The notes below the pieces were generated by a model. That model made no database searches and was not told the origin of the DNA. It saw only the letters and a program-made list of their open reading frames with translations. Shown one piece after another: positions 1 to 64,000 of a stretch of DNA of 64,000 nt. The stretch is from IMG/VR virus record IMGVR_UViG_3300021164_000690; one strand, 5' to 3'. This DNA is from an uncultured virus (IMG/VR IMGVR_UViG_3300021164_000690) (Duplodnaviria; Heunggongvirae; Uroviricota; Caudoviricetes). How positions within the stretch are numbered: position 1 is the first letter of the stretch; the number at the start of each line of letters is the position of its first letter. The position numbers were made by a program, and so were the translations under genes.

Positions 1-286
1 CAATTGCATCAGTTGCAACTTTAATCAATTTACCTTGGGTGTGTAATGCGGCAAGCATAATGCTACCATCTGGGAATTGCTGACGTGCAAGAACTTCTGC
101 AAATTCATTTGCCGATTGAGCAGCAGAAGACTCGACAATGCTAATAAGTGCATCGTGTTGTGATTCTGGTAAATTTTCTGTTGGGATTACTAGGCAGCTA
201 TATGCATCGCCAGGAAGTGTTCTATATGCTACTAAACACTTTCTGCCAGAATCAATAAACCTAGCTACGTGTTTTAAATCAACCAT
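1..286 (-). CDS. hypothetical phage protein, runs off the window edge (MVDLKHVARFIDSGRKCLVAYRTLPGD...)
   Basis: Read manually: ATG at 286 overlapping the end of the upstream ORF, open frame to position 1. Confidence 0.75.
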   Translation of the reverse strand, partial: MVDLKHVARFIDSGRKCLVAYRTLPGDAYSCLVIPTENLPESQHDALISIVESSAAQSANEFAEVLARQQFPDGSIMLAALHTQGKLIKVATDAI

Positions 287-509
287 TTGTTTGTTGTCCT
301 TTTGCGGCTACTTGAGCTAAGAAGTTTGATAATTTATTATAAACCTTACCAACAGCTTCCATTTCGTTTGCCTTAAATGCACCGCGTGAACTTGCGATGT
401 CGATGATCTGCTTCATAGAGTTTAGATCATTAATTGTTAAATCGTTGTCAGGTGCTTGTGCGGTTTCTGGCGCAGTTTCCTGGACTTGTTCTTTAGTTTG
501 TTCAGTCAT
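279..509 (-). CDS. hypothetical protein
   Basis: 76 aa ORF with AAGGAG SD. Confidence 0.75.
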   Translation of the reverse strand: MTEQTKEQVQETAPETAQAPDNDLTINDLNSMKQIIDIASSRGAFKANEMEAVGKVYNKLSNFLAQVAAKGQQTNG

Positions 510-519
510 AGTATCTCCT

Positions 520-547
520 TAATAACGACATTGTGATGTCGTTATTA
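520..547. other. 12-bp perfect inverted repeat (hairpin) just upstream of the SD of ORF 279..509
   Basis: taataacgacat-tgtg-atgtcgttatta. Confidence 0.7.
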
Positions 548-571
548 TATAGCCGTATTATATTTTAGGAG

Positions 572-850
572 TTACAGATTTGAATATGCGAGCAAGAAAA
601 AACTAATCTCTTTTTCTTGCTCAAATCCAACTTTTGTGACATAGATGATAGAGTTAGTTGAATCTAGCTCAATACCTTGCCCAACATAATATCTGCCGTT
701 CAAGTTATTGAAGATCCAACTATCTATTGTTTTTACATAAGTGGGATTGTACTTGGGTACAGTCATGTAATAGAAATGGTGAGCGGGAAAGTCCACTCTC
801 CTTAGATCCAACAAATTTAGAGGATTTGGTTTACCATTTTTTATTGCCAT
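572..850 (-). CDS. hypothetical protein
   Basis: 92 aa ORF in operon-like packing. Confidence 0.7.
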   Translation of the reverse strand: MAIKNGKPNPLNLLDLRRVDFPAHHFYYMTVPKYNPTYVKTIDSWIFNNLNGRYYVGQGIELDSTNSIIYVTKVGFEQEKEISFFLLAYSNL

Positions 851-859
851 CTCACTCTC

Positions 860-2038
860 TTATTTAAACTCGTAATAAGCGTGAGAACCAAATGGTGGAA
901 CAATAGAATCATTTCCGTGAATAATGAATAGCGTATCGCAGTAATTTTCATCACCCCATGAGTCCCAAGGATATCCATCAGTAAACATGATAAACTTTTT
1001 AGGATTGATATCGTATTTCTTCATGTATTCCCAATTGGCATCAAAGTCTGTGCCGCCGCCGCCTTTAACTTCGTAATTGAGAATATCTTCACCGCTGTAT
1101 CCGTCAAAGTCTTGTTCGTTATATACTTTGGTATCAAAACACCATAATTTAATTTTATAGTCTTTGTACTCGTCCATAATGCCTTTGACTTCACTAATAA
1201 AGTCTTTTGCTTGATCATCTCCAATAGAACCACTCATGTCAATAGCAATAGCAACATCAATTGTTTCGTCAAATTTCATACCAGGCAAAATAGCACCTGA
1301 CATTTGACCTTTGCGACTTGGACGTGCAAAAGTGTAATCGTTTTTAATTAAACTTTGAATTTGTTGACGCAACAGTTCACGCCAATTCATTTTAGGTTCT
1401 GTAAGTTCCTTAATCATACGTGCAATATTGGCCGGGGTATTACCTGCACCAGCCGCATTTGCAGCCTGCATAGTAGCTTCACGGATTTCATCACGGATTT
1501 GTTTAAGTTCTTCTTTTGTATATTGCGGACGGCTTTCTCCGTCTTTAGGATCTTTTTCCCAGTCAATATGTTCGTCAAGTAACTCGCCTAATGCGGCAAG
1601 TTCTTGTTCGTCCATGCTGTCATAAATCTCGTCATATACTTGTTCTGCACTCTTACCATAATGTTTTGGATCATGAAAGATTTTAATTTCTGGAGGCTGT
1701 TCTCCAATACGGTCACGAATCAATTGTCCGTTAACACAATAGTCTGCGGCAATATTAAAAATACGTGCATCGCGTCCTTCACGTCGGCCCATATGGTCAA
1801 AAACGTTATGAAGAATTTCGTGTGCAACGACAAACTCTACTTGCTTAGTAGTGAGGGTTTCAAAAAACGAACGACTGTAAAATAGATTGCGACCATCAGT
1901 TGCCGCAGTTTTACACCAGTCGCTGGCGTCTACAACCTTAAGGCGTGTTGCCATATTTCCAAAAAATGGATGGCGAAGAAGTAAGCCCACACGAGCTACG
2001 ATAATTTTGTCTACTACGGGGTCTAGACTGTGTTGCAT
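860..2038 (-). CDS. metallopeptidase-like + vWA domain protein (DUF2201 type)
   Basis: HExxH (AHEILH), MIDAS DMSGS, GGGGTDF, FTDG; adjacent to a MoxR AAA gene. Confidence 0.9.
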   Translation of the reverse strand: MQHSLDPVVDKIIVARVGLLLRHPFFGNMATRLKVVDASDWCKTAATDGRNLFYSRSFFETLTTKQVEFVVAHEILHNVFDHMGRREGRDARIFNIAADYCVNGQLIRDRIGEQPPEIKIFHDPKHYGKSAEQVYDEIYDSMDEQELAALGELLDEHIDWEKDPKDGESRPQYTKEELKQIRDEIREATMQAANAAGAGNTPANIARMIKELTEPKMNWRELLRQQIQSLIKNDYTFARPSRKGQMSGAILPGMKFDETIDVAIAIDMSGSIGDDQAKDFISEVKGIMDEYKDYKIKLWCFDTKVYNEQDFDGYSGEDILNYEVKGGGGTDFDANWEYMKKYDINPKKFIMFTDGYPWDSWGDENYCDTLFIIHGNDSIVPPFGSHAYYEFK

Positions 2039-2066
2039 GTTCTGCTCCTAAGTTGCTATAGTATAT

Positions 2067-2095
2067 ATTATAACACCGCCCGAAGGCGGTGTCAA
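2067..2095 (-). promoter_or_regulatory. sigma70 consensus promoter with hairpin in spacer
   Basis: TTGACA-ccgccttcgggcggtgt(17)-TATAAT; SD AGGAG before ATG 2038. Confidence 0.9.
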
Positions 2096-2105
2096 TCGGT
2101 TTATT

Positions 2106-3197
2106 TTAACGTTTTTCCGTTGCAGCCGAAATATACTTACCAAATTTGGCATGGAAATCATCAAAGCATTTAATCTCATCCGGATCCAGAGGCAAATTGT
2201 ATTGGGTAAGAGCAAGTTTAGTACTCATAATAACCAATTCAGTTTCAAAGTTATTCATAATGAATTCAAAGAAACAGTTAACTTGATCGTTCCAATTTTT
2301 AGCATTCTTGTCGCTAGAATCTTTAAGTTCATAGCACAAACTAACAGCTAATGAATACATTGCAGAAATCTCTTTTGAATCCATCTTTTTAACTTTGCCA
2401 GTCAAAATATCAGTTGGATTTGGCATCTTGCTAGCAACCTTGCGGTGCGCCATAAACTTAATAGCAAGGCCTTCACCAACTGCTCCAGAGATCAAGTCAG
2501 TCAGTGTGTTTTCATCAGTATCGTCATCTTCAAGCAATTCGCTTACAAATGTCCAGCTACGTGGAGTAGCAAATGCACGACTTGAACTTTTTGGATCAAA
2601 ATCGTACAAGTCCTTTTTAGAGAATGTCAAAAAGCCAACAACGTCTTTATGAATACGATTTTCTGTAGCCCAAAAACTGTAGTCTTCCCAGTCTACACGC
2701 ATTTCCAAATGCAAGAAGCGATTAGCCAACGGAGCGGGCATACGATAAGTTACACCCTTATCTGCTTCGCGATTACCCGCCGCAACAATGAGAACGTTAT
2801 CTGGAAGTTCGTAAGTACCAACTTTACGATTCAAAATAAGTTGATAAGCTGCCGCTTGTACTGCTGGCGGAGCAGAGTTCATTTCATCCATGAACAGGAT
2901 AATTTGTTTGTGATTTTTAGCAAACTCTTTGCTAGGCAATTCGCCTGGGGGAGCCCAAACCATTGTGTTAGCGTTTGAATCAAAATATGGAATACCTTTA
3001 ATATCAGTAGGTTCCCAAAGTGACAAACGAACGTCAATTACATGAGCGTCCATATCTTCGCCAAGTTGCTTGACAATATCGGATTTACCAATACCGGGAG
3101 GACCCCATAGGAACAAAGGACGCCGTTTTGCAAATCCTTTGCTAATAGCTTTTTTGGCTGCTTTTGGGCCAACTGTACGTGAAATAATCTCGCTCAT
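2106..3197 (-). CDS. MoxR-like AAA+ ATPase
   Basis: Walker A GPPGIGKS, Walker B LFMDE, AAGN, PLANRF. Confidence 0.9.
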   Translation of the reverse strand: MSEIISRTVGPKAAKKAISKGFAKRRPLFLWGPPGIGKSDIVKQLGEDMDAHVIDVRLSLWEPTDIKGIPYFDSNANTMVWAPPGELPSKEFAKNHKQIILFMDEMNSAPPAVQAAAYQLILNRKVGTYELPDNVLIVAAGNREADKGVTYRMPAPLANRFLHLEMRVDWEDYSFWATENRIHKDVVGFLTFSKKDLYDFDPKSSSRAFATPRSWTFVSELLEDDDTDENTLTDLISGAVGEGLAIKFMAHRKVASKMPNPTDILTGKVKKMDSKEISAMYSLAVSLCYELKDSSDKNAKNWNDQVNCFFEFIMNNFETELVIMSTKLALTQYNLPLDPDEIKCFDDFHAKFGKYISAATEKR

Positions 3198-3248
3198 TTA
3201 ATGTTCCAATCTTAAGTTGAGGGTTGTTGTTTAACTGTCTATGTATGT

Positions 3249-3277
3249 ATTATACGGCAATTCCACAACAAAGTCAA
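3249..3277 (-). promoter_or_regulatory. sigma70-type promoter
   Basis: TTGACT-17 bp-TATAAT upstream of the MoxR gene. Confidence 0.85.
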
Positions 3278-3293
3278 TAGGAAATTGGTTAAA

Positions 3294-3683
3294 TCACTCA
3301 GATTCTTTTCGTGAATTAATGGCTTTTATAAGTCCGTACTTGCGGATGTCGTCCGAAAACAACATTAGTTCGAACGCTTTTTTCTCGGAAAAAACGGTTA
3401 TACTCTGATTGGTCAGATAGTACGGACAATCGATAAATTGATCAAAAAATATGATCGTTTGTGGACTTAGCTCCACATGCTCAGTGAAAGGGATTTCGTA
3501 TTCTTTTAAGTCTAAGACTGATGTTACATGTTCGTATCCAGCATCAGTAAGGCGTAAGCCGCCTTTGTCTTTTGTTCTAGTGTTTTGCCACCACATTCTG
3601 TGATGTATTTTTACATTAGCTTCATCTAAGGATTTTTCTTGTTCTTTTAAAAAAATCTTAGTGTAGGCCAGTGAATTGATCAT
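3294..3683 (-). CDS. hypothetical phage protein
   Basis: 129 aa ORF, ATGA overlap with upstream gene. Confidence 0.75.
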   Translation of the reverse strand: MINSLAYTKIFLKEQEKSLDEANVKIHHRMWWQNTRTKDKGGLRLTDAGYEHVTSVLDLKEYEIPFTEHVELSPQTIIFFDQFIDCPYYLTNQSITVFSEKKAFELMLFSDDIRKYGLIKAINSRKESE

Positions 3684-3964
3684 TTCAATACTTGACCAGT
3701 TGTTAGAACTGTTACTTGGAAATCACTGCATCCAAAAGTTAAGTTCAATTTTTTTGCCAAATTAATAGCATGGCCTGGATTACTAAATGCAACTTTCTTG
3801 TACTTAGGACCTGGATAACTTGTAATATTGCTAAAGCTCTTTAAATTAAAAGGTGCACCTTTATAGAAGACAGCCCAGATGGCATCAGCTTCTAAAACCT
3901 GTTCACATTTGTAATTTTTCTTATTAACATGCTCTAACAGTACCTTTGGTTTTGGTCGACTCAT
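3680..3964 (-). CDS. hypothetical phage protein (MSRPKPKVLL...)
   Basis: Start moved to ATG 3964, which has a GAGGA SD. Confidence 0.75.
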   Translation of the reverse strand: MSRPKPKVLLEHVNKKNYKCEQVLEADAIWAVFYKGAPFNLKSFSNITSYPGPKYKKVAFSNPGHAINLAKKLNLTFGCSDFQVTVLTTGQVLK

Positions 3965-3996
3965 ATATGCGTTCCTCAAATATACGCATATATTTA
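3963..3996 (-). promoter_or_regulatory. late-type TAAATA promoter overlapping an RBS-occluding hairpin
   Basis: 10-bp stem atatatgcgt/acgcatatat, SD in loop, start codon overlapping the 3' arm, TAAATA (3996-3991) overlapping the 5' arm. Confidence 0.7.
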
Positions 3997-4004
3997 TCCT
4001 ATAA

Positions 4005-4247
4005 CTAGTCTTTAAAACCGCCCCCGTCAAGCTCAACAGTGACGGTATCGTTGGTAGATTGCTTTAAAATGTGTAAAAGATTTTCATAATCTTGCGTTAG
4101 CTTACTAGTTACTTCGCCAAGAGTGAATGCTAGCAATTTAGCAGTCCTAATGTCCAGTTTTACTTCTTTTTGCTGGCTCATATCAGCCATTTTTACTTGT
4201 TGAATGAATTGCTGTAAAGGTATTGTATTAATTGGATTATTTGACAT
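4005..4247 (-). CDS. hypothetical protein
   Basis: 80 aa ORF, GAGG SD. Confidence 0.7.
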   Translation of the reverse strand: MSNNPINTIPLQQFIQQVKMADMSQQKEVKLDIRTAKLLAFTLGEVTSKLTQDYENLLHILKQSTNDTVTVELDGGGFKD

Positions 4248-4710
4248 TTGCCAATACCTCTTTAGATTCTTCTTCAGTTAAGTATGGACCTGAAAACTCA
4301 TAACGTTCAATAGTAATTAATTTTGGACAAAAACTACGTACCCAATTTTTAGGAAATTTAATTACATAATGACCAGCACAAAATAAACTTTTACTTTGAT
4401 TACTTTTAGTAAACAAGGGTAGCTTGCGTCTAACATCATACATTGAGTTGTACGGTTTCCATTTAGTTGGATAACCGTGACACTCATTTTCATTACTATG
4501 TGAAACAGTTGTCTTAATTCCTTTTAAGAAAAAGTTATCACCAAATTTCTTTGTAATTTCTGATTTTTTACTAAAGTAAAGTTCACCGTTTTTAGCACTC
4601 AACATATATTTGTTGTTTTCGTTTTTATGTAGAGTCCCAACACGTTCGCCGTCTTGTTCAACTACCCACAGCTTGCCATCTACGATTGGCTTAGCATGAA
4701 GATCTGTCAT
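4237..4710 (-). CDS. hypothetical phage protein
   Basis: 157 aa ORF, coupled overlaps. Confidence 0.75.
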   Translation of the reverse strand: MTDLHAKPIVDGKLWVVEQDGERVGTLHKNENNKYMLSAKNGELYFSKKSEITKKFGDNFFLKGIKTTVSHSNENECHGYPTKWKPYNSMYDVRRKLPLFTKSNQSKSLFCAGHYVIKFPKNWVRSFCPKLITIERYEFSGPYLTEEESKEVLANVK

Positions 4711-4886
4711 ATGATTTTTACCTTAACTTTAAATTTCTCAATTTCATCTTTGAGGTGTAACTTTTCTTTTTTAAGATCAGTCACGTTTTCATGATGCGCT
4801 TCTAACTTAGTAATTTGTTCATCAAGGATGTCATGTTTTTCCTGCAAATGTGCAATGTGATGCTCTAGTTTTTCTCTAGTAATCAT
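4707..4886 (-). CDS. DUF465/YdcH-like small coiled-coil protein (59 aa, not in ORF track)
   Basis: MITREKLEHHIAHLQEKHDILDEQI...LKKEKLHLKDEI; ATGA overlaps at both ends. Confidence 0.8.
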   Translation of the reverse strand: MITREKLEHHIAHLQEKHDILDEQITKLEAHHENVTDLKKEKLHLKDEIEKFKVKVKII

Positions 4887-5548
4887 TCAGGCTCCTTTAA
4901 AAGTCCTCTCCATGAGACTACATGTTCGTCACTCCATTGAACGCCGTCCCATTGTGCATAACTTGGAAACGGCCAATTTGGAATGTTGCTTGATGTTACT
5001 TGATATGCCCCCTGTCTTGCTGGATTAATGCTTACTGGAAACCAATCAGTAACTTCGGGTTCTTCATGAAATTCTTCTGATGCTTCTTCTAATGTTTCGT
5101 TTGCAACTGGTGCATCTTCGTCAGGCTCACCTTTAAATACTTCACCAGTATCTTCATTGGTAAGTTCCAATGGACCATAGTAATAGTACTCTGTATCGTC
5201 ACACTGCCAACCTAAATTTTCCACACCATCAAAAGAATCTTCTTCCCACGCTGTGATAAATTCTTCAACATCTTCCTCAGATGCTTTGCCGTTACCATCT
5301 TCGATATCGCACCAGCATCCGTCAATCATATCCCACATTTCCCACGATTCATCGTTATCAATACAGCTTAATTCGTAACCGTCTTCGTTTTTGAGTTCAT
5401 CATTGGTAAGCGGTTGTTCGTCAGATTCTACAGTAAATGTAGCCCAGCGATATCCTTGCTCAATAGTGATGACCTTACCTTCTTTGTAGAAAAACATTTT
5501 TTCTACGGCCGATTTTTTATATTGTGGAGATAGTTTCCAAATAGCCAT
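4883..5548 (-). CDS. highly acidic hypothetical protein
   Basis: 221 aa, D/E/W-rich, AAGGAG SD. Confidence 0.75.
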   Translation of the reverse strand: MAIWKLSPQYKKSAVEKMFFYKEGKVITIEQGYRWATFTVESDEQPLTNDELKNEDGYELSCIDNDESWEMWDMIDGCWCDIEDGNGKASEEDVEEFITAWEEDSFDGVENLGWQCDDTEYYYYGPLELTNEDTGEVFKGEPDEDAPVANETLEEASEEFHEEPEVTDWFPVSINPARQGAYQVTSSNIPNWPFPSYAQWDGVQWSDEHVVSWRGLLKEPE

Positions 5549-5559
5549 TTGATAACTCC

Positions 5560-5751
5560 TTAATTATCTAATTCCATTGCGTTGTACTCTTTAACTACAG
5601 CAAGTACTTCTTCTTCTGTATTGCATACAATCTTAGAATTTTTCCATTCGTTGTCATTATCACGACCGCCAACTTCTACCATCCAACCATTGTCGTAACG
5701 GTTGATTGTAATTGATTCATTTACTTTTGCTAGTTTGCTTAGTTTTGCCAT
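5560..5751 (-). CDS. hypothetical protein
   Basis: 63 aa, AGGAG SD. Confidence 0.7.
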   Translation of the reverse strand: MAKLSKLAKVNESITINRYDNGWMVEVGGRDNDNEWKNSKIVCNTEEEVLAVVKEYNAMELDN

Positions 5752-5752
5752 T

Positions 5753-6754
5753 TTATTTCTCCTGTTGTAATTTACGCCATGTTACCGCTGACTCAGGGTA
5801 ACGTGATTGGAATGGTTCTGCATATTGTGTAATGTTGTCAGTAATTTTCTTCAAATCATACAAATTGCAGAACTTTAGCAGTCTAATACCTACTTGATCA
5901 ATAGATTTAGGAACTGCTTGTGTGTCGATTGTTTCGTTAATTATTGTTCGAATTTCTTTAGGTTGTGCAGACAAATCGATCAGTACACGATTTCGTTCAT
6001 AGTCTTCTAGTACACGATGTTCTTCGCCATTATGGTCAACCCAACGTTGCAACATCATATTGTTCCACGCGAAGCCCTTGTCTTTTCGATCATTGTATGC
6101 TTCTTGTAGTTTGTTTACACGCACCTTAGGATACGCACTAAACACATTATCAGTGGGGTCACCACGCATACATTTTTGGAATAGTAACCATTCTGGATTT
6201 GGAATTTCTTTATGTTCTTGTGTTTTCTTATCAACTACACGCTTACCTTTAGCATCAAATATGCCTTCGTGCGTAATAGTAGTTTCCATTACACCGTTGT
6301 ATTGTTTTACATTGGGTGCAATCAATTGTACGAAATCTGTATCTGTCGAAATGATAATATGATCATCATTTGGATGACTTTGTATGAAGCCAGCAATCAA
6401 ATCGTCTGCTTCTAATTGCTGATGTTGTAAAACTGTACAGTTTGTTTTTTCTGCAATAAACGTTTTAAATGTATCAAACGCTTCCCAAAATACTGTTTCT
6501 TCTTCAGCTTCTTTTTCAGTATGTGCGGCACGTGCCTCGCTACGATTACGTTTGTACGGGGGATAATGATCTTTGCGCCAGCTACGACCCTCGAGGCAGA
6601 ACACTACGTGATCGCCACCAAAGTCATTCCAAGCCTTTTTAATACTGTTGAGAGTAATGTGGAATGCCATACCTAGTTTGATATCAGCACTTCCATTAAT
6701 CACATGTCTCGCTCTAAAGAACGTATTTGCTGTATCAACTAAAATATATTTCAT
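5753..6754 (-). CDS. rnh: T4 RNase H-like 5'-3' exonuclease / flap endonuclease
   Basis: ILVD, SWRK-x-Y-x-x-YK-x-NR, EADD, STDTDFVQL, GDPTDNV motifs. Confidence 0.9.
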   Translation of the reverse strand: MKYILVDTANTFFRARHVINGSADIKLGMAFHITLNSIKKAWNDFGGDHVVFCLEGRSWRKDHYPPYKRNRSEARAAHTEKEAEEETVFWEAFDTFKTFIAEKTNCTVLQHQQLEADDLIAGFIQSHPNDDHIIISTDTDFVQLIAPNVKQYNGVMETTITHEGIFDAKGKRVVDKKTQEHKEIPNPEWLLFQKCMRGDPTDNVFSAYPKVRVNKLQEAYNDRKDKGFAWNNMMLQRWVDHNGEEHRVLEDYERNRVLIDLSAQPKEIRTIINETIDTQAVPKSIDQVGIRLLKFCNLYDLKKITDNITQYAEPFQSRYPESAVTWRKLQQEK

Positions 6755-7203
6755 TTTACCTCTGCTTTTCCGTCTGCAAGTTTACTTACGTTAATGTAGC
6801 CAGCACCTCTAGAAGCATCCTGACCTTCATCGCTTAATATGTTACGAGCTAAGTCTCTAAACCAGCGATCCACAATTTCTTCATCTGGATCACCGTCATA
6901 ACCATATCCTTCTTGCTTTAATTGTACTACAAAAGCAGCGTTCCAGTCAAGCTCAAAAAAGCCGTTTCTTACATTATCTTTGTTTACATGAGTATCCAAA
7001 ACGGAAACCCAAGGTTCGCCTTTACGTGTAGCACGTTCTTTTGGAGTCAATTTGGCAAGCTCTGCTTTGGCTTCTGCGTCTGCGGCTTCTTTCAATTTTT
7101 GTTCTGTTAACTTTTGAGCAACTGCCGCCTCAGCTTTTGCCATTGCTGTTGCATCTTCAATTGCTTTAATTCCAGTAATTTTCTTTATAAAGTCTTTAAT
7201 CAT
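6751..7203 (-). CDS. hypothetical phage protein
   Basis: 150 aa ORF with coupled overlaps. Confidence 0.75.
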   Translation of the reverse strand: MIKDFIKKITGIKAIEDATAMAKAEAAVAQKLTEQKLKEAADAEAKAELAKLTPKERATRKGEPWVSVLDTHVNKDNVRNGFFELDWNAAFVVQLKQEGYGYDGDPDEEIVDRWFRDLARNILSDEGQDASRGAGYINVSKLADGKAEVK

Positions 7204-7748
7204 TTTATCGTTTCCATATGATATGTTAATGTTTCTAACGGGAATATTGGACTAATTTTATTCTCGTAAAATTCTAAATTTGATTCAGCAAATGGTATTA
7301 ACAATTTTTGGAACCAAGTTTGATCAATTCCTTCGTTAAATGTTTTGCGATGCATTTTAAATTTACAAGGACTATATGCATATCTTTCATGATATGTATG
7401 TCCTTTTACAAAATAGCTCAATGTATCTACTGTAAAAAAGTGAACATGTGTTGGATCAACGCAGGCCCATTTACTGCGGAAATACGGCACAATAATAGTA
7501 ACAGTAGCACCTGGTTTGGTTATGCGATGAATTTCTTCCATTGTTTTAACAATGTTGTTTAAATGTTCTAATACATTGTCTAAATGTACAACATCAAACT
7601 CACCACTCTCAAACGGCCATGGAAATACATCTAAGTTGTGTACTACATCAGCACCAACATTTTCGTTAATGTCTACAGTAACAATAGTATCTCCAGGATT
7701 TCCTGGACGTTCTTTCTTACCACATCCGAGTACTAGTAATTTTGCCAT
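7200..7748 (-). CDS. class I SAM-dependent methyltransferase (type 11-like)
   Basis: VLGCG motif I, FD-x-V...VLEHL, EIHRITKPG; start overlaps queE stop. Confidence 0.85.
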   Translation of the reverse strand: MAKLLVLGCGKKERPGNPGDTIVTVDINENVGADVVHNLDVFPWPFESGEFDVVHLDNVLEHLNNIVKTMEEIHRITKPGATVTIIVPYFRSKWACVDPTHVHFFTVDTLSYFVKGHTYHERYAYSPCKFKMHRKTFNEGIDQTWFQKLLIPFAESNLEFYENKISPIFPLETLTYHMETIK

Positions 7749-8614
7749 TAGGTACCCCACTCATTTTTAAATAGTGGCACTTGTAATCTGTCACTATAAC
7801 GCCATCCACGTTTCATAGCAAGATCGGCCACCTTACGATTGTTTAATGCATACACACTTTCTACACCGCCAACTGGCATTAGATAAACATGTCCAGTGAA
7901 ACCTGCTTTACGATATTCTTCAGTAGCACGTTCTGCATCGGCAAAGTCTTGTTCTGTAGCAATAACAAATTTTAAATATGCTGTACCATACTCTTCGTAC
8001 TCACATACAATCTCAGGACAGATTGCTTCTTCCCACTTCTCGCCACTACAAGGAAGTTTAGCACTTACACTAAATGTAATCTCACGCCAAAAATCTTGAT
8101 CATGATGACTTTTCCAAGTATGCAAATATGAAGCAAATTCTGGAGTTAATTTTTGAGTACCGTTTGTTTCAAAAGTAATTTCTCTAAGACGCCACATACT
8201 AGGATGATCTAACAAATCTGGATAAGCACGTTGCCAACCTAACAACGGCTCTCCGCCTGTAATAACTAGATGCTCATCTTCCCAACGCTTGTGCGGAAGT
8301 ATCTCCATAATACGATTTACAATAGCGTTACTTTCTAACATTGGACTTAGATCTTTAAACTCTGGCATCCATGATGCATAGCTGTCACAACCTGTGCTTA
8401 CAAGCGGCAAGTCTTCATACTTTTGAAAAGACTCAATCATTTTGTGTGTTGCCGCAATGTCAGTAGCTTCGTGACTGACTTCACCACGTGGCATGCCAAA
8501 GCCTGCGCATTTAAAGTTACACCCAAATGTACGCAGAAACACAGACGGGACACCCATGTAGCGTCCTTCACCTTGGATACTGTAAAACAGTTCCGCTATT
8601 TTAATTTTACTCAT
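7748..8614 (-). CDS. queE: 7-carboxy-7-deazaguanine synthase (radical SAM)
   Basis: ELFYSIQGEG, VFLRTFGCNFKC...CDS, ITGGEPLL, ETNGT, VSAK, LKFV, YLMP, RLQ. Confidence 0.9.
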   Translation of the reverse strand: MSKIKIAELFYSIQGEGRYMGVPSVFLRTFGCNFKCAGFGMPRGEVSHEATDIAATHKMIESFQKYEDLPLVSTGCDSYASWMPEFKDLSPMLESNAIVNRIMEILPHKRWEDEHLVITGGEPLLGWQRAYPDLLDHPSMWRLREITFETNGTQKLTPEFASYLHTWKSHHDQDFWREITFSVSAKLPCSGEKWEEAICPEIVCEYEEYGTAYLKFVIATEQDFADAERATEEYRKAGFTGHVYLMPVGGVESVYALNNRKVADLAMKRGWRYSDRLQVPLFKNEWGT

Positions 8615-9000
8615 ACACAATCCTGTTCTTTTGCCATTTTTGTTATTATAGCACGTTCTTCTTTATTTTGTCTAGTATTACGAAACTCTTTAACGTCTGC
8701 TGATGCAGTTACAAGAGTTTGAGCATAATTAATTGTTTGTTGCTCTTTCAAACAAATAGTCGATTCGGTATCAATATACCCTTTGGTAAGTAATGTCCAA
8801 ATATGTGTCCAGCGTGACTTTGACCAAAAGTTTGTTCTAGTAGTAACATAGATGTTAACAGAAATACCTGTATCATCAGACTCTACCCAGACATTGTGAT
8901 CACAATCTGTATTAGAACATTCGCAAGCAACTCGATAAACTTTTGAATCGCCCCAATCGTTTTGCTTCAAAATACCTTCTGCTGGAGTTTGGGCTTTCAT
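8611..9000 (-). CDS. hypothetical protein (CxC...C-x-H cluster)
   Basis: 129 aa ORF, coupled overlaps. Confidence 0.7.
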   Translation of the reverse strand: MKAQTPAEGILKQNDWGDSKVYRVACECSNTDCDHNVWVESDDTGISVNIYVTTRTNFWSKSRWTHIWTLLTKGYIDTESTICLKEQQTINYAQTLVTASADVKEFRNTRQNKEERAIITKMAKEQDCV

Positions 9001-9329
9001 TGTTTGAACATCTCTAAATTAATAATTTTAGCAACACGCTCACCGACATTTTCACCAGTGGGAATAACATAAGTTTGTTGATCGTGTCGATCCTTACGGT
9101 CATCATAATGTCGAACATTGAGAATCTTACCACCAACTGCATTGCTTAGTTCAAATGTAATGCGACCTTCGCCTTCTGCACGGCCACGTTCTACCATTGC
9201 TGTTCCCATACCAATTGCCATTTTATGTTTATCCTGTAACCATACTGTTGAATTTATTTGATCGTAGTGGTCTCTATTTTCCCACATGTCTCGAACTTTG
9301 GTATATAACCATTTATCAAACCATTTCAT
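8997..9329 (-). CDS. hypothetical protein
   Basis: 110 aa ORF, coupled overlaps. Confidence 0.7.
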   Translation of the reverse strand: MKWFDKWLYTKVRDMWENRDHYDQINSTVWLQDKHKMAIGMGTAMVERGRAEGEGRITFELSNAVGGKILNVRHYDDRKDRHDQQTYVIPTGENVGERVAKIINLEMFKQ

Positions 9330-9544
9330 TCTACATCTTCCTCAAACCATTCGTCAACCATTGTTTCTGCTTCGTCTTGCGTTAACGCCGGAACAAAAAT
9401 ACGTGCTGGATGTCCAACTGTATGTTGTATATCAAATTTAACCACACCTGCTGGTATGTGATCGAATTCTCTCTCTACAATAAATTCTTGTAAATTCTTT
9501 GCACGGAAAATTAATTGATCAGTTAAGTCTTTAGCTGTTGTCAT
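9326..9544 (-). CDS. hypothetical protein
   Basis: 72 aa ORF, coupled overlaps. Confidence 0.7.
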   Translation of the reverse strand: MTTAKDLTDQLIFRAKNLQEFIVEREFDHIPAGVVKFDIQHTVGHPARIFVPALTQDEAETMVDEWFEEDVE

Positions 9545-10311
9545 CTTGGGGCAAACTCCTGTTGTAATTTAATGTTATCAAAAAACTCTTTCTTAGCACC
9601 TGGATCAGTTTTAAATGAACCAGTAAGTACAGTTGTCTGTGTTAATGAACTATGTGCCATAATGCCGCGATTCTCACAGCAACCGTGTGTTGCTTGAATG
9701 TATACTGCTACGTTTTTGGAATTTGTTGCTCGGCTGATTTCCCTAGCAATGTCATTGCAAAGTTCCTCCTGGAGAGTACCTCGACGGGCACACCACTGAG
9801 CGATCCTTGTATACTTGCTAAGTCCGATGAGTTTCTCAGCCGCAATAATACCAATATAAGCAACGCCAGTAACGGGTTGGTGATGATGGCTACACATACT
9901 GCGAAGCTCGCTACGAACAACCAGCATGCCTTCATAACGGTCCGCCGAATCATTTGGAAAACATGTTGCGTCTGGTGCTGATTCATATCTACCTGCCATA
10001 ATTTCGTTAAAATACATCTTAGCAAGTCTACGTGCTGTGCCTTTGCTATTAGGATCGTTTTCTCTATCAATAAGTAAACTATCAAGCACTTGCTCAAATG
10101 CAGGTGTTGCTTCGTCAATTAATTTTTCTATATCACCTTCGTGCAAGTATTCACTGATGTTATCACCTGCCCAAAAACGTTTACCTTCACGTTTCATCTT
10201 AAAACGAATATGATCGCCTAAGTATGCTTCTTTGTAATCTTTGTTGTCGTCGCCTTGTTGTTCTGCACCGGTAAGTGCGTTCTTCAAGTCTTCTGTTGTA
10301 AATGTTGTCAA
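9541..10311 (-). CDS. folE: GTP cyclohydrolase I
   Basis: T-x-x-RLAKMY, SMCSHH, GLSKY-x-R, LQE, HGC-x-x-NRG; TTG start with GGAG SD. Confidence 0.95.
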   Translation of the reverse strand: MTTFTTEDLKNALTGAEQQGDDNKDYKEAYLGDHIRFKMKREGKRFWAGDNISEYLHEGDIEKLIDEATPAFEQVLDSLLIDRENDPNSKGTARRLAKMYFNEIMAGRYESAPDATCFPNDSADRYEGMLVVRSELRSMCSHHHQPVTGVAYIGIIAAEKLIGLSKYTRIAQWCARRGTLQEELCNDIAREISRATNSKNVAVYIQATHGCCENRGIMAHSSLTQTTVLTGSFKTDPGAKKEFFDNIKLQQEFAPR

Positions 10312-10334
10312 GTTAATTCTCCGATCATTTGTAC

Positions 10335-10363
10335 ATTATATAGATTATTTAGGCAAATGTCAA
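10335..10363 (-). promoter_or_regulatory. sigma70 consensus promoter for the folE-queE unit
   Basis: TTGACA-17 bp-TATAAT; spacer also contains TAAATA. Confidence 0.85.
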
Positions 10364-10467
10364 CTAAAGTATCCATAAGATACAACAAACCCTATACCAA
10401 ACCAGAAAATTACATATTCTAACCAATATTTTTCAAGTAAATTTTCTATCTTATTTTTAAGAGTCAT
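10360..10467 (-). CDS. small membrane peptide (35 aa, not in ORF track)
   Basis: MTLKNKIENLLEKYWLEYVIFWFGIGFVVSYGYFS; fills the intergenic gap, GGA SD. Confidence 0.55.
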   Translation of the reverse strand: MTLKNKIENLLEKYWLEYVIFWFGIGFVVSYGYFS

Positions 10468-10479
10468 ATGTTGTTTCCA

Positions 10480-10677
10480 TCAAATTATGTTGCGATCTTT
10501 TTTATAGTTTTCGTAGTGCCGCTTGCGGCATTCTTCTTTAACTGATTGCGGAATATCTGGATGCCATTCTGCCATTCCGCAATCGTAATATCTACCTTGA
10601 GGTTGATTTTGTATAATCATATATCCAAAGATACTCAATATTGTAACGGCAAGTATGACAATGATAATATCCTTCAT
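10480..10677 (-). CDS. small membrane-anchored hypothetical protein
   Basis: N-terminal TM helix, YYDC...HPD...EEC. Confidence 0.7.
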   Translation of the reverse strand: MKDIIIVILAVTILSIFGYMIIQNQPQGRYYDCGMAEWHPDIPQSVKEECRKRHYENYKKDRNII

Positions 10678-10883
10678 AGTCGTTCGCTCAAAAGTATACG
10701 ACATAAATCAGCATCTTTTTTATTTTTAAATGTAAAGGTCATGCAATCTTCTTCAGGATGAGATTCGTATCTGTTTCCAGGCAATCCAAATACTTCTAGT
10801 ACTAGAGCACATGTTTCATTCCACCAAAAACCATTTTGGTTGTCCCATAATACTGCTACTTGATTCTCATTTGTCGCTAACAC
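10674..10883 (-). CDS. hypothetical protein
   Basis: ORF; likely GTG start at 10883 with AAGGA SD. Confidence 0.65.
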   Translation of the reverse strand: MLATNENQVAVLWDNQNGFWWNETCALVLEVFGLPGNRYESHPEEDCMTFTFKNKKDADLCRILLSERL

Positions 10884-11247
10884 GATAGTTTCCTTTTTCT
10901 GGAATAACATGTCTAACACCTCCACGTGGATCTTCCATATCACCCTTGCGTCTAGGAATCATATGTACATGTGGATACATTATTGTTTGTCCAGCAGCCT
11001 CGCCACAGTTTTGTCCGACATTAAAAGCGTCCCACCTGCCCGACTCGACGCCCATGTAACCAAATTTGTATGCGGCTTTGTAACAATCCCAGAGATGGTC
11101 CCAGTCTTCTTTGGTAGGCACAAATAACAGATGTCCTTCCGTAACTGGGTATGCATCTCGGAAGACCCAATAGTCTTTAGTTCGGTATTCAATACCGGTC
11201 CACGGTGCTCGTTTTTCATCAAGTGCCCTTTCAATATCAGTTGTCAT
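10867..11247 (-). CDS. HIT family nucleotide hydrolase
   Basis: DAYPVTEGHLLFVPT, AAGQTI-x-x-PHVHMIPR (first triad His replaced by Tyr). Confidence 0.9.
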   Translation of the reverse strand: MTTDIERALDEKRAPWTGIEYRTKDYWVFRDAYPVTEGHLLFVPTKEDWDHLWDCYKAAYKFGYMGVESGRWDAFNVGQNCGEAAGQTIMYPHVHMIPRRKGDMEDPRGGVRHVIPEKGNYRVSDK

Positions 11248-11788
11248 TGCGCCAAAACTCTTCCCAAGGATAAACTAACCAACAGTCCTCTTCTGCTTTG
11301 TTGACTTCCCAAACAGAGTAGTCAACAGTTTCTTTACTTGCCATATTGTTAGTTAGTGTAGCAAATCGAACATTGCCTCCCCACACGTGATTCCAAAAAT
11401 CGTGATCGGGATGACAGCCACTTGGCCAGTCTTGTTTGATCCAGGCAATAGTGCTACCTTGATCATTAATGTCGTCTACAATAAGAATTTTTTTTCTGTA
11501 AGCCGGATCAACAAACGTGCCAGTGGATTCTCGTATTTCACTAGGGACACAACCAAATGCATCTTCAGCCATGCCTAAGTCGCTTACACAATCTCCACCA
11601 TCACGTAAACTTACTTGTAATGGACGCATGGGAATTCCCATATATTGACTAAGCAGTACTGCTGGCACAGCACCGCCACGTGTGATACCTACAATATAAT
11701 CTGGACGCCAGTTGTCTTGCTGTAGCTGTCTAGCAATATCTAAACAAGCACCTTCAATTTGACTCCAGCTATAGTAAACCTTTTTCAT
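11237..11788 (-). CDS. purine phosphoribosyltransferase (Gpt-like type I PRTase)
   Basis: IVGITRGG, ILIVDDINDQGST PRPP loop, C-terminal WLVYPWE. Confidence 0.9.
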   Translation of the reverse strand: MKKVYYSWSQIEGACLDIARQLQQDNWRPDYIVGITRGGAVPAVLLSQYMGIPMRPLQVSLRDGGDCVSDLGMAEDAFGCVPSEIRESTGTFVDPAYRKKILIVDDINDQGSTIAWIKQDWPSGCHPDHDFWNHVWGGNVRFATLTNNMASKETVDYSVWEVNKAEEDCWLVYPWEEFWRNDN

Positions 11789-11796
11789 TAAGTGCC

Positions 11797-12024
11797 TTAC
11801 TGTAAATTACGATTATCATCTTCTTCTGAACGCATAATTGCTTCAACAATGTCTTCATCTAAATCTTCTATATCTACCTCATGGGAGTTTTCTTCAAGTT
11901 CTCCACTTTTGAACATACGATGAATTTCAGAAACAAGTTCGTCAAGTTCTTCTTGTGTGCCATCAAAATTATCAAAGCAGCCTGGTGCAAATTCGATTTT
12001 AGTTGCTTTTGGTTTATCAGTCAT
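11797..12024 (-). CDS. small acidic hypothetical protein
   Basis: ORF from ATG 12024, FAPGCFDNFDGTQEELDEL. Confidence 0.7.
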   Translation of the reverse strand: MTDKPKATKIEFAPGCFDNFDGTQEELDELVSEIHRMFKSGELEENSHEVDIEDLDEDIVEAIMRSEEDDNRNLQ

Positions 12025-12385
12025 GATCGCCTTTAATTGATTCAAATGTTCTATACTTACCCAATGCATTTATGTATTCGTCATACATCTTTTTTAGTTT
12101 TGGATATTTCTTTTCAAGTATAACATCTCTTTCAGGAATTTGCAAGACTTTTTCAATTGTGTTTAACCGTTCTTCCAAGTCACGGCCGTTAATAACCATT
12201 CGACCTTTAACTTCTAATTCTGGCGGAGTTTGTTTAACAATCATAACATTGTCATTTGGATTAGTCCACGTTGTACCGTTAGACCCACTTGTTAAAAACT
12301 GTCCTGATGTATTGGTAGTTGTATAAACGTAGCCACCACTAGTAGTATTAGCTATGTTGTTTGCGTTCTTCAAGATATAGCTCAT
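12017..12385 (-). CDS. hypothetical protein (T/S-rich N-terminus)
   Basis: ORF; C-terminal KKYPKLKKMYDEY. Confidence 0.7.
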   Translation of the reverse strand: MSYILKNANNIANTTSGGYVYTTTNTSGQFLTSGSNGTTWTNPNDNVMIVKQTPPELEVKGRMVINGRDLEERLNTIEKVLQIPERDVILEKKYPKLKKMYDEYINALGKYRTFESIKGDHD

Positions 12386-12803
12386 TATGTATCCATTTAT
12401 TTTTAACAAGGAATCCCCATTCTTGTTTTTGTGGACCTGGCATGAACAATGTCCACGCAGTTACGTTAGGATCAAGCTCAATACGATGATAGCTGTTAGC
12501 ACTACATATACGAAAATGTCCTGGACCTCGCCATTTACACATTTCACCTGACATATTACCTTGCTCGTCAAATAACGGAATCCATTCATAGTATCCGCCT
12601 TTTAAAATCAGTGTAGCATAAGGCCACGGATGATCATGTACATCGCCAGGATCTGACTGATGAAACTTGTGTAAAAATATGTTAAACGGAAACCAGTTAC
12701 GATCCTTTAGGAACAAATAGTAACGTGTGATAAGTGGAGCACCGTTTTGGCGATCCATAATAATACGTTTACGTCCAATGTGTTCTAAAAATTTAAGAAG
12801 CAT
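12348..12803 (-). CDS. cupin-fold protein
   Basis: HDHPW...ILKGGYYE...HRIEL...WTLF metal-binding cupin pattern. Confidence 0.7.
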   Translation of the reverse strand: MLLKFLEHIGRKRIIMDRQNGAPLITRYYLFLKDRNWFPFNIFLHKFHQSDPGDVHDHPWPYATLILKGGYYEWIPLFDEQGNMSGEMCKWRGPGHFRICSANSYHRIELDPNVTAWTLFMPGPQKQEWGFLVKNKWIHNELYLEERKQHS

Positions 12804-13158
12804 ATTTATTGCCTTTCTTTGCTTCCCAATCGTCCTCAATCATTGCATAAGTTTGTTTGAATTTTTCAAATGCAATTTTTAAAGCAGGATATTCCTTACA
12901 CATTTTTTCAACTTCTGAGTAGCTAGGGAAACTATCAACCCATTCAATTGGTAAATTAAAACTCCAATTATCTGATCCACCAATAGTAATAGTATCTAAA
13001 GGAGAGATTGTACTAATACTTCCGCTTGCAAGTGTATAACTTCCAGCAAACACGGAAGTGTCTATAGTTACAGTATTGGCACTTGTTATTGACGACAAGT
13101 CAATTGTGTCACTGTTTAATGTTATTGAGTAAGTCTCTGGCGCTAAAGAACTGTTCAT
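12793..13158 (-). CDS. hypothetical protein (T/S-rich N-terminus)
   Basis: 121 aa; C-terminal KEYPALKIAFEKF. Confidence 0.7.
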   Translation of the reverse strand: MNSSLAPETYSITLNSDTIDLSSITSANTVTIDTSVFAGSYTLASGSISTISPLDTITIGGSDNWSFNLPIEWVDSFPSYSEVEKMCKEYPALKIAFEKFKQTYAMIEDDWEAKKGNKYAS

Positions 13159-14182
13159 TTAAGATATCCTTTTGTTTTCTAATTTGTGGAATCCTAGTTC
13201 TGTAATTATCCATATGCTGTATAATTTCTTTACACAAATTAGGACGATATACATTATATGCGTCCCAGCTTTCGGTCCACTTACTTGGATACTTAAATGT
13301 GTCCAAGTACATTTCTTTGTAACTTAGTCTGTCAGGAACCATTGGAATTGCATCTACAACAGTGCCTTCATAACAACTAATGCCTAATGTTTCTTGCAAA
13401 TTAGCACTAAACACTAGTTTTGCCTCACCCAATAAATTATGATATTCATTTTTAGTCAGTTGTTGATCTTGACATACGACAAATTCATATTGTGGTAAGT
13501 GTTCTTTTAAATCTCTAAAAATATTAACTTGTTTTTCTGGAGCAATACGATGTGGGAATAAGATAAGATCACGCTTGGGCATGTTCTTATACATTGTTAA
13601 CGTATCTTCCATATACTCCATGGGCCATCCTGTGCGTATAATTTTACTTTGATTAGTATAATAGTTTGGTGGAGTAAGAGTATCATGGAACAAGTTTTCA
13701 GTAAACATGTTAATATGAAACTCTGTAGCAAAGTAGTTATAATCAAATGAATGGAAGAAACTTTTCTCAGCATGTCTAACCCAAGGTTTAGCACCAACCA
13801 AGCGTCCAAGAAAGTCTTGTGGATCATATGATCCAGCATGCCATAAGCCGTGTGTAGTTACCGGAATACCTAGCAACTCACTCATGTACTTTAAGTTTAT
13901 GATACCAGGATGCCAAGCATCAGTAAAGATAAAGTGATCGCCGGAATGAACGGCTCCGTTACAAAATAAACGACCCATCTGCTCAACTTGACTAGCCTTG
14001 TATATATTAGTCCCGCCAAAGTTAAGAAACGCTCCTGGAGTGGTAGCACTAGGTATGTCCATAGGACCAGAGATAATTTGAACATTGTGTCCTGCCTTTT
14101 TAAGTAGTTTGGGTACACTAGTTTTCCATTGACCAGTGTACCGTGTGTCAACTGCTTCAAGGTCGACTAAAAAGACTTTCAT
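13109..14182 (-). CDS. GT-B glycosyltransferase (GT4-like)
   Basis: FPHRIAPEK, SANLQETLGISCYEG (E-x7-E), VPDRLSY-x-E. Confidence 0.85.
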   Translation of the reverse strand: MKVFLVDLEAVDTRYTGQWKTSVPKLLKKAGHNVQIISGPMDIPSATTPGAFLNFGGTNIYKASQVEQMGRLFCNGAVHSGDHFIFTDAWHPGIINLKYMSELLGIPVTTHGLWHAGSYDPQDFLGRLVGAKPWVRHAEKSFFHSFDYNYFATEFHINMFTENLFHDTLTPPNYYTNQSKIIRTGWPMEYMEDTLTMYKNMPKRDLILFPHRIAPEKQVNIFRDLKEHLPQYEFVVCQDQQLTKNEYHNLLGEAKLVFSANLQETLGISCYEGTVVDAIPMVPDRLSYKEMYLDTFKYPSKWTESWDAYNVYRPNLCKEIIQHMDNYRTRIPQIRKQKDILNEQFFSARDLLNNIKQ

Positions 14183-14421
14183 CAGTCTTTGAACCTTGGT
14201 TTGCTGTTAAAATTTGGATTATGTGGACGAGGATTCTTGCCCAAATAAGGTTTACGTTCACCGTTCCATGCCTTCTTAGGTCGACGGCTGTACTCAAAAT
14301 CTCGCCAATTTTGACTTTCCCTATTATAAAGGTCGGCTGGGTTATAGTTACGCAACTCAAAGCGACAAAAGTCGAGATAGTTGTCCAGGTCATCAAAAAT
14401 CTTAACGACTTCGTTTTTCAT
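14182..14421 (-). CDS. hypothetical protein
   Basis: ORF from ATG 14421 with AAGGA SD. Confidence 0.65.
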   Translation of the reverse strand: MKNEVVKIFDDLDNYLDFCRFELRNYNPADLYNRESQNWRDFEYSRRPKKAWNGERKPYLGKNPRPHNPNFNSKPRFKD

Positions 14422-14440
14422 AGGAGTATTTCCTTTAATT

Positions 14441-14836
14441 TTAGTACTTAATAAATGAACCATTTTCTCCGTCTTCGGAGACCTCAATCCAAACCTCACG
14501 GCCTGGATACTTATTGGAAATAGTGTCGTACAATTCGTCCGACATCATTTCGCAACTCTTATGATCTAGCGACAAAACACCTTGTGCGCTAGAATACAGT
14601 TGTTCAAGCCATCGCTTGAATTGTATGAATTCCACATCTCTGTCATTGTGGGTGACACTAAGCCATACCCTAAAATGGAAAATATGACGATGAGGATTAG
14701 CAAGAAACGATACATCATATTGATCTCCTGTTGCTAGGTTAGGGTCTGTTGCGGCCGCAGGATAGCAATGGATGCCTTCCTTTTGAAATGTGACCCAAAT
14801 CATTTTAAGCGGCCGTATATCTTGTTTAAGAATCAT
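14441..14836 (-). CDS. QueD/PTPS-like T-fold protein
   Basis: EGIH, HRH metal motif, SCE (equivalent to TAE), EVSEDGEN C-terminal; near folE/queE. Confidence 0.7.
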   Translation of the reverse strand: MILKQDIRPLKMIWVTFQKEGIHCYPAAATDPNLATGDQYDVSFLANPHRHIFHFRVWLSVTHNDRDVEFIQFKRWLEQLYSSAQGVLSLDHKSCEMMSDELYDTISNKYPGREVWIEVSEDGENGSFIKY

Positions 14837-15369
14837 AGTGTTGTATCTTGTGTGTACTGATCCCAATGAGTGTACTTGTCTTTACTCATCAAGCTCTGTA
14901 AGTGATGTGTCCACACACCTGGATTTGTAGCACCCCAAGTTCGGTCGTCCAGTTTAAGTGTGGCATTATAGTTGAGTTGATTAATGTAAGGTAACTTGAC
15001 ACTAATCATGGGAACAAATCGAGGATATTCGTTATATGCTGATTCCAATACACCTTCAATGTGTTCAACACCAAAGTCTAAAGTAACCCAATAGTCTGCT
15101 TTTAAACAGCCAATAATAACTTCATCCCATGCTTTATATTCTTCGTGGCTAATACTTTTAGGATTAAAACTTTGACTAGTGCCAAAGTAAATATGTTTAA
15201 TACGTTTGCTTTCGTCCAAGTATGCTTGTGTATCCCCTGCCTTACGAAGTATGTCTTCTAAAGGAGGTGTGCCTACAACAAACAAAGTGAACATGCCATG
15301 ACAAACAGTATGCTCTACTTCGTAGCCTGTAAAATATGTGACGTCTTGTCTTTGTTGTGTATCTAACAT
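14833..15369 (-). CDS. conserved hypothetical protein in modification cluster
   Basis: 178 aa, FTGYEVEHT...HIYFG...KLDD...TNPGVW; coupled to the QueD-like gene. Confidence 0.75.
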   Translation of the reverse strand: MLDTQQRQDVTYFTGYEVEHTVCHGMFTLFVVGTPPLEDILRKAGDTQAYLDESKRIKHIYFGTSQSFNPKSISHEEYKAWDEVIIGCLKADYWVTLDFGVEHIEGVLESAYNEYPRFVPMISVKLPYINQLNYNATLKLDDRTWGATNPGVWTHHLQSLMSKDKYTHWDQYTQDTTL

Positions 15370-15375
15370 GTTGTA

Positions 15376-15404
15376 AGTATATAATAATTAATATATAAAG
15401 TCAA
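15376..15404 (-). promoter_or_regulatory. sigma70-type promoter; predicted +1 coincides with ATG 15369
   Basis: TTGACT-17 bp-TATACT. Confidence 0.75.
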
Positions 15405-15412
15405 ATCCAATT

Positions 15413-16306
15413 TTACCAAAGTAAGTAGCCTCTGCTTTGATTGGCTTTTCGATTAATACTTTCTTCAAATGCTTGTTCCCACTGTGATACTCTAGGATAT
15501 GCGTTTGACCAAAATCTATCAACAATTATGTCACCGTTTTCAATCCAAGTAGCCGCATCTTGCATACATTTATAAAAACCTTCAGTTCTTGGACTAGGGA
15601 ACATAATAGTACATGCTTTCCAAAGTAAATTACCAAAATCAGTGTTTACTTGCTTTTGATTTCCAAACACAATTAACGCTTCGTTGTTTACGATTGGTTG
15701 ATCAAATACATCTGGGCCTGAACCCAAATCAATAATAACGTCAAAGGTTCCAGTGTATTCTTCAGAAAGCAGTTCTCCCCACTGACGTTTATTGCTTTTA
15801 CCTTTTACTGTGATTTCAAAATCTAAATGATTTAGTTTAATTGTATGATACGCAACCCAAGCAAGGAAGCCACTGCCTATAATCAGCAATCTCTTACCTG
15901 GCCCACTTCGTTCTGCAATTTCTCTAATGGGTTGATGAATAATATTAATCCCGCATGCTACTGGTTCTAGTATGTATTTAGGATCAGCTTCGGGTACCTT
16001 AACATATTCTCTAGCACGTACATTATATACATCCGCATACGCAGGCTCGCCACGTGTTGCCACAAGGTCTCCTACTTTAACATCAGTTACTTTATTACCA
16101 ATTTCAATAATTTGACCCAATCCTTCGTGACCATGCATATTTGATGGCAATAACGCAAACTTTCCTTGCATCATATCAATGTCACTTCTACAAATACCAG
16201 TCATAACCGCTGCTACTTGGATTTCTGTTTCTCCAGGAGGCTGTACATCGTACTTTGCTTCAAAGAAAGCACCTTTACCGTCTGTTTGTAATGTATCTAC
16301 TATCAT
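15413..16306 (-). CDS. Zn-dependent medium-chain alcohol/sugar dehydrogenase (MDR)
   Basis: GICRSD, GHEGLG, VKVGD-x-V, EPVAC, IIGSG. Confidence 0.85.
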   Translation of the reverse strand: MIVDTLQTDGKGAFFEAKYDVQPPGETEIQVAAVMTGICRSDIDMMQGKFALLPSNMHGHEGLGQIIEIGNKVTDVKVGDLVATRGEPAYADVYNVRAREYVKVPEADPKYILEPVACGINIIHQPIREIAERSGPGKRLLIIGSGFLAWVAYHTIKLNHLDFEITVKGKSNKRQWGELLSEEYTGTFDVIIDLGSGPDVFDQPIVNNEALIVFGNQKQVNTDFGNLLWKACTIMFPSPRTEGFYKCMQDAATWIENGDIIVDRFWSNAYPRVSQWEQAFEESINRKANQSRGYLLW

Positions 16307-17187
16307 AAATCTTCTATCCTTTCATGTATCCAAAAGTCTTGTTGTAATTGTTCTTGCCAAAAATTGTTGTTAGTTAGGTTTTCAATAGTATCAACAATCA
16401 TATTATGATATGCTTCTTCTGGGCACCAACCTAGTTCAAAACGTTCTACGCTACCATCTTCCATTGTAAATTTAATAGAGCTATCGTCTTCATGCATATT
16501 AGCCCAATCTGCTAGTAAAGTCCATTTATTACCAAATAACAGATGGCAACGATCATCCACATCGTATGTCCCATTAGGATTTATAGTTCCATATTCAGTA
16601 CTTTTAATATTTTCCAGATTATGACATTGTAGTGAGTGTCTTCCAGTTTGTTGTTCTTTTAGCCAGTTTGGATTCATAGCAACATAAAGACTTAGTAAGT
16701 GTGGCATTAGATCTCTACTAACTCCGCCAAACGCTAATTTTTTAGTAGTAAACCAGCTGCCTGGATTGGGAATACAATTTTTCCTACTCCAAAATATGTC
16801 TACAGTCTTTGCTTTAGCGGCTAATTCCTTTAATTCACTTATATTACTACGCCACATGTTATTTTTAACCATCATGAAGCGTGTATTGCTAAATGTTTGA
16901 ACCAATGTAGCCCAGTTTTCTGATCGAGCAACACCAGGTTTTTCAACAAATACAATTTTACTTACAGGTGCAACTCGGGTTGCAATGTCAAAATGTGTAA
17001 AGTTAGGTGTACAAATATGTACAGTATCAAACGGAGCATACAATAGTATAGCAGAATCAATACTGGGTAACATTGCACCTTTTGTAATATCCTGATCCAC
17101 AGTAATAACTTCGTGGCCAAGTTTGTCTAGCACAGATTTGTACAAGTTTCCAATACCCATACCAATGACTAGACTACGCTTGCTCAT
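16303..17187 (-). CDS. Gfo/Idh/MocA family NAD(P) oxidoreductase
   Basis: VIGMGIG, VHICTPNFTH, VFVEKP, GGV-x-x-DL-x-x-H. Confidence 0.85.
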   Translation of the reverse strand: MSKRSLVIGMGIGNLYKSVLDKLGHEVITVDQDITKGAMLPSIDSAILLYAPFDTVHICTPNFTHFDIATRVAPVSKIVFVEKPGVARSENWATLVQTFSNTRFMMVKNNMWRSNISELKELAAKAKTVDIFWSRKNCIPNPGSWFTTKKLAFGGVSRDLMPHLLSLYVAMNPNWLKEQQTGRHSLQCHNLENIKSTEYGTINPNGTYDVDDRCHLLFGNKWTLLADWANMHEDDSSIKFTMEDGSVERFELGWCPEEAYHNMIVDTIENLTNNNFWQEQLQQDFWIHERIEDL

Positions 17188-17419
17188 TTTTCTTTTCCTC
17201 GTAGGATTTAAACATTCGAGTTACCTCTTCCATGCGTTTGGCAAACACATGCGGGCTTGCTTCTGCGGCCTGCTCCATATCCCAGTCGCTAGGATAATGA
17301 CGCAAACAACTTCTAGCGCCGTCTTTAATTGCTTTTGGAACTCGAGGAGTAGTTAGAATCTCAAGTAAAAACTTTTGAGTCTGCAATACTGCTCGATATC
17401 TTTCATCAGGTAGCGTCAT
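17174..17419 (-). CDS. hypothetical phage protein (MTLPDERYRA...LRHYP)
   Basis: 81 aa ORF, overlapping neighbours. Confidence 0.75.
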   Translation of the reverse strand: MTLPDERYRAVLQTQKFLLEILTTPRVPKAIKDGARSCLRHYPSDWDMEQAAEASPHVFAKRMEEVTRMFKSYEEKKNEQA

Positions 17420-18983
17420 CTTCTTTCTCGATTTCAGTTTCTAGTTCATCAAGTTTGTTAATTTCATCTTCACTAAATTCATCGCTATGTTCAACAACTG
17501 GTTGTGCAACAACTGGAGCAGTTTCTACAACCTCAAACAAGTTTTCAAAATTTGTATGAGCATTGATAGCTTTCTTACCACTTGCGCCACGTGTACCAAT
17601 AACACGATTCCAAAAGAATCTAAATTCATCGATAACTTTTAACGCAGTACCTTTGTCGCTTGTAGCAAACAATGCTTCAACAATGTCTTTAAAGAATATC
17701 TGATCAAAACGTTCGTCAACTAACATATTAGGGCAACGACCAGCATCATATTGTCTGTTGGCTTCTTGAACAGCGTTCAAATGCATCCAAACATTATGAC
17801 CCATCATAATGCCATAACTAAAACTATCCCACGATGTTTTATTAACTTGTCCAAACTTGTTAGTATCGCCTGGGCCGTAAATGCAAATTTCATTGAGTTT
17901 AATCTGATCAATAATGGGACTAGATTCAAATACTTTTAAAATGCCATCTTGAATAACTGCGTCTTTATACAAACGTGTATCGTTAGCATACTTCTTGTCA
18001 TCAGCACTTGATGTCATTCTGTATGTCCATTTTTTACGATCTTCTGTTTCTGTTTGAATATAAATCTGTCCGTTAGCAGTTGCTAAGAACGGGCTTGCAC
18101 AGTCAAAGCTGATACTAAAGTTTTCGTTATGATGTTTGCGAACAACACGTTGAATATCTGTAAGTAATACTGCCCATTCTAATTTACTTGTACCTAAAAA
18201 GTGCATCCAATCTTGATGACCTTTTTCTAACAATCCATCAAAACGTAATTCAACTAATCGTCTTAGTACAAGCTCGACATCACACATGTTCTGGCCACCC
18301 ATACCCCAGCCATTAAATGCACGATCACCGTATTGCTTTGGATCACAATACTTTTTCATGCGATCATACCAGTCATCTGCTTGACCGTGATTCTCGCCTT
18401 GTAATACGTTTAAGAACTTGCAATTGCCGTTTCGATTATTAACAAAGTAATCATTATTAATATATGTGCCATTAACTGCATCAGCATAACTGCTAATGCC
18501 GATTAGTTTAGGACTTTCTGGATTTTTAGCAGTCCAACTTGGAATATCAAGACACATACCATAGTCCATTAAGGTATCCATCCAAGCTAAAACTTGTTTA
18601 CGCTTTTTCATTGCACGTGGACAGTTGGGATCTTTCCAATCACCAGTCCATTTGCCTTTACCAATTTGGAAACCACCAGAGTCACCTAACACCCAAGATG
18701 TATTGCGATCTCTGTTACGGAACATATCCTCTTTTGGATCAAACTTATTCAAGTCTAAGTTAGCATGTCCAGCACTATACAAGCACCAGTGATAATAAAA
18801 TGCACCCTTGTCTGGATCCAAATAGTTGAGACTCTCCGCACCGTGTGCAAATGATGGCGGAATACGAGTGGGGTCTACATAATTAAAATGACGTTGTTTA
18901 CCAACAAACGTCGAATAAAATGTCGACGTTGCTGGCAAAAACTTTGCGTAATCGCTTTGTGTAGCCGTTAAGTTTGTATTCAT
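17406..18983 (-). CDS. tRNA-guanine transglycosylase-like protein, probable DNA 7-deazaguanine insertase (DpdA-like)
   Basis: GDSGGFQ, MCLDIP, NVLQG, GWGMGG, MHFLG, SFDCAS, HN motifs of the TGT fold; near folE/queE/queD-like. Confidence 0.8.
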   Translation of the reverse strand: MNTNLTATQSDYAKFLPATSTFYSTFVGKQRHFNYVDPTRIPPSFAHGAESLNYLDPDKGAFYYHWCLYSAGHANLDLNKFDPKEDMFRNRDRNTSWVLGDSGGFQIGKGKWTGDWKDPNCPRAMKKRKQVLAWMDTLMDYGMCLDIPSWTAKNPESPKLIGISSYADAVNGTYINNDYFVNNRNGNCKFLNVLQGENHGQADDWYDRMKKYCDPKQYGDRAFNGWGMGGQNMCDVELVLRRLVELRFDGLLEKGHQDWMHFLGTSKLEWAVLLTDIQRVVRKHHNENFSISFDCASPFLATANGQIYIQTETEDRKKWTYRMTSSADDKKYANDTRLYKDAVIQDGILKVFESSPIIDQIKLNEICIYGPGDTNKFGQVNKTSWDSFSYGIMMGHNVWMHLNAVQEANRQYDAGRCPNMLVDERFDQIFFKDIVEALFATSDKGTALKVIDEFRFFWNRVIGTRGASGKKAINAHTNFENLFEVVETAPVVAQPVVEHSDEFSEDEINKLDELETEIEKEDDAT

Positions 18984-19714
18984 TACTTAGATTGAGCTGG
19001 AAGAATATAGTTGTATTCTGTAATACCACTATCAACTGTAATTTGCATAGCGCCTTGATCACTAATGCGTACTGTGCTCTTACCATCTAAGTTAAGAATA
19101 CTAATAACAGCGTTAATTGGCCATGACCATGTGTGTTTCAATTTACCAACAACATTTGGTTGGAATACAAAGTTACCAGCGTGTGTACTTGCATCACCAA
19201 AACTTACAACTAAATTGCCATTGTCTGTTTTGACTTGGAACACGTTTTCTTCTGTATGTGCAGCCGCTTGCAATTTCAAACGACTGATTGAGCTCAGTGA
19301 AGGTTCAAATTCAATGTCCCAACCGTTGCCTTTGTACTTGACGCTTTTTAACTTTTCGTTAATAACTTCAGTACTCATAAATCTATAATCGTTAACAAAG
19401 TCGCCAGTTGCATTTTCAAAGTGCAAACTTGTTGGAATATCTACGCCGTTGCGTTGACTAGTAACAACATTAATCTTTGCGTTTTCTTTATATTCTGGAT
19501 TCTTCAAGTGTAGTGCTAATTTGTCTAAGTTAGGCATACCAAATACGCCTGCAAATTCAGTAACTACCTTGTGTGTTTTAGCATTAACAATAACGCTACG
19601 GTCTTCTGCCATTGATTCAATAGTTGTTTCTCCGTTCTCACCAGAAACTTTAACTGTTGGCAAAAAGCCTAGGCTATGTGTATGTGCTACGATGTCTTGT
19701 AAAATGTTTTTCAT
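18983..19714 (-). CDS. putative sliding clamp (T4 gp45/PCNA-like)
   Basis: ~243 aa alpha/beta pattern, FGMPNLDKL, C-terminal YILPA; near polymerase; clamp loader present in window. Confidence 0.55.
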   Translation of the reverse strand: MKNILQDIVAHTHSLGFLPTVKVSGENGETTIESMAEDRSVIVNAKTHKVVTEFAGVFGMPNLDKLALHLKNPEYKENAKINVVTSQRNGVDIPTSLHFENATGDFVNDYRFMSTEVINEKLKSVKYKGNGWDIEFEPSLSSISRLKLQAAAHTEENVFQVKTDNGNLVVSFGDASTHAGNFVFQPNVVGKLKHTWSWPINAVISILNLDGKSTVRISDQGAMQITVDSGITEYNYILPAQSK

Positions 19715-19732
19715 ATGGGTCTCCAAGTTTGT

Positions 19733-19761
19733 ATTTTAACTGATATTGACGCTTGTGTCAA
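19733..19761 (-). promoter_or_regulatory. sigma70-type promoter inside the 3' end of the UGD gene
   Basis: TTGACA-17 bp-TAAAAT; TTGAC-acaagc-GTCAA inverted repeat. Confidence 0.75.
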
Positions 19762-20530
19762 CACCTTTTTTTACTTTTTTGTTGTACTCTATTACCGTTT
19801 CCAATAAATCAAATTTTTGATCTAATGAATTAATGTAATGAATAAACGCCGATGTATCTTTTGGAAAGCAATGCCCTCCCCAACCTCTTTCACCATCAGG
19901 TCCGGGAACCATGCTGTGACTTGTGCCAATTCGGTTATCTTGGCAAATTAAGTGTCTAACAATATCAAAGTCATGTCCACTTGCCTCACATATATCATAT
20001 ATGTGATTAAAGAACGATACTTTCATTGCTAAAAAACTATTTGTTGCGTATTTGATAATTGCAGCTTCTTCAATTGAACACTTGTGTACTACTAACAAGT
20101 TTGGCATTGCTCCCCTAAAAGCACAGTGCCAAAAATCCAACGGATCATCACCGCCAATAATCATATACTTTTGCTTGGCAAAATCTTCAATTGCTGACTT
20201 TGCTCTTAAAAACTCTGGACTATACGCAATGCTATGTTCAGAATATTTTTCTGTAATAGCTTTAAGTTTGTCTGGACTTACTGTGCTTTTAATTAAGATT
20301 GGCATATGAACTGGTGTTTGACTAATAACGTCTAACACGTTGCTGATATCACAATCCCCATTATCGTCACTAGGGGTATTAACACAGATAATAATTCCAG
20401 CGGCATCATAATGATCTGAAATTTTAACTTCAGTGAGTGCTGGATCAACTACTTCAGTTTCATAAGTGTATTTTAAAGCAGCCTTAACTGCCTTACCTAC
20501 AAATCCGTAACCTGCAATAATAAATTTCAT
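19736..20530 (-). CDS. ugd: UDP-glucose/GDP-mannose 6-dehydrogenase (short form lacking C-terminal domain)
   Basis: GYGFVG, ICVNTP, IKSTV, SPEFLR, KYATNSFLA-x-KVSF-x-N, GWGGHCFPKD. Confidence 0.9.
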   Translation of the reverse strand: MKFIIAGYGFVGKAVKAALKYTYETEVVDPALTEVKISDHYDAAGIIICVNTPSDDNGDCDISNVLDVISQTPVHMPILIKSTVSPDKLKAITEKYSEHSIAYSPEFLRAKSAIEDFAKQKYMIIGGDDPLDFWHCAFRGAMPNLLVVHKCSIEEAAIIKYATNSFLAMKVSFFNHIYDICEASGHDFDIVRHLICQDNRIGTSHSMVPGPDGERGWGGHCFPKDTSAFIHYINSLDQKFDLLETVIEYNKKVKKGVDTSVNIS

Positions 20531-20531
20531 A

Positions 20532-23198
20532 TTAAAATTCGAACAGTTTATTAAACGTGTTCTTCTCCTCTGTACTTTGCACGTCCCACTTCAATACACC
20601 AATCAAGTTATCAAGTTTATTATCAATAATTGATTGTTCCATTTCTGCGTGGTCAAAAGGCAAATCTTTAAACCATTGCGGCAAACGCAATTCATCTACT
20701 GGGTAAGCAACGCTAGTATACCCTAATGGATTTTGTTTTACTTTACAAACAATAACTTTCATACCGTCTACAATTTGTTGACTGTACTTGTCGTCCATCA
20801 TACGCTTTAGAGTATTCCAGTTAATGCTTGCTCGAACGTGACCAGGCATATTAGCTTTACCAGCTTTCTTTTCTTTCTCTTGATATTCCGCAATGTTGTT
20901 AGCACGTTTGGGACTACCCTTCTCCCAACCTGGACGTGCTTTAAATTCACTTCTAAATTGAGTAATATTTTCTAGTACTTCTTTTTCAGTTGCACCAGTT
21001 AGTACTTTTTCCAATACATCGCTTAAGAAGTTTTGAATAAACACGGGAGTGTCACTACGTTTCAAATCCAAACCCATAGCTTTAATCTTACCAGGTTTGC
21101 CATCTATATCACTACGTTTGCCTTCTTTATCATAGTAAAGAACAGCATAACGTTTCTTAGTAATAAACAAACCTTTACTAGCAACAATTTCACGTCCAGC
21201 TTTGATAACTTCTCCACGTGACTTTGGACAATGGAATGAGTCAAGCATAAACTGTGGGAATGTACTGTTTACTTCTTCTCCAATTTGATCATATAATGAA
21301 ACAACAGTTTCTTTACTCCATGGTAATGATCCGTTATCAATATCTTTCTTCAAAGTTTTATACGCTGAGAAATAGCAACTATCAGTATCACCGTAAATAA
21401 TAGCTTTACCCACATGGTCGTAATCGCCTGTAATAATTTCATTTACCTTGCCAGCCATGTGTTTACAAATGGTGCGTCCAGTCAATGTAGTTGACTGCCC
21501 AATACGATTGTCAAAGAATCTACAACCACTGTTAAGAATAGCACCATATAAACTATTTAGGTTAATCTTCTTAACCAGTTGTCTTTTATCCCAATATTCT
21601 TCTTCAATTTTATTACCAGCTTTGATAGCGTCTTTTAGTTTGGCTTGCATTTCCTTACGTTCACTATACCACCGCTTTAACAAGCCAGGAATAATACCTT
21701 CTTTTTCGTAAGTGAAGATTGTACCATTTGCACTCAGCACCCAAGGCTGTTTACTTTCAAAAATTAGTCTATAAACTTCGGCAGCACTTAGTACATCACT
21801 GTCTCCGTTTTCCCAATCAATTGTAATTTCGGTGCCTACTTCTTGATTCATTACTGCGGTATATTCCAAAGCCGCAAACACGCCTTCCCAACTACCAGCA
21901 AAACTTTTACCTTTGGCCATTAAACTGTCAATATAGTTTTGTGTCATTGTTTGACGTAACTGCCCAACAATAGTTTCTGGTCCCATATTAAGCGCACGAA
22001 TTGCAGACGGATACAGTGAATTAATATCCAGTGAGCCGATCCAATCTTGCAAGCCTTCTTTTGGATGTGCAACATACGCACCAGCTGCCGCAGTATTTTC
22101 ACGTTCAGCCATCTTAACACGATTGGGTACAACCATGCCTCTACGATGTGCCTCGTTGATAATGGCCTGTTCAGTAACAGCCACAGCACCCATAATTGTT
22201 TGTAACAATACTGTGTTTTCGTGTGCCAGTGTATTGGCAAGATCCATAAACTTTAACTTCTTATCCATCTTGTCCAACAAGGCAGTATCTTGTCTGTTGT
22301 ATTCAATAAACTTGCGGAAATCATGATTATAAAGTTGATCCAAAGTTCCTTCATATGGAACTTTGTTTTCACCAACTTCGATTTCACCAATAGCATCTAG
22401 TCTATATGTGTGACGTTCTTCATATGTGTATTTGCGATACAATTCTAAACTGTCCAAGTGTACACGACCAATGAGATCATAAGTTACAGCACTTTTTCCA
22501 AACTTCTCATACTCTCTGCGTTTTGGGAATTGATTAAACAAACAAAAACGTCTAGTGTCTTCTTTGCTTAGAGTTTTGGTCACACGATTAACGGTGTACG
22601 GGATATCAAATCCCTCGCTGTTCCAGCCACTTAAAATGTCTGCATCTTGAATGATATCTAAGAATGTGTCTAACATTTCTGCTTCTGTTTCAAACAGCAT
22701 AGTGTCTGGAATGTCTTTGATTGATTCTTTAGCCTGCTCCATTGTCATTGTCTTTGGAGGCACTGCTAAACAAACCATTGTATCTAACCATTGTAGGTGA
22801 ACAGCAATCGCAGTAATTGGCATAAACGCATCATCTGGACTTGCGTAGCCTCTTTCTGGATCAAAGTCCACCTCAATGTCGAACCATGCTACGTGTAGCT
22901 TTGGTGGTTCGGCATTGATATAATTCTCACTCAAACATACAAATACTTGGTTAATATCTGCTTCGTATAGTTTCTTGTTGGAGTGGATTGCCATTTCCTT
23001 GCGGAAATCTTTTTGTGTTTTACAAACAACTTTGCTAACTGGAGTACCGTGTATACTTTGGTGTTTTCCTCTTGCATCATCGTAGTAAAATGAGTAACGG
23101 GCCGGGATATCTTTAAATTCCCTCTTGCCGTCTTTATTGCGTTCGACAACTTTGACAACGTCATTGTCTCTGTCGAACCATGCGTCTACATAGCTCAT
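20532..23198 (-). CDS. family B DNA polymerase with 3'-5' exonuclease (T4 gp43-like)
   Basis: FDIE, GWN-x-x-x-FD, YN-x-x-D, DINSLYPS, K-x3-NSLYG, YGDTDS, KKRY; start at ATG 23198 with AAGGAG. Confidence 0.95.
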   Translation of the reverse strand: MSYVDAWFDRDNDVVKVVERNKDGKREFKDIPARYSFYYDDARGKHQSIHGTPVSKVVCKTQKDFRKEMAIHSNKKLYEADINQVFVCLSENYINAEPPKLHVAWFDIEVDFDPERGYASPDDAFMPITAIAVHLQWLDTMVCLAVPPKTMTMEQAKESIKDIPDTMLFETEAEMLDTFLDIIQDADILSGWNSEGFDIPYTVNRVTKTLSKEDTRRFCLFNQFPKRREYEKFGKSAVTYDLIGRVHLDSLELYRKYTYEERHTYRLDAIGEIEVGENKVPYEGTLDQLYNHDFRKFIEYNRQDTALLDKMDKKLKFMDLANTLAHENTVLLQTIMGAVAVTEQAIINEAHRRGMVVPNRVKMAERENTAAAGAYVAHPKEGLQDWIGSLDINSLYPSAIRALNMGPETIVGQLRQTMTQNYIDSLMAKGKSFAGSWEGVFAALEYTAVMNQEVGTEITIDWENGDSDVLSAAEVYRLIFESKQPWVLSANGTIFTYEKEGIIPGLLKRWYSERKEMQAKLKDAIKAGNKIEEEYWDKRQLVKKINLNSLYGAILNSGCRFFDNRIGQSTTLTGRTICKHMAGKVNEIITGDYDHVGKAIIYGDTDSCYFSAYKTLKKDIDNGSLPWSKETVVSLYDQIGEEVNSTFPQFMLDSFHCPKSRGEVIKAGREIVASKGLFITKKRYAVLYYDKEGKRSDIDGKPGKIKAMGLDLKRSDTPVFIQNFLSDVLEKVLTGATEKEVLENITQFRSEFKARPGWEKGSPKRANNIAEYQEKEKKAGKANMPGHVRASINWNTLKRMMDDKYSQQIVDGMKVIVCKVKQNPLGYTSVAYPVDELRLPQWFKDLPFDHAEMEQSIIDNKLDNLIGVLKWDVQSTEEKNTFNKLFEF

Positions 23199-23277
23199 AT
23201 CTCTCCTTATGTCATTTGCGGCTGACAAACACCCATGTTGCGGTTTATGGCCCGCCGACCTTTCCTAGCAATATTTA

Positions 23278-23535
23278 TTAGATACGCTTGGTGATATCAA
23301 GAATTGCTTCAATCTCTGCCCAATCTTCATTGTGCGCTGACCAATCGCCTTTATGTGCAATTTTGATAGCACGATTAATGACGCTGGGTTTTACATTGAG
23401 TTCTTCTGCTACTGCCTTAACTGTTTCTTTCAAGCCTTCTGATAAATCTTCAATTTCACGAAGTACTGTAGAACCTTCACTAATCAAACGCTCCAATTTT
23501 GCCTTTTCTTCTGCACCGTAATTACGACCTGACAT
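23278..23535 (-). CDS. DsbA/GapR-like double-stranded DNA-binding protein
   Basis: 85 aa helical, IEDL-x-EGLKE-x-VK...EEL-x-VKP-x-VIN-x-x-IK pattern. Confidence 0.6.
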   Translation of the reverse strand: MSGRNYGAEEKAKLERLISEGSTVLREIEDLSEGLKETVKAVAEELNVKPSVINRAIKIAHKGDWSAHNEDWAEIEAILDITKRI

Positions 23536-23558
23536 ATTGATTCTCCTTTACATAGCCT

Positions 23559-23587
23559 ATTATATATTAATTATCATCCTGTGTCAA
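23559..23587 (-). promoter_or_regulatory. sigma70 consensus promoter
   Basis: TTGACA-17 bp-TATAAT, then AAGGAG SD. Confidence 0.9.
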
Positions 23588-23608
23588 CACCTAAGAAATT
23601 TTAAAGAC

Positions 23609-23634
23609 AAAAATGGCAGAATAAATCTGCCATT
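23609..23634 (-). terminator. intrinsic terminator ending the packaged-protein block
   Basis: minus strand aatggcaga-tttat-tctgccatt running into a T tract. Confidence 0.75.
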
Positions 23635-23649
23635 AATGCTTATACTTGA

Positions 23650-25281
23650 TTACTTCTGTAGTGAGTATTTGAAATCACTATATTGTTTTTGTAATCCTAA
23701 GATTTCTTCATCTTCGCTGTCATTAAAAGATCGAGCTAATGTGTCTAACTCTTTCATTTCTTCATCGCTTAGTGCGCCAGTTGATGGAGTTGGTTGTGGA
23801 GTTGGTTGTGGAGTTGGTTGTGGAGTTGGACGTGTACCTCCGCCACCTCCGCCACCACCACCTGGTACCGGAGTAGCGGTTGGAGTTGGCGGAGTTTCTG
23901 GAGTTTCTGGACTACCACTTAAACCGTAACCTAACGTTGCTCCAGCTGCTGTTGCGGCAAGTGCTGTTTTGCCTGGATTATTTTTTACAACTTTAGCTGC
24001 TTGATAAGCACCACGTTGAGCAGCTGGCATTGTTGCCAATTGCTTTGCAAATTTCTTTGAACCTTGACCAGTCATTTGTGCAGCACCAGTTGATGTTAGT
24101 TTACCAGTTGCAACTGGTGCACCTGATAAACCTGTCTTGGCAGCTTGGTAAATACCTTTACCAGCATTCCATGCACCTTTAACTAAGTCTAATGGACCTT
24201 CGTCAACTCTTGATTCAATTGCTTCTAAACGATCACGTAAAGCTGCATACTTTTCTGCTTCACTCATATTTTCCTTTTTAGGAGCTGCATTGGCAGTAAT
24301 TGAGTCTGCTGATAAAGGATTAGAACCAGAAGCTCGATTTTGTGCTGCCCTTAATGTTGCTGCATTGGTTGCCGCTGGCGCACCACCTGCCGCCGCAGCC
24401 GCAGGTTTTCCATTTGCCTTTGCTAGTAGCTCTTTAAAACGTTGTAATTTTTTACCTACAACTTCGCCTGCTTCTCCAGCTGCTTTTGTTAAGTCTTGAG
24501 TTGATGGACTACCTGGTGTTGGTGTTGCTGTTTGACCCGGAGTTGGAGTTGCTGTTTGACCTGGAGCTGTTGCAGTCTTGTTCATAGAATTTTGTAACTC
24601 TGAATATTGTTGCGCAATGGCTAACATTTCAGGGTCTTCTGTAGATCCAAAACCCTGTACAATTTTTCCAAGTTCTGCCATTAATGGCTTTGCTTCTTCA
24701 ACACCTTCTACTAACTGATACCCAAAACTTTCAGCTAACTGGCGAGCAATTGCTCCTTTGAAGTTTAAAGTTTCATTAGTAGCGTTGCCAACTGATCCAG
24801 TATAACTACTTCCGCTATTTGGACTTCCAGTATTTGGTGTGCTGATTGCTGCCTTAATTTTGGTAATTAATTCTTTAGCTTTTGCAATAGTTTTCTTGTG
24901 TTCCGCATCACCAGTAGCTTGTTGAGTATTAACGCTAGTTCCCTTATCAAAATTGCCAAGGCCCTTAATACCAAATAACCCACCTTTTTCTTGTGAGCCA
25001 TAAGCAGATCCAGTAGCACCTTGTGCCGCTATTGCTGCTGCCAAATCTGGAGCATAACGTTTGATCCAGTCACTTGGCATAACTTTAATTTGAGGTTCGC
25101 CACCCCCCATACGTGCATTAGTTTGATCCATGTATTTGACCTTGCCATCCTTTGGGTCAATAAATGCTGGCATGTCTACTGTGGGCTTTTTACCCATTTC
25201 TGTATATTTTGCAATAACTGCTGTTGGATCTTCAGCTTCTGAAAGCTGATCCATTTTGTTGATAAGTGCTCGTAAGTCCAT
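23650..25281 (-). CDS. Ala/Gly/Pro-rich probable virion internal protein
   Basis: MDLRALINKMDQLSE N-terminus, LAE/LVE/VDE sites, PT-rich linkers, TAAATA upstream. Confidence 0.6.
   Translation of the reverse strand: MDLRALINKMDQLSEAEDPTAVIAKYTEMGKKPTVDMPAFIDPKDGKVKYMDQTNARMGGGEPQIKVMPSDWIKRYAPDLAAAIAAQGATGSAYGSQEKGGLFGIKGLGNFDKGTSVNTQQATGDAEHKKTIAKAKELITKIKAAISTPNTGSPNSGSSYTGSVGNATNETLNFKGAIARQLAESFGYQLVEGVEEAKPLMAELGKIVQGFGSTEDPEMLAIAQQYSELQNSMNKTATAPGQTATPTPGQTATPTPGSPSTQDLTKAAGEAGEVVGKKLQRFKELLAKANGKPAAAAAGGAPAATNAATLRAAQNRASGSNPLSADSITANAAPKKENMSEAEKYAALRDRLEAIESRVDEGPLDLVKGAWNAGKGIYQAAKTGLSGAPVATGKLTSTGAAQMTGQGSKKFAKQLATMPAAQRGAYQAAKVVKNNPGKTALAATAAGATLGYGLSGSPETPETPPTPTATPVPGGGGGGGGGTRPTPQPTPQPTPQPTPSTGALSDEEMKELDTLARSFNDSEDEEILGLQKQYSDFKYSLQK
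23785..23829. repeat. 12-bp tandem repeat x3.75 encoding PTPQ
   Basis: tggagttggttg repeated. Confidence 0.9.
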
Positions 25282-25302
25282 GATAGTTTCCTTGAATTCT
25301 GT

Positions 25303-26838
25303 TTATTTAGTTAATGCTTGTCTAGCTGCCGCACCGGCAACTGGAAGGGCCGCTGTAACTGCTGATGCTATTTTGCCGCCAGGACCAGGAGTTGCTGCTT
25401 GTTGAGGTAATGCAGCGCCATCAGGACCAAAACCATATTTTGCTGCTACTGTGGGATTCTTAGCAATTGCTGCTTTAGTTAATGGGCCAATTATGCCATC
25501 AGCATCAACACCTAATTCTTTTTGCATTTGCTTAACTCCCAAATTTCCTTGAGGTTTAGCTGCGGCAGTTGCTGGAGCTTTTGGATTAGGAGTCATTGCG
25601 CCTGGAGCCGGAGTTGCCGTTTGACCAGGAGCTGCTGCCTTTTTATCTTTAGCTGCCGCTGCTAATTGTTCTTCTTCGCTTGGAAGGAAACTACCAGTAC
25701 GTGCTTTATCTCTACCTAGCTGTGCTGCGGTCAATCCCATTGCTGCCGCTGTGCCAACAACTGGAACAAAACTTGCTAAACCAGCACCGGCTGATAGTGC
25801 AGCACCAGTGTAATCACCTTTCTTAATTCTATCGTAAGCATCAACACCGCCAGCTATTGCGCCAAGTCCTGGTAAAAATCTACCTGCCAACTTACCTGCT
25901 CCCGCTAACATGCCTGGTGCTGGTGCTGGAACCGTTGCTGCTTCTTTCAATTGAACAGCGTCAATTGGGTGTCCCATGATAATTTTTGTATTATCATATT
26001 GAACATAAGCACGACCTTCTCTAAGTTTAACAACTTTGCCAAATACTGCTTTCTTTAGTACGTTGCTGTATACTTTAACTGGTGCGCCAACTTCTACACT
26101 ACCATAGCTTTCTGCTATGCTTTCTTTCTTAGCTGTCTTGGCAGCATCCTTCCATGCTTGTGCTGTGGGTGCTTTTGGATGGCTAGCTGGTCTACTAGTA
26201 CCTGCAGCCTTGCGCTTGTTTACATTATAGTAAAGACCTTTTTTGGCTGCTTCGTCAATATCTTGTTCTTTCTTAGACAACTTCTCTGTTTCACGACGTG
26301 CTTTGTCACTTAGGTTAGTAACTTTGCCACGACCATCTTTATTAGCAGTGGACTTTTTCCACTCGCCTTCATCTTTCCAACTTGTGACTTTACCATCTTT
26401 ATCTTTTACTTCAGTACGTAACTCAGCTAGTTCCAATGCTTTGGCTTTGTGCTTAACATCGCCTTGCTTGTCAGCTTTCTTTTTATCTTTGTGTGCGCCA
26501 GCGCCACTTGTTGTTGCGTTTTTAGCTACAAAGTTGCGTGGCTTAGGAGCTTCAGCTTTAACAGTTTTGCCCTCGTCCATACGAGTCAAAACACGATTGA
26601 CAATCTTTTTAACTTGTATCTTTTTCTGCTCTTGCTGTTCTTGTAGCGCACCTAGCATTTCATTATTGACTACTTTTAAATATTCATTAATGTTGCTTTT
26701 GAACTTAGGAGTAGTTTGTTGAGGTTTAGAGTACTGTTGCATGACCATTTGTTGAGCCATGTTAGTACCTTCAGTGATTATTGTTTTTTCTTTAGTTCCA
26801 CTGTTATCAACAATGGATAGGAGTTTCTTCATGTCCAT
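25303..26838 (-). CDS. probable virion internal protein with peptidoglycan-binding domain and Gly-rich hydrophobic segment
   Basis: VKQMQKELGVDADGIIGPLTKAAI (PG_binding_1-like); LPGLGAIAGG...FVPVVGTAAAMGL. Confidence 0.65.
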   Translation of the reverse strand: MDMKKLLSIVDNSGTKEKTIITEGTNMAQQMVMQQYSKPQQTTPKFKSNINEYLKVVNNEMLGALQEQQEQKKIQVKKIVNRVLTRMDEGKTVKAEAPKPRNFVAKNATTSGAGAHKDKKKADKQGDVKHKAKALELAELRTEVKDKDGKVTSWKDEGEWKKSTANKDGRGKVTNLSDKARRETEKLSKKEQDIDEAAKKGLYYNVNKRKAAGTSRPASHPKAPTAQAWKDAAKTAKKESIAESYGSVEVGAPVKVYSNVLKKAVFGKVVKLREGRAYVQYDNTKIIMGHPIDAVQLKEAATVPAPAPGMLAGAGKLAGRFLPGLGAIAGGVDAYDRIKKGDYTGAALSAGAGLASFVPVVGTAAAMGLTAAQLGRDKARTGSFLPSEEEQLAAAAKDKKAAAPGQTATPAPGAMTPNPKAPATAAAKPQGNLGVKQMQKELGVDADGIIGPLTKAAIAKNPTVAAKYGFGPDGAALPQQAATPGPGGKIASAVTAALPVAGAAARQALTK

Positions 26839-26842
26839 GGTA

Positions 26843-28120
26843 TTATTTCTTTGCCATTATGTCTTTTTTAACTTTGCCAGCAATCTTGTTAGCAACTTCA
26901 GTTGAATAACCAGATTTTTTAGCACTAGTAACTACACCTTTGAAACCTTTGTTCCCACCAGTGTTAGGCTTGCCTACATCACCAGTTCCTTTTTTAGCTT
27001 CCATGTATGTGCCACATTCTTTTAAACCGTGGACTGGACATGCTTTACCTTTAGGTGTATGGTTGCATTTGCCTTCACCAAGTGCCGCACTGGCATTTGC
27101 TTTCTTTAAATCTGCGCCAGTGGCTCTCATGCCTGGTACTGTAGTTGTTGCTGTTGCTGGGATGGCAGATTTAGCAGCAGCACTAAGTTTATTACCTATT
27201 TGTCCTATGCTTTCTTTTGTTTTAGAACCAGATCTGCTGGCTAAAAATTCTTCATCTTCAGCATCCTGTTTGTTTCGACGGCGGAGATTAACTTTGTCTA
27301 GTGCATGGCTTTTTGCCCATTCATCTTCTTCAGCATCACGTTTGGCTTGTCGTTCTTTGGCAAATTTTTCTTCTGCAGATTCTTTAAATGGTAAACCGGC
27401 TGCTTTACGACGTGAACCAAATACTTCTTCTTTTTCAGTTTCTACTTCACCATCTTTATCAAAGTCTCTTTTAGCTTTCTTTGATTTTTTAGCTTCGTCT
27501 AATTCTTCACCTGAACCACTGTCTTTAAGACGAATGCTAGCCACTGTCCATCCGCCACTACGTGCATCACGTGCGGCACGATCACGCACTTCACTTTGCG
27601 CTTCGCCTTCGTCAGCAGTAATAGTCATGCCTTTCGTCGCGCCGTCTTTTTCTAACTTGACAAAGTATTGCTTCTTTTCAGACTTTTCAACTTTGCCTTT
27701 CTTTTTGTCTGTTGCACGTACACCACTTGCTTCATCGACCTTTTCTTCTTTCTTCTTGATCTTTTCAGCTTGAGCTTTCTTAAGGTCTTTGATCTTTTCT
27801 TTAGCTTCCATTAACTTGCCTCTTAGAGCACGTTTTTGGCTTTCTGAATAAACATCGCTGTCATCGATAGCTTGGCCGTATTCGCTAAACTTCATTTCGT
27901 ATTCCATATAGTGGTATACGCTAGCGACATAATCAGCTGCTTTTGTGATCTTAGCCTGTACCCAACCTTCTAGTTGTGTATTAGCTTCCATCATTTTAAA
28001 TAGTTTTAAACTGTAATTTGCTAACTTGTATAAGTCAGCTTTGGCCATAGCACCTTCACGGTCTCTTTCGCCGCCTGGTAAGCCATTCATATCATCTTGT
28101 GGTTGCATATCGATGTGCAT
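26843..28120 (-). CDS. charged probable virion internal protein
   Basis: 425 aa K/E-rich, multiple [LVM]-x-E-[AG] sites, TAAATA and GGAG upstream. Confidence 0.6.
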   Translation of the reverse strand: MHIDMQPQDDMNGLPGGERDREGAMAKADLYKLANYSLKLFKMMEANTQLEGWVQAKITKAADYVASVYHYMEYEMKFSEYGQAIDDSDVYSESQKRALRGKLMEAKEKIKDLKKAQAEKIKKKEEKVDEASGVRATDKKKGKVEKSEKKQYFVKLEKDGATKGMTITADEGEAQSEVRDRAARDARSGGWTVASIRLKDSGSGEELDEAKKSKKAKRDFDKDGEVETEKEEVFGSRRKAAGLPFKESAEEKFAKERQAKRDAEEDEWAKSHALDKVNLRRRNKQDAEDEEFLASRSGSKTKESIGQIGNKLSAAAKSAIPATATTTVPGMRATGADLKKANASAALGEGKCNHTPKGKACPVHGLKECGTYMEAKKGTGDVGKPNTGGNKGFKGVVTSAKKSGYSTEVANKIAGKVKKDIMAKK

Positions 28121-28143
28121 AGTAAACTCCGTTATCGTTGTAT

Positions 28144-28383
28144 TTAGCGTTTTACGGGCTTGCCGCCGAAAATACTGCCCTTCATATCAAGTGCATTTTT
28201 CGCTGTTCCGTCTTTGTTTTTCGCTTGTTTTGCTTTAGGAGGCCTTGGCTTACCACCCTTTCCGTACCTGTTTCGCGTCTTCTTATTGCCAATTGCTAAG
28301 TGTGGGCTAACAACCGTAGCAATACTGCCGGCACTAGTAGAACCGGCAGTTGCTTCTTCTTGTAATATTTCCCACAACCTCAT
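28144..28383 (-). CDS. small basic probable virion internal protein
   Basis: MRLWEILQEE then ATAGSTSAGSIATV and a basic tail. Confidence 0.65.
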   Translation of the reverse strand: MRLWEILQEEATAGSTSAGSIATVVSPHLAIGNKKTRNRYGKGGKPRPPKAKQAKNKDGTAKNALDMKGSIFGGKPVKR

Positions 28384-28384
28384 A

Positions 28385-29017
28385 TTAGCTTTCTAAAATT
28401 TCCAAGCAATGATTCCAGTGTGAAATACGGTCATCAAGACCAATAGTTCCACCATTAATACGTTTGCTCAGTGCTACTACATCGCCAGTATCACAAATTG
28501 CGTTTAAATTGTTTTTCTTCCAGAACCAGCAAGCACTTAGTACTGCATATTCTGGTGTTCGTAAAAGATCTGGATCTTCTACAAGTGTATCATCACCAAA
28601 AAGATCTTTACTACATTGCGTGTAGTTACTCTTACCAGTCAATTGAAGTAATCCACGACCACGATATTTCCAGCCTTCTCCGCTAGTTTCGTCACCATTG
28701 CCCATACGACTTGAGTATACACGATTAGCAATCATCTCTGGTTTGCGTTCGTATTGTACTGCAATGTCGTCTGTTGGAAAATACTTGCCAAATGTGCCAC
28801 GTAAGCCTTTGGCTCCGTAGTTTAAGTTTTCTTGTAGTAGATTAAAATCACCACTTTCGTGCTGACATTGCGAAATAAATCCAGCGACTCTTGCTGGAGT
28901 ATTAATCTCGAACTGTGGTAAATGCTCTGCAAGTGCTTTGAACCATGATTCAGGATCTTTATTTTTGCTAATACAAGCGGCTACCTTTTCTAGTGTAAAA
29001 TCAAAATCAAAACTCAT
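28385..29017 (-). CDS. glycoside hydrolase family 19 endolysin
   Basis: Q-x-x-HESG, ENLNY, YRGRGLLQLTGKSNY, SACWFW, RINGG-x-x-GL-x-DR. Confidence 0.92.
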   Translation of the reverse strand: MSFDFDFTLEKVAACISKNKDPESWFKALAEHLPQFEINTPARVAGFISQCQHESGDFNLLQENLNYGAKGLRGTFGKYFPTDDIAVQYERKPEMIANRVYSSRMGNGDETSGEGWKYRGRGLLQLTGKSNYTQCSKDLFGDDTLVEDPDLLRTPEYAVLSACWFWKKNNLNAICDTGDVVALSKRINGGTIGLDDRISHWNHCLEILES

Positions 29018-29051
29018 TTTATTTCTCCATTGTAGTGTATTTATTGGTTTA

Positions 29052-29345
29052 TTAATCTATTGGTTTTTCACCAGTTAGATATGGTCTTGAAAACCACAAT
29101 TTAAACCACTCGGGCGTACCCGGTTTAATATCATGCTTCTTCATAAGGGCTCCTTTACTGTCACCCGTTGCACTGATATTACTTCCTTGCATACCTCTGT
29201 ATTCTTGTAGTTTAGCTTGCCCGCCTAAACCTCCGCCAATACCTGCAAGTGCTTTTAGTTCATGTATAGGATCATTGGGATCAAGATAGCAGTCATCGCT
29301 ACTATCCGTGTTTAAATCCTGTGTAGTGATCCTATACTGTTTCAT
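29052..29345 (-). CDS. hypothetical phage protein
   Basis: 97 aa, IKPGTPEWFKLWF. Confidence 0.75.
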   Translation of the reverse strand: MKQYRITTQDLNTDSSDDCYLDPNDPIHELKALAGIGGGLGGQAKLQEYRGMQGSNISATGDSKGALMKKHDIKPGTPEWFKLWFSRPYLTGEKPID

Positions 29346-29347
29346 AA

Positions 29348-30376
29348 TTATTTTTTTGGTTCCCAGTATCTTCCATTACCAAATGCTTTATCTGCAAGAT
29401 CTTTTTGGAATCCCCATGTGCGTCCGCTCTTATTATATTTTGCCTTAGACCATTTACCACTCTTAGTTTGTTTGATTCCGTAGCTGGCTGCTTCGTCTTC
29501 TCTGCCAGCTGGCACGTTATAAAAATACCTACCTACTACTACTGGTTTAGAATCTTGCTGGCGTTGCCATTCATCTTCGTGTCCTAGTTCATGTTCCATT
29601 TCACGACGTTTGAAATCACGTTTTTCATAGTCCATTTGATTTTGTTGATAGCGATCATAATCGCTTGGACTCATTAAGTCTGGGTTACGAGAGTTTTCTG
29701 CTGCCATTTTGTCTTTCTTTACTCTTACTTTGGGTTTTGCAAAGTCTTGCATACGCTGTAATGCAGTTTGCATTAGTTGTTTGACTTTTTCATCGTCAAT
29801 TTCTGGATTCATTGAATCACGCCATACTTGAAACTTTTCCTCATCGCTCATGTTGGGGTCTAACAATGCTTGACGCATAGGTGTAGCACGTGGACCTTCC
29901 TCTTCTCTGCTTGGATCATTAGTTTCTTGACGTGCAATTACTTTTAAATCATCTAAACCAAACTGCTTATACGGTTCAACTCCAGACTTGTCTGGACGTA
30001 CTAGGTATTGGAATGCATTAACCTGGTCAGCACCAACAACTACAGTAACATTACCATAGCCCATAGTAGCTAACTTTTTAAGTACTCTATTCAAGTCAGG
30101 CATTTCATCAGTTGCTGTGTTGAACACTTTGGGATTATTTGGAAATACTTGATTGTAAATGTCTAATTTTTCATCAGGACTTAACGGATCATCTTTGCCC
30201 ATTGTTTTGCTGATTACAAAATATGGATCGGCACCATCATCTTTTGCCTGTGTTAAAACGCTACTGGCCAGCATCATGTGACCTTTGTGCCCCATGCCAC
30301 GGCCCCAGCCTACAACTGCGTTTTTACTTTCGCCAGTACGGTCTAAATTCTCTATCAATAGTTCACGTAATCTCAT
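29348..30376 (-). CDS. HxGH-superfamily (cytidylyltransferase/NMNAT-like) nucleotidyltransferase
   Basis: WGRGMGHKGH, DPLS-x-x-EK, VVGADQ, RATPMR (SAT-x-x-R equivalent). Confidence 0.75.
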   Translation of the reverse strand: MRLRELLIENLDRTGESKNAVVGWGRGMGHKGHMMLASSVLTQAKDDGADPYFVISKTMGKDDPLSPDEKLDIYNQVFPNNPKVFNTATDEMPDLNRVLKKLATMGYGNVTVVVGADQVNAFQYLVRPDKSGVEPYKQFGLDDLKVIARQETNDPSREEEGPRATPMRQALLDPNMSDEEKFQVWRDSMNPEIDDEKVKQLMQTALQRMQDFAKPKVRVKKDKMAAENSRNPDLMSPSDYDRYQQNQMDYEKRDFKRREMEHELGHEDEWQRQQDSKPVVVGRYFYNVPAGREDEAASYGIKQTKSGKWSKAKYNKSGRTWGFQKDLADKAFGNGRYWEPKK

Positions 30377-31527
30377 TAGTCTTTCCTTGGAGCCCAGTTA
30401 GCTTGGTCAATTGCCTTAACAAACTGTCCTGGAACATCACGTTTAAATTCTCCGCCTGGATGGGCCTGAACATAACCTTCAGGTTTAGTTTGCTTAATGC
30501 CGCTATGTGTGCCTGCACCTAATGCAGTAATTAAATTCATCTTAGCAGCAGTTATCATCTCCACAGTGGTTAGAACTGCATCTAATCCTGGATCAGATAA
30601 AACTTTTTGTGCCATAGCTGCCGACATCTTTTTAGCTGCTACTTGATTCTTAATCCAAGACTGAAATTTATTTTTAACTCCAGCTACACGTAAATTTTGA
30701 TTAAAGAATGTATATAATATATCACCCACTTTGCTTAGTCCTGGCTTGGGTGCTAAAAAGGCATCAATAGCATCTGCATTTGCATCAATGTATTGCTCAA
30801 TTTGATCTAACTCACTATCATCAACATCTGGAGCTTCTTCAACATAAGTTGTGCCTTGCACAATAACGTCTGGTGTACTTAATTCTTCTGCGTTGGGATA
30901 ACGTGTTTCATCGCTAGTTCCCATTGTTTCGTAATAGCCAGTTGCTGCCACCATAACTTTTGCAGTTCTAATTCTTTTACCCAAGTCACTATCTGCTGGA
31001 ATATGAAAACTAGTAATGTTTGGTGTAAAATCGTAATCGCCTGTTTTGGGATTTAATTTTGCTGGTTGTCCAGGATGAAATAAAATACCACCTTCAATAT
31101 ATCCAACCTCTGGACTAATTTTTTCAAAGTAACTCCACAAACTTGCCATTTGATTAGCATAGTTTTGGCGTTGTTTTTCTTTACCAGGTTCTGTATTACC
31201 AGTACCTAAAATAAAATTTCTAATGTCTTCTGGACTATTCATTTCAGTACTAACACCGCTCTTGGTCTGTGTTGTACCACGCTTCAAATAATCCCACGCA
31301 TTTTTAGGAAATAAACGGAAAACACCATCCTCATCACGACCCCAGTATACAACTGGACTGCCGTCCCACTTTAATTCAATTGAACCAGATTGTTTGCCCA
31401 TGCTACGTAAACGTTCAACTGCATGGTGCGCTCCGTTACTGCCGTTAGTAAACGCCAAGTCTTCAATGTGTTGATACTTACGACCTACTTTGGGTGGAGC
31501 TGCTTCAAATAGTTCTCTTAATCTCAT
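30376..31527 (-). CDS. RNA/DNA-ligase-like covalent nucleotidyltransferase-fold protein (DUF6267-like)
   Basis: HIED, KWDGSP (motif I KxDG), EG, PEGYV (motif IV), VKAID (motif V). Confidence 0.7.
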   Translation of the reverse strand: MRLRELFEAAPPKVGRKYQHIEDLAFTNGSNGAHHAVERLRSMGKQSGSIELKWDGSPVVYWGRDEDGVFRLFPKNAWDYLKRGTTQTKSGVSTEMNSPEDIRNFILGTGNTEPGKEKQRQNYANQMASLWSYFEKISPEVGYIEGGILFHPGQPAKLNPKTGDYDFTPNITSFHIPADSDLGKRIRTAKVMVAATGYYETMGTSDETRYPNAEELSTPDVIVQGTTYVEEAPDVDDSELDQIEQYIDANADAIDAFLAPKPGLSKVGDILYTFFNQNLRVAGVKNKFQSWIKNQVAAKKMSAAMAQKVLSDPGLDAVLTTVEMITAAKMNLITALGAGTHSGIKQTKPEGYVQAHPGGEFKRDVPGQFVKAIDQANWAPRKD

Positions 31528-32399
31528 TTCAACATCCTTAGTGTGCGACTAAACCATTCGTTAGTACCGACTGTGGGAGTTGCGGCTTGCCAACTGCTAG
31601 ATGCCTTTGCCTTGTCGAAAATTTCATTACGTTTTGCTTCGTCTGGAATAGCATCCATTATACTTTCAACACTGCCTAAACTATCTGCATTTGCGTTTGG
31701 TCCAAGTAACGTTTGAGCAATAACATTTAAATCATCACTAATAAACTCTGCCTTCTTACCAGCAGCATCGCGTTTGTAAAGACCTTCGTCTGGACTCCAC
31801 AAAAATCCTCCACTGCTAGCAAGTGTATTAATCATCATTTGTTTATTAACACCTTTGTATGGACTGCCTGGTGGGATAGCGTGGTGATGAAATCTACTTA
31901 CAATTTCTGCTTTAGGAACAATTTTAATGTCCACTTGATAAAAACCTTCACCATAAGGAATGAGTGTATGAACTGTTACACCAGCTTTGTGGGTTTTTAA
32001 ACCTTTTTCTTTTAAGAAATCATCTAACGCTTGACGTGTTGTTTTTCCATCTTTAGTCTTAAAGAATCTAGCAGCATCATTTAAATCTGCCATAACGTCT
32101 AAGTCGCCAGATCTTTTTGGTTTTAGTTCAACACCTTGTGGTAATTCTCCAGTGTTGTATTTGTCTGCGTATGCTTTAACTGGAACAAACTTTTGTTCAC
32201 GCTCTCTGTAGATACCAATAAGCTCACCACCTAAATAAGCATTTTGCGTAGGCGTAGCACTACTACCAATGACATGAATCTTTAGACCAATTTCACTGAC
32301 AAACTCTTCAGTGGTTTGAACTAAACCGTCAATCATTTCAACAGTTTGTTCGTAATCAGTACTCTCAGGCCAAATGTTGCCGCCTTCGTTTAAAATCAT
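31524..32399 (-). CDS. Pol-beta-superfamily nucleotidyltransferase
   Basis: IGSS...SGDLDV...YQVDI catalytic signature; SPYKGV. Confidence 0.7.
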   Translation of the reverse strand: MILNEGGNIWPESTDYEQTVEMIDGLVQTTEEFVSEIGLKIHVIGSSATPTQNAYLGGELIGIYREREQKFVPVKAYADKYNTGELPQGVELKPKRSGDLDVMADLNDAARFFKTKDGKTTRQALDDFLKEKGLKTHKAGVTVHTLIPYGEGFYQVDIKIVPKAEIVSRFHHHAIPPGSPYKGVNKQMMINTLASSGGFLWSPDEGLYKRDAAGKKAEFISDDLNVIAQTLLGPNANADSLGSVESIMDAIPDEAKRNEIFDKAKASSSWQAATPTVGTNEWFSRTLRMLK

Positions 32400-32800
32400 T
32401 TGTAAGCCCCTTCACGCATATTCGTCATCTCAGATTCGTGAATTTTCTTACAAATTTCTTCAATCATTTCTTTATCTAATTCGTCTCTAAGTTCTCTTAA
32501 TGGGAATTCGTCTTTGTATATGCTATACGCTTTTGTAACAACTGGTTTAAACACTCTGTGCGAAAATGATTGACCTTGATCAAACTGTTTCTTACATAAG
32601 TTTAATATAGGAAAGAATTTTTTACGATAAAAATCATCGTTGTTGTGCATGAAATAGATAATGTCTTCAGCAAGATCGAATGAATATTCGTCATCTGCTG
32701 AGCTATGATCATTGGTCTTTTTATTCAGCCCAATTTTATCTAGCTCAAGTTCATCATCTATGCTCTTTGATGTATTATTGAATAGTTCTGTAATTTTCAT
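32396..32800 (-). CDS. hypothetical phage protein, possibly virion-associated
   Basis: MKITELF N-terminus; first gene of the NTase unit. Confidence 0.7.
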   Translation of the reverse strand: MKITELFNNTSKSIDDELELDKIGLNKKTNDHSSADDEYSFDLAEDIIYFMHNNDDFYRKKFFPILNLCKKQFDQGQSFSHRVFKPVVTKAYSIYKDEFPLRELRDELDKEMIEEICKKIHESEMTNMREGAYK

Positions 32801-32890
32801 ATATGTCCAAGCTGTAAGACTAATAACGTACTCATATTAATCCGCCGTTCGTATATTTAGCTAATTTAGCTTCTAAGGAGATTGTTCTGT

Positions 32891-33553
32891 TTAAGCTGGA
32901 ATTGCGTTGATTACGCGGTCTATTCTGCTGATTTCACTGCCTAAAAACATCTTCACCATGGTAAGAGACTTCTCATCTTTAACATAGAAGTAACTGCCTC
33001 CCCATGAATAGTCAGCTGACAATTCTTGTATGCATTTCTTAGTTAATCGAACTTTGTCACTAGTATTAGCCCATTTAATAAAGCTGTCGTAACTAGTACG
33101 AGTCTTACCCATGGTTATTTTGAATTCAAAATCAATCTTAGGTAAAAATACAGTGTTCTTTTCCAACTTGGGATACAAGAATTCGTCTGGAATACTAACA
33201 TACTTTGTACGATCAATATCAACAGACGTTAACGATACTACATCGTTAAAATCATTAGTGTAAAAACTTAATAACGGATGTTCAACTCTAATATCAAAGT
33301 TTTGAAAACTTGATAGTTTGTGTTCGAGAATTAAGCAAAAATCTAAATCCGCTAAACTTCTTAATTTACTCCATGGGGGAGACAATAAGGGTAGTTTAGT
33401 TGGATCAATTGCTTTTAGTTTGTGCCTTGCAAAGTCTAAATCACAACCCCTAAACCAAGCTGAAACTGGACATACCAGTACTGCCTTGTACTGGTATTTG
33501 TCCATAAAAAGTTTTTTAGTTTTCTTGACTAGTATTTTCTGGTTGAGTTTCAT
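32891..33553 (-). CDS. hypothetical protein
   Basis: 220 aa ORF. Confidence 0.7.
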   Translation of the reverse strand: MKLNQKILVKKTKKLFMDKYQYKAVLVCPVSAWFRGCDLDFARHKLKAIDPTKLPLLSPPWSKLRSLADLDFCLILEHKLSSFQNFDIRVEHPLLSFYTNDFNDVVSLTSVDIDRTKYVSIPDEFLYPKLEKNTVFLPKIDFEFKITMGKTRTSYDSFIKWANTSDKVRLTKKCIQELSADYSWGGSYFYVKDEKSLTMVKMFLGSEISRIDRVINAIPA

Positions 33554-35783
33554 TTTCTAGCAATAATGGCTTGATTATTTTTATTCTCTTAGTAAGAGTA
33601 ATTTCACCGTTTAACGAGCCAATAGTCAAATGCCCGCCATTCTTTAGTTCACCAAATAACATCATCTTACTTAGCGGACGTTTAATTAGTTGATCAATAG
33701 TTCTCTGCAAAGGACGAGCACCCATTTTTGAATCAAATCCTTTTTCAATTAGTAGTTCAATTGCAGATTTGTCAATCTTAATTTTAATGCCCTTTTCTTT
33801 GACCTGTGCGCTCAATTCTGCAATAAACTTGTTAACAACCTTAACCATAATGTCTTTGCCAAGTTTCTTAAAGGTAACAACAGCATCTAATCGATTACGG
33901 AATTCTGGAGCAAAAAACTTCTTTAGATCAGAATCAGTGTAGTCTTTTTCTTGTGCACCAAAGCCAATTTGATTTTTTTCACTTGCTTGTGCGCCAGCGT
34001 TAGTGGTCAATATAAGAATCAAGTTTCGGCAATCAGCTTTCTTACCATTGCTGCCAGTAACAAACCCGTTATCCATTAGCTGTAACAAAATTGTACTTAC
34101 GTCTGGATGTGATTTTTCAACTTCATCAAACAATAATACACAATTTGGATTCTCTTGAATTTGTGTAATTAGCAAGCCAGCATTTTCTTCAAAGCCAACA
34201 TATCCTGGGGGACTACCGATTAGTTTAGACACACTGTGTTTTTCTTGATATTCACTCATATCAAAGCGAATAAGTTTAACACCTAACTGTTTAGCAAGTG
34301 CTTTTGCAGTTTCAGTTTTACCACAACCAGTTGGACCCATAAACACAAAACTACCAACTGGTTTATTATCAGCTTTAAGTCCTGCACGGGCAACAAGAAT
34401 TTTATCAACTACTTCTGTAATAGCAGTATCTTGCCCATACACCTCTGCTTGTAACTCTGTTTCCAAAGTAGACAAATTACTGGATTCAGTTTCGGCAATT
34501 TGCTCTGCTGGCATTTGAACCATTTGTGCTAGTTCGTATTGGATTTCACGTTCACCAACAACTCGTTCATCTGCAAGTTTTAAGTTAAATCGAGAACATG
34601 CACAGTCAATTAAGTCAATTGCTTTATCAGGCAACTTCTTATCTGCTTGATATTTAACGGACAACTTAATTGCAACATGTAAAGCTTCATCAAGAATTTT
34701 AACTTTATGATGACCCTCGTAATACTTCTTAAGACCTTTTAGAATTTGCAATGCTACTTCTGGAGTGGGCTCATCAACTGTAATGCGTTGGAAACGACGC
34801 ATGAGCGCACGATCTTTTTCAAAGTGCTTGCGATATTCATCCCATGTAGTTGACGCTACAACTTTAATGTTACCTTTGCTTAATGCAGGCTTCATCATGT
34901 TGGCAAGGTCATTGGCACTATTTCCAGAACTGCCAGCACCGCTAATCATGTGTGCTTCGTCAATAAACAGTACAGTCTTGCCTTTCTTTTCTAATGCTTT
35001 GAGAACAAGTTTAAAACGTTCTTCAAAATCTCCACGATATTTAGATCCAGCAAGCATGGCACTGATATCTAAATTAAACACTTGGTAATCTTTTAGAAAA
35101 TCTGGAACTGCACCATTAACAATGTTAAAAGCAAGGCCTTCAGCAATAGCGGTTTTACCAACTCCTGGATCACCAACTAGCATTACGTTATTTTTACTTC
35201 TACGTCCCATTGCTAGAGCAATATTTTCTAATTCTTCAATACGACCTATTACAGGGTCAATTTTATTCTTCTTAACTGAATCGTTAAGATTGGTTGTGAA
35301 TGCTTTTAACGCTCTTTCGCTTTGATTATCATGCACTTCTTCTTCGCCGCTTTCTACTTCGTTGTTAATGTAATCGGCAAATTTATCTTTGTCAATTTCT
35401 GCTTGTTGAATATAATATAATGCCCATGATCGTTTTTCACCCATCATTGCTAGGAAAACGTCTGATGGTTCAATTTGTTGACGACCATTAAACAACACTT
35501 GTGTAAACGCACGATTTAACACACGTTCAACTGCTTGTGTCTTTTTAGGTTTACCAACGGTATTGGTCACAATATCGTTGAGTTTAGTTTTTAGATAATG
35601 TTCAAGATTTTTTTTGATATACTCGGGATCAGCACCGTATCCTTGAACACATTTAAAGAAACTTTCTTCGCACAGCATGGAAAAAAGCAAATGCTCAACA
35701 GTCAAGTACTCGTGTTGTAGTTTTTTGGCTACATCAATGGCCTTTTCAAAAACTAACTTTAAATTCTCACTTGGTTCTACCAT
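33516..35783 (-). CDS. clpA: ATP-dependent Clp protease ATP-binding subunit ClpA
   Basis: HEYLTVEHLL, GDPGVGKT, GSKYRGDFEER, GPTGCGKT, RFDMSEY, IGF loop, GARPL. Confidence 0.93.
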   Translation of the reverse strand: MVEPSENLKLVFEKAIDVAKKLQHEYLTVEHLLFSMLCEESFFKCVQGYGADPEYIKKNLEHYLKTKLNDIVTNTVGKPKKTQAVERVLNRAFTQVLFNGRQQIEPSDVFLAMMGEKRSWALYYIQQAEIDKDKFADYINNEVESGEEEVHDNQSERALKAFTTNLNDSVKKNKIDPVIGRIEELENIALAMGRRSKNNVMLVGDPGVGKTAIAEGLAFNIVNGAVPDFLKDYQVFNLDISAMLAGSKYRGDFEERFKLVLKALEKKGKTVLFIDEAHMISGAGSSGNSANDLANMMKPALSKGNIKVVASTTWDEYRKHFEKDRALMRRFQRITVDEPTPEVALQILKGLKKYYEGHHKVKILDEALHVAIKLSVKYQADKKLPDKAIDLIDCACSRFNLKLADERVVGEREIQYELAQMVQMPAEQIAETESSNLSTLETELQAEVYGQDTAITEVVDKILVARAGLKADNKPVGSFVFMGPTGCGKTETAKALAKQLGVKLIRFDMSEYQEKHSVSKLIGSPPGYVGFEENAGLLITQIQENPNCVLLFDEVEKSHPDVSTILLQLMDNGFVTGSNGKKADCRNLILILTTNAGAQASEKNQIGFGAQEKDYTDSDLKKFFAPEFRNRLDAVVTFKKLGKDIMVKVVNKFIAELSAQVKEKGIKIKIDKSAIELLIEKGFDSKMGARPLQRTIDQLIKRPLSKMMLFGELKNGGHLTIGSLNGEITLTKRIKIIKPLLLENETQPENTSQEN

Positions 35784-35830
35784 TCTCGTTCCTTTGTTAT
35801 TATATCAGATAAACAATACCTTCAAACTCT

Positions 35831-35858
35831 ATTATATACGAAACTTGTAACTTGTCAA
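35831..35858 (-). promoter_or_regulatory. sigma70-type promoter for clpA
   Basis: TTGACA-16 bp-TATAAT. Confidence 0.75.
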
Positions 35859-35873
35859 GTTATTTTTTAGAAG

Positions 35874-36710
35874 TTATTGAGGTAAATTATTAATTTCTTT
35901 TTGAATGGCTTCTAGTTTGGCTCTTATTGTACTATCAGTAATTGATGGAACTTTGACATTAACAATAATGATAAAATTACCAGTTTGTCTATGCCTTGAG
36001 TTTTGAAACCCCATTCCAGAACACGAATATTCGTCACCGTGTTGAACACCTGGACGAATCTTGACCTGTAAAGTTTTATCATCAATTGTACGGATCATTT
36101 TTTCAACGCCTAGCATAGCGTCAAATGTGGATAATTCAATTTGCGTACAAATGTCATCTCCACGTCTAAAATATTGTAAATCAGGATCTACAAATATAGT
36201 AACGTTCAAGTTGCCTCTTGGGGCGCCTGGAATACTATCGTCGCCTAATCCATTATAGCGTATAGTTTGTCCAGTTTCAATGCCAGGTGGGATATTAATT
36301 ACAACACTTTGTTGTTTACCAGTCATCATTTGATATAGTGCTTCTAGTTCTTTACCCAAGAAGCTGTCTTTTAATGATATGTTGAGACGAATGCCCAAAT
36401 CTCTGTTGCGTCTAGATTGTTGGTGAAAACCGGCAAATCCTGGACCGAACCTAAATCCAAACATTTCATTAATGTCGTGGAAGCCGCCAGCACTGCCAAA
36501 GGGATTCCATTCTTGTTGTGAACCGCCAGCATCGTACTCAGCTCGTTTTTGTTCATCGCTTAACGTGCGATACGCTTCTTCAATTTCTTTGAATTTCTTT
36601 TCGTCACCACCGCGATCTGGGTGATGCTTCATAGCCAAGGCACGATATGCTTTTTTGATATCTGCCTGGCTGCAATTAGATTGTAATCCGAGAGTTTCGT
36701 AGTAGGTCAT
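35874..36710 (-). CDS. DnaJ-family co-chaperone, class B/CbpA-like (no Zn finger)
   Basis: J domain YYETLG...HHPDRGG, G/F linker, C-terminal DnaJ domain; start ATG 36710 or 36713. Confidence 0.92.
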   Translation of the reverse strand: MTYYETLGLQSNCSQADIKKAYRALAMKHHPDRGGDEKKFKEIEEAYRTLSDEQKRAEYDAGGSQQEWNPFGSAGGFHDINEMFGFRFGPGFAGFHQQSRRNRDLGIRLNISLKDSFLGKELEALYQMMTGKQQSVVINIPPGIETGQTIRYNGLGDDSIPGAPRGNLNVTIFVDPDLQYFRRGDDICTQIELSTFDAMLGVEKMIRTIDDKTLQVKIRPGVQHGDEYSCSGMGFQNSRHRQTGNFIIIVNVKVPSITDSTIRAKLEAIQKEINNLPQ

Positions 36711-36716
36711 CATATA

Positions 36717-36748
36717 ATTATACAACATGTTGACCTACTAGTCAACAT
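36717..36748 (-). promoter_or_regulatory. sigma70-type promoter with inverted repeat over -35; predicted +1 at ATG 36710
   Basis: TTGACT-17 bp-TATAAT; atgttgac-N6-gtcaacat. Confidence 0.85.
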
Positions 36749-36756
36749 TCTGATTA

Positions 36757-37287
36757 TCAATCCCTTAGAGGCATATCCCCGTCATCCATTGGTTTGCTGG
36801 ATGCTGGTTTTTTAACAGCCATTGGGGTTACTGGTGTTGGAGACGTTGCCGCTCCAAATCCTGTATTACCACCAAAGCTACTTGGTGTTGGGCTTGCTGC
36901 CGGAGAACCAAATCCTCCTGGTGCTGCACCAAATCCTGATTGTGGTTGGCTAGGTGTTGAAGATCCGTTTGCAAAACCTGCTCCTGGTGTTTGTATTCCG
37001 CCATTGTTTGCTCCTGCCATTTTTTCTTGTGTACGACCAAATGCTGCAATACCCAACACAGCACCCATAGCAATATGGAACAAGCCAGCACCTTGTAGTG
37101 TTAGTGGATTCCATTGGCTTGTAACTGATCCACCATTTAATGACTGTAACAAACTCCATAACACTGGAAATACAACCATGTCCATGGTGCAGACCAACAT
37201 GTACATCCAACCCATCATTGGACGCCATTTTGAATTCATCCAATCTTCTTTTTTCTTTTCGCTTTCGCTTTTAATTTCTTCTGACAT
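36757..37287 (-). CDS. holin (GTA 3TM-holin-like) with low-complexity tail
   Basis: KWRP-x-MGW, TM segments, LG-x-x-x-FGRTQEK; next to spanins. Confidence 0.75.
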   Translation of the reverse strand: MSEEIKSESEKKKEDWMNSKWRPMMGWMYMLVCTMDMVVFPVLWSLLQSLNGGSVTSQWNPLTLQGAGLFHIAMGAVLGIAAFGRTQEKMAGANNGGIQTPGAGFANGSSTPSQPQSGFGAAPGGFGSPAASPTPSSFGGNTGFGAATSPTPVTPMAVKKPASSKPMDDGDMPLRD

Positions 37288-37309
37288 TTAGTTCGCTCCT
37301 ATTTGTCTA

Positions 37310-37426
37310 TTACTTTTTAGCAATCATTGTTTGAATTTTTTCCTGAATTGCCTTAGCCCAGAAAGGCTGTGGAAAATTCCAACCTACAAATGCTCCTACT
37401 GCTACCCATAATAAAATATCTAACAT
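37310..37426 (-). CDS. small membrane protein (38 aa, not in ORF track) in lysis cassette
   Basis: MLDILLWVAVGAFVGWNFPQPFWAKAIQEKIQTMIAKK, GAGGAG SD. Confidence 0.75.
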   Translation of the reverse strand: MLDILLWVAVGAFVGWNFPQPFWAKAIQEKIQTMIAKK

Positions 37427-37452
37427 AATAACGCTCCTCAGTGTTTATGATA

Positions 37453-38073
37453 TTATTTAACGCTTTCAAAGATTTTCTTTTGTTCCTTGTACCACTCTTG
37501 CCATGCTTCTAGTTTGGCTGCGTTTTCGTGACAGCTTCCGTAGTTTTCAACGACTCTGTCGAGGAGCTGACTGGCTTTAACTTCGCTGGGGGTTCCATCA
37601 GTTGCGGCGGCACGTCCGGCCACTTCATTACGACTGGCGCTGTCGTGCAAGCTGACAGTAGACTTAGGCAAAGCACACTGAGCATCCAATTGCTTGCCCG
37701 CAACTTCTTTGATAATTTCTCTGTTAACATATACATTTTCCTTGACTACTTTAATTTTAGTAACTACTTTTTCTTGAATTACAACATTTACTTGCTGACT
37801 CTTTTCTTCTGCTATTTTTACTTTTGCTTCAAGTTCTTCAACTCTAGCCCGCCATATCATTTCAGTGCCATAACTTCCAAACAAATACATGCCAGCTGAT
37901 AATAAAACAACTCCTACCAATTCTGCTGGCAATTTATATTGCCCCATCATAGGAATCCAAGTAACCAACTTACTGGCTACATATAGCCCAATACCCAATG
38001 CGATAATAATGTAGGTGAGCCAAATGAAAATGCCATCTGGTATTAAACTTATCATCCATCCCAATTGAGCCAT
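37453..38073 (-). CDS. i-spanin (Rz-like)
   Basis: N-terminal TMs, coiled coil, C-x-LP...LHD, ENYGSCHENA. Confidence 0.75.
   Translation of the reverse strand: MAQLGWMISLIPDGIFIWLTYIIIALGIGLYVASKLVTWIPMMGQYKLPAELVGVVLLSAGMYLFGSYGTEMIWRARVEELEAKVKIAEEKSQQVNVVIQEKVVTKIKVVKENVYVNREIIKEVAGKQLDAQCALPKSTVSLHDSASRNEVAGRAAATDGTPSEVKASQLLDRVVENYGSCHENAAKLEAWQEWYKEQKKIFESVK
37509..37730 (-). CDS. o-spanin (Rz1-like lipoprotein) embedded in the i-spanin gene
   Basis: AAGGA SD 8 nt before ATG 37730, basic n-region, lipobox LSAC, Pro-rich mature part. Confidence 0.75.
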   Translation of the reverse strand: MLTEKLSKKLRASNWMLSVLCLSLLSACTTAPVVMKWPDVPPQLMEPPAKLKPVSSSTESLKTTEAVTKTQPN

Positions 38074-38804
38074 TAGATCATCTCCAACGCAACTGCGTAT
38101 CCATTATTTTCAAATATAAATGTGTTGTTAATTTTTGTAATGTTGTAGTTGCCAAGAGTTTTTGTTAAAAACATTATCTCACTCATGTCTTTGGATCCTA
38201 GTTTGATAGCACCCGGAATTCTGCTGTACAATGCATCTTTACGATCAAAATCTTTAATACGCATATTAACAGATTCAGCAAATACTCTTTCAAACCTAAT
38301 GTCGTCCTCTAGTACACTGACGTTTTCGGCAAATCCTCTTCTAAAGAAATTAGAAAAATTATTCATTTCGTTATTTGCAACTCTTTCATCATAGCTGTCT
38401 ATGTCTTTGGGAATTGCTGCTTCCAAAGTTTCTAAATCAGCCGGAATACTTTTAAAACTCTTGTAGTATCTAAACTTCCAATTATTGCTGCCAGTTAATC
38501 TGCTAGCGCCGTCTAATAGTTCTATAATTTGTTTTGACACGTGTTTAGTTCTTTCAATCTCAACAAACACTTTAAATTTTCCGTTGTCCACTGGTCCGTT
38601 AGTTGCATCAGCGTCAACAACAAAGTCGTAACCCATTTCAAAAAATCTTGCAAGGTCATCTGCTGGGGCTTTACTATCAGCAGTAAAACTTAGTACAACC
38701 AAATCTCCGTCTTCGCCAATTTTACTTTTATAGCTGTCAATTTCAAAAACGTGACTGATTAAATTTACCAAATCACCTGCGACTAAATCTTCATTAATTT
38801 GCAT
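38073..38804 (-). CDS. hypothetical phage protein
   Basis: 243 aa ORF, TAATG coupling. Confidence 0.75.
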   Translation of the reverse strand: MQINEDLVAGDLVNLISHVFEIDSYKSKIGEDGDLVVLSFTADSKAPADDLARFFEMGYDFVVDADATNGPVDNGKFKVFVEIERTKHVSKQIIELLDGASRLTGSNNWKFRYYKSFKSIPADLETLEAAIPKDIDSYDERVANNEMNNFSNFFRRGFAENVSVLEDDIRFERVFAESVNMRIKDFDRKDALYSRIPGAIKLGSKDMSEIMFLTKTLGNYNITKINNTFIFENNGYAVALEMI

Positions 38805-39343
38805 TATGCTGGTGCTCCTGCCGCTGGTGCTGCCGCGGTTGGCGGTGCTGCTGGTGCTGCTGCTGGTGCAGCTGGTCCTTGATTTCCAGCTGTTGGGTTC
38901 TTGCTAGAACGCTCTTCTCTAATACGATCCATATACCCGTTAAAAATATCAAACACTAATTTTTTAGGCATTGCAATTTCTACAACCCAGATAGGTTTGG
39001 AATCTAACTTGCCCTTCTTTGTTCCAGGACGTAAATCATCAGGTGTTCTAATCTTGCGCGGCTCTACCTTTTGTGTTTTTTGAAACGTAACCTTGCAGCC
39101 TAATTCTGTTAATCTTTTAGCAGCGATTGGGTCTGGCATTTTGTTATAGTCCCACATGAATTCTGCGGTAACCCAATGTCTATCTACTTTTGGTCCGCTA
39201 GCTAATTCTCCGTCTTGCCAGTTTTTATATACGTACATATCCATTTCGTCTAGAACTCTTTCAAAGTCCTTTAGAATAGCCAAGCTGGAATTGTTGTTAT
39301 AGATGCTTTCTACGTTTTTAATTACTTCTAAAATATCGCGCAT
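38804..39343 (-). CDS. hypothetical phage protein (Ala/Pro tail)
   Basis: 179 aa ORF, TAAATA upstream. Confidence 0.75.
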   Translation of the reverse strand: MRDILEVIKNVESIYNNNSSLAILKDFERVLDEMDMYVYKNWQDGELASGPKVDRHWVTAEFMWDYNKMPDPIAAKRLTELGCKVTFQKTQKVEPRKIRTPDDLRPGTKKGKLDSKPIWVVEIAMPKKLVFDIFNGYMDRIREERSSKNPTAGNQGPAAPAAAPAAPPTAAAPAAGAPA

Positions 39344-39507
39344 GGATTTGAGTCCTATATTGTACTCAAGTATTTAGCTAGGAAAGTTCTATGTAGTATG
39401 TGTTTATTATTTCACCAAACGTATAAGTAATTGTGTAGGACCTCTGTAGTTATCGAGGCGGTCGCTACAAGTTCTACTTTTACATTAAAGAGTAGGAGAA
39501 TAACTAG

Positions 39508-40227
39508 ATGAGTAAAAACCGCGTGAAAAAACGTTTTACATCTGATGTTAAAGTAATTGATTTCGAGTCATACCTTCCCCAAAAGAAGCAACGTGTAGTA
39601 ATGACAGCACGTAATTCTAACCAAAAAACTTACTTACAAAAATTACAAGAAGAATCGACTAGCATTGTATTTGCTATCGGTCCAGCCGGTACGGGTAAAA
39701 CCATGCTAGCGGTAATGCATGGTGTTAAGTTATATCAGGAAGGGTTAGTTGATAAAATCATAGTTACCAGACCCGCCGTTTCTGTAGATGAGGATTTAGG
39801 ATTTTTGCCAGGTACATTGAATGAAAAAATGGCACCATGGACTCGTCCTATATTTGACGTCTTAGGAGAGTATTACAAAGCACAAGACATCGCTAAGATG
39901 TTGGAGGAAGGAGTTATTGAAATCAGCCCACTCGCGTATATGCGCGGAAGAACCTTTAAGAACGCATACATTATTGCTGATGAAATGCAAAATGCCACAG
40001 TCAATCAAATGAAAATGTTACTAACACGTTTAGGAGAAAATTCTAAAATGGTAGTAACTGGTGACTTAGCACAAGCTGATCGTGTGAACGACAATGGCTT
40101 GATTAATTTTTGCAACCTACTCAAAAATAAACAAATGAAACATATCGATATAGTGCAGTTTGACCATAAAGATATTGAACGCCACGATGCAGTAAAGGAG
40201 GTGTTATCGCTGTACGGGGACAACTAA
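39508..40227 (+). CDS. phoH: PhoH-like ATPase
   Basis: GPAGTGKT, LGFLPG, LAYMRGRTF, DEMQN, LTRLG, GDLAQ-x-D. Confidence 0.95.
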   Translation: MSKNRVKKRFTSDVKVIDFESYLPQKKQRVVMTARNSNQKTYLQKLQEESTSIVFAIGPAGTGKTMLAVMHGVKLYQEGLVDKIIVTRPAVSVDEDLGFLPGTLNEKMAPWTRPIFDVLGEYYKAQDIAKMLEEGVIEISPLAYMRGRTFKNAYIIADEMQNATVNQMKMLLTRLGENSKMVVTGDLAQADRVNDNGLINFCNLLKNKQMKHIDIVQFDHKDIERHDAVKEVLSLYGDN

Positions 40228-40233
40228 TAAGTT

Positions 40234-40259
40234 AAAAAGGGGCTTAAGGCCCCTTTTTT
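40234..40259. terminator. bidirectional intrinsic terminator between convergent phoH and deaminase
   Basis: aaaaaggggc-ttaag-gcccctttttt. Confidence 0.85.
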
Positions 40260-40762
40260 ATTTGCACTACTTCTACGCCGGACTTTTCGAGAAACGCAAC
40301 ACCACCAGTATCCCGATAAGCGTCCCTATATAGAACACTGCCAATACCACTTTGGAATATAAGTTTGGCACAGTCCAAACATGGAGCATGGGTAATAAAC
40401 ATAGTAGCACCCATACCACTGTTGTTAGACTTAGCCAGTTTTGCAATCGCATTTGATTCGGCATGAAGTACCTCCGGTTTTGTTTTTAATTTGAATCTCA
40501 TTTTTCGACCGTGTGCAGATACCCATTCTTCAAAAGGCCATTGCGATTCAATTTCTTCAGGACTAAGTCCATGCTCAACACCACTCATAAATTCTTTATC
40601 TTCGCAGTTGTTATCCCATCCACTGGGCATTCCGTTATATCCATAACTAATAACTGTATCGTCTTTGACAATAACTGCACCAACTTGTAACCTACGTGCA
40701 TGGCTTAATTTTGCAGTACGTTCAGCAAAATCATTGTATAAATCTATATATTTTTGTTTCAT
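40244..40762 (-). CDS. dCMP deaminase
   Basis: VGAVIV, GYNG, HAESNAI, PCLDC. Confidence 0.92.
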   Translation of the reverse strand: MKQKYIDLYNDFAERTAKLSHARRLQVGAVIVKDDTVISYGYNGMPSGWDNNCEDKEFMSGVEHGLSPEEIESQWPFEEWVSAHGRKMRFKLKTKPEVLHAESNAIAKLAKSNNSGMGATMFITHAPCLDCAKLIFQSGIGSVLYRDAYRDTGGVAFLEKSGVEVVQIKKGP

Positions 40763-41229
40763 TCTATTTCTAACCAAGTATGGTCACCCATGTATTTTAC
40801 TTGTGTTTGATAAACATAATCTTCTGGAGGCCCACTAGACCAGTCAGTTGGACCGTGCTGTGTTAACAAAATGTGTTCCTTACGCTGGTCCCAAACTAGC
40901 CAATAATAATTGCCCATCACAGGTTGAAATTGATAAACGGCAGCGTGTACAGCATCAGTCACATCTAATCGACGTTTAATACCTTCTGCTTGTTTTTGTA
41001 ATACTGCTACTAATTCCATGATACGATCATATTCTTGCTGGGCATACATCCTAGCATGATTAATCATTATGTCTTTTTGTTTAGTAACAGGAATTAAATC
41101 AAACTTTGGCCCACCAGCTTCAGTTGGATACTCGCTTACATTCCTATTAAAGAATGGAACTACGCTGTCGCCAATTTTAGCATCATAACTATGCCTGCCT
41201 TTGGCTAAGTTTGATTTCTTTTCTGTCAT
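40759..41229 (-). CDS. DUF2452-like hypothetical protein
   Basis: helical region then F-x-PV-x-G-x-x-Y, P-x-DW, DHTW. Confidence 0.6.
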
Positions 41230-41549
41230 TCTTCAAGTAAATCAAGTTTGTTTGGTTTGCCGTTCCACTCTTCAGCATCTGGCAGTGCAGCCTTGCGCTT
41301 GGTAATAACTGGCCACTTAGCACTTAGACGTTTATTAATATCAGTCCACAATACAACATTTACATTGACGTCATTATCTGGGACAATGGCATCAATTGGA
41401 CATTCAGGGACACATACACCGCAGTCAATACATTCGTCTGGATTAATTACTAAAAAATTAGGACCTTCGTAAAAACAATCAACTGGACATACTTCTACAC
41501 AATCAGTATGTTTACATTTGATACAGTTTTCAGTGACCAAATATGTCAT
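41226..41549 (-). CDS. fdxA: 7Fe ferredoxin (FdxA type)
   Basis: [21 protein letters not shown]...[13 protein letters not shown]. Confidence 0.93.
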
Positions 41550-42460
41550 AGATGAGCTAACCTAATTAATGTTGCGGCCAAGTTAATTTCAACATCACTT
41601 ACTAACGTGTGATCAACTAAGCCTTGTTTAATAATAAGAATTGCTTTTTCTTGCTTTGCGTCATCACCAAATATTGTAATGTTGTCGTATAACCAGCGAT
41701 AAATATCTTCCATCTCTTCTGGACGTGCTTGGCTACACACTAGTTTACGTGCATCTGCAATTTTGCCAGCCTTAAATAATTCAACCATCTCAAATTTGTA
41801 GTCTGCTTCACCGGCATCACTCTTTTCTGGGCGATGCAATTTACCATCCATACTGTTCATTTGTACTGAATTGATGCACTTACGCAAATCTGGATATGTT
41901 GCGGCTACATAATTTGCCAATGTTTCGTCATCATACACAATACTTTCTGCTTTAAGAATAGTTTCAACCCGCTTAAACACTTCAAGTTGATCAACTTTCT
42001 CAACGTGGAAACCTTGACAACGACTGTGCAATGCTGGAATAATACGATTAGGATAGTTACACGTTAAAATAAATCGACTAGTTGTTGCATACGTTTCCAT
42101 AACACCACGTAAGGCTGCTTGTGCGTTTGGACTCAAGTAATCTGCCTCATCTAACATTACAACTTTGAATGCACCAAACGGAATCATTTGTACAAAGTTG
42201 ATAATCTTAGTACGCACAGTGTCTACATCGTTTTCACGACTAGCGTTAATTTCTAAAACGTCTAAATCGTTTACACCTAACTCGTTAAGCAAAATCTTTG
42301 CCAGCGTCGTCTTACCAATACCAGCGTTACCGCTAAACAACAAATGAGGGATTGTTCCTTCTTTAATCCAGCGTTGTACTTGTGCTTTTTGATGTTCATC
42401 TCTAAACACATAACCGTCAACTCTAGCTGGACGATACTTTTCTACCCATAATTGTTTCAT
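41546..42460 (-). CDS. clamp loader AAA subunit (T4 gp44/RFC small-like)
   Basis: LWVEKYRP, G-x-AGIGKTT, INAS, LDEAD, SRC. Confidence 0.92.
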
Positions 42461-42477
42461 AATCACTCCTTTTGTAT

Positions 42478-42516
42478 ATTATACAGGTAAGAACAGGACT
42501 AGTCAATAGTCCTGTT
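42478..42516 (-). promoter_or_regulatory. sigma70-type promoter whose -35 sits in a hairpin loop
   Basis: TTGACT-17 bp-TATAAT; aacaggacta-TTGAC-tagtcctgtt. Confidence 0.85.
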
Positions 42517-42536
42517 GGGTTAGGTTAACCGTTTAC

Positions 42537-42875
42537 TTACTTGGGAATATATACATCCGATGGTGGTTCATCAGCCGATACCATAATACCGTTTGCATCA
42601 ATTCGACGAATAACTATTTCTTTTCCGTCTTGATCCTCCACAGTATGTCCTCGAGTCCATCGACCATGTTCAACACAAATCCACTCACCCACCTTGACGT
42701 CTTTTTGTTCGTTGCCAATAGCCCAGACTCGACACCAACGTGGTTTAATCCCGTGGTCTTTGCCGTCATCGCTACGTAATACAATTCCGCTGGTTGTTTT
42801 AACTTCTCCAAAATCCATATCAACTGCAAGTATATGATCTCGGATTGGTCTAATTTTACCTTTTACAACGTTCAT
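42537..42875 (-). CDS. groES: GroES-like co-chaperonin
   Basis: IRPIRDHIL, KTTSGIVL, V-x-AIG, VKVGE. Confidence 0.8.
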   Translation of the reverse strand: MNVVKGKIRPIRDHILAVDMDFGEVKTTSGIVLRSDDGKDHGIKPRWCRVWAIGNEQKDVKVGEWICVEHGRWTRGHTVEDQDGKEIVIRRIDANGIMVSADEPPSDVYIPK

Positions 42876-43093
42876 TCTTCGCCTTTCGCTGGATTGCCTT
42901 TGTAATATTCTGCCATTACTTCTTCACGCTTGCGGATAATTTTGCCACCTGGGCCTAATTCATCACCGCGAGCATTGACTCGAGCATTACCAACTGCTGG
43001 AGTTAGTTCATTTTTGTTTCTTAGTTTCTCAATATCAACTTCTTTACCGTTAGCACTACGGTAAATTTTGCGTTGTTGTTCTTTCATTGCCAT
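42872..43093 (-). CDS. hypothetical phage protein
   Basis: 73 aa, AVGN-x-x-VNARGDELG; AGGAG SD. Confidence 0.75.
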   Translation of the reverse strand: MAMKEQQRKIYRSANGKEVDIEKLRNKNELTPAVGNARVNARGDELGPGGKIIRKREEVMAEYYKGNPAKGEE

Positions 43094-43119
43094 ATTAATC
43101 TCCTGGATTATAGTAGTAT

Positions 43120-43629
43120 TTATCTTAAGAAGTCTTGCCAGTCTAAATTATATTTCATGGAATCTATCTTATGTACGCCTATTAGAAATAGCACATAACT
43201 GGATACACTAGATCCACGACCTACACCCCAAACTATATTGTTAGTTCTGCAATAATCTACGAAATATTTAAGCCATTGTAGCAATGGTAACATATTTCTT
43301 CGTTGAAATTCAAGCAGTTCTGCACCAACACGTTGTAGCTGATCTTGATTTTCACACTTGTCCAACACCCATTTAGCAATATCAAATGTTTTGTATTCTT
43401 CGGGCATCATCCAATCATTTTGACAAATACTGTCAAAAGTTTCTACATCAATGTCATATAGTGTTGGATCAACGTGATTGAGTTGGATGTTAGCAATTTC
43501 TGCTAGTTTGGATAAGTCAATGCTGTTTTCGCATAACACTTTGGATAAGTGTTCGCCATCACCCTTATATAGCATATTCACTATATCGGTAGAATCGTAG
43601 AGTACATTGCCAAATTTATCTGAAGTCAT
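43120..43629 (-). CDS. stand-alone fragment of DNA polymerase III alpha (DnaE) palm region
   Basis: RV-x-x-EL, VWGVGRGSSVSSYVLFLIGVHKID-x-x-KYNL. Confidence 0.8.
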   Translation of the reverse strand: MTSDKFGNVLYDSTDIVNMLYKGDGEHLSKVLCENSIDLSKLAEIANIQLNHVDPTLYDIDVETFDSICQNDWMMPEEYKTFDIAKWVLDKCENQDQLQRVGAELLEFQRRNMLPLLQWLKYFVDYCRTNNIVWGVGRGSSVSSYVLFLIGVHKIDSMKYNLDWQDFLR

Positions 43630-43638
43630 ACAGCTATT

Positions 43639-43878
43639 TTAGTTGACTTGTATTAAATTGTCAAGATCTTTATTTCTCTTTTGGTTTTGTTGTTCCCATG
43701 CTTTAGCACGGCGCATAGACATTTCATCCTTGTAAATTTGGATGAAACAGCTAATTTGATATTGTATGTCAGGATTTCTAGTCAACCAATACTTCTTACT
43801 CAAGTCGGCAATTTTAGCTTCGACTTCGGCATCCTTAAGACCACTTAGGTCATCAACTAGTGGATTGATTACTGGCAT
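43639..43878 (-). CDS. hypothetical protein
   Basis: 79 aa ORF. Confidence 0.7.
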   Translation of the reverse strand: MPVINPLVDDLSGLKDAEVEAKIADLSKKYWLTRNPDIQYQISCFIQIYKDEMSMRRAKAWEQQNQKRNKDLDNLIQVN

Positions 43879-44786
43879 TATCCAAATACTACGCCGTTAT
43901 TACCTACACAAAACCATTTACTTTCAATATATTGTAATGTACATGCATCACCCACATCGGCCAAAGTTATTGTACCATTGCCAAACAATTTCCAGCCTGC
44001 ATTAGTAACAGTAATTACCATAGGACCAGCGGCAGCAACAGTTGCAAATACTTTAATTTGTCCCTCAATACCCGCTGCAAGTGTGGCGGTTGAAGGAGAA
44101 CTTACTGAAATTGTACTTGCAGTTTTTACTAAACTTGCAGCCGCACCACTAACTAAATTCTCGCTGCCAGTGTACTCTGTACTAAAGTTTCGAGGGCCGC
44201 TAGCGGTATATGAGCCTAAGTATTTCATATAAACTTTGATGCCACCATCAAAAGTCCATGCTTCAACAACCTGATATTCTTGATTTGCAGGCAGGGTCAA
44301 TGCTCGTACAGTTGCAGATCCAGTTAATAATGGAAATGTGTTATCAAACTCTACATTACCAGTTCCTGATTCAGCAGTAAATTGCACAGTTCTAATAGTA
44401 GCATCACTCTTTAAGTGAAGTCTGATCTTAGCAAATCTATCACTTATGGGCCATTGAATAAACTGCAATGTGAGATTTGCCCCAATTGTGTAAATTTGTA
44501 AAGGGCCGTTTCTAACGTCTACACTAGTATTAGTACTGATTGGACCGTTATTTCTAACAGAACCGTAAAATTTATTAAATTCAGCGTTTTCTAAAATTTG
44601 TCCGTTAAAGTCGTTGTCATCATCAAGTTTTGCAGTTGTATTTTGCAAAGTTGTGATTTCACTCTTTGCAACATTTAAACCCGCTTTAATGTTTGTAAAA
44701 TTGTCCCTAAAACCTTGGCTATTATTGTCTTGCCCGGCTACTGGAAACGTGCCGCTAATGTTATCTATGTTTATTGCACTGGTCAT
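43878..44786 (-). CDS. probable baseplate/tail structural protein
   Basis: FPVAGQDN-x-SQGFRDNF, coiled coil, beta-rich C-terminus. Confidence 0.65.
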   Translation of the reverse strand: MTSAINIDNISGTFPVAGQDNNSQGFRDNFTNIKAGLNVAKSEITTLQNTTAKLDDDNDFNGQILENAEFNKFYGSVRNNGPISTNTSVDVRNGPLQIYTIGANLTLQFIQWPISDRFAKIRLHLKSDATIRTVQFTAESGTGNVEFDNTFPLLTGSATVRALTLPANQEYQVVEAWTFDGGIKVYMKYLGSYTASGPRNFSTEYTGSENLVSGAAASLVKTASTISVSSPSTATLAAGIEGQIKVFATVAAAGPMVITVTNAGWKLFGNGTITLADVGDACTLQYIESKWFCVGNNGVVFG

Positions 44787-47143
44787 GATATGGTTACCTT
44801 GTCATCTTTAAATACTAGATATTTATCGCTACTCTCACCAGTAACGGAATCTATTATATATCTGTCTACAGTATAGTCAAGATTTTTAAAGTCAAATCCA
44901 CTATACTTGATATTCAGCAGGATATCTGCTGAAGTTCCTGGATTACAGAAGCAGATTGGAACTGCCAACGTAAACCCCAATTCTTGTTTGGTTATGTCCT
45001 GTATACTGCGCATCCATAACGGCAAGTAATTTCTTTCAGTTAACCCAACTGCCCTAAGTCTTTCTCTCCAAATAGATATAGAGCTAGGAAAACGTATGTT
45101 AAAACTGGGATCGCTAATATGTATGTTTGTTTGATCTATTGTAATTCTATTATCTGGTCGGGGCAAGTACGGTTCTGCACGATTCATTAGGGCAGTATTG
45201 GTGTTAAGAGCCCAAATGCCATTTCCGCTGTCTACGGTTACCTTTTTAGGATCAGGTGAACGTGTAACAGTTGAATTTAGATATGCTGTTCCTTTCTCCA
45301 ACGGGTCAAACATCTCAACATAGATCACTTCATAAACTACTGTATTTGTTCCTGGAACTTTGGCCCTGGCTGTTTTTATATCACCAAATGTAAATCGTTT
45401 ACGTTTATGATTTAATCCCATGGCGGACACGTATTCTCCGGCTACTTTTGTTTCTATACCGCCGTAAATAGTCATTCTAAGATCTCGTTGAATTCCAAAA
45501 TTTACATCATTGGGTCTATAAATGCTACTGGATGTAAAAATGTTACTGTCATTAATAAAACTATTAAAGATTGCACGTTTATCTTGACTCATAAATGTTC
45601 TAGCAACAATGCTACTATATAATCTATCATTGGGAGTATTAATGCCTAAAGTAAATTCTCTACTTATAGCACTGTATCCGTATTGATCTTGTGCAGTAAT
45701 AGTAAACACAAAGTTTCTATCAACACTAGTTACACCACCGTCAAACGTTTGATTAGTGAATACACCATCTGAAAATGTTGTCATTCCAAGAGTTGACACA
45801 TCGCTGTATTGATTTACTTTACCAGTAATTTCACCATTGAGTTCTAATGTTAGTCCTGGTGGAAAAATTCCCGAGGTCACTCTATATAAAATAGTAGCAT
45901 CTGGAATAGTTGATGTTGCAGAAACTACCAGTGTGCTAATATAATTTGCATCAATGCTACCTAATGAACTTGGGGTTAACCAAGTCATCACACTTTCAAC
46001 CTCGCCCAATGTTCTTATAATAAATGTTCTTTTAGATGCAGCAGTTTCATTGTCAAGGCCAAATCTAGTGGCAGTGATTGTAAATTTATAAGTCCTGGTA
46101 ATTGCTGGTTGATAAGGAACAACTCCAAACAATTCAGATGTTGTAACATCAAACTGTAAACCTGGAGGTAGTTCGCTTATAGTTGAATCAGGATTTGTTG
46201 CGTCTAAACTATAAATTACTTGACCAATAACTGGAACTTCGTACGTGTCTAATAATATAGTCAAGTAATTGTTGGCTCGATGTGTTCCTAAATTTTCTGG
46301 AGTTATCCAAATAGGCTTTCTTATAAAAGTTCCATCTGATGTAAATACGCCAGTGCCCACATGCATCAAGGTGTTGTCCGCACGTAAAAAGTCGTCACCG
46401 ACTACATAAATTTTAAATGTTTTCTTTGTAACAGTATCCCCGTCACTTACACTTACCCTAAATTCATAATTTCTATTAAGTTTTTTTGGTGTAGTGATAG
46501 GCAAGTTAAAATCAAAAGTCACTGTATCATAAACAAAACTATCATAACCGTTGTCTGGACGATTTCCAAAATCGTAACCAATGCTGTCGTATAAGTCAGA
46601 GTTATAACTGCCACTGCCGTCTTTTATACTGTTAATTGTTAACAATGGTTTAATTAAGCCAGTTATCCTTCCACTTGAGGACATTGTTAATCCCGGAGGT
46701 AATACGCCATCTCCACTGGATATAAAAAATTGTAATGTTTGACCAGCTGCGGTGTCGTAGTCTATTGCATCAATTTGAAAATCAATAACTGACGAGTCTA
46801 AAATAAAAAAGGCATTGTTTGAACCAACTGGTAATGAACCTTCATCGTTTAATAAGTCAGGGTTGTCTGCGCCTTCTATATTTATAGTGAAAGTTCGATC
46901 AGATCGTTCTCCGTTATCTGTTGCACGTATGCAAAACGTAAACGTGGTTGCTCTAGCAACTTCATATGCGGTTCCTTGAATAGACGAACTGACTATTCTA
47001 AGCCCTGGAGGTAACGATCCGCTTATTACTGTAAAAGAAACACTTGGGTCGTAGTAAGATATTGGCAGTGCAAGATTGACAATTGTGCCTTCTTGTATAG
47101 TACCAAATGTGTAGCCAGATTTTTCAGTCCAAATATTCAACAT
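44783..47143 (-). CDS. baseplate-wedge-like protein with putative Ig (He_PIG-like) repeats
   Basis: four (L/F)PPGL...G repeats; start ATG 47143. Confidence 0.7.
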   Translation of the reverse strand: MLNIWTEKSGYTFGTIQEGTIVNLALPISYYDPSVSFTVISGSLPPGLRIVSSSIQGTAYEVARATTFTFCIRATDNGERSDRTFTINIEGADNPDLLNDEGSLPVGSNNAFFILDSSVIDFQIDAIDYDTAAGQTLQFFISSGDGVLPPGLTMSSSGRITGLIKPLLTINSIKDGSGSYNSDLYDSIGYDFGNRPDNGYDSFVYDTVTFDFNLPITTPKKLNRNYEFRVSVSDGDTVTKKTFKIYVVGDDFLRADNTLMHVGTGVFTSDGTFIRKPIWITPENLGTHRANNYLTILLDTYEVPVIGQVIYSLDATNPDSTISELPPGLQFDVTTSELFGVVPYQPAITRTYKFTITATRFGLDNETAASKRTFIIRTLGEVESVMTWLTPSSLGSIDANYISTLVVSATSTIPDATILYRVTSGIFPPGLTLELNGEITGKVNQYSDVSTLGMTTFSDGVFTNQTFDGGVTSVDRNFVFTITAQDQYGYSAISREFTLGINTPNDRLYSSIVARTFMSQDKRAIFNSFINDSNIFTSSSIYRPNDVNFGIQRDLRMTIYGGIETKVAGEYVSAMGLNHKRKRFTFGDIKTARAKVPGTNTVVYEVIYVEMFDPLEKGTAYLNSTVTRSPDPKKVTVDSGNGIWALNTNTALMNRAEPYLPRPDNRITIDQTNIHISDPSFNIRFPSSISIWRERLRAVGLTERNYLPLWMRSIQDITKQELGFTLAVPICFCNPGTSADILLNIKYSGFDFKNLDYTVDRYIIDSVTGESSDKYLVFKDDKVTIS

Positions 47144-47182
47144 GCTTCGCCCTCGATACAATATTTATCAAGGGAGTATACA

Positions 47183-48757
47183 TTAATTTAAGTTATCCCA
47201 TGTAGAACCGTTGTATCCGCTAAACTTGCTAGTACCAGTTAAGAATACAATCATACCTGCCGCTGGGCTTGTAATAGCCGTATTACGAGCAGTGGCATCG
47301 GCATAAGTTACTACTTGGAATGGAACTGTTCCAGTTATAGCAGTTGAACTAACGGTCAGTCTAGTTAGCTGATTACCATCAGTGTGAACTGTTGAAAATA
47401 CCAATCTTCCTGGAACATAGCCGGCACTCACTGTACCATCAACTAGACCAGTAATCATTGAAGACGACCTATAATCAGTCCCGTCGTGCCCAGCAAAAAT
47501 CAAGTTTTTAATACTGTCATTATTTTGCACAGTAGTTTGAGTAACAATTGTACCCCTAGCTCTACCAAATACAGCCCCACCTGTACCAAGTGGAGTATTG
47601 TGTATTTCCAATAATCTTAATGGTGATGCAGTAACAGATTGCGAGATTACAGTAATTGATCCGTCACCACTTGATCCGTCAGTTGATGGTCCAAATATCT
47701 GAAGACCATTAGTTATTAAGTTACTGGAAATATTAACTGCTCCAGTTCCAGATGGATTCATGGATATGGAATCATTGCCAGATCTTGAAACAATGGCGTT
47801 ATTTACAATTTCTAATTGCGATGTTATTAATCTACCATACACATCACCAGTTAGTATACCAATGTGTTCACCTCTAAGCACTCCAGATGGTCCATCTACT
47901 AATACTGTAGAATCGTCGGAAAACACGCTACCAATTACATGGCCAGTTAAAATTCCAGTTACGTTGCCAGTTACGTTGCCAGTTACGTTGCCATTTAAAT
48001 TTCCAAAAAAGTTTCCGTTAATAGCATCAACCAACATACTGGAATCATCAGCAAATACACTGCCTTTTAAATCACCAGTGACATCTCCAGTTAAATTGCC
48101 AACAACCCCTGTTGCATCAATGGAAACAACGTTGGCAGCGTCAACAACTCCAAATACCAATTTGCCAGATTCTGCATTATCGGCAACATTAGTAACAACT
48201 GATCTAATATTTGCTATGACCTCGTCCAATCCTGTTACGGTTGATTGTCTAAATTCAATCATTGGTCCAGCATTATTGTTAGCGGGCGCGGCCCTATAAG
48301 CAGCAATTTGAATAACTGGGCTTACGTCATTGTCATAAGTTGACATGTTTACGGCCATACGCATTAATCTATTTCCAGTGCCTTCAATGTCCACAACAGA
48401 AGTTGTTGGATTGGCGGCCCAAGCTTCACCTATTGCCAATGCAGCAATGGTTCCACCGTTAAAGTTTGCCGGCCCATCAATTGTTAATGAATTAGTATTG
48501 TCATTGGTAGTTAATGTGATATTTGTGCCAGCAACAACTGTTAATACGTTATTGTCACCAGATGATAACACTGCGTCCTGTCCAGCAACTGCCAGTGAAG
48601 AAAAGTATCCAGCATCTTGTCCGCCAGCACTAACACCATCACCAATGTACAGTTTTTTAGTATCTGTTGTGTATAACAGTTCGCCTTGTGAAGGAACGTC
48701 TACACCTGATAATGCTAATCTTTGCGCTTCAGTACCGCGTCTAATTTGTAATGCCAT
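47183..48757 (-). CDS. tail fibre protein (Mtd_N/hyaluronidase-N-like head)
   Basis: LQIRRGT...GEL-x-YTTDTKKLYIGDG; G-x-V-x-G repeats; GMI...YNGSTW. Confidence 0.75.
   Translation of the reverse strand: MALQIRRGTEAQRLALSGVDVPSQGELLYTTDTKKLYIGDGVSAGGQDAGYFSSLAVAGQDAVLSSGDNNVLTVVAGTNITLTTNDNTNSLTIDGPANFNGGTIAALAIGEAWAANPTTSVVDIEGTGNRLMRMAVNMSTYDNDVSPVIQIAAYRAAPANNNAGPMIEFRQSTVTGLDEVIANIRSVVTNVADNAESGKLVFGVVDAANVVSIDATGVVGNLTGDVTGDLKGSVFADDSSMLVDAINGNFFGNLNGNVTGNVTGNVTGILTGHVIGSVFSDDSTVLVDGPSGVLRGEHIGILTGDVYGRLITSQLEIVNNAIVSRSGNDSISMNPSGTGAVNISSNLITNGLQIFGPSTDGSSGDGSITVISQSVTASPLRLLEIHNTPLGTGGAVFGRARGTIVTQTTVQNNDSIKNLIFAGHDGTDYRSSSMITGLVDGTVSAGYVPGRLVFSTVHTDGNQLTRLTVSSTAITGTVPFQVVTYADATARNTAITSPAAGMIVFLTGTSKFSGYNGSTWDNLN
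47955..47993. repeat. 12-bp tandem repeat x3 encoding GNVT
   Basis: ccagttacgttg repeated. Confidence 0.9.
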
Positions 48758-48775
48758 TTATTATTCCCCTAATCC

Positions 48776-49483
48776 TTAAAATGATCCAAGATCAAAATCG
48801 TATGTGCTTGGCACTGTAAACGAGCCAAAGTCTAAATCACTTCCAGCTCCGCCAGCGGTTAATTGAACTGACCCATCTGGGAATGTCAATGAACCATCTA
48901 ATCCAAATTGCCATATGCGAGGAGTATTCAAACAATCAGTTCCAATGTAAACTGCTGCATCAGTTACCCAAACAAATTGACCATCATTATTTGAAGCAAG
49001 CTCTGCCCAACCACCCGGACCAGCTTTTAAATCTATGTTACCAGGTTCTGAAGGCACCAATTGAGCCAAACTTGGTAATTCTAAAATTCCAGTATTCTTG
49101 AACCACCAACGGTTATCGTATATGGCTCCTTCTGTACCAAACAGTGAAGTATTGATATGTACGCCATCAGTGTCTGCCCAAACATATTGATTTTTTCCAG
49201 TATCTGGATTATCCACATCACTGGCCCATTGCATTTGTACATAATTGATATTGGGGTTCAATGCATCACCACCAGCAATAATTTTTACAGGGCCGCTGCT
49301 TTTGATTGTTCCTGGAATGACCAAGTTGCCATTGGAATCCAATGAAACTACATATGAACCGTTAACAATAGCTTCTGAACTAAAAGTAGCAAAATTAGCA
49401 TTGACCTTTTCAAATGCCGTGCGTAAATCATCGCCTGACCCGTCGTTTGCGTAGTTACCTATTAAAATTGTTTGAATTGGCAT
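48776..49483 (-). CDS. short tail/baseplate fibre protein with T4 gp9/gp10-like N-terminus
   Basis: IG-x-x-ANDGSGDDLRTAFEKVNANF. Confidence 0.7.
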   Translation of the reverse strand: MPIQTILIGNYANDGSGDDLRTAFEKVNANFATFSSEAIVNGSYVVSLDSNGNLVIPGTIKSSGPVKIIAGGDALNPNINYVQMQWASDVDNPDTGKNQYVWADTDGVHINTSLFGTEGAIYDNRWWFKNTGILELPSLAQLVPSEPGNIDLKAGPGGWAELASNNDGQFVWVTDAAVYIGTDCLNTPRIWQFGLDGSLTFPDGSVQLTAGGAGSDLDFGSFTVPSTYDFDLGSF

Positions 49484-49504
49484 GTTCTGATCTCTTTAGT
49501 ATAT

Positions 49505-49942
49505 TTAGCGTTTCTTAAAGTTGAATGCTATACTGATCCTAACTGCCTGGCTGGTGTTGGGTCTTACTCTATGTTCTAAACTACCAGGAAATACCAGTAA
49601 ATCACCTGCTCGAGGACTCTCTGTCCAATATGCTTCACCCTGCTTGAACTCTATAACACCCGCAGGAACCTGTACATACAGCACACCTACTCTAGCCCAC
49701 TGGCTGTGACTATGCCAACCCGTGCCTTCGCCCTGTAGGTTCGCATTAAACCACCATGTGTCTATACTACCCGCTTCTGCTTCAACTGCCCTATATGTTG
49801 ATTCAAACCATGGAAAAGGCTGACCAGTATACCCTATACTCTGCCAGCCTGCGCCGTATCTGCGTCTATAGTCCAATCCACGCTGTTCCTGGATCAGTTC
49901 TGCCAGCCCTGCGTCAACTGCCAGCCTGCGTTGTTCAAACAT
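49505..49942 (-). CDS. 2OG-Fe(II) oxygenase-like protein
   Basis: W-x-N, HSH, GVLYV, GDLLVFPG-x-L-x-H-x-V, RISIAFN. Confidence 0.85.
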   Translation of the reverse strand: MFEQRRLAVDAGLAELIQEQRGLDYRRRYGAGWQSIGYTGQPFPWFESTYRAVEAEAGSIDTWWFNANLQGEGTGWHSHSQWARVGVLYVQVPAGVIEFKQGEAYWTESPRAGDLLVFPGSLEHRVRPNTSQAVRISIAFNFKKR

Positions 49943-49945
49943 CAA

Positions 49946-52090
49946 TTACCAGTAGAAGTTAAACACATGTGACGTGCTGGTGTTGCCAGTTAACCCGGTA
50001 TGATCGTATGTTATGATTCTGCCACCGTCACCGTCTGACTGATTTCCTGTCACAGTTCTAGTGCCAAAGCCTGCTATGTTGCTGGTTATTCTAGCACCGA
50101 CTGGTATGGCCGTAGCCTCAGCAAGTCTAGGATTATCTGCAAGACAGTATGTAGTGCCAAAGGTGCCGCCACCATAAGGATGTACCAATCCAGTGAATGT
50201 GTTCGGGAACTCTTCACTCACAGTTGTACCGTTGTTGACGATAGTATGTCTAGCACCAGTGAAGTTTACTGCTCCCGCAACACTTAGGGGAGGTGAAATA
50301 TTTATTCCCCAATTATCGGGATCTGCTGTGAATACTGCTGCGGTGATTAATGAAGTTGTAGAATCGCTAGTATTTGTTACGGTATTGCCTACTCGAACTT
50401 GTTTATCTAAATTAGGATATGTTGATTTAGAAAAATACAGTTGGCCACCATTACTGGCGGACAACGCCACATTATTCAACTCATAATAAGATGTATCAGA
50501 TAACGGGTAACCCAAGTCCAAGAACAATCGAGTATCTGATTCAACACCATAAGTCACTGTGGAAGTAAATGCCGCGGCATACTTGGCCGTGTTACTGATT
50601 CTAACCATGGCCATCTTGCCATCAAAACTGTTGTTGCCACCGCTTATATTACCTATGGCTAAACTGTCTGTAGAGTTAGTATAGTTGGCTGTGCCAAATG
50701 TTCCTGAAACTTTAGTCTGCTCAACACCATTATAGAATACTTTCTGTGTGCCTGCGTCGTTGACAATGGCCACGTGTGTCCATTGCGCTGGAGTAGGTTC
50801 AGTGTATCGTACATCGTCATATTGAGCGCCTTGACCAACAACTAATTTGCTGTCACTTATTGATATGTTTATAGCATTAGTTGCGGCCCAACCTTCTTGA
50901 TTTAACAAGCCCCATATGCCGCCAGTCATATTTGCGCTGCCATCACCTGAACGATTGGCGTTTAACCAGAACTCTATGGTCCAAGATGTGCCCAAGTTCC
51001 AGTCGGTGCTGGCAGGTGTTGATAGATAATCTCCTTGAGGTTGATTAAACTGTAAACTAAACGGTGGCTCTGGATCAAGACTGGTGTCATTGATGGTAAT
51101 GTCATTGTCGGTGGTTGCTAATACTGTACCAGTGATGCTGCCTGATCGAAGACTGACTGTAAATGTTTCACTACCCTCAGTGGTAGCATCGGCATCAGGT
51201 GTTACTGTAAATGAACCTGCGTTATTGGTAATTTCTACTTCGCCACTGCTTGTACCAAAATCACTGGCAAGGGTTTCTACGGTCCAAAAATAAGTGTCGT
51301 CGGGAATATTAGTTCCGCTTACATCAATTATTAAACTACTGCCTTCATTGACATTGTTGGCTCTAGGTGCTATTTGATAAGTTGGCTCTGGTGGATCAAG
51401 ACTTGTGTCATTGATGGTAACTGGATCACTGGTTGCTAATATGGTTCCGGTAATACTACCTGAACGCAGACGGGCTGTAAATGTTTCTTCTCCTTCGGTT
51501 GCGGCATCAGCAGTGGGTGTCACTGTGAATGACGCACTACTATTTGTAATGGTAATTGTTCCATCTACGGTGCTAAAGTCGCCGCTGCCGTTCACAGTCC
51601 AATAATAAATGCCGTTGGGGATATTAGTTCCACCAACTGTGAATTCTAAACTGCTGCCTTCATCAACGTTGTCGGCGGCAGGTGTTAGTGTGTATGTTGG
51701 CTCTGGTGTTTGACTGGTGTCAGTGATAGTCAACAAAAAGTTGCCGAGATCGTTGCCGCCCAGCGCCGTGCCCACATTTAGATAATAAGTCTGGTCACCT
51801 TCAGTAGTGAGATCCCCTGCGGCAGTCCAACTAAAAGACCATTGACCAGTACCCTCTATTTGTGTAGATCCTAATGGCATTCCATTAGGTTCAGCAGTGA
51901 CCCAGTCAGCGTTCGCTGTGCTATCATTCACAATCTGCCAATATATAGTAGTTGGCGGATAATTTTGAAAGTCTACAGTTGCGGTATTAGTTGACCCTTC
52001 ATTCATCACCGCTGACCAACCGTAGAAGTTAATAGAAGGACCGCCACCGCCGCTGCTACTGCTGGTTAATAATATTTGTGATATGGGCAT
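49946..52090 (-). CDS. virion adhesin-like protein: three Calx-beta-like repeats + LamG/ConA domain
   Basis: NEG...AD-x-x-TEG-x-ETF...TINDTS x3; WTIEFW...QWTHVAIV...FYNG. Confidence 0.75.
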   Translation of the reverse strand: MPISQILLTSSSSGGGGPSINFYGWSAVMNEGSTNTATVDFQNYPPTTIYWQIVNDSTANADWVTAEPNGMPLGSTQIEGTGQWSFSWTAAGDLTTEGDQTYYLNVGTALGGNDLGNFLLTITDTSQTPEPTYTLTPAADNVDEGSSLEFTVGGTNIPNGIYYWTVNGSGDFSTVDGTITITNSSASFTVTPTADAATEGEETFTARLRSGSITGTILATSDPVTINDTSLDPPEPTYQIAPRANNVNEGSSLIIDVSGTNIPDDTYFWTVETLASDFGTSSGEVEITNNAGSFTVTPDADATTEGSETFTVSLRSGSITGTVLATTDNDITINDTSLDPEPPFSLQFNQPQGDYLSTPASTDWNLGTSWTIEFWLNANRSGDGSANMTGGIWGLLNQEGWAATNAINISISDSKLVVGQGAQYDDVRYTEPTPAQWTHVAIVNDAGTQKVFYNGVEQTKVSGTFGTANYTNSTDSLAIGNISGGNNSFDGKMAMVRISNTAKYAAAFTSTVTYGVESDTRLFLDLGYPLSDTSYYELNNVALSASNGGQLYFSKSTYPNLDKQVRVGNTVTNTSDSTTSLITAAVFTADPDNWGINISPPLSVAGAVNFTGARHTIVNNGTTVSEEFPNTFTGLVHPYGGGTFGTTYCLADNPRLAEATAIPVGARITSNIAGFGTRTVTGNQSDGDGGRIITYDHTGLTGNTSTSHVFNFYW

Positions 52091-52099
52091 CTCGATTCC

Positions 52100-55000
52100 T
52101 TAATCTGGTGCAACATTGCCAGAGATCACCCACGAATCCGTGCCAATCTTTAACAGCGTGGCCATACCGTAGGCAAACAAATCAAAATTGCCACCGTTTG
52201 AGTAATTATCATCACCAGGAATCAGCACTTGTATACTGCCGCCTTCTGTGTTGATAGCCACACTATTACCTCGGGGATTCACAATGGTAATCACTGTGCC
52301 TACGGGAAACTCTACACGAGCATTGTAGGGAATACGAATGCTTTCAAGGTCGTCAGTACAAAGAATGTGATGTCCGCGATCCCCCATACCCAGCGTATAT
52401 GCTACACCATTGAACAGTCTCTGTGGAATGTCTGTGGCTGAAGTATTCTGCTTGGTACCATCGGCAAACACCATGTTGCCGCCGTCTGTGTCACGTACAA
52501 TTTCTACGACTATTGGTGGATAGTAGCCGTCAACGTCATAGTCGCTAGTGTTGTTAGTAGTCACAGTCACTGTGGGCGTGGTTTTGATCAATGGATCAGT
52601 GCTGTCTCCTAATAGGCCAGCATAGTTATTCGAGTCCGCTATATCAACAACATCAATACTATAGTTGATGTCGCTGAGATCGTTAGTATCTGAATTGACA
52701 TCTGTGTAGTAGAACTGTCCATACTCGCCTGTGCCCGTGCCATCTAGAGGCAAGCGAGCAGCCCAAGCCCAATTATTATTGTCGTCATAGTTACGTCCCG
52801 TAATATAGAAACTGTGCATGTCTGTGACTAGACACTCACCAGAACTGCCAATGTAAGCATCATATTCAATGTTAGGAGACAGCCAACGCTTCCAAACAGT
52901 TTCTCCTGCGGGTGTTAGTAGGAATATTTTAATAGCACTGTCGCCGGTTGTGGTAGGATTGTCTGAGCTTTCTTCAGCTGCTACTAATAGATTTCCGTCT
53001 GGTGTACGGGCAATGGTTATATCCTGACCTTCAATGCGTCTCTGCCACTTGACTGTACCTGCACTGTCCAACTTGCTGACAAAAGAATCACCTTCGTCGT
53101 TTTCGTCTACAACATATATGTCTGTGCCAATGGTTACTACACTATGTCCTTCGTGATCGTCGTTTCCACCGTTGAGTTGACGAGCCCATTGTAATGTGCC
53201 TGTGCTGTTGAACTTGTAGACCACTGATAGATCATCAAAATTGTTCGCTGCCAATTCTCCATATCCATCACCTGTCGCAATGATATTGTCTTGACTGTCC
53301 ACTGTCAGTGTAATTATTTCATCAAACTTTTCTTTTGCTGTACCAAATGTACGCTGCCAAGTAGGAGTAATCAGCACACAGTCATTGTCTCGTGAGTAGG
53401 TCACTGACCAACTACCTGCGGCACTAAAGTCAACTTGTGCAGTTGTTTCTATCTTCCAAGTTGTTGATTGACTTGTGCCTGCAACATCGTATACATATTG
53501 AACTTGACCATTGTCCACAAAAAGAGTAAAAGTCATATTGTTGGCTGGGCTAGCACCGCCCAGGCTTGTACCTAGAACAGTAATAACATCGCCATTGACA
53601 TAGTTACTACCTTGAGAAGTGATATTAAAATTGCTGCCGTAATCGTTGTCGATGAACGGTCCTTGTATTGTAAAGGTAAGTCCAGAACCTACTTCAAAGT
53701 TAGTACCCGATACAGAATATACATGTATTTCAGTACCGGCGGCTGTTCCGGAATTGCTTACGTCGACAATACCACCACTTAGGGTTATTGTGTCTATTGT
53801 GATAGTACAATCGTTAGCGGGTGTAGCACCGCCAAGATCAGTACCTAAAATCTTGATCTTGTGTCCTGGTAGATAGTTTGTACCAGCAAGGGCGGCCTGA
53901 GCAGTGTAAGTTCCATTACCATTGTCAGTGACGGTGAAGTCAGCACCTGAACCTTCTCGTGTTGTACCAGTCAATCCAGTGTAGCGTTCCGAAAAGTTAA
54001 CAGTTTGGAACGGCGAAATACCAGTTCCGCCAATCTGCCATTCGTCATTGATATACTCAACTTCTGGAACAGCACTTCTTAAAATCACAATAGTGCCTAC
54101 ACCGCTGCCTGTTTGTGGGACTACAGGAAACTCTGCACTGAACTCGCCCATTTTTCTACCACCTACCACATAGGCTCCGTCGCTGGTCCAGGCAATGGTG
54201 TTTAACTCGACATCAGCGTCACTGTCTTTGAATTCTGTAACATTTAAAAGACGACCAGTATCTTGATCTAAAGTGTATAACACGCTGTAGGTATAGGTGC
54301 CGTAAACCCAACCCAATGCCATGATGTTGCCTGTGACGGGATGAATTTTGAGGGCGGTTATATTACCATCGTCGCCGTTGGCATCTTCATAAACGGTCAC
54401 GCTCCATAGTCTTTCACCTTCAGGACTGACCTTCATTACAAATATATCGTCACTGTCGTCTTCTTCGCCACCTATATAACTGTAGCCCTGTGAGTCAACC
54501 GCAACGCAATCGCCTTCGATGTCGTCATTGCTGGGACGGCTGTCTAGGCCGATAAACCAACCTACCTGCGTCTGTGTTAGTCGTAAATCGCCGTCATTGG
54601 GGATTGTCAGTGTACCGTCAGCACCAAATGTATACTGATAAGTTTCGCTCTGTACTAGGCTGTTGGCCACAGTGGTGTCGGCGTCTGGTACCAGTGTGGA
54701 ATTTGTTGCGGTAATAGTTCCATCCCAGTTTTCATGAGTTAGAGGACTGTCGCTGGTAGTGTGGGTAACAAAGCGTCCTGGCACACGACTTTCTGTGAAG
54801 TGTAAACCACCAATGGTCAAGTCTGTGCCTGCTGTGGGCAACTGTACCACAAAGTAATCGTATTCGTCGTCTGCTGAACTGCCGTTGTCGAACGGTGTAG
54901 TATTCCAACTTTCTCCATAACCGTCTACTGCAAACTTGTCCTCAAATACTGCTATGGCCTGGCCACGGACGGTGGGACCTTGATTAGGTTCCTCTTCTTC

Positions 55001-56251
55001 TAAGTGAGCCACATCAACGTAGCGTTGCCAAATCACCGCACCCTGTGTGTCATAGCGAGCCACAATCATCTTGTTCTGTCCAAGACCTTCTAATCCATTT
55101 TCTGGAACATCGGGTATTGGGCCTGTTTTCTTGGCAAATGTCACTGATGATAGATAAACATCGCCTGTGGCAGTGGCTGTCAATCCTGCGATCCAACTGC
55201 CGCAAGGTCCTGGGCCAAGTCTGCGTGTCCATTGTACTGCACCACTTGAGTTCAGTTTGGTCAATATACCAGCAGAAGCTTCTGGAGTGTTATTGATATC
55301 ACTATTTGTAGTTTTAACTTCATAAGTACCTACCACATAGATATTGCCCAGTGCGTCACTGGCACAGTCACCCCCGTACATGTCATAGTTGTCAGGTGCT
55401 TCTAAACTCTTGCTCCACACCTCCGCTAGATCTTCATCTAGTTTTTCAATGAACATCTTGTCAATACCAGCATTGGTGTCGTTGTAATAACCAGTGACAA
55501 AAACATTCTCATCAGGGTCAACGTCGATACCTGTAACAACCACAAGATCTGTTACGGGCAACTGTAAGGATTTTTTCAACAGCACTGAGCCATCAGTGAT
55601 GCTGATTTCCATTATTAACACTATGCTAGGTCCTAGACCACCATCAACCACTGAAAAGACCAAGGCCAATGTGGTAGTGCTCTTTTCTTCAATGTAGCCT
55701 AGTAAGGAATCAATCTGTCCAAGGTCATACTTTTTCTTCCAACCCAAAGTGCCCGTAGATTCAAACTGCATCACAGTGACACGAGGCCCGTCTTCGTTAA
55801 GAGTAATGTAAGCACGATCTGAACTGTCTACGGCCAATGCTACTGGATAATACTCACTGAATGATTTTTGCCAGGCCACGGTGCCAGTGGCTGTGTATTT
55901 GGTAAGAACTGCTATAGAGTAATTGTCATTATCTTCATCAGTTCGAGTCAATGAGTAAAGATTACCCAGGCTGTCATAACGCAGGGCATTGGGAGTGGTG
56001 TTTCCTTCTTCGCTACGCTGTGTGGCAATCCAATGCTCTGTTGAGCCTGCTGTGATTACAACATTGCCTTCGTCTGTAAGACTTGCGGCTCCACCACCAC
56101 CATAACTCAACTGTGACCAAGTACTGGTGCCATTACCATACTTGACCTTGCCAGTGTCTGTTTCTAATCCTGGTTCGCCGGCGGCTAGTACGGGATTAGT
56201 TTGTGTCCAGTTTGCCGCTGTGTCACGGCGTAGTTTAATTCTTGTTGTCAT
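52100..56251 (-). CDS. large tail fibre/receptor-binding protein with beta-propeller repeats
   Basis: IKLRRDTAANW...LAAGEPGLETDTGKVKYG-x-G; repeated VDS-x-x-N-x-Y and G-x-x-x-W-x-R. Confidence 0.75.
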   Translation of the reverse strand: MTTRIKLRRDTAANWTQTNPVLAAGEPGLETDTGKVKYGNGTSTWSQLSYGGGGAASLTDEGNVVITAGSTEHWIATQRSEEGNTTPNALRYDSLGNLYSLTRTDEDNDNYSIAVLTKYTATGTVAWQKSFSEYYPVALAVDSSDRAYITLNEDGPRVTVMQFESTGTLGWKKKYDLGQIDSLLGYIEEKSTTTLALVFSVVDGGLGPSIVLIMEISITDGSVLLKKSLQLPVTDLVVVTGIDVDPDENVFVTGYYNDTNAGIDKMFIEKLDEDLAEVWSKSLEAPDNYDMYGGDCASDALGNIYVVGTYEVKTTNSDINNTPEASAGILTKLNSSGAVQWTRRLGPGPCGSWIAGLTATATGDVYLSSVTFAKKTGPIPDVPENGLEGLGQNKMIVARYDTQGAVIWQRYVDVAHLEEEEPNQGPTVRGQAIAVFEDKFAVDGYGESWNTTPFDNGSSADDEYDYFVVQLPTAGTDLTIGGLHFTESRVPGRFVTHTTSDSPLTHENWDGTITATNSTLVPDADTTVANSLVQSETYQYTFGADGTLTIPNDGDLRLTQTQVGWFIGLDSRPSNDDIEGDCVAVDSQGYSYIGGEEDDSDDIFVMKVSPEGERLWSVTVYEDANGDDGNITALKIHPVTGNIMALGWVYGTYTYSVLYTLDQDTGRLLNVTEFKDSDADVELNTIAWTSDGAYVVGGRKMGEFSAEFPVVPQTGSGVGTIVILRSAVPEVEYINDEWQIGGTGISPFQTVNFSERYTGLTGTTREGSGADFTVTDNGNGTYTAQAALAGTNYLPGHKIKILGTDLGGATPANDCTITIDTITLSGGIVDVSNSGTAAGTEIHVYSVSGTNFEVGSGLTFTIQGPFIDNDYGSNFNITSQGSNYVNGDVITVLGTSLGGASPANNMTFTLFVDNGQVQYVYDVAGTSQSTTWKIETTAQVDFSAAGSWSVTYSRDNDCVLITPTWQRTFGTAKEKFDEIITLTVDSQDNIIATGDGYGELAANNFDDLSVVYKFNSTGTLQWARQLNGGNDDHEGHSVVTIGTDIYVVDENDEGDSFVSKLDSAGTVKWQRRIEGQDITIARTPDGNLLVAAEESSDNPTTTGDSAIKIFLLTPAGETVWKRWLSPNIEYDAYIGSSGECLVTDMHSFYITGRNYDDNNNWAWAARLPLDGTGTGEYGQFYYTDVNSDTNDLSDINYSIDVVDIADSNNYAGLLGDSTDPLIKTTPTVTVTTNNTSDYDVDGYYPPIVVEIVRDTDGGNMVFADGTKQNTSATDIPQRLFNGVAYTLGMGDRGHHILCTDDLESIRIPYNARVEFPVGTVITIVNPRGNSVAINTEGGSIQVLIPGDDNYSNGGNFDLFAYGMATLLKIGTDSWVISGNVAPD

Positions 56252-56254
56252 TGT

Positions 56255-56461
56255 TTATGCTCCGTTGCCACCGTCTAGGGTGTTGTCTAAGTTATTGTTG
56301 TAGGTTTGATCAGCAAACCCGCCCTCTGCTACATACTGTGCTCTACCTGCTAGCCAAGGAACTAATGTGCTCCAAATGCTGCCGGTCCATTGATAGGTCA
56401 CAGCGTTGTCACCTACGTATTCTTGCCCTAGTGTGGGCTCTGTTGGAAATGTTATTGCCAT
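56255..56461 (-). CDS. small tail-associated protein
   Basis: FP-x-x-PTLGQ...YQWTG-x-x-W. Confidence 0.65.
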   Translation of the reverse strand: MAITFPTEPTLGQEYVGDNAVTYQWTGSIWSTLVPWLAGRAQYVAEGGFADQTYNNNLDNTLDGGNGA

Positions 56462-56486
56462 TTTAGTGTCCTATTCATATTTATCG

Positions 56487-59400
56487 TTAAGTGTAATCCC
56501 AGTATCCGCCCTGTTGTTGCCAGTGGTCTTCTGTAAAGATTAATGTACACATTCCAGTGTTGTCAACAACAGAAGAAGTGCCATCATATGTTTGAAACGG
56601 CAACAATGTGCTGCCGCCTATATACGATATTCCAGTAATACGACTCTTAGCAACTGATACAGCTACGTTAGCTGGAACACTGCCATTTCGTAGAACCAAA
56701 TACATGATCTGTCCTTCAACACCGTCGGCTAATGAGTATAAGCCTTCTGCTAGTTTGTTGACGGATTTAGTTAGATCCAGTGCTGTGGGTGTTGGTTGTA
56801 CTACTGAAGCAACTGTGATAGTGATGGTGGTACCTGCTGCGACGCCATTGAATTCGCCGCTGTCAATTGTGCCTATCACAGCGTTAACAACAGATTCGCC
56901 GCTAACAGTAATATTACTGAAACCAGATAGTACCCCGCCAAATACTACGATACTGAATGTCACTACATCTAGTGTAAACGGACCATATGTGCTGTCAGTT
57001 AGACCAGTCAAATCCCCTTCAAAATTAGCGGATAGTGATTGAGCAACACCTGTGGTATTTGGTGCTGGACCGTCTTTGACCACTGTGCTGTTAACTAGGA
57101 CACCTGGCAATGTTGTACTACCATCTCCGCCAAATGCCCATGTTTCAGTGCCAACTGTGATATTAACAGTTTCAGGTAGTGTGTTAATTGTGCCAGTAGG
57201 AACAGGTAATCCTCCTGTGCTGTTACTCCAAGTAATTAGGTCAGTTGATGTGTATTTTGCATCGTTTTCTTCAAGACAGTACCAAGTTCCAGCACCGCTT
57301 TGGTTGTTAATAGTTATACCATTACTACCTGAGTAAAGTGTGGAACCAACTTTGGTGTAGGTTTGATTTACCACGGCTAGTCCAGCACCTACAAGAGTAA
57401 GTGTTTCGCCGGCGGGCGTTTCATCAATAACACCACCTTGAGGTAATGTCAACCCACCACTGGTATCAAATGTCCAGTGATTGGTATCTGTGTCAGTGCC
57501 TATGACAACATCGCCACCATTCTTTTCAATCTTGACATACTGGTCATCATCGCCTAGGTATAGGTCAGTGGTCGCAGGATTGCCTGATAGCAAGTGTACG
57601 TGGTTGTTTTCGGATACTGCCGAACCGTCTAATGTAACGGTAATTTCGATAGGCAATCCAGTAACACCCCCAAACCCAGTTCCACTTACTAGGGTAAAGG
57701 TAAATGTAGTCATACTACTTTGTGCTGGTATTGTCCAAGTTAGGTCTACTGGAGCATTCAAATCAACATCTGTCAAACTGCCAGTTGTTGCGCGGCCCAG
57801 TTGCTGGGCAGTAGCACCTGTAAATTCATAATCTAATGTGCCGACTCCGCCATGTACTGAAGACGTTGTTATGGTTATGCTTGAGCCTGGAACAAATCCA
57901 TCTGGATGATCTGTTGATAGAGAAAATATTCCTATTGTTGGACGAATAACCAAACTCTGCCCAGGCAATGCTCCTGGCGGTGTAATCACTGTGGTAGTGG
58001 CAGTTTCACCTATTGTGCTACCTTGGGGTAGGTTCAGATCACCTTCTTCACCAAAACGCCATCTGCGTAGTGTTGAGTCACTCAAGTTGATGTCAATATT
58101 AATACCGTTTTCACTGAGGATGTCGCCTGGAATGGTTAATGTACCATCATTAGCAAATGTCCAGATTTTAGCCGGATTTGGGCCGCCATCATTATAAGCA
58201 GTGATGTTTAATGTACCATCAGCGTAAGCAGTAACACAACTGGAATATAGACCACTATCATAATAACTGGTTAAACTTACTAAATGATCATTTGCGCCGC
58301 CATACGTAGTACCTAGTCCTTTACCGCCACTCGGACCAATATGTCCACCGGTAGGCAATGTTAAACTACCATCTGGTCCAAACAACCATTGATAACTTTC
58401 TCCGGTCTTATCAGTTGTAATAAGGAATCCCGGAGGTGCTCCATCGTTGTCAATTCTAATCTCAGTATTGTCGCCACCAATAGTAACAGTGGCGTTTGTA
58501 CCCGATGTACCATAACTATCTATGGTCATGCCATTTGGTAGTGTTAGTGTACCATCTGTGCCAAGCACCAGTTCATGAACGCCGCTGACTAATCTATCTG
58601 GAGTTAGGTCCGCCACAGAAGTTAATACTGACGCATCTGGGAATGTGATCGATACGACATCAATGTCAGTGTCTGGTGGAGGTTGAACTAAAGGTGCCGC
58701 ATCAACCCACACATCGCTGTACTTGATGTAGAGTCTACCTTCAACTGTGTTGAACCATAAGGTACCATTGTCTGCTGTGGGTGCTGTGTCTTGACGAACC
58801 ACTTTGATATCTAGCAAGTCATCACCAGTCATAGCGTCACGGATGGTCTTGCCCGGTGGAATCGCTAAATCACCATCTGTGCCAAATCGCCAAGTATAAC
58901 TGAGGCCTGATGTACCAAATGAAACTGTTTGGGTTGCACCAGGTTCTTCAAATCCTGCTGTAATATCTTGAGCAACATGAATTTTCCAGGAGTTACCAGG
59001 TTCTTCAACAACGTCTGTGATTGTGGCAGTTATGGGTGTTCCCCATGATGTGGTCACTGTGTCACCTACGCTGACCGAAGATCCCAAGTTGGGATAATCT
59101 TCGTGGTCAATAAACAAACGCCAAACGCCACCTGGTGGCACAAGTTCATCTACATCATCAACTTCAATATTCTGCAGGCCAAGGTTTCTATTGTCTGTGC
59201 CAATCTCCACACCAAATGTATCAGGATTGAGTTGAGATCCAGGCAATTTAACATAGTTGTAGTCGTCACCCAGGAACAGATCACTAGCGGGTGGATTACT
59301 GTTACTGCCGTTAAAGGCAATGTGGAAGTGTCCTGCCACACCTGGCAATTCCATGTTAGTGCCAATGGCCAATGTGCCTCTATCAGTCACAAGTTTGATA

Positions 59401-60353
59401 CCGTCGGTGTTATTAATGGCACCACCAGCTGGTAGTGTTAAGTTACCATCTGCGCCAAACGTCCAACCGTGAGCAGTAGGAGTAGGACCACTGTAGGTAT
59501 ATATTTGAATATCTTTGTCAACAGCACCGTCTATGATAAATGCATCTGTTCCGTCAGCGGTGGCAATTGTGGTGCCTTGTGGGAATGTTAATGCACCACT
59601 GTTGTTAAATGTCCAAGTATGAGCATCTGTACTGTATTTTGTGGCAATAGTAGCGCCATTGTTGTCAACCCACACCCACGAATCTTCATCCTTGCCTGCT
59701 GGGCTTGCGGGTCCTGCTGTGATACCAGCATAGTTGCCCGCAACAGTTTTTAGTGTAGCACCGTTGATGATACTTTGATCTGGCAATACAACAACACCAC
59801 CATTAGTGACTTCCAGTACATACTGGTTGTTGAGTCCTTGGTTAGGATTTTCATTATACAGTTTGCTGGTGGTAATCTTTCCAGCATCTAATGAATCAGT
59901 AAAGCCTTCACCAAAGTCAGATATGGATCCACCTCCACCTGAAAATAACTGTCCGTCAACATATAACTCGCCGGCATCGGTGACCGTTAAAGAAGCGTTA
60001 ATCCTTAATGGAACATTGTTGATGTATATGGTGTTGTTGCTAACATACAAACTCTTCCACATTTGAGTGGGACTACCAAGGTTTCCACCTAAGTTTGTGC
60101 TGGGTAATATGTCCCCACCCACAGTCAAGTTGCTAGTTATAGTAGTTGCTTGATCGATAGTGATTGCTGAACTATCAGTAGTGCTCATCACACTGCCCGT
60201 AAACTCAAATGCTCCCAGGTTTAAAGGAGCAACATCTAATCCCAGTGCTGTATAAAGCTCAGTAAAGTTGTCGTTAACTTTACTAAACGCTACACGTAAC
60301 GGATCTCCGTCACCCTTGTCTGCCGTACCAATATTGATATTTAATTTTGCCAT
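56487..60353 (-). CDS. long tail fibre protein with gp9/gp10-like N-terminus
   Basis: GDGDPLRVAFSKVNDNFTELY; about ten W-x-F-x-x-D-G-x-L-x-x-P-like repeats. Confidence 0.75.
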   Translation of the reverse strand: MAKLNINIGTADKGDGDPLRVAFSKVNDNFTELYTALGLDVAPLNLGAFEFTGSVMSTTDSSAITIDQATTITSNLTVGGDILPSTNLGGNLGSPTQMWKSLYVSNNTIYINNVPLRINASLTVTDAGELYVDGQLFSGGGGSISDFGEGFTDSLDAGKITTSKLYNENPNQGLNNQYVLEVTNGGVVVLPDQSIINGATLKTVAGNYAGITAGPASPAGKDEDSWVWVDNNGATIATKYSTDAHTWTFNNSGALTFPQGTTIATADGTDAFIIDGAVDKDIQIYTYSGPTPTAHGWTFGADGNLTLPAGGAINNTDGIKLVTDRGTLAIGTNMELPGVAGHFHIAFNGSNSNPPASDLFLGDDYNYVKLPGSQLNPDTFGVEIGTDNRNLGLQNIEVDDVDELVPPGGVWRLFIDHEDYPNLGSSVSVGDTVTTSWGTPITATITDVVEEPGNSWKIHVAQDITAGFEEPGATQTVSFGTSGLSYTWRFGTDGDLAIPPGKTIRDAMTGDDLLDIKVVRQDTAPTADNGTLWFNTVEGRLYIKYSDVWVDAAPLVQPPPDTDIDVVSITFPDASVLTSVADLTPDRLVSGVHELVLGTDGTLTLPNGMTIDSYGTSGTNATVTIGGDNTEIRIDNDGAPPGFLITTDKTGESYQWLFGPDGSLTLPTGGHIGPSGGKGLGTTYGGANDHLVSLTSYYDSGLYSSCVTAYADGTLNITAYNDGGPNPAKIWTFANDGTLTIPGDILSENGINIDINLSDSTLRRWRFGEEGDLNLPQGSTIGETATTTVITPPGALPGQSLVIRPTIGIFSLSTDHPDGFVPGSSITITTSSVHGGVGTLDYEFTGATAQQLGRATTGSLTDVDLNAPVDLTWTIPAQSSMTTFTFTLVSGTGFGGVTGLPIEITVTLDGSAVSENNHVHLLSGNPATTDLYLGDDDQYVKIEKNGGDVVIGTDTDTNHWTFDTSGGLTLPQGGVIDETPAGETLTLVGAGLAVVNQTYTKVGSTLYSGSNGITINNQSGAGTWYCLEENDAKYTSTDLITWSNSTGGLPVPTGTINTLPETVNITVGTETWAFGGDGSTTLPGVLVNSTVVKDGPAPNTTGVAQSLSANFEGDLTGLTDSTYGPFTLDVVTFSIVVFGGVLSGFSNITVSGESVVNAVIGTIDSGEFNGVAAGTTITITVASVVQPTPTALDLTKSVNKLAEGLYSLADGVEGQIMYLVLRNGSVPANVAVSVAKSRITGISYIGGSTLLPFQTYDGTSSVVDNTGMCTLIFTEDHWQQQGGYWDYT

Positions 60354-63300
60354 TATATTCTCCCTACCGCTACTTCAACAATTCCCTTGCCAGGGTCCAG
60401 TTTATCAGCAATTGCCTTACCAATAATAGTTCCAACTTGTGGATTCATTGCTTTACATCCATAACCAGCTTGGGCTGCGGTAGTTATTAGATCGCCCTTT
60501 TTAATAATTCCCAATACTTTTACTGGCACACGCCCTTGGAGCGCAATACAAGCTCTTGTACCTTGTAAATCTTTATTCATCACATAGGCTGGATTAGTTG
60601 TTACCACACCAGCAACTCTACTATCAGATGAAATAAATGTTGTTGTTACTTCTGCTGCGCCACCAAATACTAGTACAGTACCTGGTTCATATTCTTGGTC
60701 AGATGCGTACCACTCTGCCAAGTCAGCGTATGTAGCTTCAAATGTGCCATCCAAATGCCACTCACCTTGGATATCACCTCGAGTTGTTGCACTTCCAGTT
60801 GTGATATCATCAACTTCTATGCTACCAGCTCTTGCGTCAATTATACCGCCAGTTTCTAAAACTAGTTTACTGGTATCTTGTAAGGTCCAAACACCCGTTA
60901 ATGAACCGCTGCCTAATAACGATCCAGTTGTGATATTTGTTGAAGTTAAAACTCCGGTTACATTTAGGCCAGTGGCAACATCGAGATTATTATGAATATA
61001 AGTTGTACCAGTTGGATCGGTACCTGCCGAACTCATAAAGTTAAATGCAGTTCCAGCAGCTGGACTGTAAAATTCAACGTGTGTACTTGCAGTGTCAATT
61101 ATTTTGTAACCGTCAACTTTTAATTGTTTAACGTCAATTTCTCCAGCACTTAATGTTTTTACTAAACTATCATTGCCGCCAGTAGTAGTCACGCTTGTAA
61201 TAGCATAGCTGTTTACGTTGTTTGGACTAGTACCAGCAACCGCTGTAATAGTTACAACGCCGGTAGTATTAAATGCTGTACGTAAGCCTTCTTCAACAAT
61301 ACTTTGTGAACTAACTTGTTGAGGTGCCGCAGAAGCTCCTGTGAAGTTGCCTAAGATTGCTTTATTATCAATGTTGGCCATTTCAGATCTTGCGACACCG
61401 CCAGCTTTAATTCCAACCCATCCTTCTGCAACTTCAAAATTAGCTGAATCAAAACTTGCTAATCCGCTCAAGTTTTGTTTTGCTCTAGCAGTACCAGTTG
61501 GAACTGTTGCACGGGCAGTTGCCAAATTCATTAACAACTTGCTTTGTGCAATATCAGCTCCAGAGTTTACATCGGCATCAATAATGACACCAGGGTTAAT
61601 TTGATAATTTAATTGTGCATCATTTAATCCGTGAACTATAGATCCAGCACTGTGAGTTGACGGGTCTTGGAAGTCTGGACCAAACTTGATATCAGTAGCT
61701 GAACTTACACTTAAACGTACAACATCATCAAATCTGTTTGATGCTCCAGTTACGCTGGCATAATAAAATATTTCATCGTTAATCTTTAAGTAGCCTGATG
61801 TTGGAAATCCAGTAATGTTCACTACAGTAATACCACTGTTGACATCTAACTGTGTTATGCCAGTAATTGGGCCTACTAAGGTTGTTGTATCAGCACTGCT
61901 AAATGTAGCAGTAATATCACCTGAAATAGTTGCACTAATTATTGCCCCACCAGCAATTGGGAAAGCTGCCACGTCTGCTGGTTGTGGACTAAAAATGTTT
62001 ACGTTCTTTAATGCATCAACGGAATCATATTGTGCAACTAAACTGTCAACATATAACTTATGTGCAGCATCAGTATCTGATACTGGAGCGCCAACGTTTT
62101 TAAGTTTGAATCCGCCAAATCTTAAATCAGCAGTTGCTTCCAAAATACCAGCACGGTCCATATATCCTGGACCAACTGCTGACAATGCTAGACTTGAAAT
62201 TGGAACATTTTCCTTATTCATTCCAAGTCGTCTATCAATATAAGTACCAACGGCATTTTCAGTTGGAACTGAGTCATCAGCCATGTCAATAAATTCGCTG
62301 TCTTCTGAGAACTCGTTAATTTCACGACCCGATGTCAATGCCAATGAACTCAGACCAGTAAGACCAATATTAGCATTAAAACTTACGCTGCCAGTGCCTT
62401 GGTCAACTGTAAAAAATCTACCTACACGGAAGAAACCGTTTTGATCTGTTGATATCCAGAAAACACGACCTTGTGTTTTTTCAACAACTTCAACACTGAG
62501 ACCGCCTGGTAATCCACCACGTCCATAAATTTTACTTGGATAATTTGAAGCGTTATATCCACCAGTACCAATATCTAAGAAATCATGTCCCGTAGCACGA
62601 CAAGTACTAATGTTAACTAAAATTTCTACATTTTCTTCAGCTGCTAAGCCAGCACGTAATGAGAAGATGTTTGATGATAAATCCAAGTTAGTTACGTGTG
62701 TCAATGAACTAGTTAGACCAATTGTTGGAACGGAGTCCTCTGCTGTATTAATATCAAAGTAATCTTCAATAGATATGATACCGTAGTTTGCACTTACACC
62801 TTTATCAAAATAGTTTGTGATTCTAAAAACTTTACCATTCCATGCAGTAAGCATTTGTCCAGTGTTCAGTCTAGCAATCTCAGGAGTTGTTACTCGGCTA
62901 ATTGCAAATTGCCTATCCCCCGCAGTTGCACCTAAGGTACTTGTGCCTCGGATACATGTACCTAGCACAAATTTTTCCGTTTCTAATGATCCAGTGTTTG
63001 CATATGTAAAGGTGGTTTGATTAACAACGGTTACACTAATTCCAGTTCCGTTATAAGTAGCATCATCAATACTAATATCAACAAGATTACCAGTGGATAA
63101 TCCGTGTGGTCGAGCACAAACTGCTTGAGCAACGTTACTGCCATTTCTACTAATGAAACTTATGTCAACATAGCCAAGTTTTGATACTATTAAAATACTT
63201 AATGTACCAGTTCCTACCTTTGTAGCTTCACTGGCTCCTGGGTTTGCGTATGTTACCGAGTAAGGCGTTGGAGTAGAAAGAATTGTAACATAATCAACAT

Positions 63301-64000
63301 CATATAGCACATCATCTGCATTGATAGAAATAATTTCACCAACATTTAATCCGTGTGGCTCATCAATATAAACAGTTGCCACATCTGCTGCTCTTGCTAA
63401 TGATACAATATCACCGTTGACAACACTGAGTTGTTTTACAGTCAATTGAATATATCTGTAGTCCTGGTCAATACGAATCTGTGCTTCTTTATTAGGAATA
63501 CAAATTCCAGTAGCTGTTGTAGTTGCTACATCAGGGCCAGCATTTGCATATGTAAATGTTACAGAGTCAATTACAGTGACGGTGGCAAACGTGGTGTTGA
63601 ACGATGATATACTAACATCAACTTCCGCAAATTTTCCACTAATTAAACCGTGAGCAGCTAAGGTGACTACTGTAGCAACTCCGCTGGTTCTAGATACAGA
63701 TGACACTATTGATTGTGCAGCTGATTGTAGTGGTACTCCAAGAGAGTTTGTACTAGCGTATGCAACAGCTCTGTAAACTGCTGGAGTTTCTGGACTTGGA
63801 TCACCAATGAACGTCAATGCAGTGCTAGGTCTAATAGGGTTTGTTTCAGTAACATCATAAAATCTAAATGAACGTTTAGCCCTAACAATAACGGTCTGGT
63901 CATGTGTTAGAGGTCCAATTAATCCTGCCAGTGTATCTGATACACTGGTAGTTAAATTGATACGTATTAGTGATCCAAGTGGTAATCCAGCATCTAAAGA
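60353..64000 (-). CDS. very large tail/baseplate structural protein, 5'-truncated, with C-terminal intramolecular chaperone-like domain
   Basis: Frame is open to the window end; three R-x4-A...HGL-x-x-G repeats; YADLAE...GVV-x-x-NPA...ALQGRVPVKV. Confidence 0.75.
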   Translation of the reverse strand, partial: SLDAGLPLGSLIRINLTTSVSDTLAGLIGPLTHDQTVIVRAKRSFRFYDVTETNPIRPSTALTFIGDPSPETPAVYRAVAYASTNSLGVPLQSAAQSIVSSVSRTSGVATVVTLAAHGLISGKFAEVDVSISSFNTTFATVTVIDSVTFTYANAGPDVATTTATGICIPNKEAQIRIDQDYRYIQLTVKQLSVVNGDIVSLARAADVATVYIDEPHGLNVGEIISINADDVLYDVDYVTILSTPTPYSVTYANPGASEATKVGTGTLSILIVSKLGYVDISFISRNGSNVAQAVCARPHGLSTGNLVDISIDDATYNGTGISVTVVNQTTFTYANTGSLETEKFVLGTCIRGTSTLGATAGDRQFAISRVTTPEIARLNTGQMLTAWNGKVFRITNYFDKGVSANYGIISIEDYFDINTAEDSVPTIGLTSSLTHVTNLDLSSNIFSLRAGLAAEENVEILVNISTCRATGHDFLDIGTGGYNASNYPSKIYGRGGLPGGLSVEVVEKTQGRVFWISTDQNGFFRVGRFFTVDQGTGSVSFNANIGLTGLSSLALTSGREINEFSEDSEFIDMADDSVPTENAVGTYIDRRLGMNKENVPISSLALSAVGPGYMDRAGILEATADLRFGGFKLKNVGAPVSDTDAAHKLYVDSLVAQYDSVDALKNVNIFSPQPADVAAFPIAGGAIISATISGDITATFSSADTTTLVGPITGITQLDVNSGITVVNITGFPTSGYLKINDEIFYYASVTGASNRFDDVVRLSVSSATDIKFGPDFQDPSTHSAGSIVHGLNDAQLNYQINPGVIIDADVNSGADIAQSKLLMNLATARATVPTGTARAKQNLSGLASFDSANFEVAEGWVGIKAGGVARSEMANIDNKAILGNFTGASAAPQQVSSQSIVEEGLRTAFNTTGVVTITAVAGTSPNNVNSYAITSVTTTGGNDSLVKTLSAGEIDVKQLKVDGYKIIDTASTHVEFYSPAAGTAFNFMSSAGTDPTGTTYIHNNLDVATGLNVTGVLTSTNITTGSLLGSGSLTGVWTLQDTSKLVLETGGIIDARAGSIEVDDITTGSATTRGDIQGEWHLDGTFEATYADLAEWYASDQEYEPGTVLVFGGAAEVTTTFISSDSRVAGVVTTNPAYVMNKDLQGTRACIALQGRVPVKVLGIIKKGDLITTAAQAGYGCKAMNPQVGTIIGKAIADKLDPGKGIVEVAVGRI

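Follow-up and report, generated by a model that had tools for sequence, protein, structure and literature searches.

A described system of the kind found at the locus studied here is that of phage phiST, for which a QueC-independent route to 2'-deoxy-7-deazaguanine (dDG) has been published (Cui 2023; PMC10516641). This phage encodes DpdL and DpdA3, and all of its G is replaced by dDG (302,000 per 10^6 nt; PMC10516641 Table 1). In the available text of that paper, the role of DpdL as a decarboxylase of 7-carboxy-7-deazaguanine (CDG) is a proposal in print only, LxxxHRHxF is given as the DpdL signature, E. coli provided with only the dpdL and dpdA genes of phage ACP17 made no dDG, and all known cases are argued to be post-replicative. 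The DNA of phage PA5oct is reported to contain modified G and to be restriction-resistant, the structure of the base being left undetermined in the available text of the report (PMC12191111). Outside phages, the huimycin cluster joins FolE, QueD, QueE, a glycosyltransferase and a SAM methyltransferase; according to the excerpted source, the glycosyltransferase attaches GlcNAc to a free 7-deazapurine base, at its 2-amino group, while the methyltransferase acts on O6 (PMC7439116). The available part of a preprint counts PF13439 glycosyltransferases as one of the types of enzyme that decorate the products of huimycin-family clusters (10.64898/2026.04.15.718813).

The window analysed here is the whole 64,000-nucleotide stretch of phage DNA. 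Genes for FolE, a QueE-like enzyme, a DpdA/TGT-fold protein, a GT-B glycosyltransferase (GT), a phosphoribosyltransferase (PRTase), a HIT protein, an MDR/Gfo oxidoreductase pair, a methyltransferase and a short UGDH-like dehydrogenase lie within positions 7200-20530, and all features given below are on the minus strand. The initial annotation had described these gene classes as one co-oriented island, and each was found where it had been placed. The co-orientation is not special, because 71 of the 76 ORFs in the window are on that strand. We interpret the island as a module with which a jumbo phage would put 7-deazaguanine into its DNA by a QueC-independent, DpdL-type pathway, with GT and a protein of unassigned function, X, in the same cassette and most likely adding a sugar, and give this reading a probability of roughly 60%. 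Gene-presence counts refer to the 36 related IMG/VR loci whose sequence extends 6 kb or more downstream of DpdA; the 80 metagenomic loci are non-independent samples, several being the same phage from different metagenomes.

The gene first called QueD-like (14441..14866, 141 aa) is present, and its identity is that of DpdL, a QueD paralog in which the catalytic Cys is absent, and not that of QueD. It contains the DpdL signature as L55-A-N-P-H59-R-H-I-F63, the residues of which are invariant across 41 family ORFs, and it is matched by phiST CGPG_00067 (32% identity by tblastn, E 1e-8; HMM E 3e-18). DpdL was found in 36/36 related loci. As the initial annotation had stated, no QueC or QueF is recognisable: the QueC, QueF, PTPS and TGT Pfam families had no match in the 70 window ORFs scanned, which were 68 of the 76 called ORFs and two extra, with eight small ORFs left out. 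The window is part of a genome, so this absence holds for the window and not for the whole genome; CheckV completeness was 38-60% for related contigs of 132-223 kb. Beyond the window, one relative encodes a weak QueC-like PP-loop protein. QueD was found neither in the window nor in a near-identical 132-kb contig, and a true QueD is present at another place in two of five related partial genomes. Since the QueD-like gene is DpdL, the missing QueC fits, and is accounted for by, the published route of phiST. 7-Deazaguanine is more likely to be the installed base than CDG, which had been proposed together with its derivatives. The deazaguanine core of the island is of an already known kind.

This core has three other members. 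GTP cyclohydrolase I (FolE; 9541..10311, 256 aa) matches PF01227 (E 7.4e-40) and, under the curated cut-off, NF006824 (E 3.9e-39), and is present in 34/36 loci. The QueE-like radical-SAM enzyme, a putative CDG synthase (7748..8620, 290 aa), matches phrog_2076 (E 1.9e-49), and the NCBIfam QueE models match it partially and below their cut-offs. All 15 family ORFs retain its C34, C38 and C78 and its GGEP at 122-125, and the gene is found in 30/36 loci and in all five isolate cassettes. The transglycosylase is a divergent DpdA-type protein of the TGT fold (17406..18983, 525 aa) with the motifs DSGGFQ (101-106) and HFLG (261-264) and a D294 motif. It had no Pfam match even at E 5 and none in PADLOC. 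All 50 top Foldseek PDB matches of its AF2 model (pLDDT 90.5) are tRNA-guanine transglycosylases, and the five top matches in an independent VIA search all belong to the TGT superfamily (ArcTGT Z 17.4, QTRT2 16.1, TGT 15.4, DpdA 7ui4 14.8 and Cap10 13.6), with generic TIM barrels scoring at most 11.8. Among 56 diverse homologs no variation is seen at D101, S102, G104, H261 or D294, and hhalign gave 96.7% to the GT neighbour in ACP17 and 95.3% to a 'queuine tRNA-ribosyltransferase' of BUDD. The earlier recognition of a 7-deazaguanine island in this phage, one that includes a transglycosylase of the DpdA type, is supported. Vibrio phage 2.275.O also has a DpdA-like gene, and no GT or DpdL match was found there.

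From the gene identities, folds, motifs and co-occurrence observed, we infer the following chemical steps and their DNA target. FolE would open GTP, CPH4 would come from a QueD encoded elsewhere in the genome or be supplied by the host, and ring contraction by QueE would yield CDG. DpdL, by analogy with phiST, would strip the carboxyl group from CDG, and DpdA would exchange guanine in phage DNA for the resulting 7-deazaguanine. That the island carries out DpdL-type deazaguanine modification of DNA is highly probable. GT and X would most likely put a sugar on the deazaguanine base, before or after it enters DNA.

GT (13109..14182, 357 aa) is a GT-B, GT4-like glycosyltransferase of the retaining type. 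Foldseek with its AF2 model (pLDDT 80.8) gave 292 matches at E<=0.001, including glycogen synthase, BshA, PimB' and MshA, and VIA gave Z scores of 20-23 to GT4, GT20 and GT5 enzymes (23.1 for SPS 6kih, 22.7 for BshA 3mbo). No Pfam GT family matched at E<=0.01. The two glutamates of its E264-x7-E272 motif are invariant in 32 sequences; judging from this motif and the predicted GT-B fold, the enzyme looks catalytically intact. Protein X (14833..15369, 178 aa) belongs to a family without an assigned function and had no match in Pfam, PHROG, NCBIfam, PADLOC, PDB profiles or the Atlas. Both belong to the cassette, X as a core member, and each is present in 36/36 related loci. Only 13 of the 50,697 phage records encode X; every one is of the PA5oct group or ACP17 and also carries GT and DpdL. 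GT has DpdL and a DpdA-type gene as neighbours in six lineages: this clade, PA5oct, ACP17, Phosso, BUDD/X1 and BCSR5. The gene order is X-DpdA-GT-DpdL-QueE in ACP17, DpdA-GT-DpdL...QueE in PA5oct, DpdL-GT...FolE...QueE in Phosso and GT-DpdA-DpdL-QueE in BUDD, and in BCSR5 GT is beside a 446-aa gene, followed by QueE. GT probably belongs to the deazaguanine pathway, and this company of the deazaguanine core appears not to have been described so far. A sugar-bearing deazaguanine in virion DNA is plausible and is proposed tentatively. Because 7-deazaguanine offers no hydroxyl as an obvious point of attachment, the sugar acceptor, above all, is a guess. If the proposal is true, the phage DNA would hold a guanine substitute that bears a sugar and has so far gone unidentified.

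The alternative that survives best is plain dDG in the DNA, as in phiST, with GT, X and the redox enzymes in the early/replication block by chance and serving other purposes, such as glycosylation of the host envelope or of proteins, or sugar-nucleotide metabolism. Several observations agree with it. First, phiST has DpdL and 100% dDG and no GT homolog, and RHph_I1_18 has QueD, FolE and DpdL without GT. Together with the 12 of 29 DpdL records that lack GT, they indicate that GT is dispensable for making or inserting the base. Secondly, the closest structural relatives of GT are enzymes with small-molecule acceptors and not DNA-acting ones. Third, the distant GT homologs of PhiXhv-12 have GlmS-like and BshB-like genes for company, with no deazaguanine gene within 8 kb. 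Lastly, the MDR and Gfo genes are accessory. Against a chance association, GT lies a few kb from DpdL in six otherwise unrelated lineages with differing gene orders and is never missing from the 36 related loci. In addition, just 22 of the 50,697 phage records contain a GT homolog, and 17 of the 20 listed hold DpdL within a few kb, compared with 29 DpdL records overall. The failure of ACP17 dpdL and dpdA alone to yield dDG in E. coli (PMC10516641, available text) also counts against it. Plain dDG is considered unlikely.

The genes for PRTase and HIT allow a different route. The 6-oxopurine-type PRTase (11237..11788, 183 aa; PF00156 E 4.5e-12) has as its nearest PDB relatives the P. horikoshii purine PRTase 1vdm (E 8e-12, full length), Sulfolobus GpT and XGPRT; it is found in 26/36 loci, and a short homolog is present in the PA5oct cassette (E 3e-12). 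The HIT-family protein (10867..11247, 126 aa; PF01230 E 2.3e-8) has invariant H93 and H95 and is encoded in 30/36 loci. In the proposed pathway PRTase probably has a salvage role, making nucleotides from the guanine that is released or from the deazaguanine base. Alternatively, it could make a ribonucleotide from CDG or 7-deazaguanine, as in tubercidin synthesis, which DpdL and HIT would process and the phage polymerase would incorporate as 7-deaza-dGTP, leaving DpdA a minor or proofreading role. A full-length PRTase and HIT inside the island are in keeping with this, as are the DNA polymerase gene that abuts the island and a tubercidin cluster that uses CDG, a PRTase and a decarboxylase without QueC (preprint 10.64898/2026.04.15.718813, available part). 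However, every cassette examined holds a DpdA-type gene, PRTase was not found in the retrieved ACP17, Phosso, BUDD and BCSR5 regions, it is equally able to recycle released guanine, and installation is post-replicative in all known cases as argued by Cui et al. in the text available. Installation at the nucleotide level is improbable.

A free small molecule as the cluster product, either a 7-deazapurine glycoside resembling huimycin or a glycoside of a pterin, is more improbable still. The gene content of the huimycin cluster speaks for it, and tetrahydrobiopterin glucosyltransferases are among the Foldseek matches of GT (5zes, rank 25), but that match is no better than those of dozens of GT-B enzymes, every cassette includes a DpdA of the TGT fold in which the catalytic Asp positions are intact, and the PA5oct DNA is demonstrably G-modified (PMC12191111, available text). 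Action of the TGT-like protein on tRNA, in the manner of queuosine or archaeosine formation, is hardly credible: its top structural matches are tRNA enzymes, ArcTGT first, yet DpdA 7ui4 scores within 3 Z units of the best match, the DpdA-type genes of ACP17 and BUDD encode homologs of the protein, the window has no tRNA genes, and the DNA of its relative PA5oct resists restriction (PMC12191111, as far as the available text goes).

Returning to the proposed sugar-adding module, the Gfo/MDR pair, the short UGDH-like dehydrogenase and the SAM methyltransferase may tailor the sugar or the base in this phage. The Gfo/Idh/MocA-type oxidoreductase (16303..17187, 294 aa; PF01408 E 4.9e-6) and the zinc alcohol dehydrogenase-like MDR (15413..16306, 297 aa; ADH_N E 9.1e-12) each occur in 10/36 loci. 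A full-length Gfo homolog with 31-32% identity is present in 11 PA5oct-group records, EST35_0363 of PA5oct is an MDR homolog (HMM E 6e-76), and in PA5oct the Gfo-MDR-X triplet is kept together as one block. The class-I SAM methyltransferase (7200..7760, 186 aa; Methyltransf_23 E 7.3e-10) was said to be coupled to queE, and its start does overlap the QueE stop by 13 nt; it is found in 4/36 loci, namely the near-identical loci and L040 only. All three genes had been correctly recognised in this phage, and in the clade they are accessory. The expected co-occurrence of GT and oxidoreductases with DpdA in related genomes was seen for GT, in the clade and five isolate lineages; MDR and Gfo are missing from most relatives. 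The supposed UDP-glucose dehydrogenase (19736..20530, 264 aa) does match PF00984 (E 1.1e-24) and PF03721 (E 3.6e-11), with NAD-binding and central catalytic domains that align to residues 79-301 of the 450-aa 3gg2. A complete UGDH was rejected, as the C-terminal UDP-binding domain is absent. GxGxxG, K160, N164, C221 and D225 are invariant in this family, 34 of its 35 ORFs are 257-288 aa long, and the gene is present in 53 of the 71 loci with upstream flank and relocated within the island in L045, L058 and L063.

The cupin of the initial annotation (12348..12839, 163 aa; HDHPWPY motif) is tentatively cupin-like by its match to phrog_4786 ('cysteine dioxygenase', E 4.4e-35), with a weak PDB Cupin_2 match (E 0.34); its H68, H70 and H118 are invariant and it occurs in 32/36 loci. 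Small proteins accompany the cassette. Three ORFs of 129, 110 and 72 aa between FolE and QueE (8611..9544; 21/36, 23/36 and 11/36 loci) had no family match, nor did a 105-aa protein with a basic C-terminus between DpdL and GT (14182..14499; 36/36 loci). An 81-aa BPSL0761-family protein (17174..17419) matches NF041728 above the cut-off (E 7.3e-19) and is encoded in 32/36 loci. The cupin gene is flanked by genes for proteins of 130 aa (12017-12409; 34/36 loci) and 121 aa (12793-13158; 35/36 loci), both without a family match; the former has a match at its C-terminus in PA5oct EST35_0319 (E 6e-7).

The 141-aa protein encoded at 14441-14866 (-), which the initial annotation called QueD-like, is a QueD paralog, but it is DpdL and not QueD. 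Its sequence (...F-L-A-N-P-H-R-H-I-F...) matches the DpdL signature LxxxHRHxF exactly (L55, H59-R60-H61 and F63), and this signature is invariant in 41 DpdL ORFs of the clade. A tblastn search of phage phiST placed the match inside CGPG_00067 (32% identity, E 1e-8), and an HMM of the clade DpdL proteins matched CGPG_00067 with E 3.1e-18. Cui et al. (2023, PMC10516641) report that 2'-deoxy-7-deazaguanine (dDG) takes the place of all G in phiST DNA and that phiST encodes FolE, QueD, QueE, the distant tRNA-guanine transglycosylase (TGT) homolog DpdA3 and the QueD paralog DpdL, in which the CxxxHGH of QueD is changed to LxxxHRHxF and which they propose to be a decarboxylase of 7-carboxy-7-deazaguanine (CDG). 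This activity stays a proposal in print because E. coli expressing dpdL and dpdA of phage ACP17 or phiST made no dDG; the authors note that other enzymes may be needed (PMC10516641). The signature and the phiST homology therefore place the core of the island in this published kind. The lack of QueC, from which a new glycosylated base built on CDG or a derivative had been proposed, is already accounted for by the published route since the QueD-like gene is DpdL, and by analogy with phiST the expected base would be 7-deazaguanine, not CDG. Thus, the first interpretation is supported in part, the island being a deazaguanine module whose core is of the known DpdL type.

Pfam models for QueC, QueF, PTPS and TGT had no match in the 70 window ORFs scanned, and no PTPS/QueD was found in a near-identical 132-kb contig. 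Two of five related partial genomes carry genuine PTPS genes far away from the island. QueF was found in none of the five related contigs, all of which are incomplete genomes, and a QueC-like protein in one, where a 212-aa PP-loop protein scored 31 bits on the C-terminus of QueC only. This protein (L084, 1054-1692, in the relative G005) is encoded about 80 kb from the island of that contig and is absent from the other four. The QueE-like radical-SAM protein (7748-8620, -) matched phrog_2076 over its full length (E 1.9e-49), scored 38-52 bits against the NCBIfam QueE equivalogs (cut-offs 200-300) and fell below the cut-off of Pfam Radical_SAM. Its cysteines C34, C38 and C78 are invariant and their spacing is unusual. 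A 2x[4Fe-4S] ferredoxin (DUF3470 and Fer4; 41226-41549) adjoins the clamp loader and could be the reductant for a radical-SAM QueE.

The observed gene set of the island was confirmed, and family scans bore out most of the genes named at first, all on the - strand. In addition to the QueE-like protein, these are a class-I SAM methyltransferase (7200-7760) that overlaps the stop of queE by 13 nt, FolE (9541-10311), a HIT protein (10867-11247), a PRTase (11237-11788) with purine/6-oxopurine PRTases as its best relatives of known structure, an MDR protein (15413-16306), a Gfo/Idh/MocA protein (16303-17187) and a UDP-glucose dehydrogenase (UGDH) family protein (19736-20530). The cupin was assigned from phrog_4786 (E 4e-35) and, weakly, from Cupin_2 in the PDB. 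Two further ORFs on this strand are conserved, 12017-12409 in 34 of 36 relatives, overlapped by a + strand ORF at 12072-12326, and 10674-10943 in 30 of 36. Three calls, the TGT/DpdA-like, GT-B and QueD-like proteins, had no Pfam support. The window covers part of a jumbo-phage genome. Its - strand carries 71 of 76 ORFs found by a greedy ORF caller, no tRNA genes were found in it by a tRNA scan, and the family-B DNA polymerase at 20532-23228 shares 49% identity with its counterpart in Sinorhizobium phage Phosso (469 kb), 47% with that of Agrobacterium phage Atu_ph07 and 43% with those of Rak2-like phages. Completeness ratings of 38-60% for related IMG/VR contigs of 132-223 kb imply that the window is a minority of the genome, and contigs of this phage clade reach 365 kb. 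The island had no megablast match in 50,697 phage records, and the nearest record, a fragment of 49.6 kb, had no Pfam match for TGT.

The 525-aa DpdA-like protein (17406-18983, -) was assigned mainly by structure. Pfam, including PF01702, gave no match at E<=5, the PADLOC bacterial DpdA models gave none at E<=1, and a profile of 56 homologs found no TGT among PDB sequences. The protein has a DSGGFQ motif at residues 101-106, and D101, S102, G104, H261 and D294 are invariant in the alignment of the 56 homologs (26-56% identity); the Asp residues of the DSGGxQ and xxD motifs are catalytic in TGT enzymes. In the alignment with the ACP17 protein, the motifs fall on DSGGLQ, HLLG and SYD. The AF2 model (pLDDT 90.5) has the TGT-type (beta/alpha)8 barrel fold. 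The best 50 Foldseek matches were all tRNA-guanine transglycosylases (top 1q2r, E 2.5e-7, TMt 0.50), and the top five of a VIA structural search, which is independent of Foldseek, were all of the TGT superfamily. In VIA the protein matched ArcTGT at Z 17.4 (rmsd 4.5, 294 aligned), QTRT2 at 16.1, TGT at 15.4, the DNA preQ0 insertase DpdA (7ui4) at 14.8 (308 aligned) and Cap10 at 13.6, and generic unrelated barrels reached Z <=11.8. BLASTP against the ACP17 gene that neighbours its glycosyltransferase was not significant, whereas hhalign related the DpdA-like family to this 424-aa gene (96.7%, E 4e-10), to the annotated queuine tRNA-ribosyltransferase of phage BUDD (95.3%) and, over 82 columns only, to phiST DpdA3 (CGPG_00065; 77.9%, E 1.8e-5). 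Sequence and profile searches of the PDB with the DpdA-like protein, the glycosyltransferase and protein X (a 178-aa island protein) gave no true matches; thus, fold comparison and hhalign were needed for these divergent proteins. As no curated sequence model matches, membership of the DpdA-like protein in the TGT superfamily rests on fold and profile-profile evidence. The gene is linked to those for FolE, QueE and DpdL, and phage PA5oct, which carries a related cassette, is reported to have modified G in its DNA. The TGT/DpdA-like call was upheld by the fold, the invariant motifs and the hhalign links. An exhaustive search placed the family in 938 clusters at 50% identity.

The GT-B call for the 357-aa glycosyltransferase (GT; 13109-14182, -) also proved correct, on the GT-B fold and an invariant EX7E motif. 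Its AF2 model (pLDDT 80.8) contains the two Rossmann domains of this fold, with 806 of 999 chains at Z>=8 in VIA. Sucrose-phosphate synthase, BshA, MshA, OtsA and glycogen synthase matched at Z 20-23 (6kih 23.1, rmsd 3.4, 310 aligned; BshA 3mbo 22.7; MshA 21.7), and these nearest structures use small acceptors. E264 and E272 form the EX7E pair in the C-terminal domain and are invariant in 32 sequences. This motif is the signature of retaining GT4-type enzymes, which take the sugar from an NDP-sugar and retain its configuration. The GT did not match the Pfam GT4 models Glycos_transf_1 and Glyco_trans_4, and its sole Pfam match was Glyco_transf_61 at E 0.084. Some homologs are named "glycosyltransferase involved in cell wall biosynthesis" by JGI.

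The UGDH call was correct for only part of the protein. The NAD-binding and central catalytic domains are present (PF03721 and PF00984 matches; GxGxxG and GGHCFPKD motifs) and C221, K160, N164 and D225 are invariant, but the protein ends at 264 aa, before the C-terminal UDP-binding domain, and its alignment covers residues 79-301 of a UGDH of 450 aa. Short proteins are typical of the clade, 34 of 35 family ORFs coding for 257-288 aa. The window protein should not be classed as UGDH and may act like one on a different substrate. Because the catalytic set is intact and the UDP-binding domain absent, the sugar that it oxidises may be one already detached from UDP. Similar genes occur in Campylobacter phages of the CP220 type, for which dADG has been reported, beside a glycosyltransferase gene in Microbacterium phages, and in Bacillus phage SP-15. 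The DNA of SP-15 has a glucuronate-containing hypermodification.

Every island protein was scored against 80 related IMG/VR loci gathered with the DpdA-like protein. Presence was counted in the 36 loci that extend 6 kb or more downstream of DpdA; they are not independent, some being the same phage resampled. GT, DpdL, X (14833-15369, -) and a 105-aa protein were present in 36/36, a 121-aa protein in 35/36, the 130-aa protein of 12017-12409 and FolE in 34/36, the cupin and BPSL0761 in 32/36, QueE and HIT in 30/36, the PRTase in 26/36, MDR and Gfo in 10/36 each and the methyltransferase in 4/36. Upstream of DpdA, the UGDH-like gene was found in 53 of the 71 loci with this flank, and elsewhere inside the island in three loci. 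Between it and DpdA, a 247-aa protein (18983-19726; phrog_12062) is present in all 71. The Phosso annotation of this protein is sliding clamp, whereas in PA5oct it is listed as a virion structural protein (ESI-MS/MS).

The association extends to isolate phages. GT homologs were found in 22 and DpdL in 29 of the 50,697 phage records. Both were found in 17, always within a few kb (for 20 of the 22 GT records listed), and all 13 records with X belong to this GT and DpdL set. The cassettes of PA5oct, ACP17, Phosso, BUDD and BCSR5 were all confirmed by HMM, and gene order differs between lineages: DpdA-GT-DpdL...QueE in PA5oct, X-DpdA-GT-DpdL-QueE in ACP17, DpdL-GT...FolE...QueE in Phosso and GT-DpdA-DpdL-QueE in BUDD. 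A 132-aa ACP17 gene considered as DpdL was rejected for want of similarity; the DpdL homolog of this phage is the 127-aa gene that follows the GT. PA5oct also has a Gfo-MDR-X block in the same order as the window, about 25 kb from its cassette. Its genes are EST35_0317 for GT, EST35_0318 for DpdL, EST35_0362 and EST35_0363 for Gfo and MDR, and EST35_0364 for X. However, the coupling of GT to deazaguanine genes is not universal. For example, 12 of the 29 DpdL records, including phiST and RHph_I1_18, had no GT among the matches listed, Vibrio phage 2.275.O has a DpdA-like gene with no GT or DpdL detected, and three distant GT homologs (27% identity) lie in an amino-sugar context with no deazaguanine genes. 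The families of DpdA, GT and X are very abundant, with at least 8000 candidates found for each. In the BUDD cassette, a 164-aa "PAPS reductase family" (PP-loop) gene (L087, 7374-7868) lies between FolE and the GT, which hints that some GT-bearing cassettes may activate the CDG carboxylate.

Protein X had no usable match in the Atlas, and among the matches listed from a large-database search there were only "hypothetical protein" entries. By hhalign its probabilities were below 1% against the Phosso "glycosylase", a 143-aa BUDD ORF and phiST CGPG_00066. X points to a new enzyme family. The constant company of a GT4-like transferase and X, and the recurrent Gfo-MDR-X block, are new as far as the literature was searched. 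No GT-linked DpdL cassette was described in that literature, although the supplements of Cui et al. (2023) or a 2024 7-deazaguanine review (PMC10966956) might mention these neighbours. The published account of MIJ3 says nothing on DNA modification.

Several known systems resemble the island. PA5oct and ACP17 share with it the DpdA-type gene, GT, DpdL, QueE and X, with proteins 30-50% identical to those of the window, and PA5oct also has the Gfo-MDR-X order and a PRTase-like gene. In the regions examined, neither phage encodes the methyltransferase, the cupin, HIT or a UGDH-like protein, and ACP17 has its own QueD and a putatively different DpdA subfamily (424 aa). Modified G in PA5oct was inferred by authors who point to QueE and PTPS-like genes, and the phage is targeted by a nuclease sensing modified G (2025 preprint, PMC12191111); the literature searched holds no later identification of its base. 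The phiST dDG pathway shares FolE, QueE, the LxxxHRHxF DpdL, a distant TGT-fold transglycosylase, the lack of QueC and a cluster adjoining the DNA polymerase gene. However, phiST has no homolog of GT, X, the PRTase, HIT, cupin, Gfo/MDR or UGDH-like gene, its DpdA3 has 259 aa against 525 aa here and aligns only partially, and its QueD is inside the cluster while none is in the window.

Three systems outside this series share individual steps. The biosynthesis of huimycin and dapiramicin, actinomycete 7-deazapurine N2-glycosides, likewise combines FolE and QueE with a glycosyltransferase and a SAM methyltransferase acting on a 7-deazaguanine-type base. As described, the huimycin glycosyltransferase puts GlcNAc on the 2-amino group of the free 7-deazapurine base and the methyltransferase methylates O6 (PMC7439116), which is a direct chemical precedent and shows that an enzyme can glycosylate such a base. 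Decorating enzymes of huimycin-family clusters are reported to include PF13439 glycosyltransferases (preprint 10.64898/2026.04.15.718813). However, huimycin uses QueC and preQ0, involves neither DpdA nor DpdL and is a free metabolite. Tubercidin biosynthesis shares a QueC-less route from CDG with a PRTase and a decarboxylation, but as outlined in the same preprint its decarboxylase is of the UbiD type and not a T-fold, the route lacks a transglycosylase and it yields a free nucleoside. The T4 alpha- and beta-glucosyltransferases and other phage DNA glycosyltransferases are also GT-B proteins of about 350 aa that are encoded among replication genes and decorate a modified base, as the GT here might. 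They act on 5-hydroxymethyl-pyrimidines. No hydroxymethylase was seen among the scanned window ORFs, and no T4 glucosyltransferase was among the GT structural matches listed.

From the observed folds, motifs and linkage of the island genes we infer all the chemical steps of the following route. FolE would convert GTP to H2NTP, a QueD encoded elsewhere in the genome or by the host would form CPH4, QueE would form CDG, and DpdL would convert CDG to 7-deazaguanine, which DpdA would exchange into phage DNA. The 6-oxopurine PRTase may recycle the released guanine into the GTP pool that feeds FolE, or may alternatively ribosylate the deazaguanine base in the manner of the tubercidin route, which lacks QueC. 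The GT could glycosylate the deazaguanine base before insertion by DpdA, by analogy with huimycin, or afterwards on DNA, and tailoring would then fall to X, Gfo/MDR, the short UGDH-like dehydrogenase and the methyltransferase. As a tentative proposal, to which we give a probability of about 0.3, the virion DNA of this abundant environmental jumbo-phage clade, PA5oct and ACP17 might contain a sugar-bearing 7-deazaguanine made by GT and X, with either an N2 linkage like that of huimycin or a C-linkage to the electron-rich pyrrole ring, and in some phages oxidised or methylated by Gfo/MDR, the short UGDH-like protein and the methyltransferase.

The 7-deazaguanines are the main purine series of DNA modifications, and the glycosylated DNA bases known to us are all pyrimidines. 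If the proposal is true, a sugar-bearing 7-deazaguanine would be the first glycosylated purine in any DNA and would explain the failed reconstitution of the ACP17 pathway with DpdL and DpdA alone. The cassette supplies a list of genes to add to that reconstitution, namely GT, X and, where present, Gfo/MDR. It joins the ideas of glycosylated bases and 7-deazaguanines and is found in phages that can be cultured, among them PA5oct, a candidate for therapy. Hypermodification of phage DNA defeats restriction as well as some CRISPR enzymes, and it is a source of new chemistry for nucleic-acid tools.

Other genes in the window were also noted. An Mtd_N (major tropism determinant N-terminal) domain opens two large proteins (47183-48757 and 52100-56251). 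Between putative fibre genes lies a small 2OG-Fe(II) oxygenase (49505-49945), and the window showed no reverse transcriptase. A MoxR-type AAA ATPase adjoins a DUF2201 metallopeptidase/VWA protein at 860-3197, a two-gene pair conserved in phages. Lastly, the phage has its own chaperone set, comprising a ClpB-like double-AAA protein (33516-35783; AAA_2 E 5e-54), a DnaJ that has both the J and the C-terminal domains (35874-36728) and a Cpn10-like protein (42537-42875).

Follow-up and report, generated by a model that had tools for sequence, protein, structure and literature searches.

ASFV packs its repair enzymes in virions. Its Pol X (174 aa) is a minimal family-X polymerase with palm and thumb only; in fill-and-seal repair its partner is a viral ligase, alongside an AP endonuclease (PMC9353306). 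In Phaeocystis globosa virus, PgVPolX is a natural fusion of PolX with a ligase, able both to fill BER gaps and to seal them, with a LigA-type NAD+-dependent ligase domain and dRP/AP lyase activity (PMC5537341). For Deinococcus, PolX acting together with a nick-sealing RNA ligase of the Rnl5 type has been proposed to repair DNA nicks ended by ribonucleotides (PMC5397189). Jumbo phages encode RlaP, a Pol-beta-superfamily transferase that is linked genetically to an RNA-ligase-type enzyme and predicted to restore nucleotides ahead of ligation; the available portion of that account reports neither leaders nor HxGH partners (PMC7824862).

A different kind of system is known from T4, where the head cargo (IPI, IPII, IPIII and Alt) comprises diverse proteins carried behind a conserved tag (PMC3012670 and PMC9026906). 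The short N-terminal leaders of IPII, IPIII, Alt and gp24 share a single pattern ending in [LI]-x-E. The protease gp21 cleaves behind L/I-X-E, and for loading the 10 N-terminal residues of IPIII are enough (PMC9026906).

We suggest, at a confidence just short of even, that a late operon with the order p134-PolX-ligase-HxGH-p97 encodes a head-loaded fill-and-seal kit for nucleic-acid repair. The window analysed (64,000 nt) is from an uncultured jumbo T4-type freshwater phage, whose DNA polymerase is nearest to those of Sinorhizobium phage Phosso, Agrobacterium phage Atu_ph07 and Rak2-like phages. As in ASFV, a minimal family-X polymerase is paired with a ligase; however, this ligase belongs to DUF6267 (Rnl2/Rnl5-like) whereas that of ASFV is an OB-fold DNA ligase, the phage unit has no AP endonuclease, the host is bacterial, and an HxGH enzyme and T4-type leaders are added. 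Fusions in relatives resemble PgVPolX, but with a ligase from another family and, in the model of a fused relative (P0136), no 8-kDa lyase domain. The pairing also recalls RlaP, from which the polymerase differs in being of family X with a thumb, and the ligase in being DUF6267. Whereas the T4 cargo consists of small basic inhibitors or an ADP-ribosyltransferase, the proteins here are putative repair-type enzymes and, in relatives, polyprotein-like fusions. Our literature search found no published description of the enzyme trio.

Gene unit and its linkage in relatives

The unit consists of five ORFs on the minus strand. The first gene, p134 (32396-32800), encodes a small leader-bearing protein beginning MKITELFNN; it is followed by p291 (31524-32399), a minimal family-X DNA-polymerase-like enzyme; p383 (30376-31527), a DUF6267, ligase-type nucleotidyltransferase; p342 (29348-30376), a HIGH-motif nucleotidyltransferase with an NMNAT-like core and a variable C-terminal extension; and p97 (29052-29345), a small conserved protein. 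The overlapping, coupled arrangement reported in the first-pass annotation was confirmed: p134 and p291 overlap by 4 nt (the stop of one over the start of the other), p291 and p383 by 4 nt, and p383 and p342 by 1 nt, with a 2 nt gap before p97. The p134 gene had been absent from that annotation. Searches of Pfam, PHROG, NCBIfam and PADLOC gave no family match for p134, and family-profile searches gave none for p97. A gene for a ClpA homologue (33516-35783) lies upstream. No tRNA genes were found in the window, and family searches of the unit gave neither a kinase nor a phosphatase for end healing. Protease and head genes lie outside the window and were identified in G002, a relative whose PolX is 58% identical to that of the window.

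The minus-strand sequence CTAAATA (32854-32860), in the context GCTAAATATAC, resembles a late promoter and lies 59 nt ahead of p134. The presence of a TAAATA motif ahead of the unit, as claimed earlier, stands and its position is suggestive, but there is no overall enrichment: TATAAATA occurs once against 5.66 copies expected and CTAAATA 10 times against 13.55. Of 25 motif copies on the coding strand, 13 precede a gene start by no more than 80 nt, in many cases that of a tail or virion gene, and the context G[CA]TAAATA is found 22-59 nt ahead of tail, baseplate and virion genes, the endolysin gene, p425 and p543. This promoter-like element, common to tail and virion genes, is suggestive of late timing for the unit.

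Among the best 150 of 1157 matches, every type of fusion between the three enzymes is present. PolX+DUF6267 fusions measure 615-634 aa, and one 984-aa ORF (L013) carries the PolX, DUF6267 and HxGH domains together; in BFVD, DUF6267 is fused to cytidyltransferase-like domains, including in cyanophage S-PM2. As relatives fuse the three in every combination, the enzymes are likely to act together, and the proposal of a functionally linked enzyme kit gains strong support from these natural fusions of all three domains. Linkage was also checked in 80 related loci: 37 have the order p134, PolX+DUF6267, HxGH, the four genes are separate in 33, and one has the triple fusion. A p134 homologue precedes PolX in 75 of the 80, a p97 homologue is present in 62, and 71 have a ClpA homologue upstream. 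Since the loci are closely related to one another (66-100% identity), their gene order is weak evidence on its own.

A counterpart exists in cyanophages, where 'T4-LIKE GC 71' (DUF6267; E 6.3e-137) and 'cytitidyltransferase' (GC 190; CTP_transf_like, E 1.4e-4) form an orthologous pair. The two genes are adjacent and overlapping in P-HM1 (PHM1_161/162) and MED4-213, and are fused in S-PM2. Unlike p383 and p342, these proteins are without a leader. No PolX partner was found for them, and the product of the upstream gene (GC 533) fails the PolX profile.

Three nucleotidyltransferase folds

The first-pass annotation had proposed three nucleotidyltransferase folds, and structural models support all of them, with only middling scores for the ligase. 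All 24 aligned homologues of p291 keep the residues of the Pol-beta-type motif (G45-S46, D99-x-D101 and D157) unchanged, and likewise E5-G6-G7-N8 and W10. An insertion of about 44 residues (52-95; 32115-32246, minus strand) occupies the loop between GS and DxD in the alignment of homologues (columns 80-128); it is missing in 248-aa relatives, and the loop is short in L012. Structure figures for the polymerase and the ligase refer to the model of P0136, a PolX+ligase fusion (mean pLDDT 92), and not to the window proteins. Its polymerase part matches Pol beta with Z 12.0 (172 aligned), ASFV Pol X with Z 11.6 (161 of 176 residues) and Thermus PolX with Z 11.6, whereas other Pol-beta-fold nucleotidyltransferases reach at most 9.0, in most cases across no more than about 100 residues; some CD-NTases are among these weaker matches (Z 6.4-8.4, palm only). 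The top 50 Foldseek matches in the PDB are all Pol lambda or beta (E values starting at 1.8e-6, with roughly 20% identity across some 200 columns), and p291 has no Pfam match, RlaP included, even at E<=10. Together, the alignment and the model show a predicted family-X palm and thumb with the catalytic carboxylates intact. The Pol-beta-type nucleotidyltransferase of the first pass is accordingly read as a family-X DNA polymerase rather than a CCA-adding or signalling enzyme.

The ligase-type protein p383 matches Pfam DUF6267 (E 1.4e-18). Its KxDG motif, already recognized in the first pass, is nearly invariant as K53-W-D-G across 16 homologues, in which E145/G146, E350/G351 and K371 are invariant. 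The elements RKYQHIED16, KWDG53, EGYV350 and K371 are collinear with KKYSSLEN3, KIHG35, EGYV204 and K225/K227 of T4 Rnl2, and their spacing is alike, with 21 residues from EGYV to the lysine in both proteins. In sequence, p383 has the lysine motif and the collinear motifs of Rnl2-type ligases. The ligase part of P0136 is best matched by NgrRnl (Z 6.5, 178 aligned) and TbREL1 (Z 6.2, 172 aligned), both short of the Z of 8 from which the tool regards a match as secure, and the ESM Atlas gave one weak lead, PF09414 RNA_ligase (score 0.76). The nick-sealing RNA ligases T4 Rnl2, Rnl5 (Deinococcus DraRnl, Naegleria NgrRnl) and trypanosome REL1 otherwise show no significant sequence or profile similarity to p383; BLASTP and hhalign comparisons with T4 Rnl2 and gp30 gave no match. 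Unlike Rnl2, p383 has about 150 residues between motifs IIIa and IV, largely helical in the P0136 model (helices 476-570), lacks an Rnl2-type C-terminal domain, and has a single lysine in motif V.

The HxGH motif of p342, likewise noted earlier, proved to be H30-K-G-H33 within a signature (GWGRGMGH-x-GH, GxDQ, RQ and GPRATxxR) that is invariant in 23 homologues. The protein matches the phrog_3041 cytidyltransferase profile (E 8.8e-19) and is not recognized by the Pfam CTP_transf_like model. Its own structural model (pLDDT >90 over residues 11-210, the NMNAT-like core) is closest to NadM (Z 11.0, 163 aligned) and to NaMNATs (Z 10.1-10.5), followed by PPAT (9.8), FAD synthetase (9.5) and glycerol-3-phosphate cytidylyltransferase (9.3); the best Foldseek match is the NaMNAT 8aih (E 6e-4). 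Model and motifs thus show a predicted fold and an HxGH signature of NMN/NaMN adenylyltransferase-like enzymes, and because the Z values fall off gently the fold does not fix the substrate.

N-terminal leaders and fusion junctions

A portable leader with the consensus M-[KR]-[LI]-x-E-[LF]-[LFI] begins p134, p383 and p342. In p383 it reads MRLRELFE (31504-31527, minus strand), ending L-F-E before AAPP, and in p342 MRLRELLIE (30350-30376, minus strand), ending L-I-E before NLDRTG. A capsid-targeting N-terminus had been ascribed to all three enzymes; this holds for these two and fails for MILNE of p291, which we rejected as a leader because the invariant E5-G6-G7-N8 and W10 sit in the polymerase domain. 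The window also holds p79 (28144-28383, minus strand), a small, basic, leader-bearing neighbour (pI 10.7) that begins MRLWEILQEE, has homologues in 30 of the 80 related loci and is a candidate internal protein.

Counted over distinct proteins, the leader is present in 44/44 p134 homologues, 20/21 stand-alone DUF6267 proteins, 49/50 HxGH proteins and 27/27 PolX+DUF6267 fusions, and in 0/18 stand-alone PolX proteins; it follows the N-terminus of the polypeptide, whichever domain comes first. Matches occur at 4 of 75 gene N-termini in the window against 0 of 420 internal Met, and at 7 of 352 against 1 of 1820 in G002, and the leader is therefore more than chance. Its conserved residues are spelled with many synonymous codons, which points to selection on the peptide. 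In the models of P0136, where it precedes PolX, and of p342, it is a detached, low-confidence helix over residues 3-8 (pLDDT about 56 and about 55, respectively) plus a linker, disordered in P0136. It is missing in 7 of 23 aligned HxGH homologues and in some distant DUF6267 proteins.

The leader resembles those in the T4 record, namely MELITELFDE of Alt, MAKINELLRE of gp24 and MKTYQEFIAE of IPII and IPIII. The fusion junctions also keep what sequence comparison identifies as T4-type [LI]-x-E sites: [LIVMF]-x-E stands immediately ahead of the next domain in 38 of 39 distinct PolX-ligase and 6 of 6 ligase-HxGH junctions, against a baseline of 5.7% of all 16-residue windows in the PolX-ligase fusion proteins. 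In G002 we found a gp21-type Peptidase_S77 gene (E 1.4e-26), a 79-aa gene beginning MILRELFYLDPE that follows the portal and takes the place of gp67, and several further unrelated genes that bear the leader. These features suggest p134, the ligase and the HxGH enzyme as head cargo. The stand-alone polymerase has no leader, so that of the window may stay unpackaged unless it rides on a partner. Adjacency of the unit to an endolysin gene, an arrangement resembling T4 e-ipIII-ipII, was seen in just 7 of the 80 related loci.

Proposed fill-and-seal repair and alternative readings

A family-X polymerase with an Rnl2/Rnl5-like ligase suggests that gaps are filled from a template and nicks then sealed. 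In the reading we favour, the polymerase would fill short duplex gaps, possibly with ribonucleotides, the ligase would close the remaining nick, and the HxGH enzyme would make or recycle a nucleotide cofactor or an adenylylated intermediate for the reaction. The kit is probably loaded into the head: acting like the T4 capsid-targeting sequence, the leader would dock p134, the ligase, the HxGH enzyme and any fused polymerase into the prohead core, and a gp21-type protease would cut behind [LI]-x-E. Ejected alongside the DNA, and ahead of phage gene expression, the trimmed enzymes might mend a genome that arrives nicked or gapped, or repair breaks that host defences have inflicted. Given the polymerase and ligase, the earlier suggestions of tRNA end repair, protein nucleotidylation and signalling-nucleotide chemistry become less likely.

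The same enzymes might nevertheless not be head cargo, and the leader might be a docking helix that brings the separately encoded subunits into one cytoplasmic complex, or a tag recognized by the ClpA-like unfoldase encoded just upstream; we consider this unlikely. The leaders could all attach to the leaderless polymerase as their hub, the orthologues in cyanophages function with no leader, and the P-HM1 record marks a nearby gene, and not the DUF6267 and cytidyltransferase genes, as encoding a virion protein. Yet if the leader were a docking helix, one would not expect [LI]-x-E to stay conserved at junctions from which the helix has gone, proteins as unrelated as p79 and those of G002 share the leader, and it is closely like the gp24 and Alt propeptides. 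A phage ClpA may translocate unfolded proteins or help assembly (Iyer et al.; PMC7824862), but its frequent linkage here may be plain synteny among close kin. Rather unlikely, in our view, is an RNA repair kit, packaged or not, in which the Pol-beta-fold enzyme would restore lost nucleotides of cleaved host or phage tRNA, rRNA or mRNA and the Rnl2-like ligase would reseal them, in the manner of the predicted RlaP and RNA ligase pairs of jumbo phages and as a counter to defences such as anticodon nucleases. Duplex RNA is filled by a Pol-beta-fold TUTase and sealed by an REL ligase in trypanosome editing, and the ligase of the unit finds its best matches, its collinear motifs and its weak ESM Atlas lead all among RNA ligases. 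The polymerase, however, matches family-X palm and thumb (Z 11-12), while RNA-specific nucleotidyltransferases do not exceed Z 9.0 and in most cases align with the palm only; RlaP is described as working with RNA ligases in jumbo phages (Iyer et al., 2021; PMC7824862), but p291 lacks any RlaP match. Moreover, tRNA breaks need an end-healing kinase or phosphatase, which the unit lacks; the window has no tRNA genes, and Rnl2/Rnl5-type ligases close duplex nicks, not loop breaks (PMC5397189).

We consider it very unlikely that the HxGH enzyme serves as an NMNAT rebuilding NAD+ that host defences have depleted, with partners acting on nucleotides or signals rather than polynucleotides. Its best structural matches are NMN/NaMN adenylyltransferases, and two cyanophage homologues are annotated, one as such an enzyme and one as NadR-like; but p342 is divergent enough to escape the CTP_transf_like model, the CD-NTase matches of the polymerase are confined to the palm, and NAD+ salvage explains poorly a fusion to a thumb-bearing PolX and a ligase. 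NAD+ rebuilding as the main role, raised in the first pass, is further weakened by the canonical Nampt and NMNAT pair elsewhere in G002, where a Nampt-family gene (E 6.3e-64) lies beside a CTP_transf_like gene (343-aa frame), with two more of the latter type at other positions.

Composition and setting of the gene unit

The window is a portion of a large T4-type phage genome in which the minus strand holds nearly all genes. It encodes a family-B DNA polymerase (20532-23228) and a ClpA-like double-AAA+ ATPase (33516-35783, minus strand), together with a clamp loader, PhoH, a DnaJ-domain protein, and virion and tail-fibre proteins. In DNA-polymerase sequence, Sinorhizobium phage Phosso is the closest isolate at 49% identity, followed by Agrobacterium phage Atu_ph07 at 47% and Rak2-like jumbo phages at about 43%; related metagenomic contigs reach 299,582 bases. 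The unit considered here lies on the minus strand and comprises p134 (32396-32800), whose product starts with MKITELFNN, p291 (31524-32399; a predicted minimal family-X polymerase, PolX), p383 (30376-31527; DUF6267), p342 (29348-30376; HxGH enzyme) and, as its last gene, p97 (29052-29345). Successive overlaps of 4, 4 and 1 nt join the first four genes and a 2-nt gap precedes p97, which confirms the overlapping, coupled nucleotidyltransferase genes of the first-pass annotation (p291, p383 and p342; 4 and 1 nt).

Searches at E ≤ 0.001 returned 371 homologues of p291, 471 of p383 (word-index search) and 592 of p342. A nucleotide search of the phage collection with positions 29000-33000 of the window gave no match, and tblastn of p291 against the phage collection found no homologue in any phage record. 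NCBI-sourced clusters gave no names for the homologues, PADLOC and NCBIfam gave no families for the unit genes, and no tRNA genes were found in the window. Like p291, p134 had no match in the sequence-family libraries up to E 10. Pieces of the unit with zero differences occur in contigs of four metatranscriptome-labelled runs from lake or fresh water (four studies), and in one of these runs 29 of the 30 bins along the 13-kb stretch as a whole are covered; because DNA carry-over is possible in contigs from RNA libraries, these matches neither show transcription nor rank the genes.

Directly upstream of the unit (32891-35783, minus strand), the gene for the ClpA-like ATPase is accompanied by an overlapping 220-aa gene (p220) without known family. 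Among the best 80 of 309 related loci, ClpA is upstream in 71 and p220 in 46. A DnaJ-domain gene and a holin-like gene lie further upstream of the ClpA-like gene in the window.

Identity of the three enzymes

The residues G45-S46, D99-x-D101 and D157 of p291 are invariant in all 24 aligned sequences. Pol-beta-type enzymes carry the signature hG[GS]x9-13Dh[DE]h, and short-loop relatives fit it (12 residues from GS to DLD in the related locus L012); the loop between GS and DxD is about 44 residues longer in p291, the extra segment being missing from 248-aa relatives. A Pfam search with p291 at E ≤ 10 gave no family, DNA_pol_B_palm and DNA_pol_B_thumb included, except a chance YtxH match. Pfam includes a model for the RlaP family, and p291 had no match to it at E ≤ 10. 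PDB sequence and profile searches gave nothing relevant to p291, only chance matches, and the ESM Atlas results (NTP_transf_2, 0.94; DNA_pol_B_palm, 0.84; DNA_pol_B_thumb, 0.78) are used as leads only.

The folds of the polymerase and the ligase were read from a model of P0136, a natural PolX-DUF6267 fusion protein of a relative (616 aa, mean pLDDT 92; 71% identical to p383). The top 50 Foldseek matches of its first domain in the PDB comprised Pol lambda and Pol beta entries only (lowest E 1.8e-6, about 200 columns, about 20% identity). A structure search independent of Foldseek returned Pol beta (Z 12.0), ASFV Pol X (Z 11.6, 161 of its 176 residues), Thermus PolX (Z 11.6), Pol lambda (Z 11.3) and TdT (Z 10.9). 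These PolX members align over 161-191 residues of the model at Z 10.9-12.0, which indicates a thumb contiguous with the palm; for TUTases, CD-NTases and poly(A) polymerases, Z does not exceed 9.0 and the aligned stretch is mostly no longer than about 100 residues. Given the palm and thumb matches, the model indicates that p291 is not a generic Pol-beta-fold transferase but a minimal PolX made of palm plus thumb, with predicted template-directed activity. It has no 8-kDa domain and no fingers domain, and shares its minimal build with ASFV Pol X. The earlier description as a Pol-beta-type nucleotidyltransferase thus stands for the palm motifs and is narrowed to PolX with a thumb.

In Pfam, p383 matches DUF6267 alone (E 1.4e-18), over its N-terminal part only. 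Across an alignment of 16 sequences, E145-G146, E350-G351 and K371 do not vary, and K53, D55 and G56 hardly do. Four of its motifs follow the order of T4 Rnl2 (T4 record): RKYQHIED at residue 16 and KKYSSLEN at 3; the motif I lysine in K-x-[DH]-G, KWDG at 53 and KIHG at 35; EGYV at 350 and 204; and K371 corresponding to K225 or K227, the distance between EGYV and this lysine being 21 residues in each protein. The KxDG motif on which the first-pass annotation had based its ligase-type assignment is therefore borne out. We read E145-G146 (IEGGILF) as the probable motif III; about 150 residues, largely helical in the P0136 model (helices within model residues 476-570), lie between motifs IIIa and IV. 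The ligase part of the P0136 model resembles two nick-sealing RNA ligases, NgrRnl (5cot, Z 6.5, 178 residues aligned, rmsd 4.7) and TbREL1 (1xdn, Z 6.2, 172 aligned, rmsd 4.8), middling scores that come from the 616-residue two-domain model and lie below the caution line of 8 for the tool. BLASTP of p383 against T4 Rnl2 found nothing (E 0.95), hhalign of DUF6267 gave probabilities of 0.2 with T4 Rnl2 and 0.1 with the T4 DNA ligase gp30, and PDB sequence and profile searches returned chance matches only. The related viral record G002 encodes a separate ATP-dependent DNA ligase (E 1.8e-23), which argues that DUF6267 is an auxiliary rather than the replicative ligase; no NAD+-ligase domain was found in G002.

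For p342 the protein of the window itself was folded, with pLDDT above 90 in core residues 11-210. GWGRGMGH30-K-G-H33, GxDQ, RQ and GPRATxxR are invariant in 23 of 23 homologues, and the model has a Rossmann-like HIGH-motif fold with a C-terminal helical subdomain, an assignment from the model of which we are sure; the HxGH nucleotidyltransferase recognized at first pass is thereby upheld. The best Foldseek match was the NaMNAT 8aih (E 6e-4, probability 1.00), and the structure search ranked NadM (2qjo, Z 11.0, 163 aligned) ahead of NaMNATs (10.1-10.5), PPAT (9.8), FAD synthetase (9.5) and glycerol-3-phosphate cytidylyltransferase (9.3). Because Z falls so gently to the last three, NMN or NaMN is a candidate substrate only. 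PHROG places p342 in phrog_3041, 'cytidyltransferase' (E 8.8e-19); Pfam CTP_transf_like misses p342 and matches the orthologue of cyanophage P-HM1 at E 1.4e-4, and PDB sequence and profile searches with p342 gave nothing. In G002 a Nampt-family gene and a canonical CTP_transf_like gene (343-aa frame) lie about 1.6 kb apart, so that the divergent HxGH enzyme of the module is probably not simply the NMNAT of the phage. The C-terminus of p342 (29348-29362) stops after ...YWEPKK, and relatives about 97% identical (e.g. P0241, 380 aa) run on for 38 residues to ...GVGIVTKQNTTADVGPGTLNKMLKAFKLS, a conserved tail that is found repeatedly at HxGH C-termini; six near-identical loci comprise four with the short and two with the long form.

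Structure prediction with structure searches, a check proposed at first pass, thus supported PolX and HIGH folds and gave the ligase Z 6.2-6.5. We judge it likely that the three enzymes are correctly identified by fold.

Gene fusion bears on whether they work jointly. The related locus L013 carries a single 984-aa ORF of PolX, DUF6267 and HxGH with a C-terminal module; L012 has the split arrangement of the window, and PolX-DUF6267 fusions are numerous among the homologues, at lengths of 615-634 aa. When such a fusion served as query of a full HMMER scan, 1157 matches reached E ≤ 0.001, and the best 150 of these included PolX+DUF6267, DUF6267+HxGH and triple fusions at identities down to 32%. 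The best 80 of 309 related viral contigs are close relatives, with ligase identities of 66-100%. Among them, 37 have the order p134, PolX+DUF6267, HxGH; 33 have four separate genes and one a triple fusion, two are without PolX, and seven are cut by contig ends. Conserved order among close kin is weak evidence of joint action and repeated independent fusion is strong evidence, and we consider it very likely that the three enzymes act together. Poorly conserved catalytic residues or unlinked genes in relatives had been named as grounds for doubt; the catalytic residues proved invariant or nearly so among the homologues of p291 (24), p383 (16) and p342 (23), and the genes are linked or fused in most of the best 80 of 309 loci.

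T4-like cyanophages have a DUF6267 gene ('T4-LIKE GC 71') that directly adjoins and overlaps one annotated 'cytitidyltransferase'. In BFVD, DUF6267-like and cytidyltransferase-like domains occur fused within single proteins, among them one of cyanophage S-PM2. Comparison of the PolX profile with the P-HM1 GC 533 protein by hhalign gave nothing, and hence no PolX partner is shown in cyanophages. The window gene p425 (26843-28120, minus strand) encodes a Lys/Glu-rich, basic protein (pI 9.3) with the Cys/His motif CNHTPKGKACPVHGLKEC; this type of motif also ends the product of the small P-HM1 gene GC 535 (...CNKSKGGVDCPIHGTKECP), downstream of the cyanophage cytidyltransferases, and synteny with the cyanophages therefore extends past the enzyme pair.

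N-terminal leaders and the question of head cargo

Similar leaders begin p383 (MRLRELFE), p342 (MRLRELLIE), p134 and the neighbouring p79 (MRLWEILQEE). The leader pattern occurs at 4 of 75 gene N-termini of the window versus 0 of 420 internal Met residues, and in G002 at 7 of 352 versus 1 of 1820. Counted over the best 80 of 309 loci, DUF6267 proteins standing alone carry it in 20 of 21 cases and HxGH proteins in 49 of 50; all 27 PolX+DUF6267 fusions (ahead of PolX), all 44 p134 proteins and the single triple fusion have it, and none of 18 stand-alone PolX proteins does. As far as the sequences tell, the leader goes with the N-terminus of the polypeptide and not with a domain. Stand-alone PolX proteins start M-x-L-x-EGGNxW, and since EGGN and W are invariant residues of the PolX domain, the MILNE of p291 is no tag and is ruled out as a targeting peptide. 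The capsid-targeting-like N-terminus that had been ascribed to each of the three enzymes is accordingly retained for p383 and p342 and withdrawn for p291.

Two other explanations of the leader can be discarded. A translation signal at the nucleotide level is ruled out by the many synonymous codons used for the conserved residues. Methionine aminopeptidase does not remove Met before Arg, Lys or Leu; the initiator Met is expected to stay, which rules out an N-degron. In both models (P0136 and p342) the leader is a detached helix (residues 3-8, pLDDT about 55) followed by a linker.

The leader resembles propeptides of T4 (T4 record), namely Alt MELITELFDE, gp24 MAKINELLRE and IPII/IPIII MKTYQEFIAE. 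In T4, gp21 cleaves after L/I-X-E, and ten N-terminal residues of IPIII are enough for loading into the head (PMC9026906, PMC3012670). Leader ends of the [LI]-x-E type are seen in p383 (MRLRELFE/A), p342 (MRLRELLIE/N) and p134 (MKITE/LF), and p291 has none. In fused genes the internal leaders are gone, yet a hydrophobic-x-Glu site stands immediately ahead of the next domain. It is found at 38 of 39 distinct PolX-ligase junctions (typically ...PINE/AAAPAVGRKYQH), at 6 of 6 ligase-HxGH junctions (typically ...LQE/NINRTG) and in 72 of 74 stand-alone ligases; the background is 5.7% of all 16-residue windows of PolX-ligase fusion proteins. These kept junction sites, in our opinion the most telling result, are as expected of a polyprotein processed by a gp21-type protease. 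The head module of G002, a relative whose PolX is 58% identical, follows the T4 order and includes a Peptidase_S77 gene (E 1.4e-26; frame at 260528-260974); at the gp67 position behind the portal lies a 79-aa gene starting MILRELFYLDPE. The nearest record (G001, 14% complete) gave no Peptidase_S77 match, and the window spans no head module.

Other observations count against packaging. The leader is missing from 7 of 23 aligned HxGH homologues and from some distant DUF6267 proteins, the cyanophage orthologues are without it and in P-HM1 are not marked as virion proteins, and the leaderless stand-alone PolX is a further point. A co-fold of p291 with p134, on which a leaderless polymerase could conceivably ride, was run without controls and scored 0.00 versus a mark of 0.32, which counts neither way. 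A parallel with the e-ipIII-ipII region of T4, where endolysin lies beside internal proteins, was dropped because an endolysin is a neighbour in only 7 of the best 80 of 309 loci. A ClpA-related role of the leader is an alternative that the presence of ClpA upstream of the unit in 71 of those 80 loci keeps in play. From these sequence comparisons we judge the chances to be even that the leader-bearing enzymes, at least, are carried in the head.

C-terminal extensions of some HxGH proteins are fused-on leader-bearing small proteins (e.g. internal ...REMRAKEFVAE...). Recurrent tails on HxGH proteins are ...KQNTTADVGPGTL.K.LKAF.L and ...KKNKYG[IV], the latter common to HxGH proteins and separate leader-bearing small proteins starting MRAKEF. 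The p79 gene (28144-28383, minus strand; 79 aa, pI 10.7) is a candidate for a small internal or core protein; the segment after its leader (ATAGSTSAGSIATVV) resembles that of the G002 major capsid protein after a putative L-S-E site (SASTGATSAGNVATL; locus L015, 6088-7278). Further leader-bearing genes of G002 start MRIDEIMAAT, MKIHEILSEA, MKIYQLLETP and MKLKELINES, and in two of these four a Cys motif of the ...VPNCV type is present or closes the sequence; P-HM1 GC 534 ends with it too. The G002 regions for the Nampt/NMNAT-like genes, the ATP-dependent ligase and the extra leader genes are approximately 91224-93716, 42368-42913, 100117-101135, 135204-135893 and 146091-146828.

Expression timing and proposed function

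The start of p134 is preceded, at a distance of 59 nt, by the motif GCTAAATATAC. The 64-kb window has a single site of the canonical T4 late promoter TATAAATA where 5.66 are expected, fewer than chance would give, and CTAAATA is not enriched (10 versus 13.55 expected). Of the 25 TAAATA copies on the coding strand, 13 precede a gene start by no more than 80 nt, usually in the form G[CA]TAAATA. These 13 sites, 6-59 nt upstream of gene starts (e.g. 56483, 49507, 47167, 43122, 39376, 32859, 29043 and 28146), precede tail, baseplate and virion genes, p134, the endolysin gene, p425, p543 and leader genes. G[CA]TAAATA is a candidate late promoter of this lineage, differing from T4 TATAAATA. Its position before virion-type genes makes it plausible that the unit is late, as first proposed from the TAAATA motif; the motif upstream of p134 and the 13 copies before genes agree with that proposal, and the lack of overall enrichment leaves lateness as plausible only.

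A PolX with a thumb and a ligase of the duplex-nick-sealing type would form a fill-and-seal pair, and the HxGH enzyme, because it is found fused to the ligase, may serve that reaction too, by supplying or recycling a cofactor or intermediate of nucleotide type. We slightly favour duplex or ribo-patched DNA over RNA as the substrate. Precedents have been published: ASFV Pol X is paired with its ligase (PMC9353306), gap filling and sealing are demonstrated for a PolX-NAD+-ligase fusion of PgV (PMC5537341), and Schmier et al. propose for Deinococcus that a polymerase, possibly PolX, incorporates ribonucleotides, which the ligase DraRnl, of the Rnl5 type, would then seal (PMC5397189). If our reading holds, a natural fusion of PolX with a nick-sealing ligase of the RNA-ligase type is exactly the pairing of Schmier et al. 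for ribonucleotide-patched repair, and the fused enzyme would open the physiological role of Rnl2/Rnl5 enzymes to direct assay.

In the most specific form of this scheme, which we consider improbable, the module would be a self-sufficient break-repair machine injected from the head. PolX would patch gaps, perhaps with ribonucleotides, DUF6267 would be a new ligase family sealing the ribo-nick, and the NMNAT-like enzyme would produce or restore the adenylyl donor of the ligase locally; NAD+ could come from NMN, for instance, or ATP from NAD+ and the pyrophosphate released by the polymerase. If so, an incoming genome could be mended even in cells drained of ATP or NAD+ by abortive infection, and Rnl2/Rnl5-type nick-sealing ligases would have their first physiological role in a virus. 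From the broader reading, of a fill-and-seal kit probably loaded into the head, it would follow that head loading of arbitrary proteins by the ten-residue tag of T4 is widely used among uncultured giant phages, that the tag delivers nucleic-acid enzymes, partly as polyproteins cut by the prohead protease, and that DUF6267, widespread (471 homologues) and kept in marine T4-like cyanophages, gains a testable job.

A literature search on DUF6267, the cyanophage 'cytitidyltransferase' and the combined module found no paper on the module. PolX-ligase repair pairs, T4 capsid-targeting cargo, and Pol-beta nucleotidyltransferases with RNA ligases (RlaP; PMC7824862) are known kinds of system. What appears to be new is the grouping of a minimal PolX, a DUF6267 ligase and an NMNAT-like enzyme, leader-tagged and with putative protease sites, in hundreds of uncultured phages, a combination not found in the literature searched.

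Among other genes near the unit, p511 (25303-26838) and p543 (23650-25281), both on the minus strand, encode large, basic, Ala/Gly/Pro/Thr-rich proteins with loosely leader-like N-termini (MDMKKLLSIV and MDLRALINKM, respectively); p511 weakly resembles DUF7230 (E 2.2e-4) and PG_binding_1 (E 0.0059), and both proteins may be ejection or internal proteins. Near the DNA polymerase are a QueE-like radical-SAM gene (7748-8620) and sugar-nucleotide-type genes (15413-20530, minus strand; UDP-glucose-dehydrogenase-like and alcohol-dehydrogenase-like), which hint at DNA base or sugar modification.
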